64,000 nt of DNA, from contig NW_026262637.1 of assembly GCF_021869535.1 (NCBI RefSeq), positions 31,186,001 through 31,250,000 on the forward strand. Direction: 5' to 3'. The stretch comes from Mytilus californianus. Lineage: Eukaryota. A program made the position numbers and the translations under genes. Of this stretch, positions 1 to 64,000 are shown one piece after another (the first letter of the stretch is position 1; each line of letters opens with the position of its first letter). The notes under the pieces were generated by a model that saw nothing but the letters and a program-made list of their open reading frames with translations, had not been told where the DNA came from and did not search any database.

Positions 1-82
1 TTTTTTTATTTATATGCAATAATTTTTATTTATATGCAATAATTTTTATTTATATGCAATAATTGCATTATGGGAAATTGTT

Positions 83-214
83 TGACGTCACAAGGTCAAA
101 TTTGCAACAACGTTTGTGATTGGTCGATATAGTCGAAAATGGCAGCCCCTGCTTGACTCACATGTTGAAGTTGTACGTTTGATTAGCTGTTGATAGATAT
201 ATGAGAAGGTAACG
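83..214 (+). promoter_or_regulatory. Putative inward-facing promoter and first-exon donor within the left TIR
   Basis: Perfect CRE TGACGTCA at 83-90, CCAAT box (GATTGGTC) at 118-125, YY1-like AAAATGGCAGC at 136-146, AP-1 TGACTCA at 154-160, splice donor AAG|GTAACG at 208/209. Function is inferred. Confidence 0.45.
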
Positions 215-432
215 CTTTGTGTAACTGTTTGCATTCCCCCCTTTCTTTCTCAACACGCATGCATGACCAAGAATTAAAAAAACGCGTCGCCCCACTAACT
301 AAATCTTGCGTTCATGCGAGTCCGGCATTGCAGGCTGTTACTGTTAGTGTTACTGTTAGGATTATGTACCCTTGTGTTGATTCAATACTAAACATATGGA
401 AAGTTTATAGAAAATCCATAGTCCAAATAATA

Positions 433-508
433 ATGACGTCTGGCAAGGCTATTTTGATTTTTTTCTTGGACGCCTTCCTGCGACCAAAATAGCCTTGCCA
501 GACGTCAT
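433..508. repeat. 24-bp perfect inverted repeat (hairpin) inside the TIR
   Basis: ATGACGTCTGGCAAGGCTATTTTG (433-456) and CAAAATAGCCTTGCCAGACGTCAT (485-508), with a 28-nt spacer. Mirrored at ~33121-33196. Confidence 0.9.
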
Positions 509-2724
509 AATATTATTTAGACTAGAACATCCACAGCCTTTTCTATTTATCCTTGTTCCCTCAAATAAGGCAATTTAATGACTGATAGATATAGGATTAT
601 TGCGAGCATTGAAATTTTCTCAAAACAAGTTTATTACTTTAGTTATAATAATGGTTAAAACAAATAAGAATTTAGCTCAAATTAAGTACACCTTTTAGGG
701 TGCACTTGACTGGCTCAGCACAAGATGTTTGGGAATTTACAGGTTGCTTATATTTTTTTGTAAACAATTAATAAACACAAGCACATTTTAGAAAAGCAAG
801 TGAGTAATCTATGTTTGAAATTTTATAACAAAAATCTCTGTATTGCAGGCTGTGGATTTTCTATAGAATCTTGGTTTATTTGCCACAAAGTACTCGCTTT
901 GTTTATAAAAAATCCGTAAACCAGAACTGGAAATTGACAGCAGGTTCATCAGATGGAAACACTTGTTGGAAAGAGTTGCGGTACATCTAATAACCAATGT
1001 AAAAAAGTGCCGAAATATGCACCACAATGGCCGTTTATGGAAAAATTGGAATGTGTTCTAGTTCCCATCTCTGAATCCCCGAAGTAGATTTTTTTTCCAC
1101 GTCCCACTGTGGTTAATAATTACTATATGTCTTTGCATATTTCAAAACATATTTTTCTTCAGGAATTCTTAGCTCTCTAGAACTTTTATTTGTCAGCATA
1201 TTTTGTTCATATTTATACACATAATGAGAACTATATATATATTCATAGCCTCTCATAGGACAACTTGTTAGCACTGACTAGAATAATGCTAAGTAACATA
1301 AAACTAAGATTAAGTTCAAATTCGGGTGGCTTCACTTTGACTGTTTCTGAGTTATGTCTTTTCCCATTTGCACTTGTTCTCCACCTATTTAAGCATGACA
1401 ATCAATCCATTTTGCCAGTGGGGGATCCATGTCATCAGACACAATCTTGTTTAATTATGCGACCACAAAAATATATTTAGGATCATAATAATGGTATGAT
1501 GAAGTCATCGTTGTCCATGTCGTCTGCGTCGTTGTCCTTAATATTAGACACATTACGTTTCCGGACAATAACTTTAGTTTAAGTGTGGATCTAGATATGA
1601 TTTTTTTTTTAGAAGGTTCAATACCACAAGGTTAGGATTAATTTTGGATGATGGTCCCAACGGAATGGAATTCAGACTCAAAGGGGGCCAAAAATAAGCA
1701 TTTTTCTTTAAGTTATTATCATGAACTTAGAAAAATGCATAATATATATAAGAAAAACACATAACAAATCAATAACAAACAAACTGGGCATCAATGAATA
1801 CATTTTATGATTTATAATCACCAGAGTATGAAATGAAGTACTATGCAAGCTTCCAAGTCATGCAAGTAATTCCAAAGTGTCCCATGTAAAAAGCATTATC
1901 GCTATTAAATTTTTAGGAAATTTTCCTTCGATCTTGCTGACTGGTGATTTCCTTTCTCAGCAGGAGTCAAGACGGAGTGATATGAAAAATTATCGCAAGA
2001 AACTAATGAGGCACATGGATCCTAATGAAACTGACAATGTCCTCATAGTTACAAATAGCGATCAACAAATTATCATTGCAATTGGTCATCTCAACTGGAT
2101 TGCTTTTCTCATTTTAGCCATATCATCTCAGGCGAGAAAATCAATCTTGTTGAGATGATCAATGATGATCTGTAAGAACATGTATCTAAATTATATGCCT
2201 TTTAAAGCTAAGCCTTTTCCTATTGATTTAGTATGGTTCATCAAAAATGATTTACTTTAATTAGAAAATGAGTTATTCAGTCTATGTATTCAGTTTCTGC
2301 GCAAAGTTTCAAAAATTCTCAAGTGCCTAATATAAAAAGTAAAATATTAAATATTTGGTTAACAAATAACAAACATGTGTTACTAAACTATTAGGAATAA
2401 AAAGAGAGGAGACAACTCGCGAAAGCATTTGTAATCACACTGTGTGAGAAATTGTGAACTAAGTTTCCACATCCCATGTCAGAATCTTTCATAATAAAGG
2501 TTGCAGTCTTGAAATTGACTGCTCCATAGGCTTACATGCAAAACAGCTGATCTTTGAAAATAAAAAATAAAAAAATAAAAAATGCTACATAGAAAAAAAA
2601 ATTCATGTTCATATCATGTATGTACTAATGTGAAATTGTGATTTAATCGAAAAAAGGGGGTTCTTGCCACGAAGAATAAAAAGTTACTCAATTCTGAAGT
2701 CAAAACATTTTTTTCCTACTTTCT

Positions 2725-3198
2725 CAGGGGTCGAAATTAGCGCTGGTGACCAGTAGAATTTACGTCGGACCAGTAGATTTTTTCAGCTAGTGGTCCGGCG
2801 GACCAGTTGAATTTTTTCGATAAAATTCTCTGATTGCATCACAATCTCAGTTTATTTACATTACAAATTACCTGAGAAATCAATAACGCGATACTGGAGG
2901 TATAAAAATTGATTACATTAATTAATATCTCTGGTGTTCGTCCTTCACAATAAACAAAATATGGAAATTTTCGGAAGGGGTTAAAACTTTCTCAAAATCA
3001 GGATGCAAAAACTTCTTTGACCAATGTATAATATATGTAAACAAAGGCATGAAAATAAAAGTAAGCATCTTTAATTTATGTTGGAGTTTGTCAAATGTAT
3101 TTTTTTCAGGACCAGTAGATTTTGTGCAGGACCAGTAGAGTTTTCAGTCCACTGGTCCGGCTGGCCATTACACAAAAAAACCTTAAATTCGACCCCTG
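2725..3198. mobile_element. Small MITE with CAGGGGTCGAA termini
   Basis: TIRs CAGGGGTCGAA / TTCGACCCCTG, flanked by a CTTTCT direct repeat. Repeated GACCAGTAG motifs inside. Confidence 0.7.
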
Positions 3199-3881
3199 CT
3201 TTCTGTTTGCTATTTTTACTAGGCCGCACCACTTCCAGTAAACATGATATCCTTCCACTTTCCTGGATTGATATCCCCAAAAGATGCAAGATTTTTTTTA
3301 AAGCCTATATATATGTTTCAATTCAGCATAAACCTACATGTATAATCAAACAGAAAAAATTGAGTTCAGAAAAAAATTCAGAACAAAATGCACTATTTTG
3401 TTTCCCTCCATGTTTTGAATGCACCCGAAATTGGAGTTGTAATACAAGACTGGTACCTAAAGGTTAATACAGTCAAATATTAAATACAATACTGACTGCC
3501 AATCATGCCTAAAGTTTTTAAAATCTGACAAAGTCAAAGATGAAGCTAGTTACAAAAATTACATCCTTGGTCCCTTGCTATTACAGCCATTACACATTGG
3601 TGGGTTTTCATAGCGCTCAAAAGTGACTAAAGCCCTCAAAACCCTAGCTTAAACCCAGATTCACACATGCATGTTTATTTCTCTGAAATGAAAATATTTA
3701 AGTTATACCCTTGATTGTTCAGAGTGTAAAATATCACTCATTTTATAATACATAGAAATCTGATAAATTGCAGAATACTATACATGCTGTAGCTACAAAT
3801 GTAACACCATATTAGCTGTGAAATATTGGCTCATGTGATAGGTTTGATGGCTTAATGAAATTCTTCCTTTTTTTGCAGAAG

Positions 3882-5385
3882 ATGGCAACATACCCAGATC
3901 ATGAAGAGCAAGAAGAGACTATTTTTGAACAAAAATTTCAAGACTTGGACGAAACGTTATCATATTGTGAAAATATCCCAGATAACCCTCCAAATTGTGA
4001 CATAGAATACTTTCGCAACAGATTGAAAAGTGCAGTGGATTGCTTAAATTGTTTAGAATTTAATTTAGTTATAAATAGAGCTGATCAGAGCTTAATTGAT
4101 AAAATTCAAACCCTATTATCTTGTCTTCAGCCCCTGAGAGAACATTGGAGCACGATAGATTTTTCTATGCCATCTAGTTTCTTGAGCATTGTTGATGGAG
4201 CAGGATGTATTTCAGCGACTGATAGGCTGGGAAGGCCTCCTGCTTTTATATGCACCGACCAAGTGGAATATTTGTTTAAAATTGGTTTTAAGATAGGTGA
4301 AATAGCCAGAATGTTCTTAGTGCACAGAACAACACTATGGAGACGACTTAAATATGAGGAGAAGAATCTGGTTAGACATACTATGATAAATGATTCAGAA
4401 TTGATGTCAGTGATGCGAGAAATCGTTAACAGTCAACCACATACTGGTGTGAATATGATGATTGGCCACTTAAAAGCAAAAGGTATAAGTGTGCAACAGT
4501 CACGTGTAAGGAGAACTCTGCGTGATATTGATCCAGGAAGCACCTTGATACGATGGGGCTTAACTGCAGTTCGCAGGAAATACTCAGTTGCAGGGCCTAA
4601 TGACCTATGGCATATTGATAGACACCATGCGCTGATCCGCTGGAAATTAGTAACACATGGAGGTATTGATGGTTTTTCGCGATTAATAGTGTTCTTAAAA
4701 TGCTCGAACAACAACTTGGCGGTCACTGTTTTGAACTCGTTTTTGGAAGCAGTTGAATCGTACTCATTACCATCTCGAGTCAGAGGTGATCAAGGAAGTG
4801 AAAATGTTTTAGTTGCTAGATATATGGAAGAAAGGCGAGGCTCTGATCGTGGTAGTTTTATAGCAGGAAAATCTGTGCACAATAGCAGAATTGAAAGGCT
4901 TTGGAAAGATGTTTATTATGCTGTAATTCAAACATTCTATTCATTGTTTTACTATCTAGAAGGAAATGATCTGCTAGATGTTGATAATCAAAAGGATCTG
5001 CTGTGTTTACATTATGTGTTTATACCTCGTATCAACGAAGCACTCTCTCAATTCGTAGTGGCATATAATAGTCATGGGTTAAGAACAGAACGTTGTTGGT
5101 CACCACAAAAGATCTGGGTGAACAGCATGATTAAAAAAAAACATTCATTCAGCTGAACTGAATAGTGAAAATATTTTAATTGATGGAATTGAGAAGTATG
5201 GAATAGACCCTCATGTTAATGATGTTCAAACACATGGTGAAGATATTGGCTCATTGGACATGCTGAATATGCAACCAGATCATGTAATTGTAGATGTGGA
5301 TAACTTGTTGAGTCAGGTTGACCCTCTTATTCCAAGTAATGAACATGGAGTTGATGTTTATCTTGCTGCAAGAGAGATTGTATGA
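3882..5385 (+). CDS. IS3-like (RNase H fold, DDE) integrase/transposase with N-terminal HTH modules; +1 frameshift in an A9 run near the C-terminus
   Basis: A splice acceptor (TTTTTTGCAG, ends 3878) sits just before the ATG at 3882. HTH-like segments [17 protein letters not shown] and [25 protein letters not shown]. Catalytic motifs [14 protein letters not shown] and [11 protein letters not shown]. The given ORF stops at 5156. Removing one A from 5133-5141 extends the frame through YGIDP...[14 protein letters not shown] to TGA at 5383-5385. Confidence 0.85.
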
Positions 5386-5626
5386 CATGATGATGTGAAG
5401 AATTAGATAAAAATAAAATTCTGGGTTTTTTATTTTCACTGGTACATGTAGATTATTGTACACTGACCCTGTACTTGTCCATGTTAAGATGATGTAATAC
5501 ATGTTAAATTATATTTGTGAAGTCAAAATTACTTTAAATGTATAACATACATGTACATTTGAATACATTGTATGAGACAACAAACCTTTACAAAATGTGA
5601 AATAAAAAGAACAATACAAAACATAC

Positions 5627-6740
5627 AACAAGAGTGTACACACTGAAACGTCTCGCCTGCTTTACTTTTCACTGATATTATGTTGAAAGTCCTAAATATA
5701 AAGCTTAACTATAACTATCACACATGATCCAAGAAAATGAGGTCATATAAACCAATCAAGAAAAACAGCTGAAGGACGCCTCTGGATGTGGGAATTTCTC
5801 GCTACATTGAAGACCTGTGGGTGACCTTCTGCTGTTGTTTTTTCTATGGTCGGGTTGTTGTCTCTTTGACACATTCCCCATTTCCATTCTCATTTTTATG
5901 TCATGTACATGTCACAATCATTCTATACACTAAATATAGTAAGTTGACCTATGGCTTATAAATAGCTTCAAAGAAACAGACTGAACTATGAAAACTAAAC
6001 AATGACCGATGAAAATGAGGTCAAGGTCACATGAACAATACTTGGCAGACAATTACAGCCTACTATACTTCCATACAACAGACATATTTGACCTATTGCT
6101 TATAGTTTTACACCAAAACACAAAACTTAACACCTTGCAATGAACAGTGAAAATGAGGTAAAGGTCAAATAAAACCTGTGAGACTGACACATAGATCATA
6201 AAATATTTCTATGCATCAAATATAGTTGACCTATTGCATATACAATTTAATATTACAAAAAGACTAAAACTAAAAAAAAATATTTTTTTTATCTCTGAAC
6301 CATGAAAATGAGGTAAAAGTCAGATGACACCTTACAATCATTCCATATAGTAAAAGAAAAAAGACAACAAAAAAATAACAACTGAACCATGAAAATAAGG
6401 TCAAGATCAGATGACACTTGCCAGTTGTACATTTTCACCTTTACAGTCCTTCCGTACCAGAAATATTGCTTATATGATATCCAAGATATGGACTTGACCA
6501 CCAAAACTTTACCTTGTTCACTGATACATGAAATGAGGTCGAGGTCAAGTGAAAACTGTCGGACAGGTATGAGGACCTTGCAAGGTATGCACATACCAAA
6601 TATAGTTGTCCTATTACTCATTTCAGACAGAATTTACATTACAAAAAATCTCCAACCTTTTATTTTTTCAAATAGTCGCTGAACCATGGACATGTGACAG
6701 ATGGAAACTTCATAACATAAGCCATCTATATACAAATTTT
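5627..6740 (+). mobile_element. Degenerate non-autonomous repeat with internal GAAAATGAGGTCAAGGTCA tandem units (Helentron-associated/HINE-like family A)
   Basis: Same 5' end (AACAAGAGTG..CACAC) and subunits as 12927-14743. Interrupted by a SINE-like fragment at ~5760-5910. Confidence 0.7.
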
Positions 6741-7869
6741 ATGTCGCCTGCTAATCACAGAACATGTAAGAGTCACTTTGACACTACATGTCGTCAGCAT
6801 CAAAAAAAACCAAAGCTTCAAAAATATGTCGAGAAACTTAATAATGCACAAATATGCATGGTTTATTTCAATATCAGTTCATTTTGGTTTTTTTGTAAAC
6901 ATTGACCCCTGCTGGTGGCAATATTTTTCAACAGACCGGAGAAAAACGAAGACCATTTGTTCAGGACATGTCATAGATCATGACTTTTTAAGTTTCAAGA
7001 TTTTTGAAAATCGGAGGCTCACAATGACCCTGCATGTGTAGCCCTTTTGGCAATCCTTTTTTGGTCTAGATTTTCCACATATCTTAAGAGCTTTATAATA
7101 TTCAAATATATGTATGGTTTAATTTGTTCACATATCAGCTACTTTGTACTTGAGAAATTGGAAAAATATGATTTCCCGTAGGGTTTCTATGTAAACTTTG
7201 AACCCTGGCTGTGGCCATTTTTCGTCAGACCAGAACAAAATAAGGATTTATGTAAAGTTTCAAAACATTTTGCCTAGTAGTTTCAGAGACAATCTTTGAA
7301 AATTGGCCAAACAGAATCTAAGATTTGCTCTAGCGGACATGTTTTTCATTGGACTAGAACAAAGTAGGGTCATTTGTTAAGGACCTTGCACTGACCATTC
7401 GTGCAAATTTTACTTAAAATCTGTCAAGAGGTTTCAGAGAATGAAAATGTGAAAACTTTATGACAAATGATGGTCATAACTTGATGGCAATTGGACTTTT
7501 ACTTAGGTGAGCTAAAAAGTGTTTATGAAAATCTTCAAAATTTATTATAAATTTCCAAAAACATACATGTAAGAATGTGGGTTTTTGCACTTGGACCTAT
7601 ATATACACATAACACATACTTTAATAAAACATTTTAATGAAAATAAACCTGACAGTTATGTTCTCCATAAATTGCAAAACAAAAGTTCATAGTATTATGA
7701 TAACATTAGATCTAAATATTTTATTTTCAACAACTCATCAGTTTCCCTAACTGTTATACATGTTTTACAAAATAATCAAACTCAGATGTCTGTGCAGTTT
7801 GAGTCAAACAACAATTTAACATATAATACACCCGAGTTTCTTGTTGTTCAAAACTATAACATAATAAAA

Positions 7870-8740
7870 TGTTTGGCAGGGCACAGCTTGACACGACCGC
7901 AGAAGTGGAACCCTGAAAAGTGGGAGCAAATATGGACACAACATTCGAGTTTCATACAGCTCTGAATTTGGATTGTGATTAAAAAGTTGAAACTGCATAG
8001 GTTTCTGACACAGAATGAATGGGGTCTAAAAGCTGAAAAGTTTTAAATTGGACATTCACTTTTTATGGTCCATTTTCCAAAATTTAAATACATGGTTAGA
8101 TTCAGCGTATCAAAGAACCACAAGAACTCAATTTTTGATGAAATCAAATAAAGTTCCAATTTTGGACCCTTTAGACCTTAATGTGGACCAATTTGATAAC
8201 GGGGCCCAAATATCAAAAATCTAAATACATGGTTAGATTGAGCATGTCAAAGAACGAACCCCTTATATTCAATTTTGGTTGAAATCAAACAAAAGTTTAA
8301 TTTGAACCCCTATTTGGACCAACTTGAAAACTGGGCCCATAATTAAAATTCATACATTTTCAGATTCAGCATATCAAACAACCCCAAGAATTATTTTTTT
8401 GTTAAAATCAAACTAAGTTTAATTTTGGACCCTTTGGATCTTACTGTAGACCAATTCGAAAACAGGACCAAAAATTCAGAATCCAAATACACGGTTAGAA
8501 TCGACATATCAAAGAACCCAAATAATTCAATTTTTGATGAAATCAACAAACAAAAAAAGAGTTAAAATTTTACCCTTTTGGCCTCTTCCTCCTAAACTGT
8601 TAGGACCAAAACTCCAAATATCAATCCCAACCTTCCTTTTGTGGTAAAAAACCATGCGTTTAAATTTCATAGACTTTTATTTACTTATACTAAAGTTATT
8701 GTGTGAAAACCAAATGTCTATGGACAACGACAACATGATA
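7870..8740 (+). mobile_element. Non-autonomous repeat family B (GTTAGATTCAGCATATCAAAGAACCCC units)
   Basis: Homologous to 15405-16630 and 19630-21100. Confidence 0.7.
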
Positions 8741-8883
8741 CCATTTGTATAAGAATTTATATGATCAATATATTTATACAGAAATATTCAAATTTGTATT
8801 TGTAACAACCTTTGCACCAGGCAAGACAAAAAATGAAGATGAAGTATGGATGAATATTAAAATTATAGGCTCCCATGAATGGT

Positions 8884-9125
8884 TCATGCCAGTCCAAAGC
8901 CTGGTGAGTTTGCAATTCCAAAAGTCATGTGTTTTCTGAATGTATTAAAATCTACTGAAACTGGAAGCTTCAACTCCATTGAGCATGTGTTTGCTTTTGG
9001 AAACAATCCTGAGTCATGAAGAAAAGTAATAGATGGTGATGGATCAAATCCTAATGGAGGTACACAGTCTGCTCCAGTTGCAAATGATAAAACATCACCT
9101 AAGGTAATTTCACCATCCTCATCTT
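8884..9125 (-). CDS. HECT C-lobe terminal exon with catalytic cysteine
   Basis: LGDVLSFATGADCVPPLGF...FPKANTC...ANSPGFGLA*. The acceptor TTTCAG ends at 9126. Confidence 0.9.
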
Positions 9126-10083
9126 CTGAAATAAGACAAATAAAAAAAAATTTATACAAAATGTTGACTTCAGTTGAGGTTTACTCATGTTTATACAAAC
9201 CAGGTAAGTAATTGAATGACCAAAACCAACAGCCAAGCTGGTAGTAGATCAATCACAGGGAATGTCCATATAGTCATAATTATACAAAAATCAAAGAGGA
9301 TAACTGATTCATTAAATGTTATGTAACAAAGTTGAACTTGAGTTGGCTATAAAAGCTAAACAACCTCACTCAATAAACTTTCATATTACTACATGAACAA
9401 TATTTTTTATGCTTCACATCTCAATGAGGTCACAATATGAAATAAAACAAAGTCTGTCTTTACATGGTTTATTATATCACTGGTCCCTAATTTTTTTAAA
9501 GATAAAAACAATGACAAGAATGTGTCCAAAGTACAGGGATGCCCTACTCGCATTATCATTTTCCTTGTTCAATGGACTGTGAAATTGGTGAAGTTTCAAA
9601 GTTGAAGGCACATAATTTCAGTCAAATCAGCAGAGCAGAAAGAATGGTATACTTTTATCTGCAAATTTTTGAAAAAAAGTTGGGATGGACTGTGGACCAG
9701 TCAAAAACATCATTTCCTTCGCAACTTGGTTGCCTTCGGTATAATAACATGCATTGTGAGATACACCCAGTCCCCCATGCAACATTCAGAGCAAGTGATA
9801 TTACGTGTGCACATCTTCATAAAATGTCCCTCTGTATTGCACTGACTGGATGCAAGGAGTTGCAGCTATAGTGATTTTTACTTTTACTTAACAAAATTTT
9901 AATTGCAATTATGACAGCATTGGCTGACCTAGAAGTCACGGCCACACAAGACTTTAAATCTCGCAATTTGAAGGGGTAAATTAATAAACTGCTTTGCTGA
10001 GCACAGCTGGATATGCTCTCAGAGGTCCAACCCTGAATAGTTGGGGCAAAAATGGACACAATATTAAAGCTTGATACCGGTCT

Positions 10084-10667
10084 AAAGGAGTAGGTCCAGT
10101 AAGGGCCGATTTTGGCCTCAAATTTCAGGTTCTTCTAACGAAAGATTTTAGACACTTTTTAAACACTGAAGTGTCTATTTCAATTGATTCAATTAGTTTA
10201 TGTGACATATTTTAACTGATGTAGTCATTAAAAACGCTTCGATTCAAGCTAAAATATGAAAAATCTATCAAATATGCCAGGAAACGTCACTTTTCGGATG
10301 GTTTTTGTCAAAAATGAAAGTTGCCGCATCCGTGTTCATCCTCAACCTTTATATATGTTATGTATTATCATCAAATAGAACTTACATTTCAATATTATGA
10401 ATGAACACGAATGCGGCCACTTTCATTTAAGATGGAAACCATCTAAAATCTAACCAAAATGCTAAAATTGTGAAGATTTCAGTAATTTAGCATGACTTCA
10501 TGATGCTAGTTCCCGATATATGTGCATTGTATTGTCAAAAACAGTCCATATTTATGTAGCAGAAGCATTCTACTTTCCAATAAATAGCTAACAGATTACA
10601 TTTTCAAAATTTTGTAAAACTGCTATATTTTGGGGCCAAAAAGGGGTCTTATTGAACCTACTCCTTT
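10084..10667. mobile_element. MITE, Kolobok-like termini
   Basis: TIRs AAGGAGTAGGTCCAGTAAG / CTTATTGAACCTACTCCTT, nested in a family B fragment. The TTAA-type target is degenerate, so the superfamily call is tentative. Confidence 0.6.
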
Positions 10668-11530
10668 GGATTGTATAGAATATTTGACATAAAGGTTTCT
10701 GAATAAATGTAGTCAAAGAACTTGAAATCTGTTATAAAAATTGAATTTATATTCAATTAAAGATTTCTTGCTGTGCTGTTGCTCAATACTTAGTAAATCT
10801 GTTGTCAGACTATAAACAAATAAATTTCAATAATAACTCAATGTTAGATATCAAAAATTTAATAAAAAAAACCTATAGGGAGGTTATCTTTATAGATATA
10901 AATCAGACATCAAAGTTTAATAAAAACTAGAGGCTCTAAAGAGCCTGTGTCGCTCACCTTGGTCTATGTGAATATTAAACAAAGGACGCAGATGGATTCA
11001 TGACAAAATTGCATTTTGGTGATGGTGATGTGTTTGTACATCTTACTTTACTGAACATTCTTGCTGCTTACAATTATCTCTATCTATAATGAACTTGGCC
11101 CAGTAGTTTCAGTGGAAAATGTTAGTAAAAGTTTACAAATTTTATGAAAATTGTTAAAAATTGACTATAAAGGACAGTAAGTCCTTAGGGGGTCAATTGA
11201 CCATGTTGGTCATGTTGCCTTATTTCTAGGTCTTACTTAGCTGTACATTATTGCTGTTTACAGTTTATCTCTATCTATAATAATATTCAAGATTATAACA
11301 AAAAACGGCAAAATTTCCTTAAATGACCAATTCAGGGGCAGCAACCCAACAACCGGTTGTCCAATCCATCTGAAAATTTCAGGGCAGATAGATCTTGACC
11401 TGATTAACAATTTAATCTCTTCAGATTTGCTCTAAATGCTTTGGTTTTTGAGTTATAAGCCAAAAACTGCATTCTACCCCTATTTTCTATAACAATTCTT
11501 ATTATCAATCCAATACTTTCTAAATACTAC

Positions 11531-11706
11531 CTTTTGAACTTCTCCTCTCAAGTCACCATCTGCTATATCTTCAATATTCCTTTCTCCAGCTTGTCCCACT
11601 AACGCATTGTACATAGCTGGAGAAAGGAATTTTGGTGATGGTCCTCTGTGTACAATGGATAGGGAAAAGAATAATCCAACATCTCTGTACAGATTGTCTT
11701 CTAGGG
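11531..11706 (-). CDS. HECT domain internal exon (absent from the ORF track)
   Basis: Translates as ALEDNLYRDVGLFFSLSIVHRGPSPKFLSPAMYNAL...IEDIADGDLRGEVQK, with canonical AG/GT boundaries. Confidence 0.8.
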
Positions 11707-12926
11707 CTACAATAAAACAAAACTAAATATTTTGCTGAAATGTGATAAAAGATTTAAGATATATTAAATTTAACATTTAGAGGCCTTAATAGACATGATA
11801 GATGTCAAAGAATAAATTTTACTATTCATAACTATATATTATCAATCCCTGATTCAGTGATATAATATATATCATGTTTGTTTTGTGTTTCACAGATCTT
11901 CCAGAAATCAGAAGCAAAATGAAGGAAAACAAGAATGTGTCCCTAATACATGGATGCACCATCTGCATTATAATTTTCTGTTTAGTGGACCGTGAAAATG
12001 GGGTAAAAACTCTAATTTGGCATTAACATTTGAAAGATAATATCATAAGGTACAAGTATACTAAGTTTCCTCAACTTCATCAAAAACTAACTCAACCAAA
12101 AACTTTAACCTGAAGCCGGACAGACAGACGAATGAACGGACAGACGGAAGAACAAACGAACGAACAGACCAGAAAACATAATGCCCATAAATGAGGCATA
12201 AAAATGGTCCTTCCCTTTAAAACTGTAACAAGTGTCTAGATCCCCAAAGTGTCCCCTATTGTAAATGGTGTGAGGTTATTGTGAGAGATGGGTCAAGATC
12301 CCTAATGCACCAGCTCTAGATGAGGAACCCCAAGTAATGTGTAAAAGAAATCTCTGTGTATTGATATTGGACATGTTTCTATTTTTTACAAATGATTGAG
12401 CTTAACCATTTGTGGTGATAAGGAAAGTAGAGGGAAATAGAATAAATGTGTAAAAGCTATGGAGCTATTAAAAGTTCAAAGAACTTATTGTGTTAAAACA
12501 GGGATTTTTGACCACAAGGAGCCGCATCACGAAAGAATACTCTGGGTTTGCTAATTTACAGAAAAAGTAATCTCACTTCGTACCCTGAAAATTTAACCAC
12601 AAATAAGAAAATGTCTCAGCTTCAAAACGAGCCATCATATATATCCAAGTTAACGATATGGACTGAGCAACAGAAGAAAACGTTACCATTACGGCCTATG
12701 GAGAAACAATTGCAAACCTTGAACCAGATGATTGATAATTGAACATGACAAAATACCTCTCCATCCCTATAAAGTGGGAGACATAAAAATGTAACTGTAT
12801 AGAGAATACATGAAATTCCTTTTTTAATCTTTCACCAAGATGAGACAATATAATCATCAGTGATATTGTTTGCCTTAAATTAGTGGAGAATAAAGGCTTT
12901 TTCCCCTGGAGAAGAATCCCAATTTG

Positions 12927-14743
12927 AACAAGAGTGCACACGCTGAAATGTCTCGCCTTCTTTACTAATCATTGATATTATGTTGATAGTCCTAAATATA
13001 AAGCTTTATTACAACTGTCACATAAACTTAACATTAACCAAGTAAACTAAACATTGACCAATGAACCATGAAAATGAGGTCAAGGTCAGATGAACCATGC
13101 TAGGCAGGCATGTACAGCTAACAATTCTTCCATACAACAAATAGAGTTGACCTATTGCTTATAGTTTAAGAAAAACAGACCAAATCACAAAAACTTAACA
13201 CTGAGCAATGAACCTTGAAAATGAGGTCAAGGTCAAATAAAACCTGCGTGACTGCCAAATAGATCATAAAATATTTCCATACACCAAATATAGTTGAACT
13301 ATTGCATATAGTATAAGAAAAACAGACCAAAACACAAAAACTTAACTATAACCACTGAACCATGAAAATGAGGTCAAGGTCAGATGACACCTGCCAGTTG
13401 GACATGTACACCTTACAGTCCTTCCATACACCAAATATACTAGACCTATTGCTTATAGTATCTGAGATATGGACTTGACCACCAAAACTTAACCTTGTTC
13501 ATTGATCCATGAAATGAGGTCGAGGTCAAGTGAAAACTGTCTGACGGGCATGAGGACCTTGCAAGGTACGCACATACCAAATATAGTTGAACTATTGCAC
13601 ATAGTATTAGAAAAAAAGACCAAAACTCAAAAACTTAACTTTGACCACTGAACCATGAAAATGAGGTCAAGGTCAGATGACACCTGCCCGCTAGACATGT
13701 ACACCTTACAATCATTCCATACACCAAATATAGTAGACCTATGGCATACAGTATAAGAAAAACAGACCAAAACACAAAAACTTAACTATAACCACTGAAC
13801 CATGAAAATGAGGTCAAGGTCAGATGACACCTGCCAGTTGGACATGTACACCTTACAGTCCTTCCATACACCGAATATACTAGACCTATTGCTTATAGTA
13901 TCTGAGATATGGACTTGACCACCAAAACTTAACCTTGTTCATTGATCCATTAAATGAGGTCGAGGTCAAGTGAAAACTGTCTGACGGGCATGAGGACCTT
14001 GCAAGGTACGCACATACCAAATATAGTTGAACTATTGCACATAGTATTAGAAAAAAAGACCAAAACTCAAAAACTTAAATTTGACCACTGAACCATGAAA
14101 ATGAGGTCAAGGTCAAATGACACCTGCCCGCTAGACATGTACACCTTACAATCATTCCATACACCAAATGTAGTAGACCTATGGCATACAGTATAAGAAA
14201 AACAGACCAAAACACAAAAACTTAACTATAACCACTGAACCATGAAAATGAGGTCAAGGTCAGATGACACCTGCCAGTTGGACATGTACACCTTACAGTC
14301 CTTCCATACACCGAATATACTAGACCTATTGCTTATAGTATCTGAGATATGGACTTGACCACCAAAACTTAACCTTGTTCACTGATCCATGAAATGAGGT
14401 CGAGGTCAAGTGAAAACTGTCTGACGGGCATGAGGACCTTGCAAGGTACGCACATACCAAATATAGTTATCCTATTACTTATAATAAGAGAGAATCTAAC
14501 ATTACAAAAAATCTGAACTTTTTTTTCAAGTAGTCACTGAACCATGAAAATGAGGTCAAGGACATTTGACATGTGACTGACGGAAACTTCGTAACATGAG
14601 GCATCCATATACAAAGTATGAAGCATCCAGACCTTCCACCTTCTAAAATATAAAGCTTTTAAGAAGTTAGCTAACGCCGCCGCCGCCGGATCACTATCCC
14701 TATGTCGAGCTTTCTGCGACAAAAGTCGCAGGCTCGACAAAAA
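12927..14743 (+). mobile_element. HINE/Helentron-associated-like element, family A, with internal satellite array
   Basis: 5' AACAAGAGTGCACACGCTG, subunits arranged in a 440-bp higher-order repeat (13351, 13791, 14231), GCC microsatellite, and 3' hairpin TGTCGAGC..TGCGAC AAAA GTCGCA..GCTCGACA. Confidence 0.75.
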
Positions 14744-15075
14744 ATAATGGCTTAAAATTTTTCCAAAAAGACAATTTTTTTCCCAAACAGTGCTGTCTCA
14801 GTAGAAATGAATGAAGTGCATGAATACAAACTGAAAAACACTCATTTAAACAATTTTCATGCCTAAAATGACTATACTTGCAGATTTGAGGGTCTATTTA
14901 TGTATCATCACTGACAAAATGAGGTCTTATTTTAAAGCAGGGTTTGACATTGAAGTTTCAGTCAAATTCATGGTTAATTTAAATTTCCCAATTTGATGAA
15001 AATGACACATATTTTCCCAATAAAAAAGGGTAGAGGTAGTTTAGAAAAAAGCCAACAATATCACTGGAATCATAC

Positions 15076-15378
15076 CTGATGTACTATAGGCCAAAATTCT
15101 TGTTTTCAGGACCTTCAAAAATGTGCAGGTATTGGATCTTTTTCATCAGCATTCTCAAGAACTCTCTTTTTGGTCCACCTTCATCTATGGCACCTTCTGC
15201 GATTCCTACATCGTCCGTAAACTTCACACTTATCTTGCTTTTAGCACAGAAGGATTTCCTTTTAATGGCACTCCGAGCACCATCTAAAACAAGGTTTCTG
15301 TTGATATTGAATTTCGTTATCTTCTCCAGGTCAACCTGTGACTGTAACTTTATTAATAACTCTGGCAAACTAATATCA
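15076..15378 (-). CDS. HECT domain N-terminal exon (G2E3-like)
   Basis: INRNLVLDGARSAIKRKSF...ISVKFTDDVGIAEGAIDEGGPKREFL matches the HECT N-lobe signature (EGAIDxGGPxREF). Confidence 0.85.
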
Positions 15379-15404
15379 CTAAAATGAACAAAAAATAGTT
15401 GACA

Positions 15405-16630
15405 CAACACAGGTTTCTGACACATAATGAATGTGGTCTAAGAACTTAAACTTAAAAACTTTAAATTTTAAATTGGACATTACCTATTATGGTCCAATAT
15501 CTAAAATCAAAATACATGGTTAGATTCAGCATATCAAAGGACCCCAAGAATTCAATTTTTGAGGAAATCAAATAAAGTTCAATTTTGGACCCTTTAGACC
15601 TCAATGTGGACCAGTTTGATAACCGGGCCCAAACATCAAAAATCTAAATACATGGTTAGATTCAGCATATCAAAGGACCCCAAGAATTCAATTTTTGAGG
15701 AAATCAAATAAAGTTCAATTTTGGACCCTTTAGACCTCAATGTGGACCAGTTTGATAACCGGGCCCAAACATCAAAAATCTAAATACATGGTTAGATTAA
15801 GCATATATCAAAGAACCCCATATATACAATTTTTGTTGAAATCAAACAAAGATTTATTTTGGACCCCAATTTGGACCAACTTGAAAATTTGGCCTATAAT
15901 CAAAAATCTAATACATGTTTAGGTTCAGCATATCAAAGAACCCCAGGGATTCAATTTTTGTTGATATCAAACAAAGTTAAATTTTGGACCACAATTTGGA
16001 CCAACTTGAAAACTGGGCCCATAATAGAAAATCTAAGTACATTTTTAGATTCAGCATATCAAATAACCCCAAGGATTCATTTTTTGTTAAAATCAAACTT
16101 AGTTTAATTTTGGACCCGTTGGACCTTAATGTAGACCAATTTGAAAACGGGACCAAAAATTAAGAATCTACATACACAGTTAGATTCGGCATATCAAAGA
16201 ACCCCAATTATTTAATTTTTGATGAAATCAAACAAAGTTTAATTTTGGACCCTTTGGACCCCTTATTCCTAAACTGTTGGGACCAAAACTCCCAAAGTCA
16301 ATCCCAACCTTCCTTTTGTGGTCATAAACCTTGTGTTTAAATTTCATAGATTTCTATTTACTTATACTAAAGTTATTGTGCGAAAACCAAAATAAATGCT
16401 TATTTGGGCCCCTTTTTGGTCCCTAATTCCTAAACTGTTGGGACCTCAACTCCCAAAATCAATCCCAACCTTCCTTTTGTGGTCATAAACCTTGTGTTCA
16501 AATTTCATTGATTTCTATTTACTTAAACTAAAGTTATAGTGCGAAAATAAAAAAAATGCTTATTTGGGCCCTTTTTAGCCCCTAATTCCTAAACTGTTGG
16601 GACCAAAACTCCCAAAATCAATCCCAATTT
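15405..16630 (+). mobile_element. Repeat family B, 5'-truncated copy with ~120-136-bp internal tandem units
   Basis: Near-perfect 136-bp units starting at 15511, 15647 and 15783. Confidence 0.7.
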
Positions 16631-17346
16631 TAGTGCAATTTAAGTATACATAAATAAACATGAAATCTTCAAATACGTACACATCCATTGGTATGGTTTT
16701 GTCACCTTCATCATCAGAGTCATCAACTGTTACTATTTCAGTTTCAAACAGCTGGACATATGACCTAAGTAATAAATAAATCTTGGTTTGATTAACCTAT
16801 TGTACATTCTGTTTTCCTTTTTACTTAAATGCTATTTTTTATGTCTGTAATGTTTATATGAAGTTAAAGACATTTATGACACAACATATGTTGAAACCTC
16901 CAGGTTGGGTACTTGTCACCAATACGGATATTCAATTGAAAAAATACATGTAAAGTATGCTGGATTTTCGTATCATATCTTTGACAAAAATAAAAATAAT
17001 CAACTATCACTAAGTTTGTCTTGTTCTTAATATTGTCTGAGGGTTCAACTGCAAAACACATGACTTTGCCTGGATGATAATCTACTATCTAGGATGCATG
17101 CAAATACAAGGTTAGATGATTCTACCATGTATAGTTATAACGCTTCACATACACAAATTTTTCTTACGATTGCTTACGAATCTCAAAACTTTACCAGATT
17201 CATAAAACTTTCACAAGCTGCTGATAGGGCTTTAAACCTTAACCAATCGATCAAACCTAAATCTTAAATCAAAATCAAATACATTTGCAAAGTACTGGAA
17301 TATATCCCAAAACAATCAGAAATGTATATTCATATACATCAAGAAA

Positions 17347-17545
17347 GAGGGGGGTAGGAGGGGTCCTGATCCCGAAATCCCGGGCTTAAAAACACGAAAT
17401 CCCGAGGTCCCGAATTTAAATAAAGTTAAATCCCGGATCCCGAAATTTGAAAAAAAGATTTCCCGGATCCCTATGTAGTAAATCCCGAAATCCCGAGCTT
17501 AAAAACACCCGATCCCGGAGTCCCAATAAAGGTCCTATCCCCCTC
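17347..17545. mobile_element. ~200-bp GC-rich mini-element with ATCCCG motif repeats
   Basis: Ends GAGGGGGGTAGGA / TCCTATCCCCCTC, flanked by an AAGAAA direct repeat. Confidence 0.65.
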
Positions 17546-19629
17546 AAGAAAGTATTTATATTTATTCCTAAACTTGTGGCCAACCAATTATAAACTATAC
17601 TCAATCATTTGTAATTGATTCATAAAGCAATCGTATTCAATTACACACAAAAGACTTTTCACCATTCTTTAAGAATAGTGTTTGTGTTGTTACATTAAGT
17701 TAACAATGCTTTACAAATGACTAAGACTGGATGGCGAGCTATTTACGAATGAAGTTATCTAAAAACAATCAGCCATTTGTTGAAAATTATTTGACATGTC
17801 AAATCAGGGATCAGCAGAATGTATAAGAGTTGTTTTAAGAGTTAAATTCCAATGCTTGCTGTGAATGACAAAAAAGTTGTAGATTTGTGAGCATTTATAA
17901 GAAAAAAATTCTGTATGTGAATTGGTATTAATACTAAGAAAGATGTGAACTTGGAAGTAAACTTAAATGTAAGTCAGTCAAGTAAAAAATATAGGTTACA
18001 GTGATTCATTATATCAAGAAATTGTGTCCAGATTATCTACAAATAAAATACCTGTAAGTTGAAGGACATGCTGGAGCATCATTACCAGTAGATGACCGCA
18101 AGCTTAATCGAGATCTACGCTCTCTACGTTCTAAGCACGATGGATGAAATGTTATCTATAAAACAGGGTAATCCGTCTTAAAATTAAACAATTTCAAATT
18201 GTAAAACAATTGCAGAGTATTCTTGGTCAGCACATATAGCATTTCAACTTATCATACATGCATGTTATTTTAATTCATTTTGATTTTTTAACAAATGTAT
18301 ACTGCTTGTCATCTAAATCAGGTTTCACTTTCTAAGACCTGCTGCTCACTATTTACAGATTCAGTTAATACTGCCATTTTTCTGAAATGAAATCTCCCTA
18401 GGCACTTTTGTTTTCTTTTTGACATTTCTTTAATAATAGTTTCGGCAGGCATTGAAATATCTGAATTGTCCATTACTAAAGATTACAGAAACTCAGTTCA
18501 GAACTGATACTGGTAGATTTAAATCAAAATTGATCACCTGTGGCGTAAACAGCTATTTAGAACAAGAGATTGAAATAAATTTGGGGCCTTTCTTTTAATG
18601 CAATAACAAATTTTCAGTGCGGCATTTGTCATGTTGGATGTAAAATGCAAATTTTGCAATAGTGCCTCCTAGAACATGTAGAATACTCTGGAACTAGTTT
18701 AATCAAAGTCCATTGAAATATATTAAATCCAGAGTGCTCACAAGGATGAAACAAACTGAAAATTTTGAAGTTCTGTTTGCCCATGACAATCAATCTATGA
18801 TCTTAAAAAAGCAATCACATTTGAGGTCATGATATGTAATGAGTTTGTTAAAAAGATGCATGACACACATTTCATAATAAAACCTTTTCACATCCATTCT
18901 AATGGAATAGCTAAGTTACATGTAAATACTAACTGTCGGTGTGCCTGTATCTTCCCGATCACCTTCCGGATCACCTTCCACTATATCTTGACTTTGCACA
19001 GTTTTGGTGATGTCTGTTTGTGGTTTCTACAATATTCATAAAACTATATTATCCTAGTTCAATAAATTCCTTCAGGATTATTATCCTACAGGAGTGTGTC
19101 AAAAATACACACCAGAAACATACACTTCAAAATACTGAAGTAATATTTAGCACTAAATTCATAGAATACTGCAAATAATAATTTATTAGTTTAAACATAT
19201 TTATTTATACTGGATTGGGAAACAAGTTTTTCATCTTATATTAATCCCTTTCCACTTTGCAGGTGCTAGTGCTGCTTGTAGCGGCATTACCCTGCTCTTT
19301 TTTTCGAAATCTACAAGGGTGTCCTTTACATGCAAGAGATATGACTCTCTCTTAACACTAATTTAATTTATTGCATACAACATGTACAAAGAGCTGTTCG
19401 GGAAGTAGTTTCATTGTGTACACTTAAAACTTATAGCACATCATGGAATGCTGTTTGCAATTGGATTTACATTAAACATTAACACTGTCATTGAAGCAAA
19501 TGCTATTTTTTCTTTCCCTTTCCTAGACATCCCCCCCTCATAATTTTAATGCAAAGGTGTCATTTTTCTTCTGAAAAGTGTTAATATGGTAAATGTCACA
19601 ACCATAAACAAACTAAAAAATCATTTTTA

Positions 19630-21100
19630 ATAAAATGCTCCGCAGGGCGCAGCTTGATACGACTGCAGAGGTCGAACCCTGAACAGTTGGGGCAAGTATG
19701 GACACAACATTCAAGCTTGATACAGCTCTGAATTTGGATTGTGATTAAATATTTGACACAGCATAGGTTTCTGACACAGAATGAATGTGGTCTAAGAACT
19801 TAAAAATTTTAAATTGGACATTCACCTATTATGGTCCAATATCCAAAATCTAAATACATGGTTAGATTCAGCATATCAAAGAACCCCAAGAATTCAATTT
19901 TTGATGAAATCAAACAAAGTTTAATTTTGGACCCTTTTGACCTCAATGTGGACAAAGTTGATAACGGGGCCCAAAAATCAAAAATCTAAATACATGGTTA
20001 GATTCAGCATATCAAAGAACCCCATATATTCAATTTTTGTTGAAATCAAACAAAGTTTAATTTTGGACCCCGATTTGGACCAACTTGAAAACTGGGCCCA
20101 TAATCAAAAATCTAAATACATGTTTAGATTCAGCATATCAAAGAACCCTAAAAATTCAATTTTTGTTAAAATCAAACTAAGTTTAATTTTGGACCCTTTG
20201 GACCTTAATGTCAGTCAGGGGTACTACTTGTACAAGTAATTTTTATTTACTTGAAGAAGTAAATAAAATATACTTATACAAGTTAATTATATTGTTTGAA
20301 TAATCTCCCCTTAATTTTCTAAAAAATTTACTTGTATAAGTAAATTTTTTTTACAATCCCACAAAAATTCTCAAGTTTTGAGATGTAAAATCATGCCTTT
20401 AACAATTTTTCTCAGGTTAGCTCATAATTTTTAATAAGAGTTCAATGTTTCATCTCATTAATTCAACACAGAAACTGATTGAGCAAAGATCTTAAGTATT
20501 TGCGCAAGGCCTTCAAAAATTGCTCCTTGGGGGCTTGTAAATGAGCAGTGTTCTAAAGATAAAAGACAAATGAGATTTTCATTGTCCATGAAATTACACT
20601 TAAATGAATAGTAAAGACATCTGCAAAGGACAGACAATTCAAAATTCTGTTAGAGCAAAGAAGTTCTAAGAATTCAAGAAAAGAAGATAGGATGACTTTT
20701 TTACTTGTATAAGTAAAAAAATCTGAATGCCTAAGGGACATAACTAGGCCAAAAAATAATTTACTTATACAAGTAAATAAAATACACTTGTATAAGTATC
20801 CTACAAATTTACTTATATAAGTATATTATAATTACTTCTTCAAGTAAATAAAAATTACTTGTACAAGTAGTACCCCTGACTGAATGTAGACCAATTTGAA
20901 AACGGAAACAAAAATTAAGAATCTAAATACACGGTTAGACTCGGCATATCAAAGAACCCCAATAATTCAATTTTTGATGAAATCAAACAAAGTTAAATTT
21001 TGGACCCTTTGGACCTCAATGTGGACCAATTTAAAAATAGGGCCCAAAATCCAAAAACTTAATACACGGTTAGATTCAGCATATTAAAGAACCCCAAGAA
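19630..21100 (+). mobile_element. Repeat family B copy interrupted by a MITE
   Basis: 5' AATGCTCCGCAGGGCGCAGC. The unit GACCTTAATGTAGACC is split by the insertion at 20212-20882. Confidence 0.75.
20212..20882. mobile_element. MITE with CAGTCAGGGGTACTACT termini and 5-bp TSD (AATGT)
   Basis: Long imperfect TIRs. AATGT at 20207-20211 and 20883-20887. Confidence 0.9.
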
Positions 21101-21164
21101 TTCAAGAATAAAACCCCATTGAAATTGATCAAGAAATAAGCAATTTATACGAAGTATCTTCTTC

Positions 21165-21385
21165 TGCACAATACTGTGCAATTGAATATTTCTTGCTATT
21201 GCGCAATACTGTACAATTGACAATTTCTTGCTATTGCGCAATATTGTGCTATTGGATATTTCTTGCTAATGCGCAATACTGTGCAATTGAAGATTTCTTG
21301 CTATTGCGCAATACTGTGCAATTGAAGATTTCTTGTTATTGTGCAATACTGTGCAATTGAAAATTTCTTGCTATTGCACAATACT
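21165..21385. repeat. 35-bp tandem repeat, ~6 units
   Basis: CAATACTGTGCAATTGAAGATTTCTTGCTATTGCG recurs at 21169, 21204, 21239, 21274, 21309, 21344 and 21379. Confidence 0.9.
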
Positions 21386-21509
21386 TATTATATAATAATT
21401 TACACATCCTGTTTGGTGTGTATCTCCTACCATATCATTATTATTTGCTTTTAAATATTAATCAGAAATAACCAACTTAAAATGAAAAATTTTAAAAGAA
21501 AAAAAAAAG

Positions 21510-22215
21510 AAAAAAAAAAATCCCCCCTCCCAAATTTTTTGAACCCCCTTATGATTCATCACCCCCAAACTCAATACCAGCCTTCCCTTTGTGGTATGGT
21601 ACCTTGCAGTACAATTTCAGAGAGATCCATACACTTGAACACAAGTTATTGTCTGGAAACTAGAAAAATGCTTATTTTTGGCCCCTTATTCCTAAACGTT
21701 TCGGGCAATTACCCCCAAACTCAATTCCAGCTTTCCCTTTGTGATATGGAACCTTGTAGTACAATTTCAGAAATATCCAAACACTTACACACAAGTTATT
21801 GTCATGAAACTAGAAAAATGCTTGTTTTTTGCCCCTTTTTTGGCCCCTAATTCCTAAAATTTTGAGGCAATTACCCCCAAAATCAATTACAGCCTTCCCT
21901 TTGTGATATGGAACCTTGTGGTACAATGTCAGAGAGATCCATACACTTACACACAAGTTATTGTCTGGAAGTTACAAAAATGCTTATTTTTGGCCCCTTT
22001 TTGGCCCCTAATTCCTTAACTGTTGGTACCATAACCCCCAAAATCAATCCAAACCTTCCTTACGTGGTATTGAACCATATGGTAAAATTTCATGGAGATC
22101 CATTCGCTTAAACTAAAGTTAGAGTGCGAAAACCAATGTGTCTTCGGACGACGATGACGACGCCAACGTCATACCAATATACGACCAAAAATTTTAATTT
22201 TTGCGGTCGTATAAA
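21510..22215 (+). mobile_element. Non-autonomous repeat with ~180-bp internal units (CCTTCCCTTTGTG...GAACCTTG)
   Basis: Three similar units and a 3' end (GACGACGCCAACGTCATACCAATATACGACC...GGTCGTATAAA) related to family B ends. Confidence 0.55.
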
Positions 22216-24190
22216 AATGCATGAATTTAGCTAACAAAGTGTGGTCATGAAAATGAACGTCAGCGAGTCGATCGATCTATATAAAAAAAAAATTGTTGTA
22301 GGGGCAAAAGATATAAAATTTATTTCATGAAAAGCTTAACGTTAACATCATCATGATGATCCATTTATCTGAATGTGTCACAAGATTGCTATTTAGTGTT
22401 ACATGCACAATTGTTAATTACAAACTAGACTGTACTGTCTTCAAGGGAACCTGTATGTCGCCTGCATTTTATTCATAGCATTGCACACATTATTTATGTC
22501 CACAGTCCACTATGTGTAATTTCAAAGTTTTTGATAAACAGGATGTAGTTGAGTGACAGCAATGAAAAACAATTCTAAAGGATAAAGCATAGAGATGCAA
22601 AATATCAAATGTCTGTACTGCATGTAGTTGTAGAGAAAACTGCAATGAAATTTTGCATACATATTTGACGAGCATGCCTTAAATATCAAAGTTTTTGGTA
22701 TTAAATAGGAAGTACATAAGCAAAGCCATGAAAATGCTTTACGCGTCATAGTACTTCGAGATAAAGCATTCTCCAAAATATTAAGTCTGCTGCATGTAGT
22801 TGATAAGAAAACTGCAATGAAAATGTGTGACAACATTGCGGTGCATATGCGGCAAAGGTCTTGGAAAGATGGATTTTGTCAAAGTGACCCCTATATAAAA
22901 CACAGGCGACATAAAAATATATTATATGTATCAGTATATACATGAAGTGCACTTGGATAAGAATATTAATCTATAGGTACATAGAGTGAGTATGATAGTA
23001 TTACCAAGCATTTCATACCTGTTGTGTGTCGAGTACGAATACAATTTTCTGCCACTGTACAAATATTGTTTTTATCCTGTATTTATAAAATGTACAAATT
23101 ATTTTTTCATACCAACAGAATAACAGAAAGACATTCTTAAAAAAATGATTCCATATGAACACATCATATAGGAAAGCATGAATCATGTAAAATTAAAATG
23201 GGTCAAAGACAGAAAGGGCCAGTTTTTGTTAAACAAGAAGAAGAGCTACAAACCTCACTCTGAAATCACATCTCATTGATGTGAGAGCCCATACAGAAGC
23301 TGCATACCAAATATGAAGAGCCTGTGATTTTTAGTTCCTGAGATAAATATTAAAAATACAGTATTTCCCTGCGACCAACATTCACATATTATAATTAAGC
23401 TGATTTTTCAACTCGCAAAATCCAGCCAAAAATCATTAATCTAACTTGAAGGTAAAAGACCATCATCCTACATGTAGCAAGAGCAGAAACATCACCTTCA
23501 TGTGATCTATCCACATGCAAAATAATAAAAGCCTATCACAAATTTTAGGTACATGCTAGACATGATTTTGTTTTGAGTGGCAGCTGACGACTGATTACTA
23601 TAGTGTGACCACCACTAAGAAACATTGTTTTATTTATTGTCGATTAAAACTACATGTGTAATATCCTGTGTTCTATGGTTTTGAGCTCTAAAAAGTTATG
23701 ATGCTGCATAATTACCTGTAAAGAGTGTGTCTTGCCGAATACTGGAAGTTCCTCGTCTGTCATGTCTGTGTCATCTAATTTGTTTTGATCCATCATGTCC
23801 ATATCATTTTCGAACTAAAAATGAATTCATACTTGTAAAACAACTATCAATATTTTTGCAGTAAGATACTATATCACTAATTAGAAAACTTTTTATGTGT
23901 GTTAACGAACATTGCAAAAAATCTGCACCCATCCCCCCTAAAAGAAGAACATTACATTAAATTATATTTCTTTCCTTTAAATGGATATTGCAACTCCCTC
24001 AAGACTCATTATACAGTTTGATGTTATTAATTCTTTAATAAATATTTTGCGGCCCATATTTTGTCATACAACTAAAAGTAGGTGTTTTACTGTTTACTTT
24101 CTCAGGTAACATTTAACTTTGTGATCAATGCTTATGTGTAGTTGTCCTTCATGTATAGTTATACAATATTAAACTGTATTTGTCATATAA

Positions 24191-24889
24191 CAGTCAGGGG
24201 TACTACTTAAACAAGTGATTTCATTATCACCTATTTCAGTGATTTTTTAAATTCAGTTATCACCTATTTAAGTGATTTTGGTGCTTCCTTTGATCTTCAA
24301 ATGCTAATTTCATTGATTTTCCATATTTTCACAAACTTTTCTATAATTTTCCTATATAGATCAATTATCCCTTTATCTTTGGATATCAATTTCACTAGTG
24401 CGCTTGGCCAGTAAGTTAGTGCGCTAAAGCTTTTAAAAGTACCCTTGGGAATTGTTCTGTAATCAAATATTCATTAACTACTCTTACTATCAGACAAAGG
24501 TCAACAATATTAGGTAACCTGATTGGTTTTCTTTATAGTTAGAATGACTTATTTCAAGGTTATGTCCTGATCTACAAATTATTCCAGTTTTTGCATATTT
24601 AAATAAACTGTAAAAACTGACAGGCTTATCAAGCAAAAGACAATTTCTGCATGTACATAGTTGTCTTTTCAATTGAATTCTTGTCTTTTTACCAATAAAA
24701 AAATCAAGCTTATGGGAAAAATATCAAAAAAATGTTATAAACACTTATTGAAGTGATTACATTTTAACTTCTCAAATTACTTGTTTCAGTGATTTTAAAA
24801 AGTCTGTGCGAAAATTTTTAATATTTCACAGACAAAATCACAAAAAGAAGTGATTCTGAAATCACTTGTTTAAGTAGTACCCCTGACTG
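24191..24889. mobile_element. Second MITE with CAGTCAGGGGTACTACT termini and 5-bp TSD (TATAA)
   Basis: Same terminal 17 bp but a different interior. TATAA at 24186-24190 and 24890-24894. Confidence 0.9.
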
Positions 24890-26746
24890 TATAAGTAACA
24901 TTATACTTTTAACATAAACAAAAATAACAACAACAATAAAATAACTGAGTGGAACACACACATATCTATATATACACAAGTAAAACTAACTAAGAGTTCC
25001 CTGTCCTCAGTTCTTAAAAGACTGTTGTTAAAAACATAATAAAGGAACCTGTTTTTTCTGACACTTGGTTTATATTTGACGGATTTAGTAGGACTACTAG
25101 TTTTTCAGTATCAGATAGATTTGGAAACATAGGATTATCTATTGCCATGTCATTAAAAGGTTTTATACGTAAAGCATTATTAATTTGACAGTGGAGGAGA
25201 AAGTGATTTTCATCTTCTAAGGTTTTACAAGTTGGACACGACGTAACGTTCTATTGTTTTGAGGTATGTTTAGATTATCTGCCCTTCAATGATCAAATTA
25301 TGGTAACTAATTCTAACTTTTTGTAAATAAACGTCTAGTTTGTTTCAAAAATTTGGATGAAGATAAAATTTTTGGTCTTGTTTGACTTTAATATTTTTGA
25401 ATGAAAGAAAAAGTTTGTTATTTTCATTTAAACTGTTCATGTTATTTTCCAGTAATTCTGAATTAAAGTTGCATGTAATATTCTTAATCAAAGTCTGTAG
25501 TTTTTCACTTGTTCCATATTTTGACAGGACACTATTTTTTGTATATCAATATTCATTTCTTGTGTTGAATCTACCAGAATTTTTCTAATTCCATTTTTTT
25601 GGAAAATATTGTACAATGAATGATAAAATACAATGTACACACCTCAGGGCCCTCGACGAGAACATATAGCTTCCCTTGACCAATCAGAGCCTTCAGCCCT
25701 ATTCCATCAAATTTGAATGTTGATGGTTCATTTGGTTTGGATAATTTTTTATGGGAGCACGATAAAAAATTGATCTTGGTGGGATCTTTGTCAGTACTGT
25801 CAAATATGTCAAGTAGTTTGTTTTTAATAGTGTCCTCTGTATCCTCCGAACTTATGTTAATTAATCCTTCTTCTAGGATAATATCTGCACACAGAATGCC
25901 TGGCAATTTTATATTTCCAATAAAAACAACTTTATATGACTTTTCAAATAACTTCTTCTTCTTCTTCATTTGTTGTCTGATGTCTTTTCTGGAGGCAGCT
26001 CCCTGTATTGGTGAGAAATGTGTCCTTGGGTGTGAAGTGGCTTTTGACGACTTAAACACAGAAGCAATCTGCTGAGCCCATCCACTTGTACTTGGCCTGT
26101 TGCCAATGATATCTCTTGCTTGTCCTATATTAAGTAAATATTATTATAGTAAAATTAAAAAGATAAAATTAAAGCAGTTGGCGATTATCATGACAAAATT
26201 TTAAACTAAACAATTATTTGGAAAGATATTACTTCAGGTAAATGTATCACAACTTAAAGACACGGTATCATACCATAATTTTTCAACACATTTTTTGGCG
26301 GTCATGTACTCGTCTAAAAGTACTGAAGTTAATTAGGTATCAAAAATCCTTTCACCCTTTTTATCATCTGTTTCACCCCTTATTTTCCAAAACAGTATTG
26401 GGTAGAAAGCTCAAAATCACTCACAGTCATAGTATAGTACTCAGATATCTTATTTTCAAAGTTCCTAAAGAACAATCAACTAATACTTTTAAATCATTCG
26501 ATAGTATTGCAAAAACAATTCAGAGAATTTGCTCAAAAGATATAGGTTTAAAAAGAGCCTGTTCGAGACATAATTCATTGAACTTTTTTTTCATCAATCT
26601 GCAACAAAAGTGGGCAACTGATCTTTGCCAAGCTATTAGGTTTTTTGTTGAGTTTCATCAATACAAAGAGCTCAGCACCTGTACATGCTGTAGTTTTGTT
26701 GTACAAAAAAATAATTGATTTTTCTACCAACCATGAATGTACATAC

Positions 26747-26993
26747 CAGCACGTTCTGCTGTTGTTACAACAATATATCTTCTTGTTCCCCAACCTCCAT
26801 CTGGAGAAGAAAACCCTCTTGTATCAGCTGCAACGGCTTTCAACACCCCTCCTACATGGTACCTCAAACCCACTGCTGAAGGAAACTGTGATTTGAGTGT
26901 CTCCCTCTCCAAAACATCTTCTTTAAGTGGCAATAAGACCTCAGCATCATAACAAAGTTCACTATGTGAAACCTTTATATGACCTGACATCAT
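26747..26993 (-). CDS. First coding exon: TDP-43 N-terminal (ubiquitin/DIX-like) domain
   Basis: TLKSQFPSAVGLRY...SSPDGGWGTRRYIV parallels human TDP-43 TVTAQFPGACGLRY...HAPDAGWGNLVYVV. Acceptor at 27002-27001, donor at 26746-26745. Confidence 0.8.
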
Positions 26994-27419
26994 ATAAACC
27001 TAAAAACAGAAATATGGAAACCAATTATTGATCAGAGTCTGAATCGTTCACCTAAAATATCATGACAATTGCCACCAAATATTTGAAATTTGGGAACACA
27101 ACTGGACTATTTTAACTCACTTGTGCATATAATTCTGGTTTCCATTGGCATTGATTTTGAATATTTTTTCTAATACATGTATATCCCTATCCTCTCCTCT
27201 CTATTTATATTTCACAGGCACTTGGGTTCCCAGCCAGATATACAGGGAAGTAAGAATAGTCCATTTTTATAAAAATTAGCAACCATGGGCCTGTGTTACA
27301 ATGTATCTGAGTGCCCAAGAAACCCATAATGGCATTTATAACAAGAAGTAATTGTAACAAGATGCTGTTACGAAGTCTCCCAAACAAAGCTCCCTTAATT
27401 TGCAATTCCTATGGTCACA

Positions 27420-28060
27420 AATTCATTTGATTTGTTTTATTGTCCCATACAAGAACATATATATGGTCTAGGGACAAAGATCTTGATCGTTTACAATTTA
27501 TCAAACATGAGGGGGTGGGGGTGACCCTTACGGACTGCACCTATATTTCATTTGAATTGCGTTGTTATCCCATGCGATATGCAAGAATATGGTTAAGGGG
27601 TGGGGATCTTGACCATTTACAATTTATCAAACATAAGGGGATGGGGGTGCTCCCCATAGACATCCCCTACATGTAATATTTCGTTTTATTTGTTTTATTG
27701 TCACATACAAGAATAAATGGTTTACCGTTTAGGGTGGGGATCTCAACCATTTAAAATATGTTCAAACATGATGGGGTAGGGGTGACCCCGATGGACTCTC
27801 CCTATTTTTCATTTGATGTGTTTGTCCCATACAAGAATATATATGATATAGGGGTGGGGATCTTGACCGTTTACAAGTTTGCAAACTAGAGGGGGTGGGA
27901 ATGACACACACCCCCAACTTCCCTTTAATTTCATTTGTTTAACTGTCCCAAACTAAAGTATATATGGTTTAGGGGTGGGGATCTGAACCATTTACAAGAT
28001 AATAGCACATTCTCAAATTGAAGGGGGTGGAGTGACCCAGGGACTCACCTTTAGTTTTAT
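27420..28060. repeat. Degenerate tandem repeat with GGGGTGGGG motifs
   Basis: TGTCCCATACAAG...AGGGGTGGGGATCTTGACC units recur about five times. Confidence 0.65.
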
Positions 28061-28507
28061 TATCCTGTGATCATTTTTGAAGACTATGTGTCTTTCACTT
28101 GCTGTTTTCAAGTTATAGATATAGGAAGTCATGTTGTGTGAATGCCAAAGAGACAACTCTCAATCCAAATAACAATTTATAAAAGTAAATAACCAGTATA
28201 ATAATACTAATTATAGGTCAATGTACGGCCTTCAACATTATAGTCATTTAAAATTAAAAAAAAAATAAAAACCCATAGGGTTCTGTAGTAAAACTGTCCC
28301 TTCCTTATGCCTCCCCAAAATACCCCTTAATAAACCCCGATACTGCATGCACAAACGAAAGGTTGATGGCTCCCCTAATCATATTAATTAGTCTAACATT
28401 TTATGAACCCTAAGTATATCTGACAAGCAGTTTTGGAGAACAAGTTTATTTTTCAAAACGTATCGGAAGAAAAAGAAAAATAATAATAAAAGTAATATGA
28501 ACAGAGC

Positions 28508-29885
28508 AACAAGAGTGCACACACTGAAATGTCTCGCCTTCTTTACTAATCATTTATATTATGTTGATAGTCCTAAATATAAAGCTTTATTACAACTGTC
28601 ACATAAACTTAACATTAACCAAGTAAACTAAACATTGACCAATGAACCATGAAAATGAGGTCAAGGTCTGATGAACCATGCTAGGCAGGCATTTACAGCT
28701 AACAATTCTTCCATACAACAAATATAGTTGACCTATTGTTTATAGTTTAAGAAAAACAGACCAAAACACAAAAACTTAACACTGAGCAATGAACCTTGAA
28801 AATGAGGTCAAGGTCAAATAAAACCTGCCTGACTGACATATAGATCATAAAATATTTCCATACACCAAATATAGTTGAACTATTGCATATAGTATTAGAA
28901 AAAAAGACCAAAACTCAAAAACTTAACTTTGACCACTGATCCATGAAAATGAGGTCAAGGTCAGATGACACCTGCCAGCCAGACATGTACACCTTACAAT
29001 CATTCCATACACCAAATATAGTAGACCTATTGCATACAGTATAAGAAAAACAGACCAAAACACCAAAACTTAACACTGAACAATGAACCTTGAAAATGAG
29101 GTCAAGGATAAATAAAACCTGTGTGACTGACATATAGATCATAAAATATTTCCATACACCAAATATAGTTGAACTATTGCATATAGTATTAGAAAAAAAG
29201 ACCAAAACTCAAAAACTTAACTTTGACCACTGAACCATGAAAATGAGGTCAAGGTCAGATGACACCTGCCAGCTAGACATGTACACCTTACAATCATTCC
29301 ATACACCATTTATAGTTGACCTATTGCATATAGTATTAGAAAAAAAGACCAAAACTCAAAAACTTAACTTTGACCACTGAACCATGAAAATGAGGTCAAG
29401 GTCAGATGACACCTACCAGTTGGACATGTACACCTTACAATCATTCCATATACCAAATATAGTAGACCTAATGCTTATAGTATCTGATATATGGACTTGA
29501 CCATGAAAACTTAACCTGGTTCACTGATCCATGAAATGAGGTCGAGGTCAAATGAAAATTGTCTGACGGGCATGAGGACCTTGCAAGGTACGCACTTACT
29601 AAATATAGTTATCCTATTACTCATAATAAGAAAGAAATTAACATTACAAAAAATGTTGACTTTTTTTTCAAGTAGTCACTGAACCATGAAAATGAGGTCA
29701 AGGACATTGGACATATGACAGACGGAAACTTCGTAACATAAGGCATCTATATACAAAGTATGAAGCATCCAGGTCTTTTAGCTTCTAAAATATAAAGCTT
29801 TTAAGAAGTTAGCTAACGCCGCCGCCGCCGGATCACTATCCCTATGTCGAGCTTTCTGCGACAAAAGTCGCAGGCTCGACAAAAA
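28508..29885 (+). mobile_element. HINE-like family A, third copy
   Basis: Same 5' end, subunits and 3' hairpin as 12927-14743, with fewer internal units. Confidence 0.75.
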
Positions 29886-31434
29886 CAATTAGTTTGGGAG
29901 ACTAAATAATAAGAACAGTCTTTGCAACATTCCTGTGGAGTGCAGTGTGTTGAACCTTCTATCAGTAGATACATTTTGTACATTGAAGGACCAATATGGA
30001 TACACTTTTAGTATTTGACATATTGCAGAGAATGGTGGGTTGACTCAGTCCCACAAAGCATATTTGACACACAAAAAAGGTTTGGATAATCTATAAATAT
30101 GCTTGGATATATAATCTATTGATAACCTGATCGACTACTTTTCAAATTGACAAAAGACTTCAGACCAGAAATAGAGTCAAACTCCTACCTGAAGATCTAT
30201 TCAAAAAGTGTTTGTTTGTGCAACCCGACTTGATTAAATAGTCATAATGAATTTAATTCATTGAAATGTAACATGCTATCATAGATACTTAATTTCCCAT
30301 TCATTGTGTCACAAAAAAGGGTTAAAATGGAATCAACTTGGAGACAATTTGACTGAACAGAATGGAGTGTGAGCCATACGTGTTCATTTTTATCAATGGA
30401 GATCACTAAAACTTGTTATAGAGCCAAGGGATATTTGTGTTTTAAATATACAAAATCTAGAGCACTTGCAAGTAAGAAATTGATATTTTCAGTCATATAA
30501 AAGACCATAACTCTTACTCTATATATATGACAAATCTGGCTGACACTCAAGCCTGTCTATGAATTAATGGATATTAAGCTGCATGCTTTTAAATTTCATG
30601 AATCAATCAACAAACAAATTGTAGAATCCTTATATAAGTGAATTAAGAGCTGTGATATAAGTACATGATAAGCCCATTGCCCCTTTAGCTTGTCTTTATG
30701 CTTTAAATGATTTTTTTTTACATTAATTAAGCGGTTAGATTTCTCATTTAAATTGTTTGACAGCTGTCAATAGGGATCTTACATCAATAGATATAAACAA
30801 TTCACCAAAGTTTCATGAAAGTTGGTGAAAGTGTTTTAGGGTTATTATTGTTCCACCCTTTTTTAAGTATAAAAGTTCATTACTGGAAAACGTATAATCT
30901 GAAATTTATAAAAATTGGAAGGTACCTTAAGCATCTTAAGCCAACAGATATAACATGTATACACAATTCACCAAAATTTTGTGAAAGTGTTTATGAGTGA
31001 TTGTCCGGAAACTGGAAAATTCCACCTTTTTTAGGCATAAAAATTCATGACACAGAAACATAAACTGTGAAATTTTAAAAAAATCGAAAAAGTCACATAT
31101 ACAGTATGTCAATAGATATAAACAATTCACCAAAGTTACAGACAACGGTATACAATAAAATGTCCGGTATTAGACAGGCGTATAAAAATGACACTTTTCT
31201 GTCAAACAAAGAGCCATAAATCCTGTTCTTGGGCTTATGCATTTTAAGCAAAAGTATCCATACCGAGGTGCCATAAAGAGAGAAAATCAATGGATGGAGA
31301 ACAAAACAACAAGATGGTGACACATTCAACATACAATTTGGAATATTTACTTGTATATTAAAGGACTAATTCCCCCTCCCCTTCCCCATTTTCCTAATGT
31401 AAATATAAATTTAATCCATTCAAAAAATAAAACA

Positions 31435-32268
31435 AGTGAAACTACAAGCTACTGCTCACTGATGATACCCCCGCCGCAAGTGGATAATATTAATAGTGTA
31501 AAAATATGCAAGTGTTCGGTAAACAGGAAGTTGTTGAGTGATGAATCTGAAAACACATCACACAGTATAGCTGACTTATATAAACCCTGAAACCAAATTT
31601 CAGAAATCCTTGTATTGAAGTTCCTGAAAAAATGTGAAGAAAACTTTCAACTTGGCTATCATGTTTAAAATCATACAAGTGTTAGGTAAACAGGAAGTTG
31701 TTGAGTGATGAATCTGAAAACACATCACACGGTATAGCTGACTTATCATGCTTATACATGTTATATAAACCCTGAAATCAAATTTCAGAAATCATTGTAT
31801 TGTAGTTCCTGAAAAAATGTGATGAAAATTTTCAACTTGGCTATCATGTGTAAAATCATACAAGTGTTCGGTAAACAGGAAGTTGTTGAGTGATGAATCT
31901 GAAAACACATCACACGGTATAGCTGACTTATCATGCTTATACATGTTATATAAACCCTGAAACCAAATTTCAGAAATCATTGTATTGTAGTTCCTGAAAA
32001 AATGTGATGAAAATTTTCAACTTGGCTATCATGTGTAAAATCATACAAGTGTTCGGTAAACAGGAAGTTGTTGAGTGATGAATCTGAAAACACATCACAC
32101 GGTATAGCTGAATTACATAAACCCTGAAACCAAATTTCAGAAATCATTGTATTGTAGTTCCTGAGTAAAAATGCAAAAATATTCATGGGACGGACTGATG
32201 GAAAGATGGATGGACAGACAGAGTTAAAACAGTATACCCCCCCCCCTTTTTTTAAAGCGGGGTATAAT
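31435..32268 (+). mobile_element. Non-autonomous repeat with 167-185-bp internal tandem units
   Basis: CAAGTGTTCGGTAAACAGGAAG recurs at 31509, 31676, 31861 and 32046. Ends in CCCC..TTTT..GCGGGGTATAAT and abuts the inner edge of the right TIR. Confidence 0.7.
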
Positions 32269-33414
32269 CCTAGTCAGTGCTAACAAGTTGGAAACGACAA
32301 ATTTTCAATCATATAAAGGGCAATTTCTCCTTGAAATAAAAGTGAATCTGGCTGAAATTCGAAATTGTCCTATGAGAGGCTATGAATATATATATAGCTC
32401 TCATTATGTGTATAAATATGAACAAAATATGCTGACAAATAAAAGTTCTAGAGAGCTAAGAATTCCTGAAGAAAAATATGTTTTGAAATATGCAAAGACA
32501 TATAGTAATTATTAACCACAGTGGGATGTGGAAAAAAAATCTACTTCAGGGATTCAGAGATGGGAACTAGAACACATTCCAATTTTTCCATAAACGGCCA
32601 TTGTGGTGCATATTTCGGCACTTTTTTACATTGGTTATTAGATGTACCGCAACTCTTTCCAACAAGTGTTTCCATCTGATGAACCTGCTGTCAATTTCCA
32701 GTTCTGGTTTACGGATTTTTTATAAACAAAGCGAGTACTTTGTGGCAAATAAACCAAGATTTCTATAGAAAATCCACAGCCTTCAATACAGAGATTTTTG
32801 TTATAAAATTTCAAACATAGATTACTCACTTGCTTTTCTAAAATGTGCTTGTGTTTATTAATTGTTTACAAAAAAATATAAGCAACCTGTAAATTCCCAA
32901 ACATCTGGTGCTGAGCCAGTCAAGTGCACCCTAAAAGGTGTACTTAATTTGAGCTAAATTCTTATTTGTTTTAACCATTATTATAACTAAAGTAATAAAC
33001 TTGTTTTGAGAAAATTTCAATGCTCGCAATAATCCTATATCTATCAGTCATTAAATTGCCTTATTTGAGGGAACAAGGATAAATAGAAAAGGCTGTGGAT
33101 GTTCTAGTCTAAATAATATTATGACGTCTGGCAAGGCTATTTTGGTCGCAGGAAGGCGTCCAAGAAAAAAATCAAAATAGCCTTGCCAGACGTCATAATT
33201 ATTTGGACTATGGATTTTCTATAAACTTTCCATATGTTTAGTATTGAATCAACACAAGGGTACATAATCCTAACAGTAACACTAACAGTAACAGCCTGCA
33301 ATGCCGGACTCGCATGAACGCAAGATTTAGTTAGTGGGGCGACGCGTTTTTTTAATTCTTGGTCATGCATTCGTGTTGAGAAAGAAAGGGGGGAATGCAA
33401 ACAGTTACACAAAG

Positions 33415-33546
33415 CGTTACCTTCTCATATATCTATCAACAGCTAATCAAACGTACAACTTCAACATGTGAGTCAAGCAGGGGCTGCCATTTTCGACTAT
33501 ATCGACCAATCACAAACGTTGTTGCAAATTTGACCTTGTGACGTCA
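33415..33546 (-). promoter_or_regulatory. Mirror copy of the putative promoter/first-exon donor in the right TIR
   Basis: Same motif cluster on the minus strand, pointing toward the TDP-43N-HECT gene. Confidence 0.45.
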
Positions 33547-33564
33547 AACAATTTCCCATAATGC

Positions 33565-33990
33565 AATTATTGCATATAAATAAAAATTATTGCATATAAA
33601 TAAAAATTATTGCATATAAATAAAAAAACGACAATTATACCAATTGAATGAAAAATATTGCAGTACAATGACAAGTTATACAAATTGAATAAAAAATATT
33701 GCATTTGAATGACAAATTATACCATTTGAATAAAAAATTATACCATTTGAATGAAAAATTATACCATTTGAATAAAAAATATTGCATTTAAATGAAAAAA
33801 TATACCATATAAATGAAAAATTATACCATTAAAATAAAAAATATTGCATATAAATGAAAAAATATACCATTTAAATGAAAAAATATACCATACAAATGAA
33901 AAAATGTTGCATATAAATAAAAAAATATTGCATATAAATGAAAAAATATACCAATTAAATGAAAAATATTGCATTTAAATGAAAAATATC
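33565..33990. repeat. Subterminal ~20-bp tandem array (ATTGCATATAAATAAAAATT and ATACCATTTGAATGAAAAAT variants)
   Basis: About 20 degenerate units. The first three are mirrored at 1-62. Confidence 0.9.
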
Positions 33991-34659
33991 AAATTTTTGC
34001 AACCAATACCATGCCATAAATGATTAAAATAAATCACTTGCTATCTATATAATTATATCAATTGTCTCCTTACAAATATCCTAAATGAATGTTTGACATT
34101 TACAAAGGTTGTTTGCCAAATTCAGATAACTTCGAACACAATGTTTTTCTTCATATACAGGGTGCATTGAGAACAACAGTTTACTTGTTTTGATATGACT
34201 TTGCTGTATTATGTATATACGTCTGATGTAAAATGAAAATATAGTATGCAGTGCATTAATAATGTTATTTGCTAGCAATAAAATAATTAGAGTATTTCGC
34301 ATTTTCTTACTTGTTCAAAAGGTGAACATCAATTGGATGTATTGTTTTCACACTTCATTCCCTTCTTTATTTATCATCCATCTGTGAATTCTTTTATTTC
34401 ATCCGATGAAGAAATATTCCTTTACTTTCGGTTTTTATTCACTGTGGCTTTGACAGTGTGACATAAATAACCAAGGTAGTTAAAAAAAAATTTAATTGAC
34501 TAAAGATCTTTAAAATATGGAATTGTGATTTGATTTTTTTTTTTGTTTTAATTTAATGGGCCCAGATAAGCACAAAACAGTATTCTAAAGATCCGATGAA
34601 TATTCAAAACCAATTATAGAATTTAACAGACTTTACTCATATACATATCGAAAGTAATA

Positions 34660-35820
34660 CGTTTCGCTTGTGCATGTTCACACGTTAAGGACTTCGTTAA
34701 CAGGAGTTTGCTTCTTACACAAAAACTTCCATAACAGAGTTATATGGCAGAACAATCGAAACCGACACTACATAAGTTTTATGGCACCGTTACGAATTGG
34801 TTTATCGATACGATGAGTATGTGTCTCAACTCACTACTGACATATTGATTAGGCAGGTTTTTTTTGGAAAAAAAAAGACATTCTGGGTAACTAGATTTAT
34901 TGTTATGATATTTAGAGTTAAGTCATTTTGTTCAGCCTTATTGTCTACCTCATAACCGTTCACCACTCATAACCGTTCACCAGCTGAAAAATATGTCAAA
35001 GTTGACAACTGTGATGTTTTTGTTAATTTTTACAGGTGAAACAAGTTAGACAATGTGGACTAGTTGTTGTAGTGCCCGCTTATCTTTGTTTTGCATCTTT
35101 CTTTTCAGAGAAGTCCGGTGTAATTGGTGGTTGGTGCAGTTATATGCTATCTACTAATTTTTGTTTTGTTATATATCATTTATGCAAAATATGGAGACAG
35201 TTGTAAAAATTGAAATAAAATGATTAATGGATTAGGTTTTGAATTTGTAGTACGACACCTTTTAACCAAAATCAAATACCAAAATAAAAAGATAAGTGCA
35301 TTCTATTTAATAAAGGCAAAGTTTAAGACAACGATAAACTAAGAATAAAAAATATATAATCATTTCAAAATTATATGAAAAAAATATTTCTACTGATGAT
35401 GACCTGTAACTTCAGCGAGTGTTTGCATCTTATATACCAGTGAACTTGTGATTAATTAAGGAAACAACCAAAACTAGATGGTTTGTTTCATATCTTGATT
35501 TTTTTCTTCGATATTGACACAGATGGACGACTTCAAACTAGAATCTATGACAAATATGATAATTTTGGCTTTGCAATTGTCAACTTTCCATTTCTCAGAA
35601 TCTAGTAGCAATACCATCCTCTCTATTTCAATTGAACGTTACGCTCTCGTGCATGTTCATACTATGGACTTGATAAGAAATGGTGTGCTCCTTGTACAAA
35701 AACTGCTCCAACCAAGTTATAAGGAAGAACATCTAAAATCGACAGTACATAAATAGTACGACCACCATCACAAATTGGTTGACCGATACAATTTGTCAGT
35801 GTCTTAACTCACTAGCAACA
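34660..35820 (+). pseudogene. Two decayed 3' fragments of a Penelope-like retroelement ORF (34660-34850 and 35540-35820)
   Basis: Remnants such as IVNFPFL, RYAL..., LLVQKLLQPSYKEEHLKSTVHK resemble the post-RT C-terminal region of abundant bivalve RT elements. Many stops and frameshifts. Confidence 0.45.
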
Positions 35821-37296
35821 TTTTTTCATAGTCTAATATCTTTAGATAGCAGAATAGCCGTGTAATCTGTAATTTTACCGAGTGTTTCCTATTCCCGATT
35901 GAGGCATTTTGATTGAGTGTGGAAGATACATGCATGAAAGGAGACGCTGTATCCTGTCGTCGTACTTTTCTTTCAGTTTTGTTTGTTTCCTTGATGTACC
36001 TTCTTAATCGATTTATGAGATAAAAATATCGGTACAGTAGTGTTGCCTTAATTCTTAATTCTGTTAATCCCTGAAATATGCGTAGGCAAATGCATATAAA
36101 ACAAATCAGTAATTGGATATTCCATTTCGCGAGGCGGTGAAAAATTTAGATGAATAACTCAGAACTGAACAAACCAAAACGTCAAATGAAATAAAAAATG
36201 ATAAGTACATATATTCATACTTTTAAGGGATTCATGAGTGATCATTCTTTTACAATAAATAAACCAATTGAAAACAACCGAGGAATTGTATGAACTCCAA
36301 TATAAGCGAGACAGGATTTGTCGAAAGGGTAAGCGGATTAATGTCAAAATAGGTAAGATATGACAGTTCTAAGTTTTTTATGAAACTTTTTGAAACACGG
36401 ACTTGAAATATAATTTTATAATTAAAGCAAATTCCTTAGAAAAATTGAGAAACCTTAAACACAATGTATTTTAGTTTTGGTAAGATATAATTGTTCTCAA
36501 AGTATTTACGTACGTTTACGCATGGTAATTACCGATTGTTTATCTTCATGTGTATGTTGACATGAATTATCATTGGTATGGTCATAATTATGAATTAACT
36601 GTTAACAAAACTTGGAATTTTTCGAATTACTCAGGATTTTCTATCCCAAGATTAGATTATCTTTGACAAAACCTTTTGGATATTTTGGTATCTCAATGCT
36701 CTTTAAATGTTTACAAATGTTTAAAATGATATAATTTCCGGTGTAAAATGACAGTTAGCGGAAACGATGTCAACTTCACAATAATAGATTATTTATGTTT
36801 CTCTACATGCAAATGGGATGGTCTCATTTCTGTATCATTAAATGAGGATAATCAATTTGTGATTCGCAACAACAGGACAAAGTACTATTAAAAAAATGAC
36901 ATTAAAGCATATATGAATTTTCGTTCAATATAGTATTATAAAAAAAGTAACACCACTCCCTCCCCCTTTACCAGAACAAACAAAATAAGAAAAAACAAAA
37001 AACAAAAAAACAATAGCGATCGAGCCTATCAAACTTTATCGGAGTCTTCATTTAAAATATTAATTCAACTCGATATTGCACAGATAAATAGATCGATAAG
37101 CCATTCGATGTAGTTTTTATTCTTATCACTATTCAGTATATACATGTATTATATTTGTTAAATAACAAGAACATTTCAAGTTTTTAAACTTTATCAAATA
37201 TAAATAGGTTGACCTCAATACATAAAATACCCGGATGGAAAAAAGGTAACGGGAAAGTAAATTCTGGTCTGATTTTAATACTGGACAATTGTCAGT

Positions 37297-40200
37297 ATGG
37301 ATACTAACCCAACATCTGGAAAACCATGTATTGGAGCCGAAAAATCAACTTTGAGTCCAGTCGATATAGCCATGCATGAACTCAAAGAACATCTGTTAGT
37401 AGATGAGGAGTTTTGTCAAGAATGGAAGAAAAACAGTCCATTTTATAAAGACGGTGATGACGTAATTGGCAGTATCAATGCAATGCGGGCACGTACAACA
37501 GAAGAAGATGTTCTCCAAGCTCTTATACTTACAACGGAATCACTTAACCTTCATATTGATTCTGGAACAACCAATGTAGCAGACAAGTTAAAAAAATACA
37601 AACAAACACTTCAAGTTTGTATGGATGAATTGAAATGTGATAAAGAATATGAAATAAGACATTTTTTTGGCAGAGTGAAGGATATTGAGTCAGTAATGAA
37701 AGTATTTTCCAAAGATCTGAGAGACTGTAGTAACACCAATTATATAGGTAAGACAAGTAAAACGATTATTCACCAAACTTAAAGACACACAGATTCTGTC
37801 TCTTATGCATTGTCTTATAATACTACTGCAACACACACATCTTGTACAATGGTTTAGTCGAGCACTTTACAAAACCAGAATCGTAATTGATATTACGTGT
37901 AGTGTTGTTGGTAAAACAAAGTTAGCCTCAAAAACAATTTGTGCAATGTTTTAAAGTTTTAATGATTTTGCCTCATTGAGCGCTTCTAATTGACCACAAT
38001 TATGAATTGTTATTTTCATTTTGTAGCACTTGGTCTATACTGCCTCTGGTTGACTGTTAGTCCAGAGACTACCATCAGCTATGTAGGAAGTGCTTTGGTA
38101 CTGAGTTGATTTCTAACATACCTTTCTTAGATTCTCCGTTGATGAATTGAGAAATCATAAAAAAAATATGTTCCAACTCCCTCCGGAAAGGTTAACACAC
38201 ATTTGAAAACTCTGATTTTTATTTATTTTCGTTTTGATTAAGTACAAGGGTTGATGGGGTAAAGAAATATAGGCATTCCTTGGATCCCGTCTGGCATTAA
38301 AACCCAAGCAAAAGTGGGGCATCCGATTGGTTGTGCGGGGTGTATAAATACGCAGCCACGTCCGGTCGGAATGGGGACGTTACATCCGATGCATCATGTT
38401 GAGATAGGTTTACGCTCTATTTGAAAAGACTTGCACCAACTCTTTGAGAGGTTTGTATTTGGCCTGTTGCAAATTAAATTTCTGTACCCTATCTTTAAGA
38501 CCCTCATTTTCGAATGGCAGTCGAAATTCTAGCCTTTCATTCCGGTCGAACCACTTTAAAGAATCTAAATTTTGCAAAAATTGTTTAAAATGTGTTCCGC
38601 CATGGAGAAGCATGCAATATTTGTTAATGTACTTTAAGAAACAATAGTCAATCAATCGTTATTACTAGTTTCTGGCAACCTTGTAATCAGTAGCGCCCTA
38701 ATGGAGAATATGTCAAAAAAGAGCTACAATGTGTGTCATTAGATTTCCAACTTTTGGCTTAGAATATGTTTAGAAAGCTGTTTCTTCGCTCATATTTAAT
38801 TACAGGTGTTTGTTTGTGTGGAATGGGAGGTAATGGCAAAACAACACTAGCTGAACACATTGGGCGTAAACTTCAGAAACGAAAATGGTCATTTAAAAAG
38901 ATTGACTTCAGGTACATATACTATCATCGAACATTTCCATACTACCTTACTAATGAATTTTGTAATAAAATATATTCCCTAACATACATTTAAAATTTTA
39001 CCCAAAAATATCAAGAAAAATATATGATGACACTCACAACTGAGATGTATCCTAAATCGTCGGTAAATTTAACCATAGTTTATTGGGTTATGTATACTTC
39101 AGGTAAAAGTAATAATTACATTATCAATCTTTTTAATACGATAGTATATTTTTCTTCAATCAAGATGCTATTTTTTAATATATTTCATTGGGATAATCAT
39201 ATATAAATTATCAAGAATGTAAGTCATCGTTTTGTCAGTTTCATTTTGGTTATTTAACCAAAAATCAAAACGTGTACTGTTGAATTGCCTTTATGGATTG
39301 GAATCTATCTACAAAATGTACATAAACAATACCTTCAATACCCTGAAAGAGTAGAATATTCGTATCATATGACAGTAAGGGTTGTACTTTTGGGGTTTGT
39401 TTATTTATCATGTTACTGTTTAAGTCAGTTTCGAATGGTTGGCAACTTTCCTTTTATGAAGTTTTAAGTAGATTGTGTTTTCTCGTTTCAGGGAACTTAC
39501 TTCATTGTTGCAGTTCATAAGACAAATCCTAATAGAGTTTGGTCATACATGCTTTGATGAAAATGTAGACAGGATTAAATCAAAATTATTTTCAGTTCTT
39601 GAAGATCAGAGTGAAATCAAGCAAGGTACATTACGTCGTCACGTGTGTAACATATTCTGTATAATTCTGTATTTTTTTTTTTATTATAATGTAAATCAAA
39701 TAAGTGATAACATTATCACATTTCGCTTTGAAAGTGGTATCTCCAAAAGAAATAAAACTCTTCAGTGTATTGTGAATGATTTTGCACATTAACTATATTT
39801 TAAAAGTTCAAACTGATCTTATCAATGTTGCAGAAGTCTCTAGTTCAATAAAAGATTTGCTGTGAAACTATATTTTTGATAAATTGATTTATTTTTAGAC
39901 ACATTATTACTACTGGATAATATTGATGACATTCACAGAGACTGGGATGAATTACTCAAATTTCTGGAGCAACTTATGATACTTCTGAATAATAACACAG
40001 AAAACAAGGTAATTCGTTGCGTTTTCTTGTACATAATCATTTACATCCATGATGGATAAAAAAAATAGATTAATTGTGGAAGGGATTTTTTTTTTCTTAA
40101 ATAATCTTAGCAATCGTTTACTTAAATGCAAGTGTTTTCATCGGATGAAACGGAGACTATTTAATTTTTGCAACAATTTAAAAGAGGAAGGTAAAATCCT

Positions 40201-43200
40201 TAGTATCACTTACATCAAAATTAAGTTTAAATAATATTCTTGCACATCTTTAATTTACAAATCGATTGAAATTAGCTGACCTAAAAGAATTTACAAACAG
40301 ACAGACAGATAAACACATTCAACAGATGAAAATATTTAACTGTGTACGGATGAAATTTTCAAACATTTACGATTAACGATGATAAGATACAAATGAACAG
40401 CAATTTAAATTTTTTCATGAAAGTATTTACATCTCTATTTATTCATACTCACAGATTAAACTTCTTATAACATCAAGAAAAAAACTAATGTCAGAGAAAG
40501 AAATCGGGGTATATGAAACTATAACAAATTTCTTCAAAAGTTCACCAACAGAACTGGATCGATTTGATGGGTTATGCCTAGAGAGAGAATTAGAAACACT
40601 TGGTTACGACGACTGTTCGAAACTTGTTAGCTCATTATTACCAAGAGAAATACAAGTATGTTAAAGCAGGAAATAGAAATAGTTTTAATAGAATGGGACA
40701 GGTTAAAGTTGTTTTCAAGTTGTTGCCCTTAAATAAAGATTGTGACCATTTTTTGTGTTTTTGCCTATTATTTTGAAAATTCTTATAAATAGAGAATAGA
40801 CAGAGATAGATTAAATAACAAAACTGATCAGCAGGGCGTGGACTACAAATTTGTTAAAAAGGCCAAAATATTTAGTCGACTCCATATTGGAATTATTGCC
40901 ATTGCATGATGATTTTTACCCCTTTTAACATTTTTCGTGGAACTATAGAAGAAAAAGAAAACTGTAAACAGTAAAACAAAATCTACAAATAGGTCTATAT
41001 ATCCGAAAATGTGAGTCGACTGCTTATAAGAGTTATTGCACTAAAATTACTATTTTACCCAATTTTGCAAAACTATAGAAAATGAAGAATAACTGTCATT
41101 ACATTTCTTGTAGGAGTTAATGCTCTTGAAAGACTTTTTCAACCCCTTTTTGTGATCTAGATTCTCATTAGTAAAAATGTTCATTTGTAAATGCAAAGAA
41201 CAGTGCTTAAATCAAATTAAAGAACAATTTTTTATGAAGTATTTTGTAATGTTTATTTATATACAATGTTTTCAGAAACAGATAACTTCTAATCACCTTC
41301 AAAAACTTATGTCATCATGTGGCTTCAATCCTCTTCTTATTCATACCATTTGTGACACACTGAGAAACAATGAGGGCAGTTTACCGGATATGCTTGGAAA
41401 TATGCGATCTTGTGTGATGCCATTAACCGACCGTTTGAAGTCCAACTCGTGTATTGAACAAACCTTTCTGCAAATGAAACAAGAGCACCAAATAATTCTA
41501 GTTCAATTGCATGTTTTCAAAACTTGTCGATTCAACATGAAAGCTGTTATGACAATAACTGGTGCATTAGACACACTATCCCTTCAGATTAAAATCATGA
41601 ACTTAAAAGCTCATCATCTGATAGAAATCCACACAGTAGGTTCAACTAACTCATCTGAGGAAACAAGTTTTTCATTGCATCCAATGGTTTCTAATTTTTT
41701 GAAAGAAGCTTCAAAGAAGGCTGAAATGACTTCAATTTTTAAAGAAGCTGTTCGTGAATTCATGAAATGGATGCAAGATAAAATTGAACAATACGAAAAC
41801 ACGCTAGAAATAGACTACAAGAAAGCTCAATACATATTCGTACAAAACGAAGCCCATTTTTTAAATTTCTGTAAATATCTGAAAAAAGACCCTTCTAATG
41901 GATCAAGAACTATCAAACAAAATAAACAGATTTCCGAAGTAGCAGATCTAATTCTAAATGATAAAAAGAAGGCCGAGTTAATCGAATATCTTCGGAAAAG
42001 ATCAGAAAAGGATACAGACAAATTGAGTGCATGTTTTTGGTGGTTAGAGAACGCAGAATTGGATTTGGATATGGACAATAAGGAAGTAATTAATTCGGTA
42101 AATGATCAGGCCAAGATTTTAAAAAGTATTTCTTCTGAACATACTGCAGGGGAGCTAATATCAGTTATCGCCATTTTAATGTTTCTAAAAGGTAGAATTT
42201 ATTACCGATTTGATGAGTTTGATTATGGATATAAAGCCGTTTATACAGCCATCTATATACTAACTGACGCTGAGATTGAAGGTATAAAATGGGTAGTAAA
42301 ATCCTTTAAAACATTGCGCTCAAAAGTATTCAACCTATTGGGATGCCTTTTACTAAGAGAGAAACGAATCATGGAAGCATTCCACTGTTTCATCAAAGCG
42401 TTTGCATTAATGACTAAAAAGACCTGCAAGGCCAGAAGTCAGAACATGGCATTATTCATTTCCAATATTGGTGCATGCTTCTTTCAATGTGGTCGTAAAA
42501 TGTTAAATGATAAACTAGAATTTGCACAGCAACAATTTTTAGAAGCGATGAAATTTTCCCAAAAAGCCATTAGACTTAGACAAACAATGGGACATGAAAA
42601 ATTTAGCACATATGCATTTGAACTACAGAAACGAGGTAAAGTTTACTTGGAGTTCAAAGATTTCAACAGTGCATTGGCAGATTTTAAAACAGCACTAGGA
42701 ATACACATGGACATAGAAACAATGCCTCATTCAAACATAACCCTTGCTTTACATCTAATTGGTAAAACATGCCTTCTACAAGGTCAATATCAAATAAACA
42801 ATGGTCTCCAAGGTATGTTGTACATAATTTCTATAATGAAACGTATTGAAATGATAATGCACAAAGAGACCGAACAAATATTAAATCTCAAATCTTATGT
42901 GTTTTTGGGTCGAAGCCGCATAGGTATAACCTCACATCTTTGTTTTTTCGTAAATATATAAATGACATTTATAATTCATCCATTATGTCTTCGGCAGCCA
43001 TGAAAATACAAAAATCAATCAGTTCACTCAGCAAATATTATGAAGAACTAAGATTTATTAAAATCGAAATTCTTAAGTCTATGAAAATATATATTAGATA
43101 TCATATTTTGATTTTACCTTAATTTTATATTTTGGAAAAATATACGTTATCGTCACAAAAACACACACTTGTAAATAATTAAAATTTTTGAAATGTATAT

Positions 43201-46200
43201 ATCATATTTAGTATAACCATCCAATTACCTCATATAAGGCTGTGATATGTACCTCTGTAAATGTAGACAAAATTGAAGAAAAAAACTGGAAATATTTTAA
43301 TATTAGTCTTTCTAGTAACGGTTAATCCTTCCTAGTGGCGAACTATACTAATTCCACCATAAAATATAGCTTCTTGTAACTGAGCCTTATAATCAATGAT
43401 ATAATATAATTTTAATTGAAACAAAACATTATTTCTTAACTCCCTGACTTTATTTTGTTTTAATAGGTGTTGGAAAAGAACATTTAGAGTTTTCCCGGGT
43501 ATTGTACGATAGTATAGCAGATCTTATTTACGACTGTGGACTTACTGGATATACCGAGGAATACGAAGCGATAAAGTCTAACCATATCTGGCTTCTCAAT
43601 GATCTTAATGTACCTGCTGAATCAGTCAATAAATTCAAAGGTCTATACAAGGTAACGTCAATTCAAAGTTGTATACAAGGTAACGTCAATTCAAAGGTTT
43701 ATACAATGTAACGTCAATTTAAAGGTTTATACAAGGTAATGTCAATTCCAAGGTGTATACAAGGTAACGTCAATTCAAAGGTGTATACAAGGTAACGTCA
43801 ATTCAAATGTTTATACAAGGTAATGTAAATGTAAATAAAACCAGGTTCAATCCACCATTTTCTACATAAGAAAATGCCTGTACCAAGTCAGGAATATGAC
43901 AGTTGTTGTCCATTCGTTTGATGTGTTTGTGCTTTTGTTTTTGCCATTTGATTAGGGACTTGTTTTGAATTTTCCTCGGAGTTCAGTATTTTTGTGATTT
44001 AACTTTTTTCATATACATGGTAACGGTTATCATAATACTAGGTAAACGTATGTGTCGATAAATAACAGCCAGGGGTGCATTCAAAACTTATATTTTATTT
44101 CCGTATAAAATGCAGCATCTATGACTACGTGCGCTCTCCGTGGCGATATTAAAACAAACCATAGAAAAGCTAGCGAAAGACTTGAATCAACACGTAATTT
44201 CATTTTTGTAGCATAAAAATGTAATTAAAAGAATTGAATGGGTTTTATTTTGTAATGTTTTAAGGAGTGTAAAAGCGTTGAACGTGCGCACATTTTTAGT
44301 ATGAAGCGCTTCAAACAAAATTTGCTTCGGTCAACGCTTAAACATATAATAAACCAATCAAACATTTAAAGGGTTTTTCATCTAGCAGTTTAAAAAAAAT
44401 TACCAATCTGACACAAGATACTTGTAATAGCACTAGAAAATCACGTAATTACTTATGAACCAATTACACAAAACCTTTACTACATTCTTTCATAGATACA
44501 AAAATCTGGTTTTATAAGTTTGGCTGTACCTATAATATAAACGTAGTGATTCTTTGAAAACAAAATATATTTTTAAAGGTAATCAATTTAACACCAATAT
44601 CTTTGAATACTGTCTTTATCGGTACTAACATTGGTTTTGTTTTATTCAAATCAAACCATAACTAAATATGTATTATTATACATTATTAAACACTTATGGT
44701 CATATACATCCTCATGCTTTTCTCAGACTTGTTTATAACGCCATTTCACTAAATCCGTTGATGATTGATATTTTAGTCTGGGGAAAATGGTTTGTTTATA
44801 GATGAAATTGGCTTTGAACTAGCTTTCAGTAAATAAACTCATCATATATATCAGGATTAAAATTTTGTGCGCCTAACCCTATCCCTAACCCTAACCAGTA
44901 ACTGCGATTTCTCTTAGATCGGTACTTTGTTGGTTTTTGTTTTGGTATATTTGTTAAATTGTGTGTGGTGTTTCTTGGCGACGATGGGTATCCTTTCCAG
45001 CTGATTTTTACAGTTTGTTCTTATGCTGTGCTGTTACACCATTATCCAAGGTTAAGGGAGGGTTGAGCGCTTAAAACATGTTTAACTTCGTCACATCATT
45101 TATGTTCCTGTCCCAAGCGAGTACGTTAATCAGTTGTTGTCGTTTTATTCTCTTTGGCTTTCTCTTTTATAACAGTGTGTAATCATCGGATGTCCATGGA
45201 ATATTGTATAGACAAAGAAGAAATATCATAATAATTGTTGTTGCATGATATCATTTAACACGCAATTTTCAAACATGTTCAAAGTTATTTATAACTGAGT
45301 ACTTAATTTACTTTCAGGAGTGTGAGTCAGGTAAAAGGGAATCGGCATGGAAGAAAAACTCAAGACGAGAAGTGAAATTTCAAAAACGATATAAAAACGT
45401 GCTTGAACTATTGGGCGAAGATAAATTACTGCAGGTTTTAGACGATCAAACCAAAACAGCTGTTAAACAATGGGTGACTAATGCAAAGGAAAGCGAACCT
45501 TTGACTGACGAAGAATTTGATGACGTTCTTCCAATCGTATTAAATAACATCAGTGATGAAACAATAAATGACGAAAACGATGAGACGTTCTTCCAAGAGT
45601 TGATCTCCATTGCACACAAGCAATATCACAAAGACTGTATACATGGTGTCATATCGAGCTTAAAAGAGATGTATCATTCTTCAGATGATATGGAATTGGT
45701 TACTTATTGCATAAACCATTGTAAACAAGAAAAACAAACAGGTGCGGTACCAGGAATCCTTTAAAAATTATGATACACATTTGTAGATCATTTGATAAAA
45801 ACGTTAATTTTTAGTAACACGTGACCTCCGTCTTTCTTGGAATGTTGTCTCCCTGTTAGAACAAATGGTGTAAAATTACCAGAAAATTTATTTAGGGCCA
45901 TAGTCCGAAGAATTATTACTAGTCACAAACATGGTTACCTTGGCTAAGAACAGGCTTATTCTTATTGACTGAAACACGGAATTAATTCATACAAAATAGT
46001 ATAACAGAAATGTACCTTGTAAGGTGATTACTTTTGGTCGGGTTTTTATTTTTTCTAAAACAGGTTCGAGCGTTCCAGAAGATTTCAATATATACATACG
46101 AATTTTAGAAATTGTAATTAAAGATTTGTTCAGAATATAGTATTTTTTTTAAAGCTTTCATTTGATTGATTCTTTATGGTATGAAAGTAAGTGGCTGGAT

Positions 46201-46297
46201 ACATTGATGTCATGTTTTCTATTTTTCAGAAAATACTAAAAAAGACGGAAAAGAGACGAAAAGAAAACGACGTTGTAGTTCAGATACTTCTTTCTAA
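37297..46297 (+). CDS. STAND-class (NB-ARC-like) NTPase with TPR repeats, 1071 aa, 9 coding exons
   Basis: Exons 37297-37747, 38806-38911, 39492-39625, 39899-40008, 40455-40655, 41276-42812, 43467-43651, 45318-45741 and 46230-46297 are all GT-AG, in phase, and total 3216 nt. Motifs: FFGRVKDI, P-loop GMGGNGKT, Walker B LLLLDNIDD, LITSR, CGFNPLLI (GxP-like), and TPR-like helices in exon 6. Confidence 0.85.
38282..38400 (+). mobile_element. SINE-like fragment
   Basis: CCGGTCGGAATGGGGACGTTACATC (38362-38386) matches 56723-56747 in the opposite orientation. Confidence 0.45.
43632..43827 (+). repeat. 28-bp tandem repeat (7 units) spanning an exon/intron junction
   Basis: AATTCAAAGGTTTATACAAGGTAACGTC starts at 43632, 43660, 43688, 43716, 43744, 43772 and 43800. 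Confidence 0.95.
43838..44000 (+). repeat. Interspersed repeat (AACCAGGTTCAATCCACCATTTTCTACATAAGAAAATGCC family)
   Basis: Near-identical copy at 63428-63610 and a diverged copy at ~50075-50240. Confidence 0.8.
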
Positions 46298-47828
46298 TAT
46301 TGATAGTAACGAATTCGGACAAGAATCTGGAATTCACTGTATGATAATGAATACAGGTTGATTCAAACTTAAACAACTAGAAAACGATGTTGACTTTTAT
46401 ACATCTAGATACGTTTAAAATGATAAAATTATCTAAGTGAATAAATCTATGTACACAAATGTATAGAAGTGTCTTGAAAGTAGAATTTATAGTTCTTTGA
46501 AAGCAATGTTTGCCATAGTCACTTTCCCAAATCACAATACTTGTGACATACTTATGTGGCAGATGATTCATTTGGTGTACAACGACAATACTTGGTTTTT
46601 GGGACGTTTGACTGCTGTCGTGTGAAGTATAACCAAATTTTCTTTTATTTATGTATATATTTTATTGTGCTTAGCATTTGATTTAGAAAAATGAATCTTT
46701 TGTCAACTTTTAATTTAACAAATATTTACTTAGCATTTGATTGAGAAAATTGAGAAAATGAATCTTTTATCAACTCTTAATTGGACAAATATTCTTCCAG
46801 ATAGAAACTAGCTGACGTTTTTTGAGAGGGATGTAGTGGTATCTTAGTGGTATATTTTTGTTACTTGGTTGTCTTTTCAATTTTGTTTTTATACAGCACT
46901 AGTCAATTTGCATTGTTTATTATTATTTATACAATTAAACGTATGATTTACTACCTTGCCTGCTTATTGAAGTTAATAGTTATTGCCATATTGAAGAATG
47001 AAATGGTGCAGTAGCATTGTAAAAAATAAAATCTAATATGTTAATTAAGACATTCAAACAAAATTAATCGTCTTAACGATGATAGACAATACAAACTGTA
47101 TTCATTGTATGAAACATACCGACATTCGTTGTATATATTTGAAAGTTAGTTAGCCTCTTCAGAGGAGCTTGTGTTCCCTTAACTAGTGGATCATCGGGCA
47201 GACACAATTACTCTCCACAAATTGCTCAGTTATAAACAGCCTAAACTTTTGTCACCTTTTGTGCAATAATTTTAAGTTTTTTTGTCATAAATATTAAAAA
47301 ATTTTCGACATTGCTTAGCTTAATTTTAAAGAAGTAGGAAAAAACTAACTAACTAACTAACTAATTTTATTTAGTATAAAACCAATGCAGTACAAAAGGA
47401 GCATCGCTGAAATAGATATAAACATTGACATAACAAACATGCACTGTATACCAATCAGAAGATAATCAGTGTGTTTCCGGAAGTATAATTGTTATGTACA
47501 TTTGATGCAAATTTAATTTAAATTATCTTTCAACAATAAAGAACTGGAACCGTCGAATGCATGAACACAACATAGTGCCAAAAATCCTCCCCTTTTTCTG
47601 GTAAATGAATATAAGTACATCAATCAATATAACCACAATTAGTATATAATAATTATAGCTTCTTACCTTGAACGTATTGTTTACCAATTCAAAGACGTTT
47701 TTAGTTAAATACATGTATCTCTTTTTATTTTTTACATATGTGCATTGTTATAGGTATTTCTACTTCAGCTGTTACATCCAAAACTTCGTATGCAAATAAA
47801 CTATTTGCACTTCAATAAGATTTTACTA

Positions 47829-50800
47829 TCAAAGTTTCGTTTGAAGAGTCTCTCGATTTGAAGAAGCTTCCGTATAAGGTGGCGGAACATCATATGTACT
47901 CTCTGAAAACGTTGTGACAGTCTCTTTACTTGACATTTCTACATTCAATTCTTGTGCCGGATGAAAGATTTTACTAGGCTTCTTCTCTGGTAAGTTAACA
48001 ATGCACCTAAATACATCATATTGCTTACGTAAAATGCCTCTTTTGAAAAGAAAATTTGCTGAATAAGATACTGTAAATATAGATACAAATGTAAGGAGCA
48101 TTGAAAATGTTTTGTATGGGAAAAGTTGCGTGTTGGAGTCTTCAAGATACCATGGATATCTGATCAAAGGTTTGAAGTTTAAAAGATTATCGCCCCCTGC
48201 TAGCCGAAAGAAGAGTCCAATAATAAATCCGGCTAGAGATCCGTATGTGTTTGTACCAGTGAAATACACAACACATGTAAGTTGTGGATATAACATGACA
48301 TACACAAAATCTGAGCACAAGAACCACAATTCATATATTGAACCAACAGTTATTGCTATCACTGTAGCGACGACACCAACTCCAAAAATTGCAATTCTTA
48401 ACACCCATGTCAGTTCACGTTCGGAAGCCTGAAAAGATAAGTACGAAAATTAATATTAAGTAAGTGACGCTAAATGTAAATGCTACCCTGGTTAACAGCT
48501 TTAAGTAAACCTCAAATAAAAGACGTTAACAAAAGTCACTTTTAATCATTTTATATATCCATGGGGCCAAGCTGACATTAGATAGATTTTACTATTATTT
48601 CTAGGTCCTTTTTAGTTTTTCAACTGTTTCGGTTCTTATATACACCTCCTGGCTTTCAAATATTTGGCTTTGAGTGTTGATGAAGGTAAATTCGGAAAAG
48701 CACTTCGTATGAATAAAATTTATGAAGCGTTGTTTTCATGTTTTTAAAAGTATGTAAAGAATTGTGTAACTGTTATCATTTGTACAAAGTGTCATCAAAC
48801 ATCATTTATGATTCAATTTATCTTACCTCCTGTACATTTCTAGCAATATCATTGGTTTAAAGCAACCTCGTGGATACCCAGTATATTTAATATGGTGTTA
48901 GTGGGCTTGGTTTATTTTAATACACCTTTAGTAGTGGTGTTACGTCCCTTTAGAAAAACAACACAGCGTTGAGGAAAAATATGAAACATTTCGCCCGGAC
49001 AACAGATGGAGAAATTGACGATGAACGATTGAAATAAGTGCAGATAACACATTAAAAGCTAACAAGCTGTTATTGTTAGCATTTGTTTTTGTATAGACCA
49101 ATGGAAAAGTTTCCGCACAAAATATTTAAAAGCATTGATATTTATTAAACTTGCATGTTGTCTGAATATTGCTCCATAAATGTTTCTTGAAAACATCCCA
49201 CTTGCAGACAAAACAGAAGAATCAGCAGACGACATAACTGCCGCGGCTACAGCTCCCAGACCAAAGAAGGACACAGCGCTCGGGCATAAATACTGTAAAA
49301 CCAATGGTAATACCATTCGTTCATCGCCTTGAGGTAGTGAGAATTCTGATGTATTATATCCAGTTTCACTCCAGTCTGTTGATAAAAAAATTTATCTATA
49401 ATCAAGCATTTCATTTTTTTTTACACTTGTCTTTATATTTTACTTAATTTGTACTTTATCGAGAAAGTATATTCATTTTACTATATACTGTATGTACTAT
49501 CAACTACAAAAACATTTTTGTTGGCGTCTTTGGCAAATTTACTACATTTGTATTTTAAACTACAAATATTTTTTTGTTGGCGTCTTTGTTAGATTTATTT
49601 GTATTTTTGTTTGATTATTTTTGTAACTAAAACTATATCTATAACTTAGTCAGTTGTGTTGTATCTCTGTGATGTATGTTTATACAGTTTTGCCTGTTAG
49701 ATCCCAATTATTGTCACATGCATTAACCTATTATACAGATATAAGAAGATGTGGTATGAGTGCCAATGAGACAACTCTCCATCCAAGTCACAATTTATAA
49801 AAGTAAACCATTATAGGTCAAAGTACGGTCTTCAACACGGAGCCTTGGCTCACACCGCACAGCAAGCTATAAAGGGCCCCAAAAATTACTACTAGTGTAA
49901 AACCATTCAAACGGGAAAACCAACGGTCTAATCTATATAAAAAACGAGAAACGAGAAACACTTATGAACCACATCAACATGTCCGTTTGGCTTGCTTACC
50001 AAATATTGTCAATATAACAGAACTATAAATAAGTATCATACAAGTTGGAGGTTAAGCTAGCTATAAGCTATGTAACCCACCATTTTCTTCGAAAAATGCC
50101 TGTTCCAAGTCAGGAACATGACAGTTGTTTTCCATTCCGATTTCGTTCCGTTGGTTGATAAAGTCCAACGTTCGATTTTGTCAATTTTCATGAACTTACC
50201 CTTTTTGAATTTACCCTGGAGTTCGGTATTTTTGTTGTACTTTTTTCAAATATCTTTCTAAAATATATTTTCAAGTACAGGAAATTTTTTTACACAATTT
50301 TAAAATTTATGTGATATGGAATTTACAGACAATAAATTCGACTTTTAAAGATTTGAAATACCATTTCGTCATGCGTTTAATCTTACTTGTTTGTGCAGCA
50401 ATAGCTCCTATCAGTAATGGCGGGATAGTAAGAAACAGACAACCGAAGCCAGCAAAGTACGATAAATTCTCTGCTATCCTCGTCGTCCGTGCTGATAAAA
50501 CTCTTTGAAAATATACCTTAATTATAAATATTTAAGAATAGCATTGCAATTGTAAAACATGACTTTTTGTGTTAAGCCGCCAATCATTATAACTGAGGAC
50601 ATTTATCACAAAAAGCTTGCAGAAGACGTTACTAAGTTGAAAAAAACTTGTGTCTGTTTCCTGTGTCATTTTGAACAATAAAGTATGTTGAAACTAAATA
50701 ACAAAAAAACTCGTCGTTTTATATAAAACAAATATCATGTTTTCTATCACTTTATCTTTATCATAAGCCATATGTATGCATCTATTATGGCAAGGATATA

Positions 50801-53800
50801 TATGTGTTCTAAAGTAAGCAACACTGTTGTGCATTGCTTTGTAAGTACATAAAGGTGACATACATTGTGTACCTACATGCTCGGTTCGTATACTGCGGTT
50901 GTTGTAACTAACATTTTAGAGAAGGGATAGAAATACATCGCAGCTGATAAACACCAATGCCGATACAACTATTCGCTTTCTCAAAAACTTGCATGACTTA
51001 AGCATCTATATTATAAATAAAACAGAAGTTTCACTTGTCATTTTCAAATGTTTAAGAAACAGTAAGATGTTATAGTCGGTATATATTTTAAATAGTACCT
51101 GCCAACCGATTCCCCCGAATATCAGAAGTAGAAACCCATCAATATACTGCCCAGAGTATGCTGGGTCTAGATCCTTTATCCAGACTGTTGTGTAATTCAC
51201 TGATATATCCCTCACAGCATCGTGTGTCATGGCAAAAGGTATAGACAACCACTATAAACGAAACATTAATTTGTAGTCAAAAAATAAAATAGTCATTTGT
51301 TTTCTACCATGTGTTGTTTTATCAGCAAAACAAATTTGCACATCAATAGTGTTGTCACCATCGTTTGCAACATAAAATACAGATTAAACATATCTCTATG
51401 ATAAGCATTTAATTAGGTGTATGTATGTATTAGAATAGCAACAACAACAAAAAATGTCAGCCCACTGAAGCCATTACTTAAGGTAACACGATACCGAAAG
51501 GCATATAATTCCCGATTTCTAAAATTTTTGGCACACTTGTTCTTTTATGTCCGGTGGCAAATATTTCATGCATGTTCAGGACGATACAATACAATTTGAA
51601 ATAGTTGTGTCTAAAAGACACATTTTATGCAGCCATCAAAAAGGTTGAACATTCTGTTAGTTGTAAAAAGGATAGATATTAAAATCAATATCTTGATGAA
51701 ATACATATTCTTAATATAGTATACTCTGTATGGTGTAAACGTGTGAGCTGTGTGCGTAGTTAATCGGACAAATCTTGCTAACTATGCAAAAATTCACTCG
51801 AAAAGACAAATTTAAACAATCTGTCATTTGTGGAAAATTATACAATAAAAAATTCTGAAAATAAATATGCACCCTCTATATAAGTAAAACACTCGGCGCA
51901 ATATAAAAGTTCAAGCTTGAAATTGTACATGTAGAAGGAGTAAGCCGGACTATGTACTCTGTGTGCCGTTATATATTATCAAAATGCCAAATTAGCAACC
52001 TGTCATTTGCAAAGAAAAAAAATCTGACAATATGCGCACTTTTGGTATATATACTAACAACAGGTACATAATTTAAAGTTGAAGCTTAAAAACTATAGTC
52101 CCAAGAAATCAGCCGTATAAACCCTTAGCTACATACCAAGTGAGGAACGGGCAGTCAAACGGACACGGGTAAAACAGTATGCTCCCGGCATTTTGTCGAG
52201 GGACCAAAATATATATTAAGCGTATGTGATGATGTTCTATTTTATGAGGCATTTGGTGACAAAATATCTTTTTGAATAAGCAGTTCATAGTGAAATGTAA
52301 TTGTGAGATCTCAAATGTAGCAATGCAAGCAAGCTAAAATCTACATATGGAAAGTTGTCTCCTTGGCAATTATATTACATCTCCTTATTTCATAATGGTT
52401 TGAGTTTTCTTCTGAAATACAAGAAGTTTAAAGACTTTAACAAATATGTACCAGGAGACTGACATATGTACTATTATAATTGATATCTGAATATTGTTGT
52501 GAACATGTCATGTTATAATTTGATAAATTTTATACTTGCTATAATAAATATACTTATTAACTTTCAAATTCAAGGGACCAAAGAATCTTTACTAAATCTA
52601 CAAATTAGCAGTAAAAAAAATACTCGTCCATTCTGTATTTGTCATATGTTATCTAGATATCTTTGGTTTTGTGTGTTGTTAATTGGCCAGTTGCTGTCTT
52701 ATTGAATCTTCCACATCTCTATTTATGCACAAAAAGAAATACCAACACTTTATTTAACATACATACTTGTATATGTACTTGCTATAAAATCTTCTTAAAT
52801 ATTGCTAATACCCTCGGACTTTTTCCGACGCTCATGTCAGCAATGTGCCCCTCCCCAAAAAGACACCTTTGTTAATCGTTTGTGAGTCGTTTTGTCTCAT
52901 CACTTTATGAAATGGTGCATTTTTCATCATCTGTACTTGTACATCATGTCCAAACTCAAACAACAAAACACACCCATCCCTGTACACCCAAGCGTAAATT
53001 AACATCAAAAATGATTTTAAAATCTCGTTGATTTTTTCAGTTTGTTTCTGTCGTTTAAATAATATATGGGTTAACGAAAACATCTCTTTATACTTTGTTT
53101 GCGTTCGAAGAGCTTTTCTGGGTTTACCTTCATCAAAGCACCGATAAGTCATTTATTGTGGGCCCACTGTTTTTTTTTAATGAATCGTGTGATTGTAAAT
53201 ATTGAGAAATAATTTGTTTCGAACTGGAATTGAAAATAAATATGTAACGGGAACTGAATGATTTAATTTTATTTCGTTCCACATGATGCAAATTAAGTGT
53301 TGACATCCCATATTTTCAAGCCTTTGTTAACTTTTTCCTCATTCCGATGATGCTGTCCTGTGTAAACTGCGCTTATACGATTACAGTGCTGGCAATTTAT
53401 TTTTTACAAGCTTCCGAAACCATATCTGATTTCTTCTGTACAGTCCAATAATTTTCAGAAACTGGTTACTCTTGAAACATAGGGAAAGTTGTGGGGCCAA
53501 ATAACCAAGTTCAATTATTCTTCTTTGTTTATTCCATTCCAACAAACCATTTTCTGTCTGAGTTTCCACGTCTGCTTGTACGGTGCATTTTTCGCTAAAT
53601 TCTATCCGTATTCTTTTACAAATAAATTTCTTTTTTTTTCTATTTTGCTAGCAGCGTCTTTTGGCAACCATTTTAAAACGAATGGGTTTCTTAACGAAAT
53701 TGCACTAATAGTGGCACAATTCCCCGTATTTTCACACATTATCTTGAGTTTCTATAATTTGGATTTCTACTTTAAAAATATTTTTTTTATCGAGAAACGG

Positions 53801-56800
53801 CGTGCATCATAAATAAGAACTTATTACAAAAATACTCAATCCAGAATAAAAAAAACTCAGTCTATTATGCATAAGAACATATATAGATAAATATTAATAG
53901 TTACAGAACATCTAAAAAAAAGTATATAATTAAGTGTAAAGAATGAGAAGAAAAACGGGATAAAGACGATCGAAGCAATCAATGTCAAATAAAGTATTGC
54001 ATCAAATCTCTCGGCATTCTGCATCTATGCAAAGTTACAATGAAAAGGTTTACCATAAATACCAAGGTTAATTTATTATTTTATTTTCGGGATAAAAGAA
54101 CAGCACAGGGCCTACATGTATTGTGTTGTTAACAGCCCGGAACACGACGGAACCTGCTGCATTGACTGGTATATATGAACGACGCTAAAATGAAGGTATT
54201 TCTAATATATAATCATATACATTTGCAAATTTGAAATAAAGAAACATTTATCTTTCAACTATTTTATACCAGACTGAGGCAAATTGTTTGTTTAATTCGT
54301 TCTAAGTTATTCTAAAACATCGGGTTTTACGTTTGCCGTCAATTTCATGGATGTCGACATCAGCAGGAACGATAACTCGAGGCGGCATACGATACAGTTA
54401 CAGGGGAAGTAATGACGTTGCTAACGTAAATTGTTATTTTCGCGACGTCAAACTGTGACTTATCGGGAAAAGATGCAGTTTTCGACCGATTTTTATCATT
54501 CAAACTGATTTAACTTGAAAACGAGTTCATGGACCCCTCTTCTTTAAAATGACATTTGGTTTGATTACGTTTGAAGAGTTATGTGTACCAATTTTCATGA
54601 AAAAGTCAATAGTGCAATTATTTTAAATTTGATAAATATACTGCAAAAAATGACGTTTTTTTTCTACATTCATGAACATTTGATAAATATGAGTTATTTT
54701 TAAAAATAAAATGTACAAATTTATAGAACATTTATATAAAACAGAAATTACAAATAATCTAACAAAAAACAGCTTGTGTCTATCTTAAAAGATAGACACA
54801 AGATGTTTTTTGTTAGATTATTTATGTATTTCTGTCGAAAGGAAAAATACGTCCACAAATCCGAATTTTGAGGAAATATCTGAAATTTCAACCTCAATTT
54901 ACTCAAAAAGTAGCACATGATGGTATATTTTTTATTGCATATTTGACTTAATCAGGTAAAAAATAGCCTATATGCAAATTTTCATCAAAATTTCATTACG
55001 GGATCAAAACTGTATCGTATGCCCTTAACGTGAATCGGTAAAAAATGGAAAATTAGACTTCAACATCCATTTGAAATGCATTTTGCATCTGAAAGATATG
55101 TAATTTTCTTTGTCAAACTGGTAAACAGAATGTATTAATCTGATTTAATGAACCCCTTAATTCAATCTGAAATTAGCTGAGTTTTTCACTCGAGTCATTT
55201 GGGTGTAAAAACATAATGACAAATACTTACAAGACCAAAGAATATGCATAAGAGCTGCACAACATCTGTATAAGCTACAGAATATAGTCCACCAAACAAT
55301 GTGTAAAATACAGCAATACATGCGGATATTATGACTGCTATGTCGTAGTTCAGGGATATAATAACTGACAATGTTGATCCTATAGAGAAATGAATTATAT
55401 GGTATTTAATTGTATATCTATTCGTAAATATAATCATATTAAGTACAATAATGCAAGACATTAAGTAAATCTAAAGAAAGTAAATAAAATAGTAAAATGT
55501 TAGTAAATTAAAAGGAAGTAAAAAAAATATTAAAATGTTAGTCAATTAACAGAAAGAAAATGAAATATGAAAATAATGTTAGAAAATTAAAAGGAAGTAA
55601 ATAAAATATAGAAATAATGTTGTAACTTAACAAAGTAGACGAGAAAATATACCTAGAGCACCCAGAATGGCAGCTGACCAAAAGAGTTCTCCCATTAGTG
55701 AAGGGAGATACAGTAGTCCTCCCATCCTGTCGCCATATTTTTGTTGTATGGGATCCAACATTGTAACATATCCCTGTGATCTCATACGTTTGGCAAAGAA
55801 ATATCCACCTATAGATAATGAAAATAGTATACACTTACTAGTATTCATTCATTTGAATCAGTAATAATAAGAAACATTGAAGCATTTTCTATTTTTTGTT
55901 GTTGTTTTTTTTAAATTTATACTTTTATTGCACTGTCATAATATATATCTTGATTAATATATGTATATACATGATTGGATTGTCACATTCAATTTGACGA
56001 AATGATGAAAAGGGCGTGATAGCAACCATAAAACATACCACCCTTTCATCAAAAATAGTCTTCTGATAGAAGATAGAACCAGTTAAAAGAACTTAATCGG
56101 GTGTTAATTATGTTACATAAGCGGAGCCAGGGAGGTGTTCCAATGGTTGGAAACACCCCCCCCCCCCCCATTATTCGATTTTTTTTAATTATGTGAACGT
56201 TTCATGGTGTTTCGAGGGTTGGAAACACCCCCCCCCCCCCCCCCTTTTTTTCTAAATGGTTGTATCCGAGCCTGAAACACAAAAAATAGATGACGATGTA
56301 TATTCGTTCTATTTATAAAATGAATCTACTATTATGAAATTGCTGCCATCCCATTTATTGTAACCTGAATTGTTTATACTATTACCATTACAGCTATTTA
56401 TGACAGGTGTTGAAATGACTTGAGTCGGAAATATTAAGATGGACCTCCAATCGTTTCTCTCAGACCTAAATCAGACGGAAGAAAATATGACAGTAATAAT
56501 TGAGTGCTTGCTTGCTTGGTTAATTGTTTGATTGGTTGTTGGTTGCGTAGCGTCTAGTGGCAAATTTGTCATATTATTCAGAACGAGAATAAATCAGAAG
56601 ATATGATGGATTTGGGGAAAAAGTTGTGCCTTGCAACAGGTCAACTACAGACCTCTCTAAGAGTTTTTACAGTGGTTCTTTGACGTGCAGCGAGCGCGAC
56701 ACTCTCTCTCCACGAGGCATTTGATTTAACGTCCCCATTCCAACCGGACTTTGCTGCATGTAAACAACCACAACACAATTGACGCCCCACTTTATTAAGG

Positions 56801-59800
56801 TTCTAATGCCGAATATATGGGAGAAGTCCAAGTCTTGACCACATTTATATAGTGAAGGCAACGGCCTTTGAGTTGTATCAATAATGAACATTGCTGTCAT
56901 GTTGTTTACGTCGGTTCTATAGACAACCTCTCTCCAGTTGTCTCATGCAAAATAACTGCAACTAATTGCTCTGCAAAAATTGATAGCTAAAGATTGAGGA
57001 ATAACTAGATAAGCAATCATCGTCCTTCGGTCTTTGGTGGGTAATTGTCGTCTCATTGACAATATTTTTAGCAATAGAAGCTTTTTACTCTAAAAAAACA
57101 CAAAATACGAGACATCCCAGAGACAAAATGGACTGTAGGTTAGGGGGGGGGTCCCGCTAACATGTTTAACCCCGCCACATTCTGTATGTATGAGCCTGTA
57201 CCATTGATGAGTCATATATTTGTTTTTCGTTCATTTTTTTGTACATAAATTAGGCCGTTAGTTATCTCGTTTGAATTGTTTTACATTTGTCATTTCGGGG
57301 CCTTTTATAGCTGACTATGCGGTATGGGCTTTGCTCATTGTTGAAGGCCGTACGGTGACCTGTAGTTGTTAATTTCTGTGTCATTTGGTCTCTTGTGAAG
57401 AGTTGTCTCATTGGCAATCATACCACATCTTCTTTTTGTTATATGTATGCAATTAAAGGCGTCCAAGAAAAGCTTTCCACGAAAATGCTTCGATGTAACT
57501 TTTAGCAATCCTTCATCAAGAAAATCCTAAACTGGATTATCGTATAACCTGGAATATTCGATATGCCGATTCTAAAGGGTTAATTCACGCTTCATAAAAA
57601 TGGAAAGTTTACAATTTGAAAATTGAAGTATAACGTACACCTCTCTTTTATGAATGATCCAATTCGTTCACATTTACCAATTGACATCAATCTGATGTGG
57701 TTTCGATAAACATGTACCTCTGGGGTATGAAACCACACAAATTCTCACGGTGTTATTTAAAACCTTAAATTTGATAAGTTGGTGTTTTAACTTGATAGTG
57801 TATTTACCGCCGAATGATCTGTAAATAGTATAATGCGTGTATTTTGGGTTATAATTCGATATAGTCTACTGAAACAGTAGCATGTAGAAGCTCTTATTTT
57901 TTTATGTACTTACCAAACCAAAGACTGGCGGCATAGCCAAATGGAGCCTGACACCACACAAAACCCCAGGAATATATAGCTTCTGATGTTCCATTTATAA
58001 AACCACCTCCTACCCATGTTGCTGAAAAAACAGAAATGCTAACTTTTATTCAATGTTATGCTAGATTTGTACGCTTATTCTGTAAAATTCTCATGAAAAT
58101 AATTTTACAATCTAATTTTTCTGTAATTAGATGATTTCTTTATTCTGTACATCGTTCATATCTGTAATAAGTAAAATATTACATAATTCTTTTATTTTCC
58201 ACAATTATTCTATATACTTTACATTTATTTCTCATTTTTCTCTTATTCATTTCAATGATTTTATTTTGCCATATTTCTCTATTCTGTATACCCCATCCAC
58301 ACCCTCATGTAGACTCTTTTATATTTCAAATTTGTTTAGGTATACATGTATATAATTATCAGTAAATTTGAGGTGGGTGTGAATATATTTGATGTGGGTG
58401 TTCACAGAGATCAATATCTTAGAAATAAGCAGTGGTATAGGGAAAAGTAGTTTTCTTAATTAGTTGTTCACTGTGAGTACCCCTATTATATGCTAGAATG
58501 AAAAAAAGAGAACATGACTAAAATGAATGCGACTTTCACATCAGTGATCATTTGTATGATTAGAGTACCAAGAGAAAATGTTAAATCTGTATTATCTGCT
58601 TTATAGCTTATATAGGAATATAACTTTTTTTCAATTTGTCCATAAAGTAGTAATGGTATACAGTTGTATTTGCTTCTCAGCTTAGATCATACGTGTGTAT
58701 TGTAATCTTAAACCAATGGATTATAAATAAAGGTCCGATCCATGGAGTTGGTATGATAGACACGCTGGAACTTCGAGATTTTGTACACATTATGCCCACT
58801 TCCACATTGGATCAAATCATATCAACATCATCAAATCAAAAGCTTTATTTAGAGCTGGTAAATATGCAAAACAGTACAACATAAGCTCATCAGAGCTTTT
58901 AAACCTACGTATGTATAGGAAAAGCAAGATTCGACCGAAATTGTTGAATTTACTGCAAATGATGCATGTATTCATATATATTTAAGGTTACGTTTTAGAA
59001 ATTTAATCCAATTTTTCCCATTATCATAACTCTTCGACACAATATATCAATCTATATTAATGATAAAGGAGAATCTAAGTTTTCTTGTAGAGAATGTTTC
59101 CCTCGAAACGAACGAGCGAGCGGCAATGTCGATGTCTGCAAAAGTGTAGACAACTTGTACATATAGGGATTTCGCGTTGTAAAATATTCTTCGGACGACA
59201 GATCTTTGACATATATAATGTCATTTGTAAATACATGACCATAGCTTTGCTTCCAAAAGAATTGCATATCTGTTTAGGCCGTATCCTTGATACTCACGTT
59301 ATTAGGAGACCTCCGTTGCAGTTGGTTATTATAAAAATTAACAGATTAAGCAGACAAAAACACCGATCTATTTATCTATATGTGCAAGATAGTACAAGAT
59401 TTGTACAGAAATCACAAGATAAGACAGACCTAAACATGAAATATGAGTGGTTTTTTTTCAACATATATTCACGAATTTAAATCAGTGGCATGTATGTGGT
59501 CAGGCGTAGTAAGGTGATACTTTAATCACATTCAGGATTTTAATTGTTTTTCTTCAGAAAACAGTAAAAAGCTAAACAAATCAATAACATGTGTCATATT
59601 TGCCTCTTTATGCGGATGTGTAGGGTCTGTTTATCCACAACTGATTTCTGGGTTCTTCTATATGCCTCTAATGAAAATCTTACACTTTTTGACAGTTGTT
59701 GGGCCCTGTTGCATGTGCATGTGCCCTTTTCCTTATCACGAGCATTATATTAATTTCTGTTAGCATGGTCTTAATCAAATCGTAAACTAACCAAATACTA

Positions 59801-60580
59801 GTAATGAATTGCATAACTATAAAGTCGACAGGTTGCAAGTATTTGACACTTGGTCTTGAAAGTTGTTGACTTCAGAGTATTAAAGTCCATTTACGTTTTA
59901 TAATTTAACTTTGGAAATTCAATTAAAATTGGCTGTAAATGGACCCCTCCCCATTTAAAATTATGATTCAATATGCTTACAAGCAATTGAAAAGACAACA
60001 TATTAGTTCAAGATGAGCCACTCCATTACCTTTGTAGCCTATTTGCTATTTAACAATTTCAAAGTACACAACATCGTGAACTCTAATGAATGATAATATG
60101 TAGTGTGTTCCGTTTCAGTTAACTTTAAGGCTCTATTTGTTATGATACATGTATTCGATATAGGAATAGCTGCAGCCGAAAACTCCAGCGTAGGTCGTGC
60201 AATTGCAGACCATGGTCTATTTAAGAGTCACGACAAAATGTGGGTGATTAGAATAAATAATTTTACCTGTCAGTACTTTAACTCTAATTTAATAATAACA
60301 GACACATATACTTTATATTGAAACGTTGTATAATGCATCAATATATAAAACTTGTCACACTTACTACCTTATGAGATTTTTAATATTCAAGAACATACAC
60401 TAACTATAAATACTTGCCAGTCATTGTAAACACGCCCACAAAAACACCTATATCTCTCCCAGCTAACATCAAATCCTCATTATAAGAATTTCGTTTTCTC
60501 CTTGCAGCCCATAATCCTATGCCGAGAATCAGAATATAGAACAAAATCACTGCAATCAGACCTGGAACATTGACAGCCAT
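47829..60580 (-). CDS. SLC5A7: High-affinity choline transporter 1-like (SLC5/sodium:solute symporter), 559 aa, 8 coding exons
   Basis: Exons 60580-60418, 58021-57914, 55808-55653, 55379-55231, 51251-51099, 50516-50387, 49375-49155 and 48428-47829 are in phase and total 1680 nt. Motifs [36 protein letters not shown] and [10 protein letters not shown] are co-linear with CHT1. Confidence 0.93.
49740..49980 (+). repeat. Interspersed repeat (ATGTGGTATGAGTGCCAATGAGACAACTCT family)
   Basis: Related pieces at ~28120-28240 (+), ~57160-57440 (-) and ~61800-62130 (-). Confidence 0.7.
53280..53670 (-). pseudogene. Decayed Mutator-like/Kolobok-type transposase N-terminal fragment
   Basis: [17 protein letters not shown] followed, after frameshifts, by TGQHHR...KIWDVNT. 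This resembles the GRRIVEL...C..C...DVN signature of that family. Confidence 0.45.
54380..55028. mobile_element. Kolobok-like MITE in SLC5A7 intron 4
   Basis: TIRs GCATACGATACAGTT (from 54385) / AACTGTATCGTATGC (55008-55022), with TTAA at 55025-55028. Confidence 0.65.
56660..56790 (-). mobile_element. SINE-like fragment (same family as 38282-38400)
   Basis: GATTTAACGTCCCCATTCCAACCGG shared core. Confidence 0.45.
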
Positions 60581-63500
60581 GTTGATGTGCGAGAAATTAT
60601 TTTATGACATTCATTTAACTCATCCTATTTGACCATAAGCTTGGTTGATAGACCACGAAGAAAGTTTAATTATGTTATTTGTGATAAGTTTAACACACCT
60701 TCAAGGATTAACCTCACCTGCGGTATATTGCCGTTTTTATGCACAATATTACTTAAAAGGACCAGAAAAGGCAATAAATGTATTTAAGATTTTATGTTTT
60801 ACATTTATTTGTATATCAATTAAATGTTATGTAACTCAAGTAAACTACAACATCGAAGGCCCGTTAGAGTTCTACAAATCTCCAAAATATCATAAGATAC
60901 AATAAAATGAAATGAGATATTTATTAGTGTAAAATCCAAACAATCATGCAGCTTGCTACTAATTAAATATCACAAATTCACAATAAACAATACAAATATG
61001 TAACATTTCATATGATTGTTGAAATTGTTTCTATGTTTTTTCTAATTGTTACTCGAAATCTGATCATTTTTGCTACAATTTGTTTTCAAATAATAAAAAA
61101 AGTTGTCCATCAGCTAGGTCTCTATAGTAAATGTGAAACTCAACATCCAATAAATTTAGAGGGAGGATCACGGCAGTCGGCCTATATATAGTCCCTTACA
61201 GTAACGGTCACCGAATTGGAAGTAAAGTGACCTGCGATATACATCTTAAAACACTGTACAATTGGTTTCACCTTGCACTGTCTATAAATCAACTTAGTCA
61301 GCTAAATATTTGTACATTTAGGTTGCTGTTTAGTTTGAATGAGAGGACACTGTGAAACAAAGAAAAGAACGAAAGTAATACATTTAAGTTTGAAACCAAA
61401 TATAAACCAATAATAGTTTCCGACTTAATATGCGACAAATAAAAGGTGAACGCATGCACAAAGACAGAGAGATATAGACATTTACCAGCCGTGTTTTCTT
61501 TATACTGAGTGGAAGCACTTTAAATATGTAGGCTTATTAACAGACATCAATAAAAAAAAAAAGAAAAGTGATGAATTAAGAATTAAGAGCAGGTGCTCTA
61601 CAGGCTATAGCTTCTTATAAGGATAATTTTAAATCCGCTTGGTGTGTATACTGATTGATACTTTAGTCTTACAGAAGAACATGATTTATTTATAAGTTGC
61701 TATTGTCTTTGAACTAGCTTCCGGTACTCTTATATCATGGCGCTGCTTTGTGTCTTGTTTTTGTGCTTACTACCGATATATTGAGTTAAGCCATTTACAA
61801 CTGATCCGATTTTACAGTTTGTTCTTATGTTGTGCTGTTATACGCCACTGTCTATTAGGGGAGGGTTGAGCACTCACAAAATATTTGAACCCCGTAACCT
61901 TCTTAAAGTCAGGAGCCTGTAATTCAGTGGTTGTCATTGATTCAGAGCATTTCTGTCATATATTTTTTCGTAAATTGTTTTGTTATCAATTAGACCGTTA
62001 GTTTTCTCGTTTGAATTATTTCACATTTTGCCAAAATGGTGCCTTTTATAGCTGACTATATGGTATGGGTTTTGCTTATTGTTTAAGGCTGACGTGACGG
62101 TGACCAATAATTACTTACATCTACGTCTAGTGTCTCAATCTCCTTATTTTGATATAACCTGAATGTCCTATACGATCTTTGGACTGTGCCAGGCATTCAA
62201 AGGACCAGACTGCACGATTATATTACATGACTCTGGTACATGTTTTGTCAAAGCCTGACTTTAAATGATGTTTGAAATCAAGGAAATGTATATTAATATA
62301 CAATTCCTTGTTGATACGTATACAATCATATTTCGTTTTTATATTCTTATAAAATTTTTGTTACACCGATACTTCTTTTAGAATTAAAAGTAAGTTATTG
62401 GTATAGCTTAATCCCATTAATTTTAGAAGTTAACTTTCTACTTTTAATTATATAATAAACTATGTATCATCGGGTATTTACAAGGATTTTAATTCAAAAT
62501 CTTTGTAAAGACCCAATGGTGCATAACTTTGTGACTAATGGACTGGTCATTTTCCGTTTCATTGGGGGGACTTGGAAGAAAATATAGGAACTTCTTATTT
62601 TTTTCAAGATCCCACCTTGTCAAAAGAAAAAAATCAAGACCCCTTCCTTGCAAAGACCTAACCATTTCATCCCTTTTAAAACTTGAAAACGTTTCCTAAT
62701 ACCAGTATTGCAAAAATGCTTACAATATAAAAATAGGAAGATGTGGTATAATTGCCAATGATGTCTATTATAGAATTACTAATATTAAAAAAAATTGTGC
62801 ACCACTGAGTAAGGTAGTCGTAGCATCAAGCGGGGTAGTTGTTTTTTTACCTTGAAAACCATAATCAAGTTGTACCTGTTATGGTCTCAATTGCATTTAC
62901 CAGAGACATGTATAGTACCCTTCATTTACCACTGTGAAGTATCAAATTACACTGAGTTGGTTGTTTACTAAGAAACAGGTACCGATTTTCGTCGAAATCA
63001 GAGTAACGGAAATAAATCAGCTTACGCATGGACACATCATCTTCATTCAATTTTAGCACATTTATGTTCCTTTTCCTATCCTTTATTAAATAAGTTAGAA
63101 AATTAGCATCACATAATAATAATTTCCGGGAGAATATGCTGAAACTGATTTGGATACGTGGAATTTTAACCTTAACATTGTTTTGCTTGCCAAACACTTG
63201 AATATATTTTTATGATTGTATGGAGGATGCGTCGGGTGTGCCCCTTCCTGAGTTCGCCTTCGCATGACACAAAGAAAAATAATTCATGTTTATAAAGTCA
63301 CGTTATAAATACCACGTTTAACTCCTATATTTTATCTTCAACCATTGAAATATATGCTCGATCGTGAGTTTTTCGATGAGTCATGAAAGGAAACAAAGTT
63401 ATTTTTTAGAGGTTTAGCTAGCTTTAAAACCAGGTTCAATCCACCATTTTCTACATAAGAAAATGCCTGTACCAAGTCAGGAATATGACATTTGTTATCC

Positions 63501-64000
63501 GGCATTCGTTTGATGTGTTTGAACTTTTGATTTTGCCATTTGATTGGGGACTTTCCTTTTTGAATTTTACTCAGAGTTCAGTATTTTTGTCACGGATTTT
63601 ACTTTTTATTAGTATTATCAGTGTTTTATTGGAAATGAATAAGTACGCGTACGCCCCCTTTTTAATAGCTAAAAATTAAAAAAATGTCATGTTTCTCACG
63701 ATTCATGTTATTTTTAGCATAAAATAAGCCTACAAATTGTTCTTACATTTTCTGTAAAAATACGCCCTCCCCGGCCCGTCCCTTTTTTAAAAATGGCCTG
63801 GATCCGGCGCCTCTGGAAGTTGCTTAAATTTTGTAAACAAAAAAATGATGCCCTCTTATCTGAGGTGTTGGAAAATTAAAAAACCCCATTTTAATTCCCC
63901 CAAAATAAATTCTCTCATTGTCCTCCATTTGGTTACCAAAAACGGTCCCCTAGTGTGTTCTTCTCCTTCCAAGTAAGGAACCGAATTCAATCATGAATGT

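Follow-up and report, generated by a model that had tools for sequence, protein, structure and literature searches.

Evidence for a giant IS3EU/GingerRoot-kind transposon in Mytilus with a HECT ubiquitin-ligase gene beside its integrase

Polinton/Maverick elements, Teratorn and the fungal Starships reach tens of kilobases, carry genes beyond their recombinase and in some cases have long terminal repeats, and plant MULE and CACTA elements with ULP proteases are an earlier example of transposons that carry enzymes of the ubiquitin pathway. IS3EU/GingerRoot elements occur mainly in aquatic animals, an oyster among them (PMC6839031, PMC10045372), and their hallmarks are TA..TA ends and 6-bp target-site duplications (PMC10045372). 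Fungal IS3EU families, which have TAYGG..CCRTA ends and 6-bp duplications, also contain passenger genes (Kojima 2025, PMC12730594), namely a TET/JBP dioxygenase and an alpha-kinase that have been proposed to aid the element against host control (PMC12730594). Here we describe a 64-kb stretch of Mytilus californianus DNA (the window), positions 1-34018 of which very probably represent nearly all (~99%) of a single copy of a giant DNA transposon, 32-36 kb in length, of the IS3EU/GingerRoot kind.

When the window was compared with itself, positions 1-1266 and 33628-32362 emerged as inverted repeats (1,267 aligned columns, 99.3-99.4% identity), with no other long inverted repeats in the entire 64 kb. 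From left arm to right terminus, the portion of the element inside the window (1-34018, + strand) is collinear with copies in M. trossulus and M. coruscus, and homology to all sister copies ends at 34018. The four-copy junction alignment (34009-34024, + strand) shows the right terminus as ...CCATGCCATA, with 34018 as its last base, followed at 34019-34024 by AATGAT, the hexamer expected to be the right half of this copy's target-site duplication. Alignment to four sister copies puts the true left end ~390 bp upstream of window base 1, and the full element is estimated at ~34.4 kb. Only the inner ~1.27 kb of the left terminal inverted repeat (TIR), matching full-arm positions 391-1654, is therefore present (1-1266, + strand), cut by the window start; the right TIR (32362-34018, - strand), an inverted match to 1-1266, is complete at ~1.65 kb, and alignment with the four sister copies gives a full arm of ~1,648 bp (32371-34018). 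Over 1.64-1.8 kb, this right arm is 90-92.5% identical to the arms of other copies. The original prediction of long, near-identical TIRs thus stands, with a full arm of ~1.65 kb; its span of 1-34018 is right as to the terminus, which is exact at 34018, but not as to the left end, which precedes the window. Beginning 34 bp inside the terminus is a subterminal array of ~18-20 copies of a 21-bp unit (33565-33989; period 21 and 20.1 copies by TRF), and motif matches, spaced ~21 bp apart, number 18 in the window arm and 17 in the left arm of M. trossulus. These repeats are candidate transposase-binding sites: the transposase would bind the subterminal repeats of both arms, cut at the TA ends and integrate the element with a 6-bp stagger.

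The linkage of TIRs, integrase and HECT gene recurs, amid unrelated flanks, at eight other Mytilus loci; in all, nine loci have an integrase with a TDP-43_N/HECT gene after it in convergent orientation. The terminus TATGGCATGG is common to seven Mytilus loci, which have unrelated flanks and are distributed over separate chromosomes or contigs in M. trossulus and M. coruscus; the left ends of sister copies read TATGGCATGG in six of seven cases and TCTGG in the remaining one. Two copies are complete, one in M. coruscus (CACVKT020002232.1:1019845-1052150; 32,306 bp) with the perfect 6-bp duplication GATGAG, and one in M. trossulus (CM071708.1:67146688-67183163; 36,476 bp) with the perfect 6-bp duplication GATTTA. 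That the window holds a single mobile unit had been proposed from its letters alone, and this proposal gains support from the recurrence of the unit, the unrelated flanks and the perfect target-site duplications, which belong to these sister copies and not to the window copy itself. An identical 508-aa transposase is encoded on several M. trossulus chromosomes and also in M. coruscus, and because intact, near-identical copies share it across loci, the family must have been active in recent times.

The transposase/integrase gene (3855-5382, + strand; Pfam rva_4, 1.6e-82) has a single coding exon, and its product begins with a coiled coil, which is followed by two helix-turn-helix bundles and an RNase-H-like core of the DD35E type. 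Its residues D249, D306 and E341, with the 35-residue spacing, are invariant in 21 relatives, the window copy included. The AF2 model contains two three-helix bundles preceding the RNase-H-like core, and its Foldseek matches are to IstA and to retroviral-type integrase cores. The best prokaryotic matches, by NCBIfam, are to IS481 (2e-9) and IS3 (3-4e-8), both scoring far below the family cut-offs, as distant kinship would lead one to expect. The protein catalogued as P0274 is the gene product of the window itself. In the window, the gene is broken by one frameshift and one small in-frame indel; its two reading segments, which were analysed separately, are both free of internal stops, and it is 96-97% identical to intact M. 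trossulus proteins of 508 and 515 aa, having evolved neutrally since its split from the intact copies. Two short Logan contigs containing an intact integrase are collinear with genomic DNA and are therefore uninformative on splicing or expression.

Convergent to the integrase lies a TDP-43_N plus HECT E3 ubiquitin-ligase gene (8887-26993, - strand), delimited by Pfam and by tblastn of the intact family member P0285 against the window and a sister locus (L007). Pfam recognizes TDP-43_N in its first exon (26745-26999; 1.9e-12) and HECT in its last (8887-9180; 7e-9). An intact sister copy has 12 coding exons and encodes 758 aa; in the window, where exons were searched singly and not joined into a spliced protein model, nine are detectable and stop-free, and the other three of the 12 have been lost in two events, each a deletion or a replacement. 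Two of the three come from the middle of the HECT domain, which is consequently incomplete and has lost part of its N-lobe, and the last exon retains the catalytic-cysteine motif. P0285 itself has TDP-43_N and HECT as its only Pfam domains, the latter (2.2e-14) spanning 12-305 of 306. A sequence-only PDB search with P0285 returned TDP-43 N-domains alone; the HECT match needed a profile search, which returned the HECT domains of AREL1, NEDD4 and SMURF, those of AREL1 and NEDD4 over the full domain. Modelled with AF2, the HECT protein has a pLDDT of ~90 over residues 390-755, and Foldseek gives a probability of 1.0 with TM up to 0.66. Its catalytic C726 is conserved in at least 90% of 27 HECT relatives, and the intact P0285 is predicted to form a bilobed HECT domain whose catalytic cysteine lies close to the C-terminus. 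Between the window and M. trossulus copies, dN/dS (counts summed codon by codon across predicted exons) is 0.27 over 492 codons; between other pairs of copies it is 0.5-0.8. The original prediction had read the locus as two inward-pointing genes, as is the case (integrase on the + strand from 3855, HECT on the - strand from 26993 to 8887), and had assigned the integrase to the HTH, HTH and DDE, IS3/IS481-related type, with which the DD35E motif, the HTH-HTH model and the weak IS481/IS3 matches agree. It had also described the HECT gene as intron-rich, which is true of the 12-exon gene in the intact sister copy, but the window copy of this gene is damaged, as is its integrase.

The bulk of the length of the element is made up of HECT introns enlarged by satellites and other insertions. 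A 147-bp satellite array inside a HECT intron (13044-14468; TRF) sits in a segment, 12854-15073, that is specific to the window and absent from the M. trossulus and M. coruscus copies, as defined by a block map against two sister loci (L007rc and L006rc). The 147-bp satellite forms another array at 28625-29637 (TRF and self-BLAST), in the interval from the HECT 5' end to the right TIR; this array sits in a further window-specific segment of the block map, 3.3 kb in length (27810-31116). Pfam found no credible domain in the ten other ORFs inside the element, and the absence among them of any polymerase, capsid, protease or RT upholds the original view that this is not a Polinton or LTR element; an Rfam scan of the window returned no RNA family. 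The window copy is decayed and probably non-autonomous, and any movement still open to it would require proteins from intact copies such as those in related genomes.

Pairing of the two genes extends well beyond Mytilus. In scallop, one locus (L005) combines the integrase with a convergent HECT gene of the same TDP-43_N plus HECT architecture and with a ~265-bp inverted repeat beginning TATG, held in common with a truncated second copy (L008) that yielded the TIR and from which no target-site duplication was obtained. Among metagenome loci with at least 3 kb present downstream of the integrase, which we term informative, 20 of 30 have a convergent HECT gene beside it, although their integrases are only 34-51% identical, and HECT-positive loci are scattered across the entire integrase tree. 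Two of the relatives are complete two-gene elements of 7.4 kb, bounded by the duplications GATAGA (L045) and CACAGC (L066); a third (L078) has an intronless HECT ORF of 471 aa. Other complete elements with closely related integrases (L009, 5.6 kb; L063, 4.2 kb) lack HECT, and the ligase is therefore not required in cis by all members. Further 6-bp duplications among the relatives are GGGGCG and CTCCTT. When TA-ended, duplication-flanked boundaries were sought in 16 other long metagenome loci, they were found in L063 only; the other copies may be degraded or extend past the retrieved stretch. Given its pairing with the integrase in scallop and in the metagenome loci, the HECT gene, originally called cargo, is better described as a conserved second, or accessory, gene of a widespread IS3EU lineage.

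Two unrelated neighbouring genes might come to lie between inverted arms through a local inverted duplication or a mis-assembly, and it is true that the window arms are 99.4% identical, above the 94% seen between the left and right arms of other copies, and that the left arm runs off the window, leaving the structure incomplete here. But the eight further loci, which come from two other assemblies, repeat the arms, the gene pair and the exact end between flanks that are unrelated, with 6-bp duplications that are perfect, and we reject an assembly artefact, the chance of which seems to us negligible. Just as improbable is a composite transposon in which two inverted 1.65-kb element copies mobilise the DNA between them: although the long arms are reminiscent of composite transposons in bacteria and the integrase resembles those of IS3/IS481, the inner arm edges have no terminus-like sequence, the only terminal 20-mer of the window stands at the outer end, solo arms were seen neither in the 64 kb nor in any of the loci retrieved, and the compact relatives have short TIRs around the two genes. 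Because the arms are not bounded by termini at both ends, this possibility too was rejected. Preferential insertion of the element beside HECT genes likewise fails, since in four complete elements the duplications enclose the HECT gene.

Somewhat less remote, yet still improbable, is that, in Mytilus, an ordinary small IS3EU element has lately acquired a HECT gene from its host, as true cargo with no role for the element. Passenger genes are known in fungal IS3EU families (PMC12730594), complete relatives without HECT exist (L009 and L063), and the nearest cellular HECT, that of G2E3, is ~31% identical. A recent, local capture is contradicted by the compact 7.4-kb relatives, which hold the same gene pair within duplication-bounded units, by the occurrence of the pair in two-thirds of the informative loci despite their divergent integrases, by the spread of HECT-positive loci over the whole integrase tree, by the scallop pair with its identical domain architecture, and by purifying selection on HECT. 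The most plausible role of the ligase, which we put forward tentatively, would be to ubiquitinate host or element proteins (e.g., DNA-damage, cell-cycle or silencing factors) to the benefit of the element.

The closest named cellular HECT domain is that of G2E3 (~31% identical to the HECT that the L078 element carries), and databases name the element gene 'G2E3-like'. True G2E3, however, has PHD-type zinc fingers (PF13771, PF13832 and PF26054, seen in bird proteins) ahead of HECT, whereas Pfam detects no PHD/zf-HC5HC2H fingers in P0285, which has a TDP-43_N-like domain in their place; the element gene differs further in being multi-copy and located within a transposon. Our analysis suggests that, in aquatic animals, many of the ligase genes labelled 'G2E3-like' in fact belong to transposons. 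Gains in G2E3 copy number have been read as host adaptation (PMC9700323), and unclassified repeats containing G2E3-like matches have been described (PMC5638112); if those copies are transposon genes, the inferences of adaptation, along with bivalve gene counts, need correction. It is rather unlikely, in our estimation, that the ligase is the ancestral second core gene of a metazoan-wide IS3EU/GingerRoot clade and needed by the element. Were it so, the multi-copy 'G2E3-like' genes of corals, echinoderms, bivalves, fishes and amphibians would be its copies, and vertebrate G2E3 may owe its HECT module to the same source by domestication.

The searchable literature holds no paper linking HECT with IS3EU or GingerRoot, and by that measure no transposon lineage would have been documented before this one as having a HECT E3 ubiquitin ligase of its own, which raises the question of how a cut-and-paste element exploits the host ubiquitin system. 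At 32-36 kb and with 1.65-kb TIRs, its Mytilus members are among the largest DDE cut-and-paste elements.

The Mytilus family would belong to IS3EU/GingerRoot, a placement based on structural hallmarks: its TATGG...CCATA termini and 6-bp duplications are those published for IS3EU (PMC10045372, PMC12730594). Like the described elements (PMC6839031; Kojima 2023, PMC10045372), it has an IS3/IS481-related DDE integrase-type transposase without the HHCC zinc domain, TA..TA termini, TIRs and a 6-bp target-site duplication; unlike them, it measures 32-36 kb rather than a few kb, its 1.65-kb TIRs contain a 21-bp subterminal array, and it has as conserved second gene a HECT E3 ligase, which is mentioned in neither PMC6839031 nor PMC10045372. 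Its compact relatives (L045, L066 and L078) match it in gene order, convergent orientation, TATGG ends and 6-bp duplication, with rva_4 integrases 43-46% identical and a HECT protein that shares the N-terminal region, but are four to five times smaller, with few or no HECT introns and short TIRs. Fungal IS3EU elements (PMC12730594) resemble it in their backbone ends, 6-bp duplications and extra genes, one of them opposite to the transposase, and differ in the identity of those accessory genes and in host kingdom; moreover, fungal passengers shift between transposon superfamilies, whereas HECT keeps to a single lineage of integrases over a range that extends from cnidarian-like contigs to bivalves. 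Compared with Polinton/Maverick, Teratorn and Starships, the Mytilus element is without polymerase, capsid, packaging ATPase, tyrosine recombinase or RT, and it owes its size to introns and nested repeats, not to many genes.

The sole long inverted repeat in the window pairs positions 1-1266 with 33628-32362 (1,267 alignment columns, 99.3-99.4% identity), and repeat alignment, six-frame reading and Pfam together confirmed the original prediction that two such repeats enclose two inward-pointing genes. The left arm is truncated by the start of the window, full arms being ~1,640-1,650 bp long, and 34 bp in from the end of the arm begins an array in which a 21-bp unit recurs 17-20 times. Because this array is located where transposase-binding sites usually are, its repeats are candidates for that role. 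Left junctions with unrelated flanks were read at seven Mytilus loci, six of which show TATGGCATGGTATTGG and one of which begins TCTGG; the right end of the window copy, whose last base is 34018, is the reverse complement of TATGGCATGGTATTGG. The left terminus of the window copy is predicted to read TATGGCATGG, ~390 bp before base 1, with AATGAT predicted to precede it. End variants occur in M. coruscus: of loci L003 (4871) and L013 (~5320), one starts TCTGG rather than TATGG and one has a left arm without its initial ~97 bp. At locus L006 (31279-31550 of the reverse complement), a tandem duplication covers the final ~270 bp of the right end together with the terminus, so that this copy has two right termini, with the target-site duplication beyond the outer one.

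The genomic neighbourhoods of near-identical integrases were retrieved and compared with the window. Locus L001 of M. trossulus is collinear with the window from within the left arm onward, and its arm can be aligned with the window's right arm as well, as far as 34018-34057. L001 and L002, which lie on different M. trossulus chromosomes, are 99.6-99.9% identical past one exact base and unrelated before it, and sharp boundaries with unrelated flanks were likewise found in L003 and L004 (M. coruscus) and in L010-L012 (M. trossulus). Two copies are complete: one of 32,306 bp in M. coruscus (CACVKT020002232.1:1019845-1052150), with GATGAG at both flanks, and one of 36,476 bp in M. trossulus (CM071708.1:67146688-67183163), with GATTTA at both flanks. 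In the latter the integrase is interrupted by one insertion and the HECT gene is intact. In all nine Mytilus loci, the window counted, a TDP-43_N/HECT gene lies downstream of the integrase and converges on it.

These comparisons establish the structure, termini, duplications, multi-copy state and conserved gene pair of the element, and they bear out its proposed status as one mobile unit rather than a chance neighbourhood: the pair is present at eight Mytilus loci besides the window, seven junctions have unrelated flanks, and the target-site duplications looked for are perfect 6-bp repeats around both complete copies. Since gene pair and termini recur amid unrelated flanks, mis-assembly and a one-off inverted duplication are excluded, as is insertion beside a host HECT gene, which would not account for a pair found in all nine loci. 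The two arms might instead each represent a small element, together forming a composite, but this is unlikely, as the inner arm edges carry no terminus and the terminal 20-mer is present once only.

The window integrase is a 433-codon open reading frame on the + strand, starting at 3855, with a PF24764 rva_4 core (1.6e-82; six-frame reading, Pfam); P0274 is the annotated product of this gene, which is 96-97% identical to a protein cluster from M. trossulus, M. coruscus and M. californianus. The intact transposase is a single-exon protein of 508 aa, whose DD35E triad (D249, D306, E341) is invariant in 21 relatives. In its AF2 model a helical N-terminus is followed by two bundles of three helices each and then by a core resembling RNase H; Foldseek matches the protein to IstA, a transposase, and to integrase cores of retroviral type, and its closest prokaryotic families are IS481 and IS3, each far below cut-off. 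On these grounds the earlier assignment to an IS3/IS481-like integrase of HTH + HTH + DDE build stands.

The HECT gene of the window lies on the - strand, from a TDP-43_N-like first exon (26745-26999; Pfam, 1.9e-12) to a last exon encoding the HECT C-lobe (8887-9180; Pfam, 7e-9), its exons being searched for individually. The intact ligase of a sister copy (P0285) is 758 aa long, with 12 exons across 19 kb, and consists of a TDP-43_N-like domain (residues 17-76), a small alpha/beta domain at residues ~168-250 (moderate confidence) and a HECT domain (471-757). Profile searches, which led to AREL1, NEDD4 and SMURF, and Foldseek (probability 1.0) confirmed the HECT fold, and the catalytic cysteine is retained in at least 90% of 27 relatives.

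As evident from the integrase frameshift and the missing HECT exons, the window copy is decayed. Its integrase, which contains a single frameshift as well as a small indel that stays in frame, has been neutral since its split from intact copies (dN/dS of at least 1 at dS 0.01). Nine of the 12 HECT exons were found, all open; the other three were lost in two events, each a deletion or a replacement, and with them part of the HECT N-lobe. Between the window and the M. trossulus copy, the HECT gene has a dN/dS of 0.27 over 492 codons (dS 0.06), a divergence that points to past purifying selection. Divergence between these copies is mosaic (integrase dS ~0.01, HECT dS ~0.06, arms 6-10%), which suggests recombination between subfamilies. 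In sister copies, identity is 94% between a left and a right arm, 99% among left arms and 98% among right arms; the window's two arms, at 99.4%, have therefore probably been homogenised within this copy, and the contrast with the 6% difference in sister copies suggests gene conversion between them.

The remainder of the element is AT-rich and holds numerous satellite arrays; ten further open reading frames within it have no credible Pfam domain, and an Rfam search of the window returned no RNA family. Segments that other copies lack, mostly satellite arrays, add up to about 8 kb in the window copy. Two arrays of a 147-bp satellite (13044-14468 and 28625-29637), in the same orientation and 81-91% alike, are located within window-specific segments; arrays of 136, 161-162, 185 and 35 bp occupy 15494-16627, 19935-20196, 21165-21385, 21561-22121 and 31576-32115, and related units lie at 6000-6688 and 7862-8714. 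Beyond the element, a 594-codon open reading frame (41177-42961, + strand; weak, sub-threshold TPR matches) and one of 161 codons (37297-37782; weak DUF19 match) probably represent genes of the host or other repeats, and a 160-bp dispersed repeat occurs at 43836-43995 and 63425-63590 (91% identical).

Copies in M. trossulus (L001, L010-L012) and M. coruscus (L004, L013) are 99.0-99.5% identical over 10-16 kb at non-orthologous sites, about equal to the 99.6-99.9% within M. trossulus; an identical 508-aa integrase (P0272) is on record for both species. Such near-identity would point to very recent activity together with horizontal transfer, introgression or sample mixing.

The ligase had been regarded as cargo, and a spliced HECT gene does lie within the mobile unit, but the simplest reading of the wider comparison is an old two-gene element that occasionally loses its ligase. 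Among related bivalves, the scallop Argopecten irradians has an integrase 53% identical to that of the window, followed by a convergent HECT gene of the same TDP-43_N + HECT make-up, in a unit bounded by a ~265-bp inverted repeat starting TATGTG. Scanning metagenome contigs with the integrase alignment yielded 80 loci with integrases 34-51% identical; where the sequence continues for 3 kb or more past the integrase (30 loci), 20 have an opposite-strand HECT gene 0.35-2.3 kb away, and where it continues for 1.5 kb or more (50 loci), 26 do. Two of these loci hold a complete element that consists of the two genes between TATGG ends (L045, 7,444 bp, duplication GATAGA; L066, 7,468 bp, duplication CACAGC), and in L078 an intronless 471-aa HECT frame (Pfam, 3.6e-12) faces the integrase. 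HECT-positive loci are scattered over a neighbour-joining tree of integrase cores, and two complete elements are HECT-less, each with a perfect duplication: L009 (9148-14796; 5,649 bp; GGGGCG) and L063 (7936-12150; 4,215 bp; CTCCTT). The latter two, from different sources, nearly share a terminal 16-mer, TATGGT[A/G]GGCCGTTTG.

The element would move by cut-and-paste transposition, the DD35E enzyme binding the 21-bp repeats and cutting with a 6-bp stagger. Because the coding sequence of NCBI integrase isoform X1 starts 1.1 kb inside the left arm, there is a hint that the arms hold promoters, which would drive both genes inward. For the ligase our preferred proposal, at somewhat less than even odds, is an accessory role: ubiquitination of proteins from host or element, be they factors of DNA damage, the cell cycle or silencing or the transposase itself, would favour the element, and the TDP-43_N-like domain of the ligase may mediate self-association. 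Alternatively, the ligase may act only in self-regulation or be of benefit to the host.

IS3EU/GingerRoot elements, and cargo in fungal IS3EU, are already known. The stated hallmarks of IS3EU are TA..TA ends and 6-bp duplications (PMC10045372), and in fungal families the ends read TAYGG..CCRTA and passenger genes are present (PMC12730594); the Mytilus element resembles them in its TATGG ends and in its duplications GATGAG and GATTTA. We found no paper in the searchable literature, Repbase lying outside the search, that brings HECT and IS3EU together, and neither the GingerRoot paper nor a broad DDE survey mentions ubiquitin. Among named proteins, the nearest relatives of the element-borne HECT protein are called "G2E3-like" and come in multiple copies from corals, a crinoid, many fishes and some frogs; they are followed by true bird G2E3 (~31%), which has PHD-type fingers, whereas the element's protein lacks them. 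Published G2E3 'expansions', such as the 20 copies of a hadal sea cucumber, may be the same transposon gene, and so may a G2E3-like match in an unclassified fish repeat (PMC9700323; PMC5638112).

What the first reader, a model, noticed from the sequence alone, without database searches (positions are those of the whole stretch)
8884..26993. TDP-43 N-terminal domain fused to a HECT E3 ligase inside a transposon
Seen: the first coding exon carries the QFPxAxGLRY...PDxGWG...Y signature and splices in phase through six further exons into a HECT domain. No RRMs are present. Established: the TDP-43 NTD is a ubiquitin/DIX-like fold that oligomerises head-to-tail, and TDP-43 has been implicated in restraining transposable elements. 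Inference: the element may encode an effector that co-assembles with host TDP-43 and ubiquitinates it (anti-silencing), or it may use the NTD to self-polymerise the ligase. I do not recognise this architecture as a described host gene.
Basis: partly seen in the sequence, partly recalled or inferred. Interest (0 to 1): 0.9.

Follow-up and report, generated by a model that had tools for sequence, protein, structure and literature searches.

The report
Transposon-borne TDP-43-like HECT ligase, decayed copy
This stretch of a California mussel chromosome is a 34-kb "cut-and-paste" transposon that carries, besides its integrase, a ubiquitin-ligase gene with a TDP-43-like front domain. Both genes are broken in this copy, but intact copies exist in a sister mussel, and similar transposon-plus-ligase pairs occur in scallops and corals.

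Summary
The domain calls are right. Exon 1 (26993-26747, minus strand) is a TDP-43_N domain by profile, by sequence match to solved structures and by predicted fold. The last exon is the HECT C-lobe with its catalytic Cys. No RRMs are present.

The window is Mytilus californianus. Its gene copy is broken: a 2-bp deletion in exon 8 gives a stop after 467 aa, and three exons are missing, two of them HECT exons. Intact 758-aa TDP43N-HECT genes exist at seven or more loci in M. trossulus. Spliced, intron-free contigs join exon 1 to all the HECT exons.

"Inside a transposon" is also right. The element is 34,409 bp long, with 1,657-bp inverted terminal repeats. Its termini read TATGG..CCATA and it is flanked by a 6-bp duplication, AATGAT. 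These are the published IS3EU/GingerRoot hallmarks. Its DD35E integrase is frameshifted here.

The same tail-to-tail HECT-integrase pair occurs in scallop and in an 8.6-kb coral element, where the front domain is SAM. So the ligase is a long-term companion gene of this transposon lineage.

The TDP-43-targeting idea is weakly supported, because 7 of 9 TDP-43 polymerisation-interface residues are changed. I found no paper linking IS3EU to HECT.

The parts
1..1266 (.). Inner 1,266 bp of the left terminal inverted repeat. The outer 390 bp and the left TSD lie just left of the window (L005 5723-6119).
   Evidence: The reverse complement of 32362-34018 matches at 99.2% over 1,660 alignment columns. 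The left terminus TATGG is at L005 5729, which is window position -390.
3882..5153 (+). Integrase-type transposase ORF of 424 aa. The catalytic core is complete but the C-terminus is lost.
   Evidence: Pfam rva_4 (PF24764) scores E 1.8e-82, with a weak rve hit and an HTH-like stretch at residues 200-237. D246, D303 and E338 (DD35E spacing) are invariant in 12 relatives. It is 97% identical to the 515-aa M. trossulus protein P0088.
5131..5397 (+). Displaced C-terminal 89 codons of the integrase, in another reading frame and with one internal stop.
   Evidence: tblastn of P0088 residues 427-515 matches here. A 1-bp length difference in an A9 run at 5133-5141, relative to the intact M. trossulus ORF, is shared with the second M. 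californianus copy L004.
8884..9125 (-). Exon 12 relic: HECT C-lobe with the catalytic Cys (motif ANTC) and Phe at -4, plus the stop codon at 8884-8886.
   Evidence: Pfam HECT scores E 7e-9, covering profile positions 233-305 of 306. The AG acceptor is at 9127-9126. The Cys is invariant in 23 homologues.
11531..11706 (-). Exon 9 relic (HECT N-lobe). It is out of frame in this copy.
   Evidence: tblastn of P0027 residues 489-548 gives 95% identity. AG/GT boundaries and a phase mismatch are shown.
15076..15378 (-). Exon 8 (start of the HECT N-lobe). It carries a 2-bp deletion between 15102 and 15101 and the resulting stop at 15086-15084.
   Evidence: DNA alignment A1 against two M. trossulus copies shows the deletion, which L004 shares. 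Translation stops at residue 468.
16681..16764 (-). Exon 7 (acidic linker).
   Evidence: tblastn of P0027.
18052..18155 (-). Exon 6.
18934..19026 (-). Exon 5. Exon 4 of the M. trossulus gene has no counterpart in the window.
23019..23076 (-). 58-nt cassette exon '3b'. When included, it shifts the frame and splits the mRNA into a 307-aa ORF and a 473-aa ORF.
   Evidence: It is present in the spliced contigs L007 and L009. Its length in M. trossulus is exactly 58 nt. It has AG/GT sites in the window. The products are P0023 and P0057.
23716..23814 (-). Exon 3.
25643..26124 (-). Exon 2: disordered basic linker plus a second, ubiquitin-like (beta-grasp) domain.
   Evidence: tblastn gives 97.5% identity. 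The AF2 topology is beta-beta-alpha-beta-beta-alpha-beta at residues 143-239, with only moderate pLDDT. Foldseek finds tandem-UBL hits such as USP7 and ISG15.
26747..26993 (-). Coding part of exon 1: the TDP-43_N domain. The 5' UTR continues unspliced to at least 27187.
   Evidence: Transcript L007 positions 1-442 align to window 27187-26746.
32362..34018 (.). Right terminal inverted repeat (1,657 bp), ending in CCATA. About 20 copies of a 21-bp subterminal repeat lie at 33565-33989.
   Evidence: The same terminus abuts unrelated flanks in L001, L002 and L004. In L018 and L020 homology to the window ends within 2 bp of the same point.
34019..34024 (.). Right copy of the 6-bp target-site duplication AATGAT. 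The left copy is at L005 5723-5728.
   Evidence: Read directly from the sequence.

Best explanation
Shown: the region is a decayed copy of a large IS3EU/GingerRoot-type cut-and-paste DNA transposon. The element spans window positions -390 to 34018 (34,409 bp) in Mytilus californianus. Intact members of its family carry two genes arranged tail to tail. One is a DD35E integrase-like transposase. The other is a 12-exon gene for a 758-aa protein made of a TDP-43_N domain, a ubiquitin-like domain, a disordered acidic linker and a complete HECT ubiquitin-ligase domain. In this copy both genes are broken, so it can only move, if at all, with proteins supplied by other copies.

Inferred: the HECT ligase is a companion gene that this transposon lineage has kept for a long time, not a chance passenger. 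It most likely works for the element by ubiquitinating proteins at or near the element. My best guess is host factors that restrain the element (about 0.4). The next most likely target is the transposase complex or repair factors after integration (about 0.25). On this view the variable front modules (TDP-43_N, SAM, UBX/UBL-like) act as self-association or adaptor pieces that concentrate or dock the ligase. They would not act as a specific hook for TDP-43.
For: Identity. The window equals JAKFGE010000015.1 of assembly GCA_021869535.1 at 100%.

Element.
- The TIRs are 1,657 bp long and 99.2% identical.
- The termini read TATGG..CCATA and the TSD is AATGAT.
- These match the published IS3EU/GingerRoot hallmarks: 'TA..TA termini, TSDs usually 6 bp' (PMC10045372) and 'TAYGG..CCRTA' (PMC12730594).
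- The same terminus abuts unrelated flanks in three other loci of two species, and homology ends at the same point in two more.
- M. trossulus copies on different chromosomes are 99.9% identical over 20-31 kb.

Genes.
- The integrase scores rva_4 E 1.8e-82 with an invariant DD35E.
- P0027 has TDP-43_N plus HECT.
- The HECT profile matches AREL1, WWP1 and NEDD4 at E 1e-22.
- The AF2 model has pLDDT 85-97 over residues 390-755, and the top 50 Foldseek hits are all HECT domains.
- The catalytic Cys is invariant and the -4 Phe nearly invariant in 23 homologues from bivalves, corals, fish, a hemichordate, a sponge and a beetle.

One transcription unit. Spliced contigs from at least 8 sequencing runs join exon 1 to all HECT exons.

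Linkage.
- Argopecten locus L021 has the HECT gene on the plus strand and an integrase 3-4 kb downstream on the minus strand.
- An 8.6-kb coral element has termini TACGG..CCGTA, TSD CAAAAA, and a SAM-HECT gene facing an integrase.
- All 4 metagenome contigs with a full HECT and at least 2 kb of downstream sequence have the integrase in the same position.
- Pairwise identities of HECT and integrase from the same loci rise and fall together (Spearman 0.72).

Precedents. Fungal IS3EU elements carry TET/JBP genes, which the authors propose help the elements escape methylation-based silencing. Ginger1, MULE and Helitron elements encode OTU/Ulp1 proteases, and those authors suggested that the ubiquitin pathway takes part in transposition (PMC2836005).
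Against: - No function was tested. Ligase activity, substrates and any effect on transposition are all inferred.
- Only one clean TSD was seen per element family (this locus, and coral locus L025). No empty site was examined.
- The assembled M. trossulus transcripts mostly contain the frame-breaking cassette exon. The 758-aa fusion protein therefore rests on RefSeq models, not on an assembled contig.
- The correlation between HECT and integrase identities uses non-independent pairs, and could simply reflect host phylogeny.
- Argopecten locus L006 has no integrase within 10 kb, so some copies are solo.
- Placement among Repbase IS3EU transposases could not be done.
- The integrase frameshift lies in an A9 homopolymer and could in principle be an assembly error.
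Confidence: 0.7

Rival explanations
1. The TDP-43_N domain co-polymerises with host TDP-43, and the HECT domain ubiquitinates it, which relieves TDP-43-dependent restraint of transposons.
For: The fold and family match to the TDP-43 NTD are genuine. That domain polymerises head to tail (PMC5491494). The coral relative carries SAM, another head-to-tail polymeriser, so 'co-polymerise with a host polymer' could be a general strategy. Variable front modules would fit an arms race with host factors.
Against: Seven of the nine interface residues are not conserved. The acidic tail E14/E17/E21 becomes A/L/K, and R55 becomes A. Mutating either charged face alone abolishes TDP-43 polymerisation. Identity to human TDP-43 NTD is only about 30%, so there is no sign of recent capture or mimicry. 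The Argopecten domain lacks the GGWG motif. TDP-43_N also occurs in unrelated non-TDP-43 proteins, so the domain does not imply TDP-43 biology. I could not retrieve the Mytilus TDP-43 sequence.
Confidence: 0.1
2. The ligase serves transposition mechanics. It would ubiquitinate the integrase or the strand-transfer complex, or repair factors, so that p97 or the proteasome can clear the site and the gaps can be repaired.
For: The ligase is tightly and persistently paired with the integrase. The front parts contain UBX (P0045) and ubiquitin-like modules. From general knowledge, such modules dock to p97 and the proteasome. Bao et al. proposed that ubiquitin and SUMO enzymes of transposons act in post-transposition repair.
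Against: A conserved substrate such as the element's own integrase would predict a conserved recognition module, but the N-terminal modules differ between lineages. The many IS3EU families described in the papers I read are not reported to carry such a gene. There is no experimental evidence.
Confidence: 0.25
3. The TDP43N-HECT gene is an ordinary host gene, or a recently captured passenger with no role for the element. On this view the 34-kb unit spread by segmental duplication.
For: GingerRoot elements are known to pick up host gene fragments (PMC6839031). The gene has 12 exons with long, repeat-filled introns, like a host gene. One Argopecten locus lacks a nearby integrase.
Against: The TIRs, the TAYGG..CCRTA termini and the 6-bp TSD define a transposon, not a duplication. 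The same gene order and orientation occur in mussels, a scallop and a coral, at 29-61% integrase identity. At least seven near-identical full-length loci lie on different M. trossulus chromosomes. The catalytic residues are invariant.
Confidence: 0.07

Closest known systems
[quoted passage not shown] 2019, PMC6839031; Kojima and Bao 2023, PMC10045372)
   Same: The transposase is integrase-like (DD35E) with an HTH-like N-terminus and no zinc finger. The termini are TA..TA, here TATGG..CCATA. The TSD is 6 bp. The superfamily is reported from oysters, corals and fish.
   Different: This element is very large (34.4 kb) with 1.66-kb TIRs. It carries a second, multi-exon gene for a HECT ligase. None of the three papers I searched mentions HECT or ubiquitin, and no paper in the library holds both 'IS3EU' and 'HECT'.
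Fungal TET/JBP-carrying IS3EU elements (PMC12730594)
   Same: These are IS3EU elements with TAYGG..CCRTA ends and 6-bp TSDs. They carry accessory enzyme genes that the authors think help the element escape host silencing.
   Different: The accessory genes there are a dioxygenase and an alpha-kinase, in fungi. Here the accessory gene is a ubiquitin ligase, in animals.
Vertebrate G2E3 and the RefSeq 'G2/M phase-specific E3 ubiquitin-protein ligase-like' proteins
   Same: Among the named relatives listed, nearly all outside Mytilus (fish, corals, Saccoglossus, a sponge) carry this RefSeq name. They are 33-45% identical to the mussel HECT over about 370 aa.
   Different: There are no PHD/RING-type fingers. 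The front part is TDP-43_N plus a UBL-like domain instead. True orthology to G2E3 was not tested. Marin 2010 dates the G2E3 subfamily to after the chordate/echinoderm split.
TDP-43 (TARDBP) N-terminal domain
   Same: Same Pfam family and same fold.
   Different: There are no RRMs and no glycine-rich tail. The polymerisation interface is not conserved.
Ginger1, MULE and Helitron elements encoding OTU/Ulp1 proteases (PMC2836005)
   Same: They are DNA transposons that encode a ubiquitin- or SUMO-system enzyme.
   Different: Those enzymes remove ubiquitin or SUMO and are usually fused to the transposase. Here the enzyme adds ubiquitin and is encoded by a separate gene.

Membership tests
IS3EU/GingerRoot DNA transposon | DDE (DD35E) integrase-like transposase without an HHCC zinc finger | tested here: met
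   rva_4 scores E 1.8e-82. No zinc-finger family appears among the Pfam hits. D246, D303 and E338 are invariant.
IS3EU/GingerRoot DNA transposon | TA..TA termini (TAYGG..CCRTA) with terminal inverted repeats | tested here: met
   TATGG..CCATA, with 1,657-bp TIRs. The coral relative has TACGG..CCGTA.
IS3EU/GingerRoot DNA transposon | 6-bp target-site duplication | tested here: met
   AATGAT on both sides of this copy and CAAAAA in coral locus L025. Only one clean case was seen per family.
IS3EU/GingerRoot DNA transposon | Transposase clusters with Repbase IS3EU/GingerRoot sequences in a phylogeny | not testable with these tools
   No Repbase or GingerRoot reference proteins were available. Homologues come from taxa named in the GingerRoot paper or related to them (oysters, a soft coral, carp).
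IS3EU/GingerRoot DNA transposon | Autonomous copy (intact transposase) | tested here: not met
   A frameshift in the A-run at 5133-5141 removes the C-terminal ~86 aa. The ORF is intact in M. trossulus locus L018.
HECT E3 ubiquitin ligase | Full bilobed HECT domain (profile and fold) | tested here: met
   This holds for the intact relative P0027. Pfam HECT scores 54 bits against a cut-off of 23.9, covering profile positions 12-305 of 306. The PDB profile search gives E 1e-22. AF2 plus Foldseek support the fold.
HECT E3 ubiquitin ligase | Catalytic Cys in the C-lobe and Phe at position -4 | tested here: met
   The Cys (P0027 C726) is invariant and F755 nearly invariant. Both are present in the window's last exon.
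HECT E3 ubiquitin ligase | Complete, translatable domain in this window's copy | tested here: not met
   A stop follows residue 467, and exons 10 and 11 are missing.
HECT E3 ubiquitin ligase | Thioester formation and ubiquitin transfer | not testable with these tools
   This needs a biochemical assay.
TDP-43_N domain family (PF18694) | Profile match above the curated threshold, and the fold | tested here: met
   47.1 bits against a cut-off of 27.1. Target TM-scores are 0.84-0.88 to 5mdi and 6t4b.
TDP-43_N domain family (PF18694) | Conserved charged head-to-tail polymerisation interface | tested here: not met
   Only 2 of 9 positions are kept or conservatively replaced.
TDP-43 (TARDBP) orthologue | Two RRMs and a glycine-rich C-terminal region after the NTD | tested here: not met
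   No RRM hit in P0019 or P0027.
G2E3 subfamily of HECT ligases | N-terminal PHD/RING-like zinc fingers | tested here: not met
   The only Pfam hits in P0027 are TDP-43_N and HECT.
G2E3 subfamily of HECT ligases | HECT domain groups with bona fide G2E3 in a phylogeny | not tested
   Only RefSeq 'G2E3-like' names are available for the relatives. No verified G2E3 sequence was at hand.
Maverick/Polinton | Protein-primed DNA polymerase, capsid, ATPase and protease genes alongside an rve integrase | tested here: not met
   Within the element, the only ORF longer than 190 codons is the integrase. tblastx against the scallop locus finds clear conserved coding sequence only in the integrase and the HECT-gene exons.

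The most novel reading that the evidence does not exclude
A whole lineage of animal IS3EU transposons, from corals to bivalves and probably fish, encodes its own HECT ubiquitin ligase as a host-manipulating factor. The ligase would be brought to its site of action by swappable polymerising or ubiquitin-like front domains. It would tag host silencing, chromatin or repair proteins for removal. The many 'G2E3-like' genes of fish and invertebrates would then be transposon genes, and vertebrate G2E3 itself may be a domesticated descendant.
Probability: 0.25. Interest if true: 0.85.

Novelty: new variant of a known kind. Interest (0 to 1): 0.63.

Why it matters
Transposons are known to carry enzymes that remove ubiquitin or SUMO, and in fungi enzymes that erase DNA methylation. 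A transposon lineage that keeps its own ubiquitin-adding HECT ligase across animal phyla does not appear in the papers I could search.

If the ligase acts for the element, it would be a transposon counterpart of viral E3 ligases that disarm host defences. It would also open a tractable way to find which host proteins restrain DNA transposons in marine invertebrates.

There is a practical consequence for annotation as well. Many RefSeq 'G2/M phase-specific E3 ubiquitin-protein ligase-like' genes may be transposon genes. That would inflate counts of HECT family size and of 'gene family expansion'.

Finally, the result shows that the TDP-43 N-terminal fold is a reusable module outside TDP-43.

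Tried and rejected
Linkage in fish is therefore untested.
The 8-sequence alignment A4 worked.
- A single-sequence phmmer search of the HECT region against the PDB found nothing. A profile search was needed.
Its presence in the coral and fish proteins is therefore unproven.
- Argopecten locus L006 has no integrase within 10 kb.
- Inverted-repeat searches in the short metagenome contigs gave only truncated repeat arrays and no clean termini.
- Coral loci L026 and L027 did not show matching 6-bp flanks.
- Maverick/Polinton was considered because of the long TIRs, the 6-bp TSD and the rve-type integrase. I rejected it because no other virus-like genes are present.
- Ginger1 and Ginger2 were rejected because their TSDs are 4-5 bp and Ginger1 has an HHCC finger.
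- An assembly-artefact explanation for the 100% identical inverted repeat seen inside the window was rejected. The arms extend to a defined terminus shared with five other loci, and they differ at 0.8% over their full length.
- The full-length AF2 run modelled the N-terminal domain poorly because the short fragments in its alignment were badly placed. The dedicated N-terminal run is the one to trust.

Full report
**What the window is.** The window matches Mytilus californianus assembly GCA_021869535.1, scaffold JAKFGE010000015.1, at 100% (L003 equals window 36993-5084). A second fetched locus, L005, overlaps the window start and extends 6,119 bp to its left. The DNA is AT-rich animal sequence with no N runs.

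**The observation.**
- The ORF at 26727-26999 on the minus strand hits Pfam TDP-43_N at E 2.2e-12 and 47.1 bits, against a cut-off of 27.1.
- In a phmmer search of the PDB, TDP-43 N-terminal-domain chains are the only significant matches, best E 3e-5, over residues 1-75.
- An AlphaFold2 model of residues 1-245 has pLDDT of about 90 for residues 20-70. Its best Foldseek matches are the TDP-43 NTD crystal structures 5mdi and 6t4b, with target TM-scores of 0.84-0.88, rmsd 1.2-1.3 A and 28-30% identity.
- The last exon hits Pfam HECT at E 7e-9 and contains the catalytic Cys and the Phe at position -4.
- No RRM is found in the annotated product or in its intact relative.

The domain calls are therefore correct and far beyond chance.

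**The gene model.** RefSeq annotates this locus as XP_052089159.1, 467 aa, 'uncharacterized' (P0019). A 758-aa relative in M. trossulus (P0027, XP_063445700.1) has both TDP-43_N (residues 17-76) and a full HECT domain (residues 471-757). I mapped P0027 and a spliced transcript onto M. trossulus locus L002. This gives 12 coding exons of 247, 482, 99, 63, 81, 104, 84, 305, 176, 173, 221 and 239 nt.

The window keeps nine of these exons, all with AG/GT borders. It has three defects:
- a 2-bp deletion in exon 8, between 15102 and 15101, which creates a stop at 15086-15084;
- no exon 4;
- no exons 10 and 11, because about 6 kb of M. trossulus sequence is replaced here by about 1.5 kb.

Exon 9 is consequently out of frame. 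The second M. californianus copy, L004 on scaffold 2, shares all three defects. The statement that the exons splice in phase into a HECT domain is therefore true of the gene family but not of this copy.

**One transcription unit.** Thirteen intron-free contigs from runs SRR13891784-816 carry the HECT ORF. In the eight shown it is preceded by an upstream ORF; the only one of these with a Pfam result on record (L007) is TDP-43_N. L007 and L009 map to L002 at 99.4-100% identity and contain every exon from the 5' UTR to the 3' UTR. I take these contigs to be mRNA. That is an inference from their lack of introns and their recurrence across runs.

All the contigs that reach this far upstream include an extra 58-nt cassette exon (window 23076-23019). 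It shifts the frame and splits the message into a 307-aa TDP43N-only ORF and a 473-aa HECT ORF. The uninterrupted 758-aa product therefore rests on RefSeq models that skip this exon.

**The transposon.**
- The inverted repeat seen inside the window (1-1266 against 32362-33628) extends to a defined end. L005 positions 5729-7385 are the reverse complement of window 34018-32362, giving 1,657 bp at 99.2% identity.
- The element begins with TATGG, ends with CCATA, and is flanked on both sides by AATGAT. It is 34,409 bp long.
- The same terminus abuts unrelated flanks in a second M. californianus locus and two M. trossulus loci, and homology ends at the same point in two further M. trossulus loci.
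- M. trossulus locus L018 also shows part of the second arm.
- M. trossulus copies on different chromosomes are 99.87-99.94% identical over 20-31 kb, which points to very recent spread.
- The outer ~450 bp of each arm holds about 20 copies of a 21-bp repeat.
- Published descriptions of IS3EU/GingerRoot state 'TA..TA termini, TSDs usually 6 bp' (PMC10045372) and 'TAYGG..CCRTA' ends (PMC12730594). This element fits both.

**The integrase.** The ORF at 3882-5153 hits Pfam rva_4 at E 1.8e-82. It has an invariant D-57-D-35-E triad and thousands of relatives in bivalves, corals, fish and fungi. In both M. californianus copies, a 1-bp length change in an A9 run (5133-5141) displaces the last ~86 residues. 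The M. trossulus ORF is intact.

**Is the ligase a companion gene or a passenger?**
- Scallop: in Argopecten irradians locus L021, a 762-aa TDP43N-HECT gene on the plus strand is followed 3-4 kb downstream by an rva_4 integrase on the minus strand. This is the same tail-to-tail layout as in Mytilus. The Argopecten protein in this cluster that was scored (P0031) is 35% identical to the Mytilus one.
- Coral: in Tara coral-associated contigs, an 8.6-kb element has ~550-bp TIRs, termini TACGG..CCGTA and TSD CAAAAA. It contains a HECT gene facing an rva_4 integrase. The RefSeq version in Porites lutea is an 876-aa SAM-plus-HECT protein.
- Metagenomes: a pattern scan returned 43 HECT loci. Seven have an integrase, always downstream and on the opposite strand. 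These seven include all four loci that have a full HECT and at least 2 kb of downstream sequence.
- Co-variation: HECT and integrase identities from the same loci co-vary (Spearman 0.72), with the caveat that the pairs are not independent.
- Content: tblastx between the mussel element and the scallop locus finds clear conserved coding sequence only in these two genes.

The ligase gene has therefore travelled with this integrase across deep divergences.

**The ligase itself.**
- A profile of 23 homologues matches solved HECT domains (AREL1, WWP1, NEDD4, ITCH, E6AP) at E down to 1e-22, across both lobes.
- The AlphaFold2 model of P0027 has pLDDT 85-97 over residues 390-755, and its top 50 Foldseek hits are all HECT domains.
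- The catalytic Cys is invariant and the -4 Phe nearly invariant.
- Residues 243-360 are predicted to be disordered.
- Residues 143-239 have a beta-grasp topology at moderate confidence. They attract tandem ubiquitin-like hits such as the USP7 UBLs and ISG15.
- Nearly all the named relatives listed are RefSeq 'G2/M phase-specific E3 ubiquitin-protein ligase-like' proteins of fish, corals, Saccoglossus and a sponge, at 33-45% identity. Only the bivalve ones carry TDP-43_N.

**The TDP-43 hypothesis.** Afroz et al. 2017 define the polymerisation interface. The acidic tail is E14, E17, E21 and Q34. The basic head is N45, S48, R52, R55 and N76. They show that E17A/E21A or R52A/R55A abolish polymerisation. 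In the alignment these positions read A, L, K, Q and gap, G, K, A, V in the mussel domain. The domain is only about 30% identical to human TDP-43 NTD.

Related elements use SAM or UBX in its place. TDP-43_N also occurs in unrelated settings. Examples are three tandem copies in a Meloidogyne protein, a stand-alone domain in a choanoflagellate, and a fusion to CCHC zinc knuckles. Specific targeting of host TDP-43 is therefore not supported, although it is not excluded. I could not retrieve the Mytilus TDP-43 sequence for comparison.

**Mechanism.**
- Shown: the anatomy, the mobility signatures, the conserved pairing and the conservation of catalytic residues.
- Inferred: the ligase works for the element. 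I favour action on host proteins that restrain the element (about 0.4), because the catalytic domain is conserved while the front modules are swapped between lineages. The precedent is the accessory genes of fungal IS3EU elements, which their authors propose help those elements escape methylation-based silencing.
- Main rival: clearing the transposase complex or recruiting repair (about 0.25). This is in line with Bao et al.'s suggestion for transposon-encoded OTU/Ulp1 enzymes.

**Novelty and limits.** No paper in the searchable library holds both 'IS3EU' and 'HECT'. The GingerRoot paper, the IS481EU paper's IS3EU passages and the fungal IS3EU paper do not mention a ligase. The library is incomplete, and Repbase entries could not be read. 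Function is untested. The fish loci could not be examined. The copy in this window is dead.

Noticed in passing
window 37279-45761 (+); also L005 2840-2858: This is a STAND NTPase plus TPR gene. The P-loop exon at 38763-38990 gives weak NB-ARC and NACHT hits, and TPR repeats lie in 41156-42958. The RefSeq model (1,264 aa, nSTAND1) has a small piece to the left of the transposon, so the element may sit in its first intron.
   Followed up: partly
window 47832-55848 (-): These are exons of a sodium:solute symporter (SSF, choline-transporter-like) gene. Its 559-aa RefSeq model spans all of L003 and L005. The transposon and the STAND gene would therefore lie inside one of its introns, unless the model is over-extended.
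   Followed up: partly
window 12925-14482, 28482-29624, 5977-6441: Arrays of a 147-bp satellite-like repeat lie inside the element. One array sits in the intron after exon 8, is absent from the second M. californianus copy L004 and has no match in the M. trossulus loci compared.
   Followed up: no
window 8157-8714, 15463-16627, 19805-22159: Families of 136-bp and 161-bp interspersed or tandem repeats fill the introns of the ligase gene. They account for much of the element's size compared with the 8.6-kb coral relative.
   Followed up: no
window 23019-23076 (-): A 58-nt frame-shifting cassette exon is included in all assembled M. trossulus transcripts that cover it. It would yield a TDP43N-only 307-aa protein and may act as a regulatory 'poison' exon.
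   Followed up: partly
window 33565-33989 (mirrored in the left arm): About 20 copies of a 21-bp subterminal repeat lie in each TIR. They are candidate transposase-binding sites.
   Followed up: no
proteins P0005, P0006, P0008, P0003, P0009: The TDP-43_N domain occurs outside TDP-43 in several settings: three tandem copies in Meloidogyne graminicola, a stand-alone 83-aa protein in the choanoflagellate Salpingoeca punica, a fusion to five CCHC zinc knuckles, and tandem pairs in a cricket protein and a metagenome protein.
   Followed up: partly
window 43604-43863 and 31576-32115: A 28-bp tandem repeat (about 9 copies) lies within the span of the STAND gene. A 185-bp tandem repeat (2.9 copies) lies just inside the right TIR.
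   Followed up: no
L004 12027-19272: The second M. californianus copy carries an extra ~7.2-kb insertion between exons 2 and 3, relative to the window.
   Followed up: no
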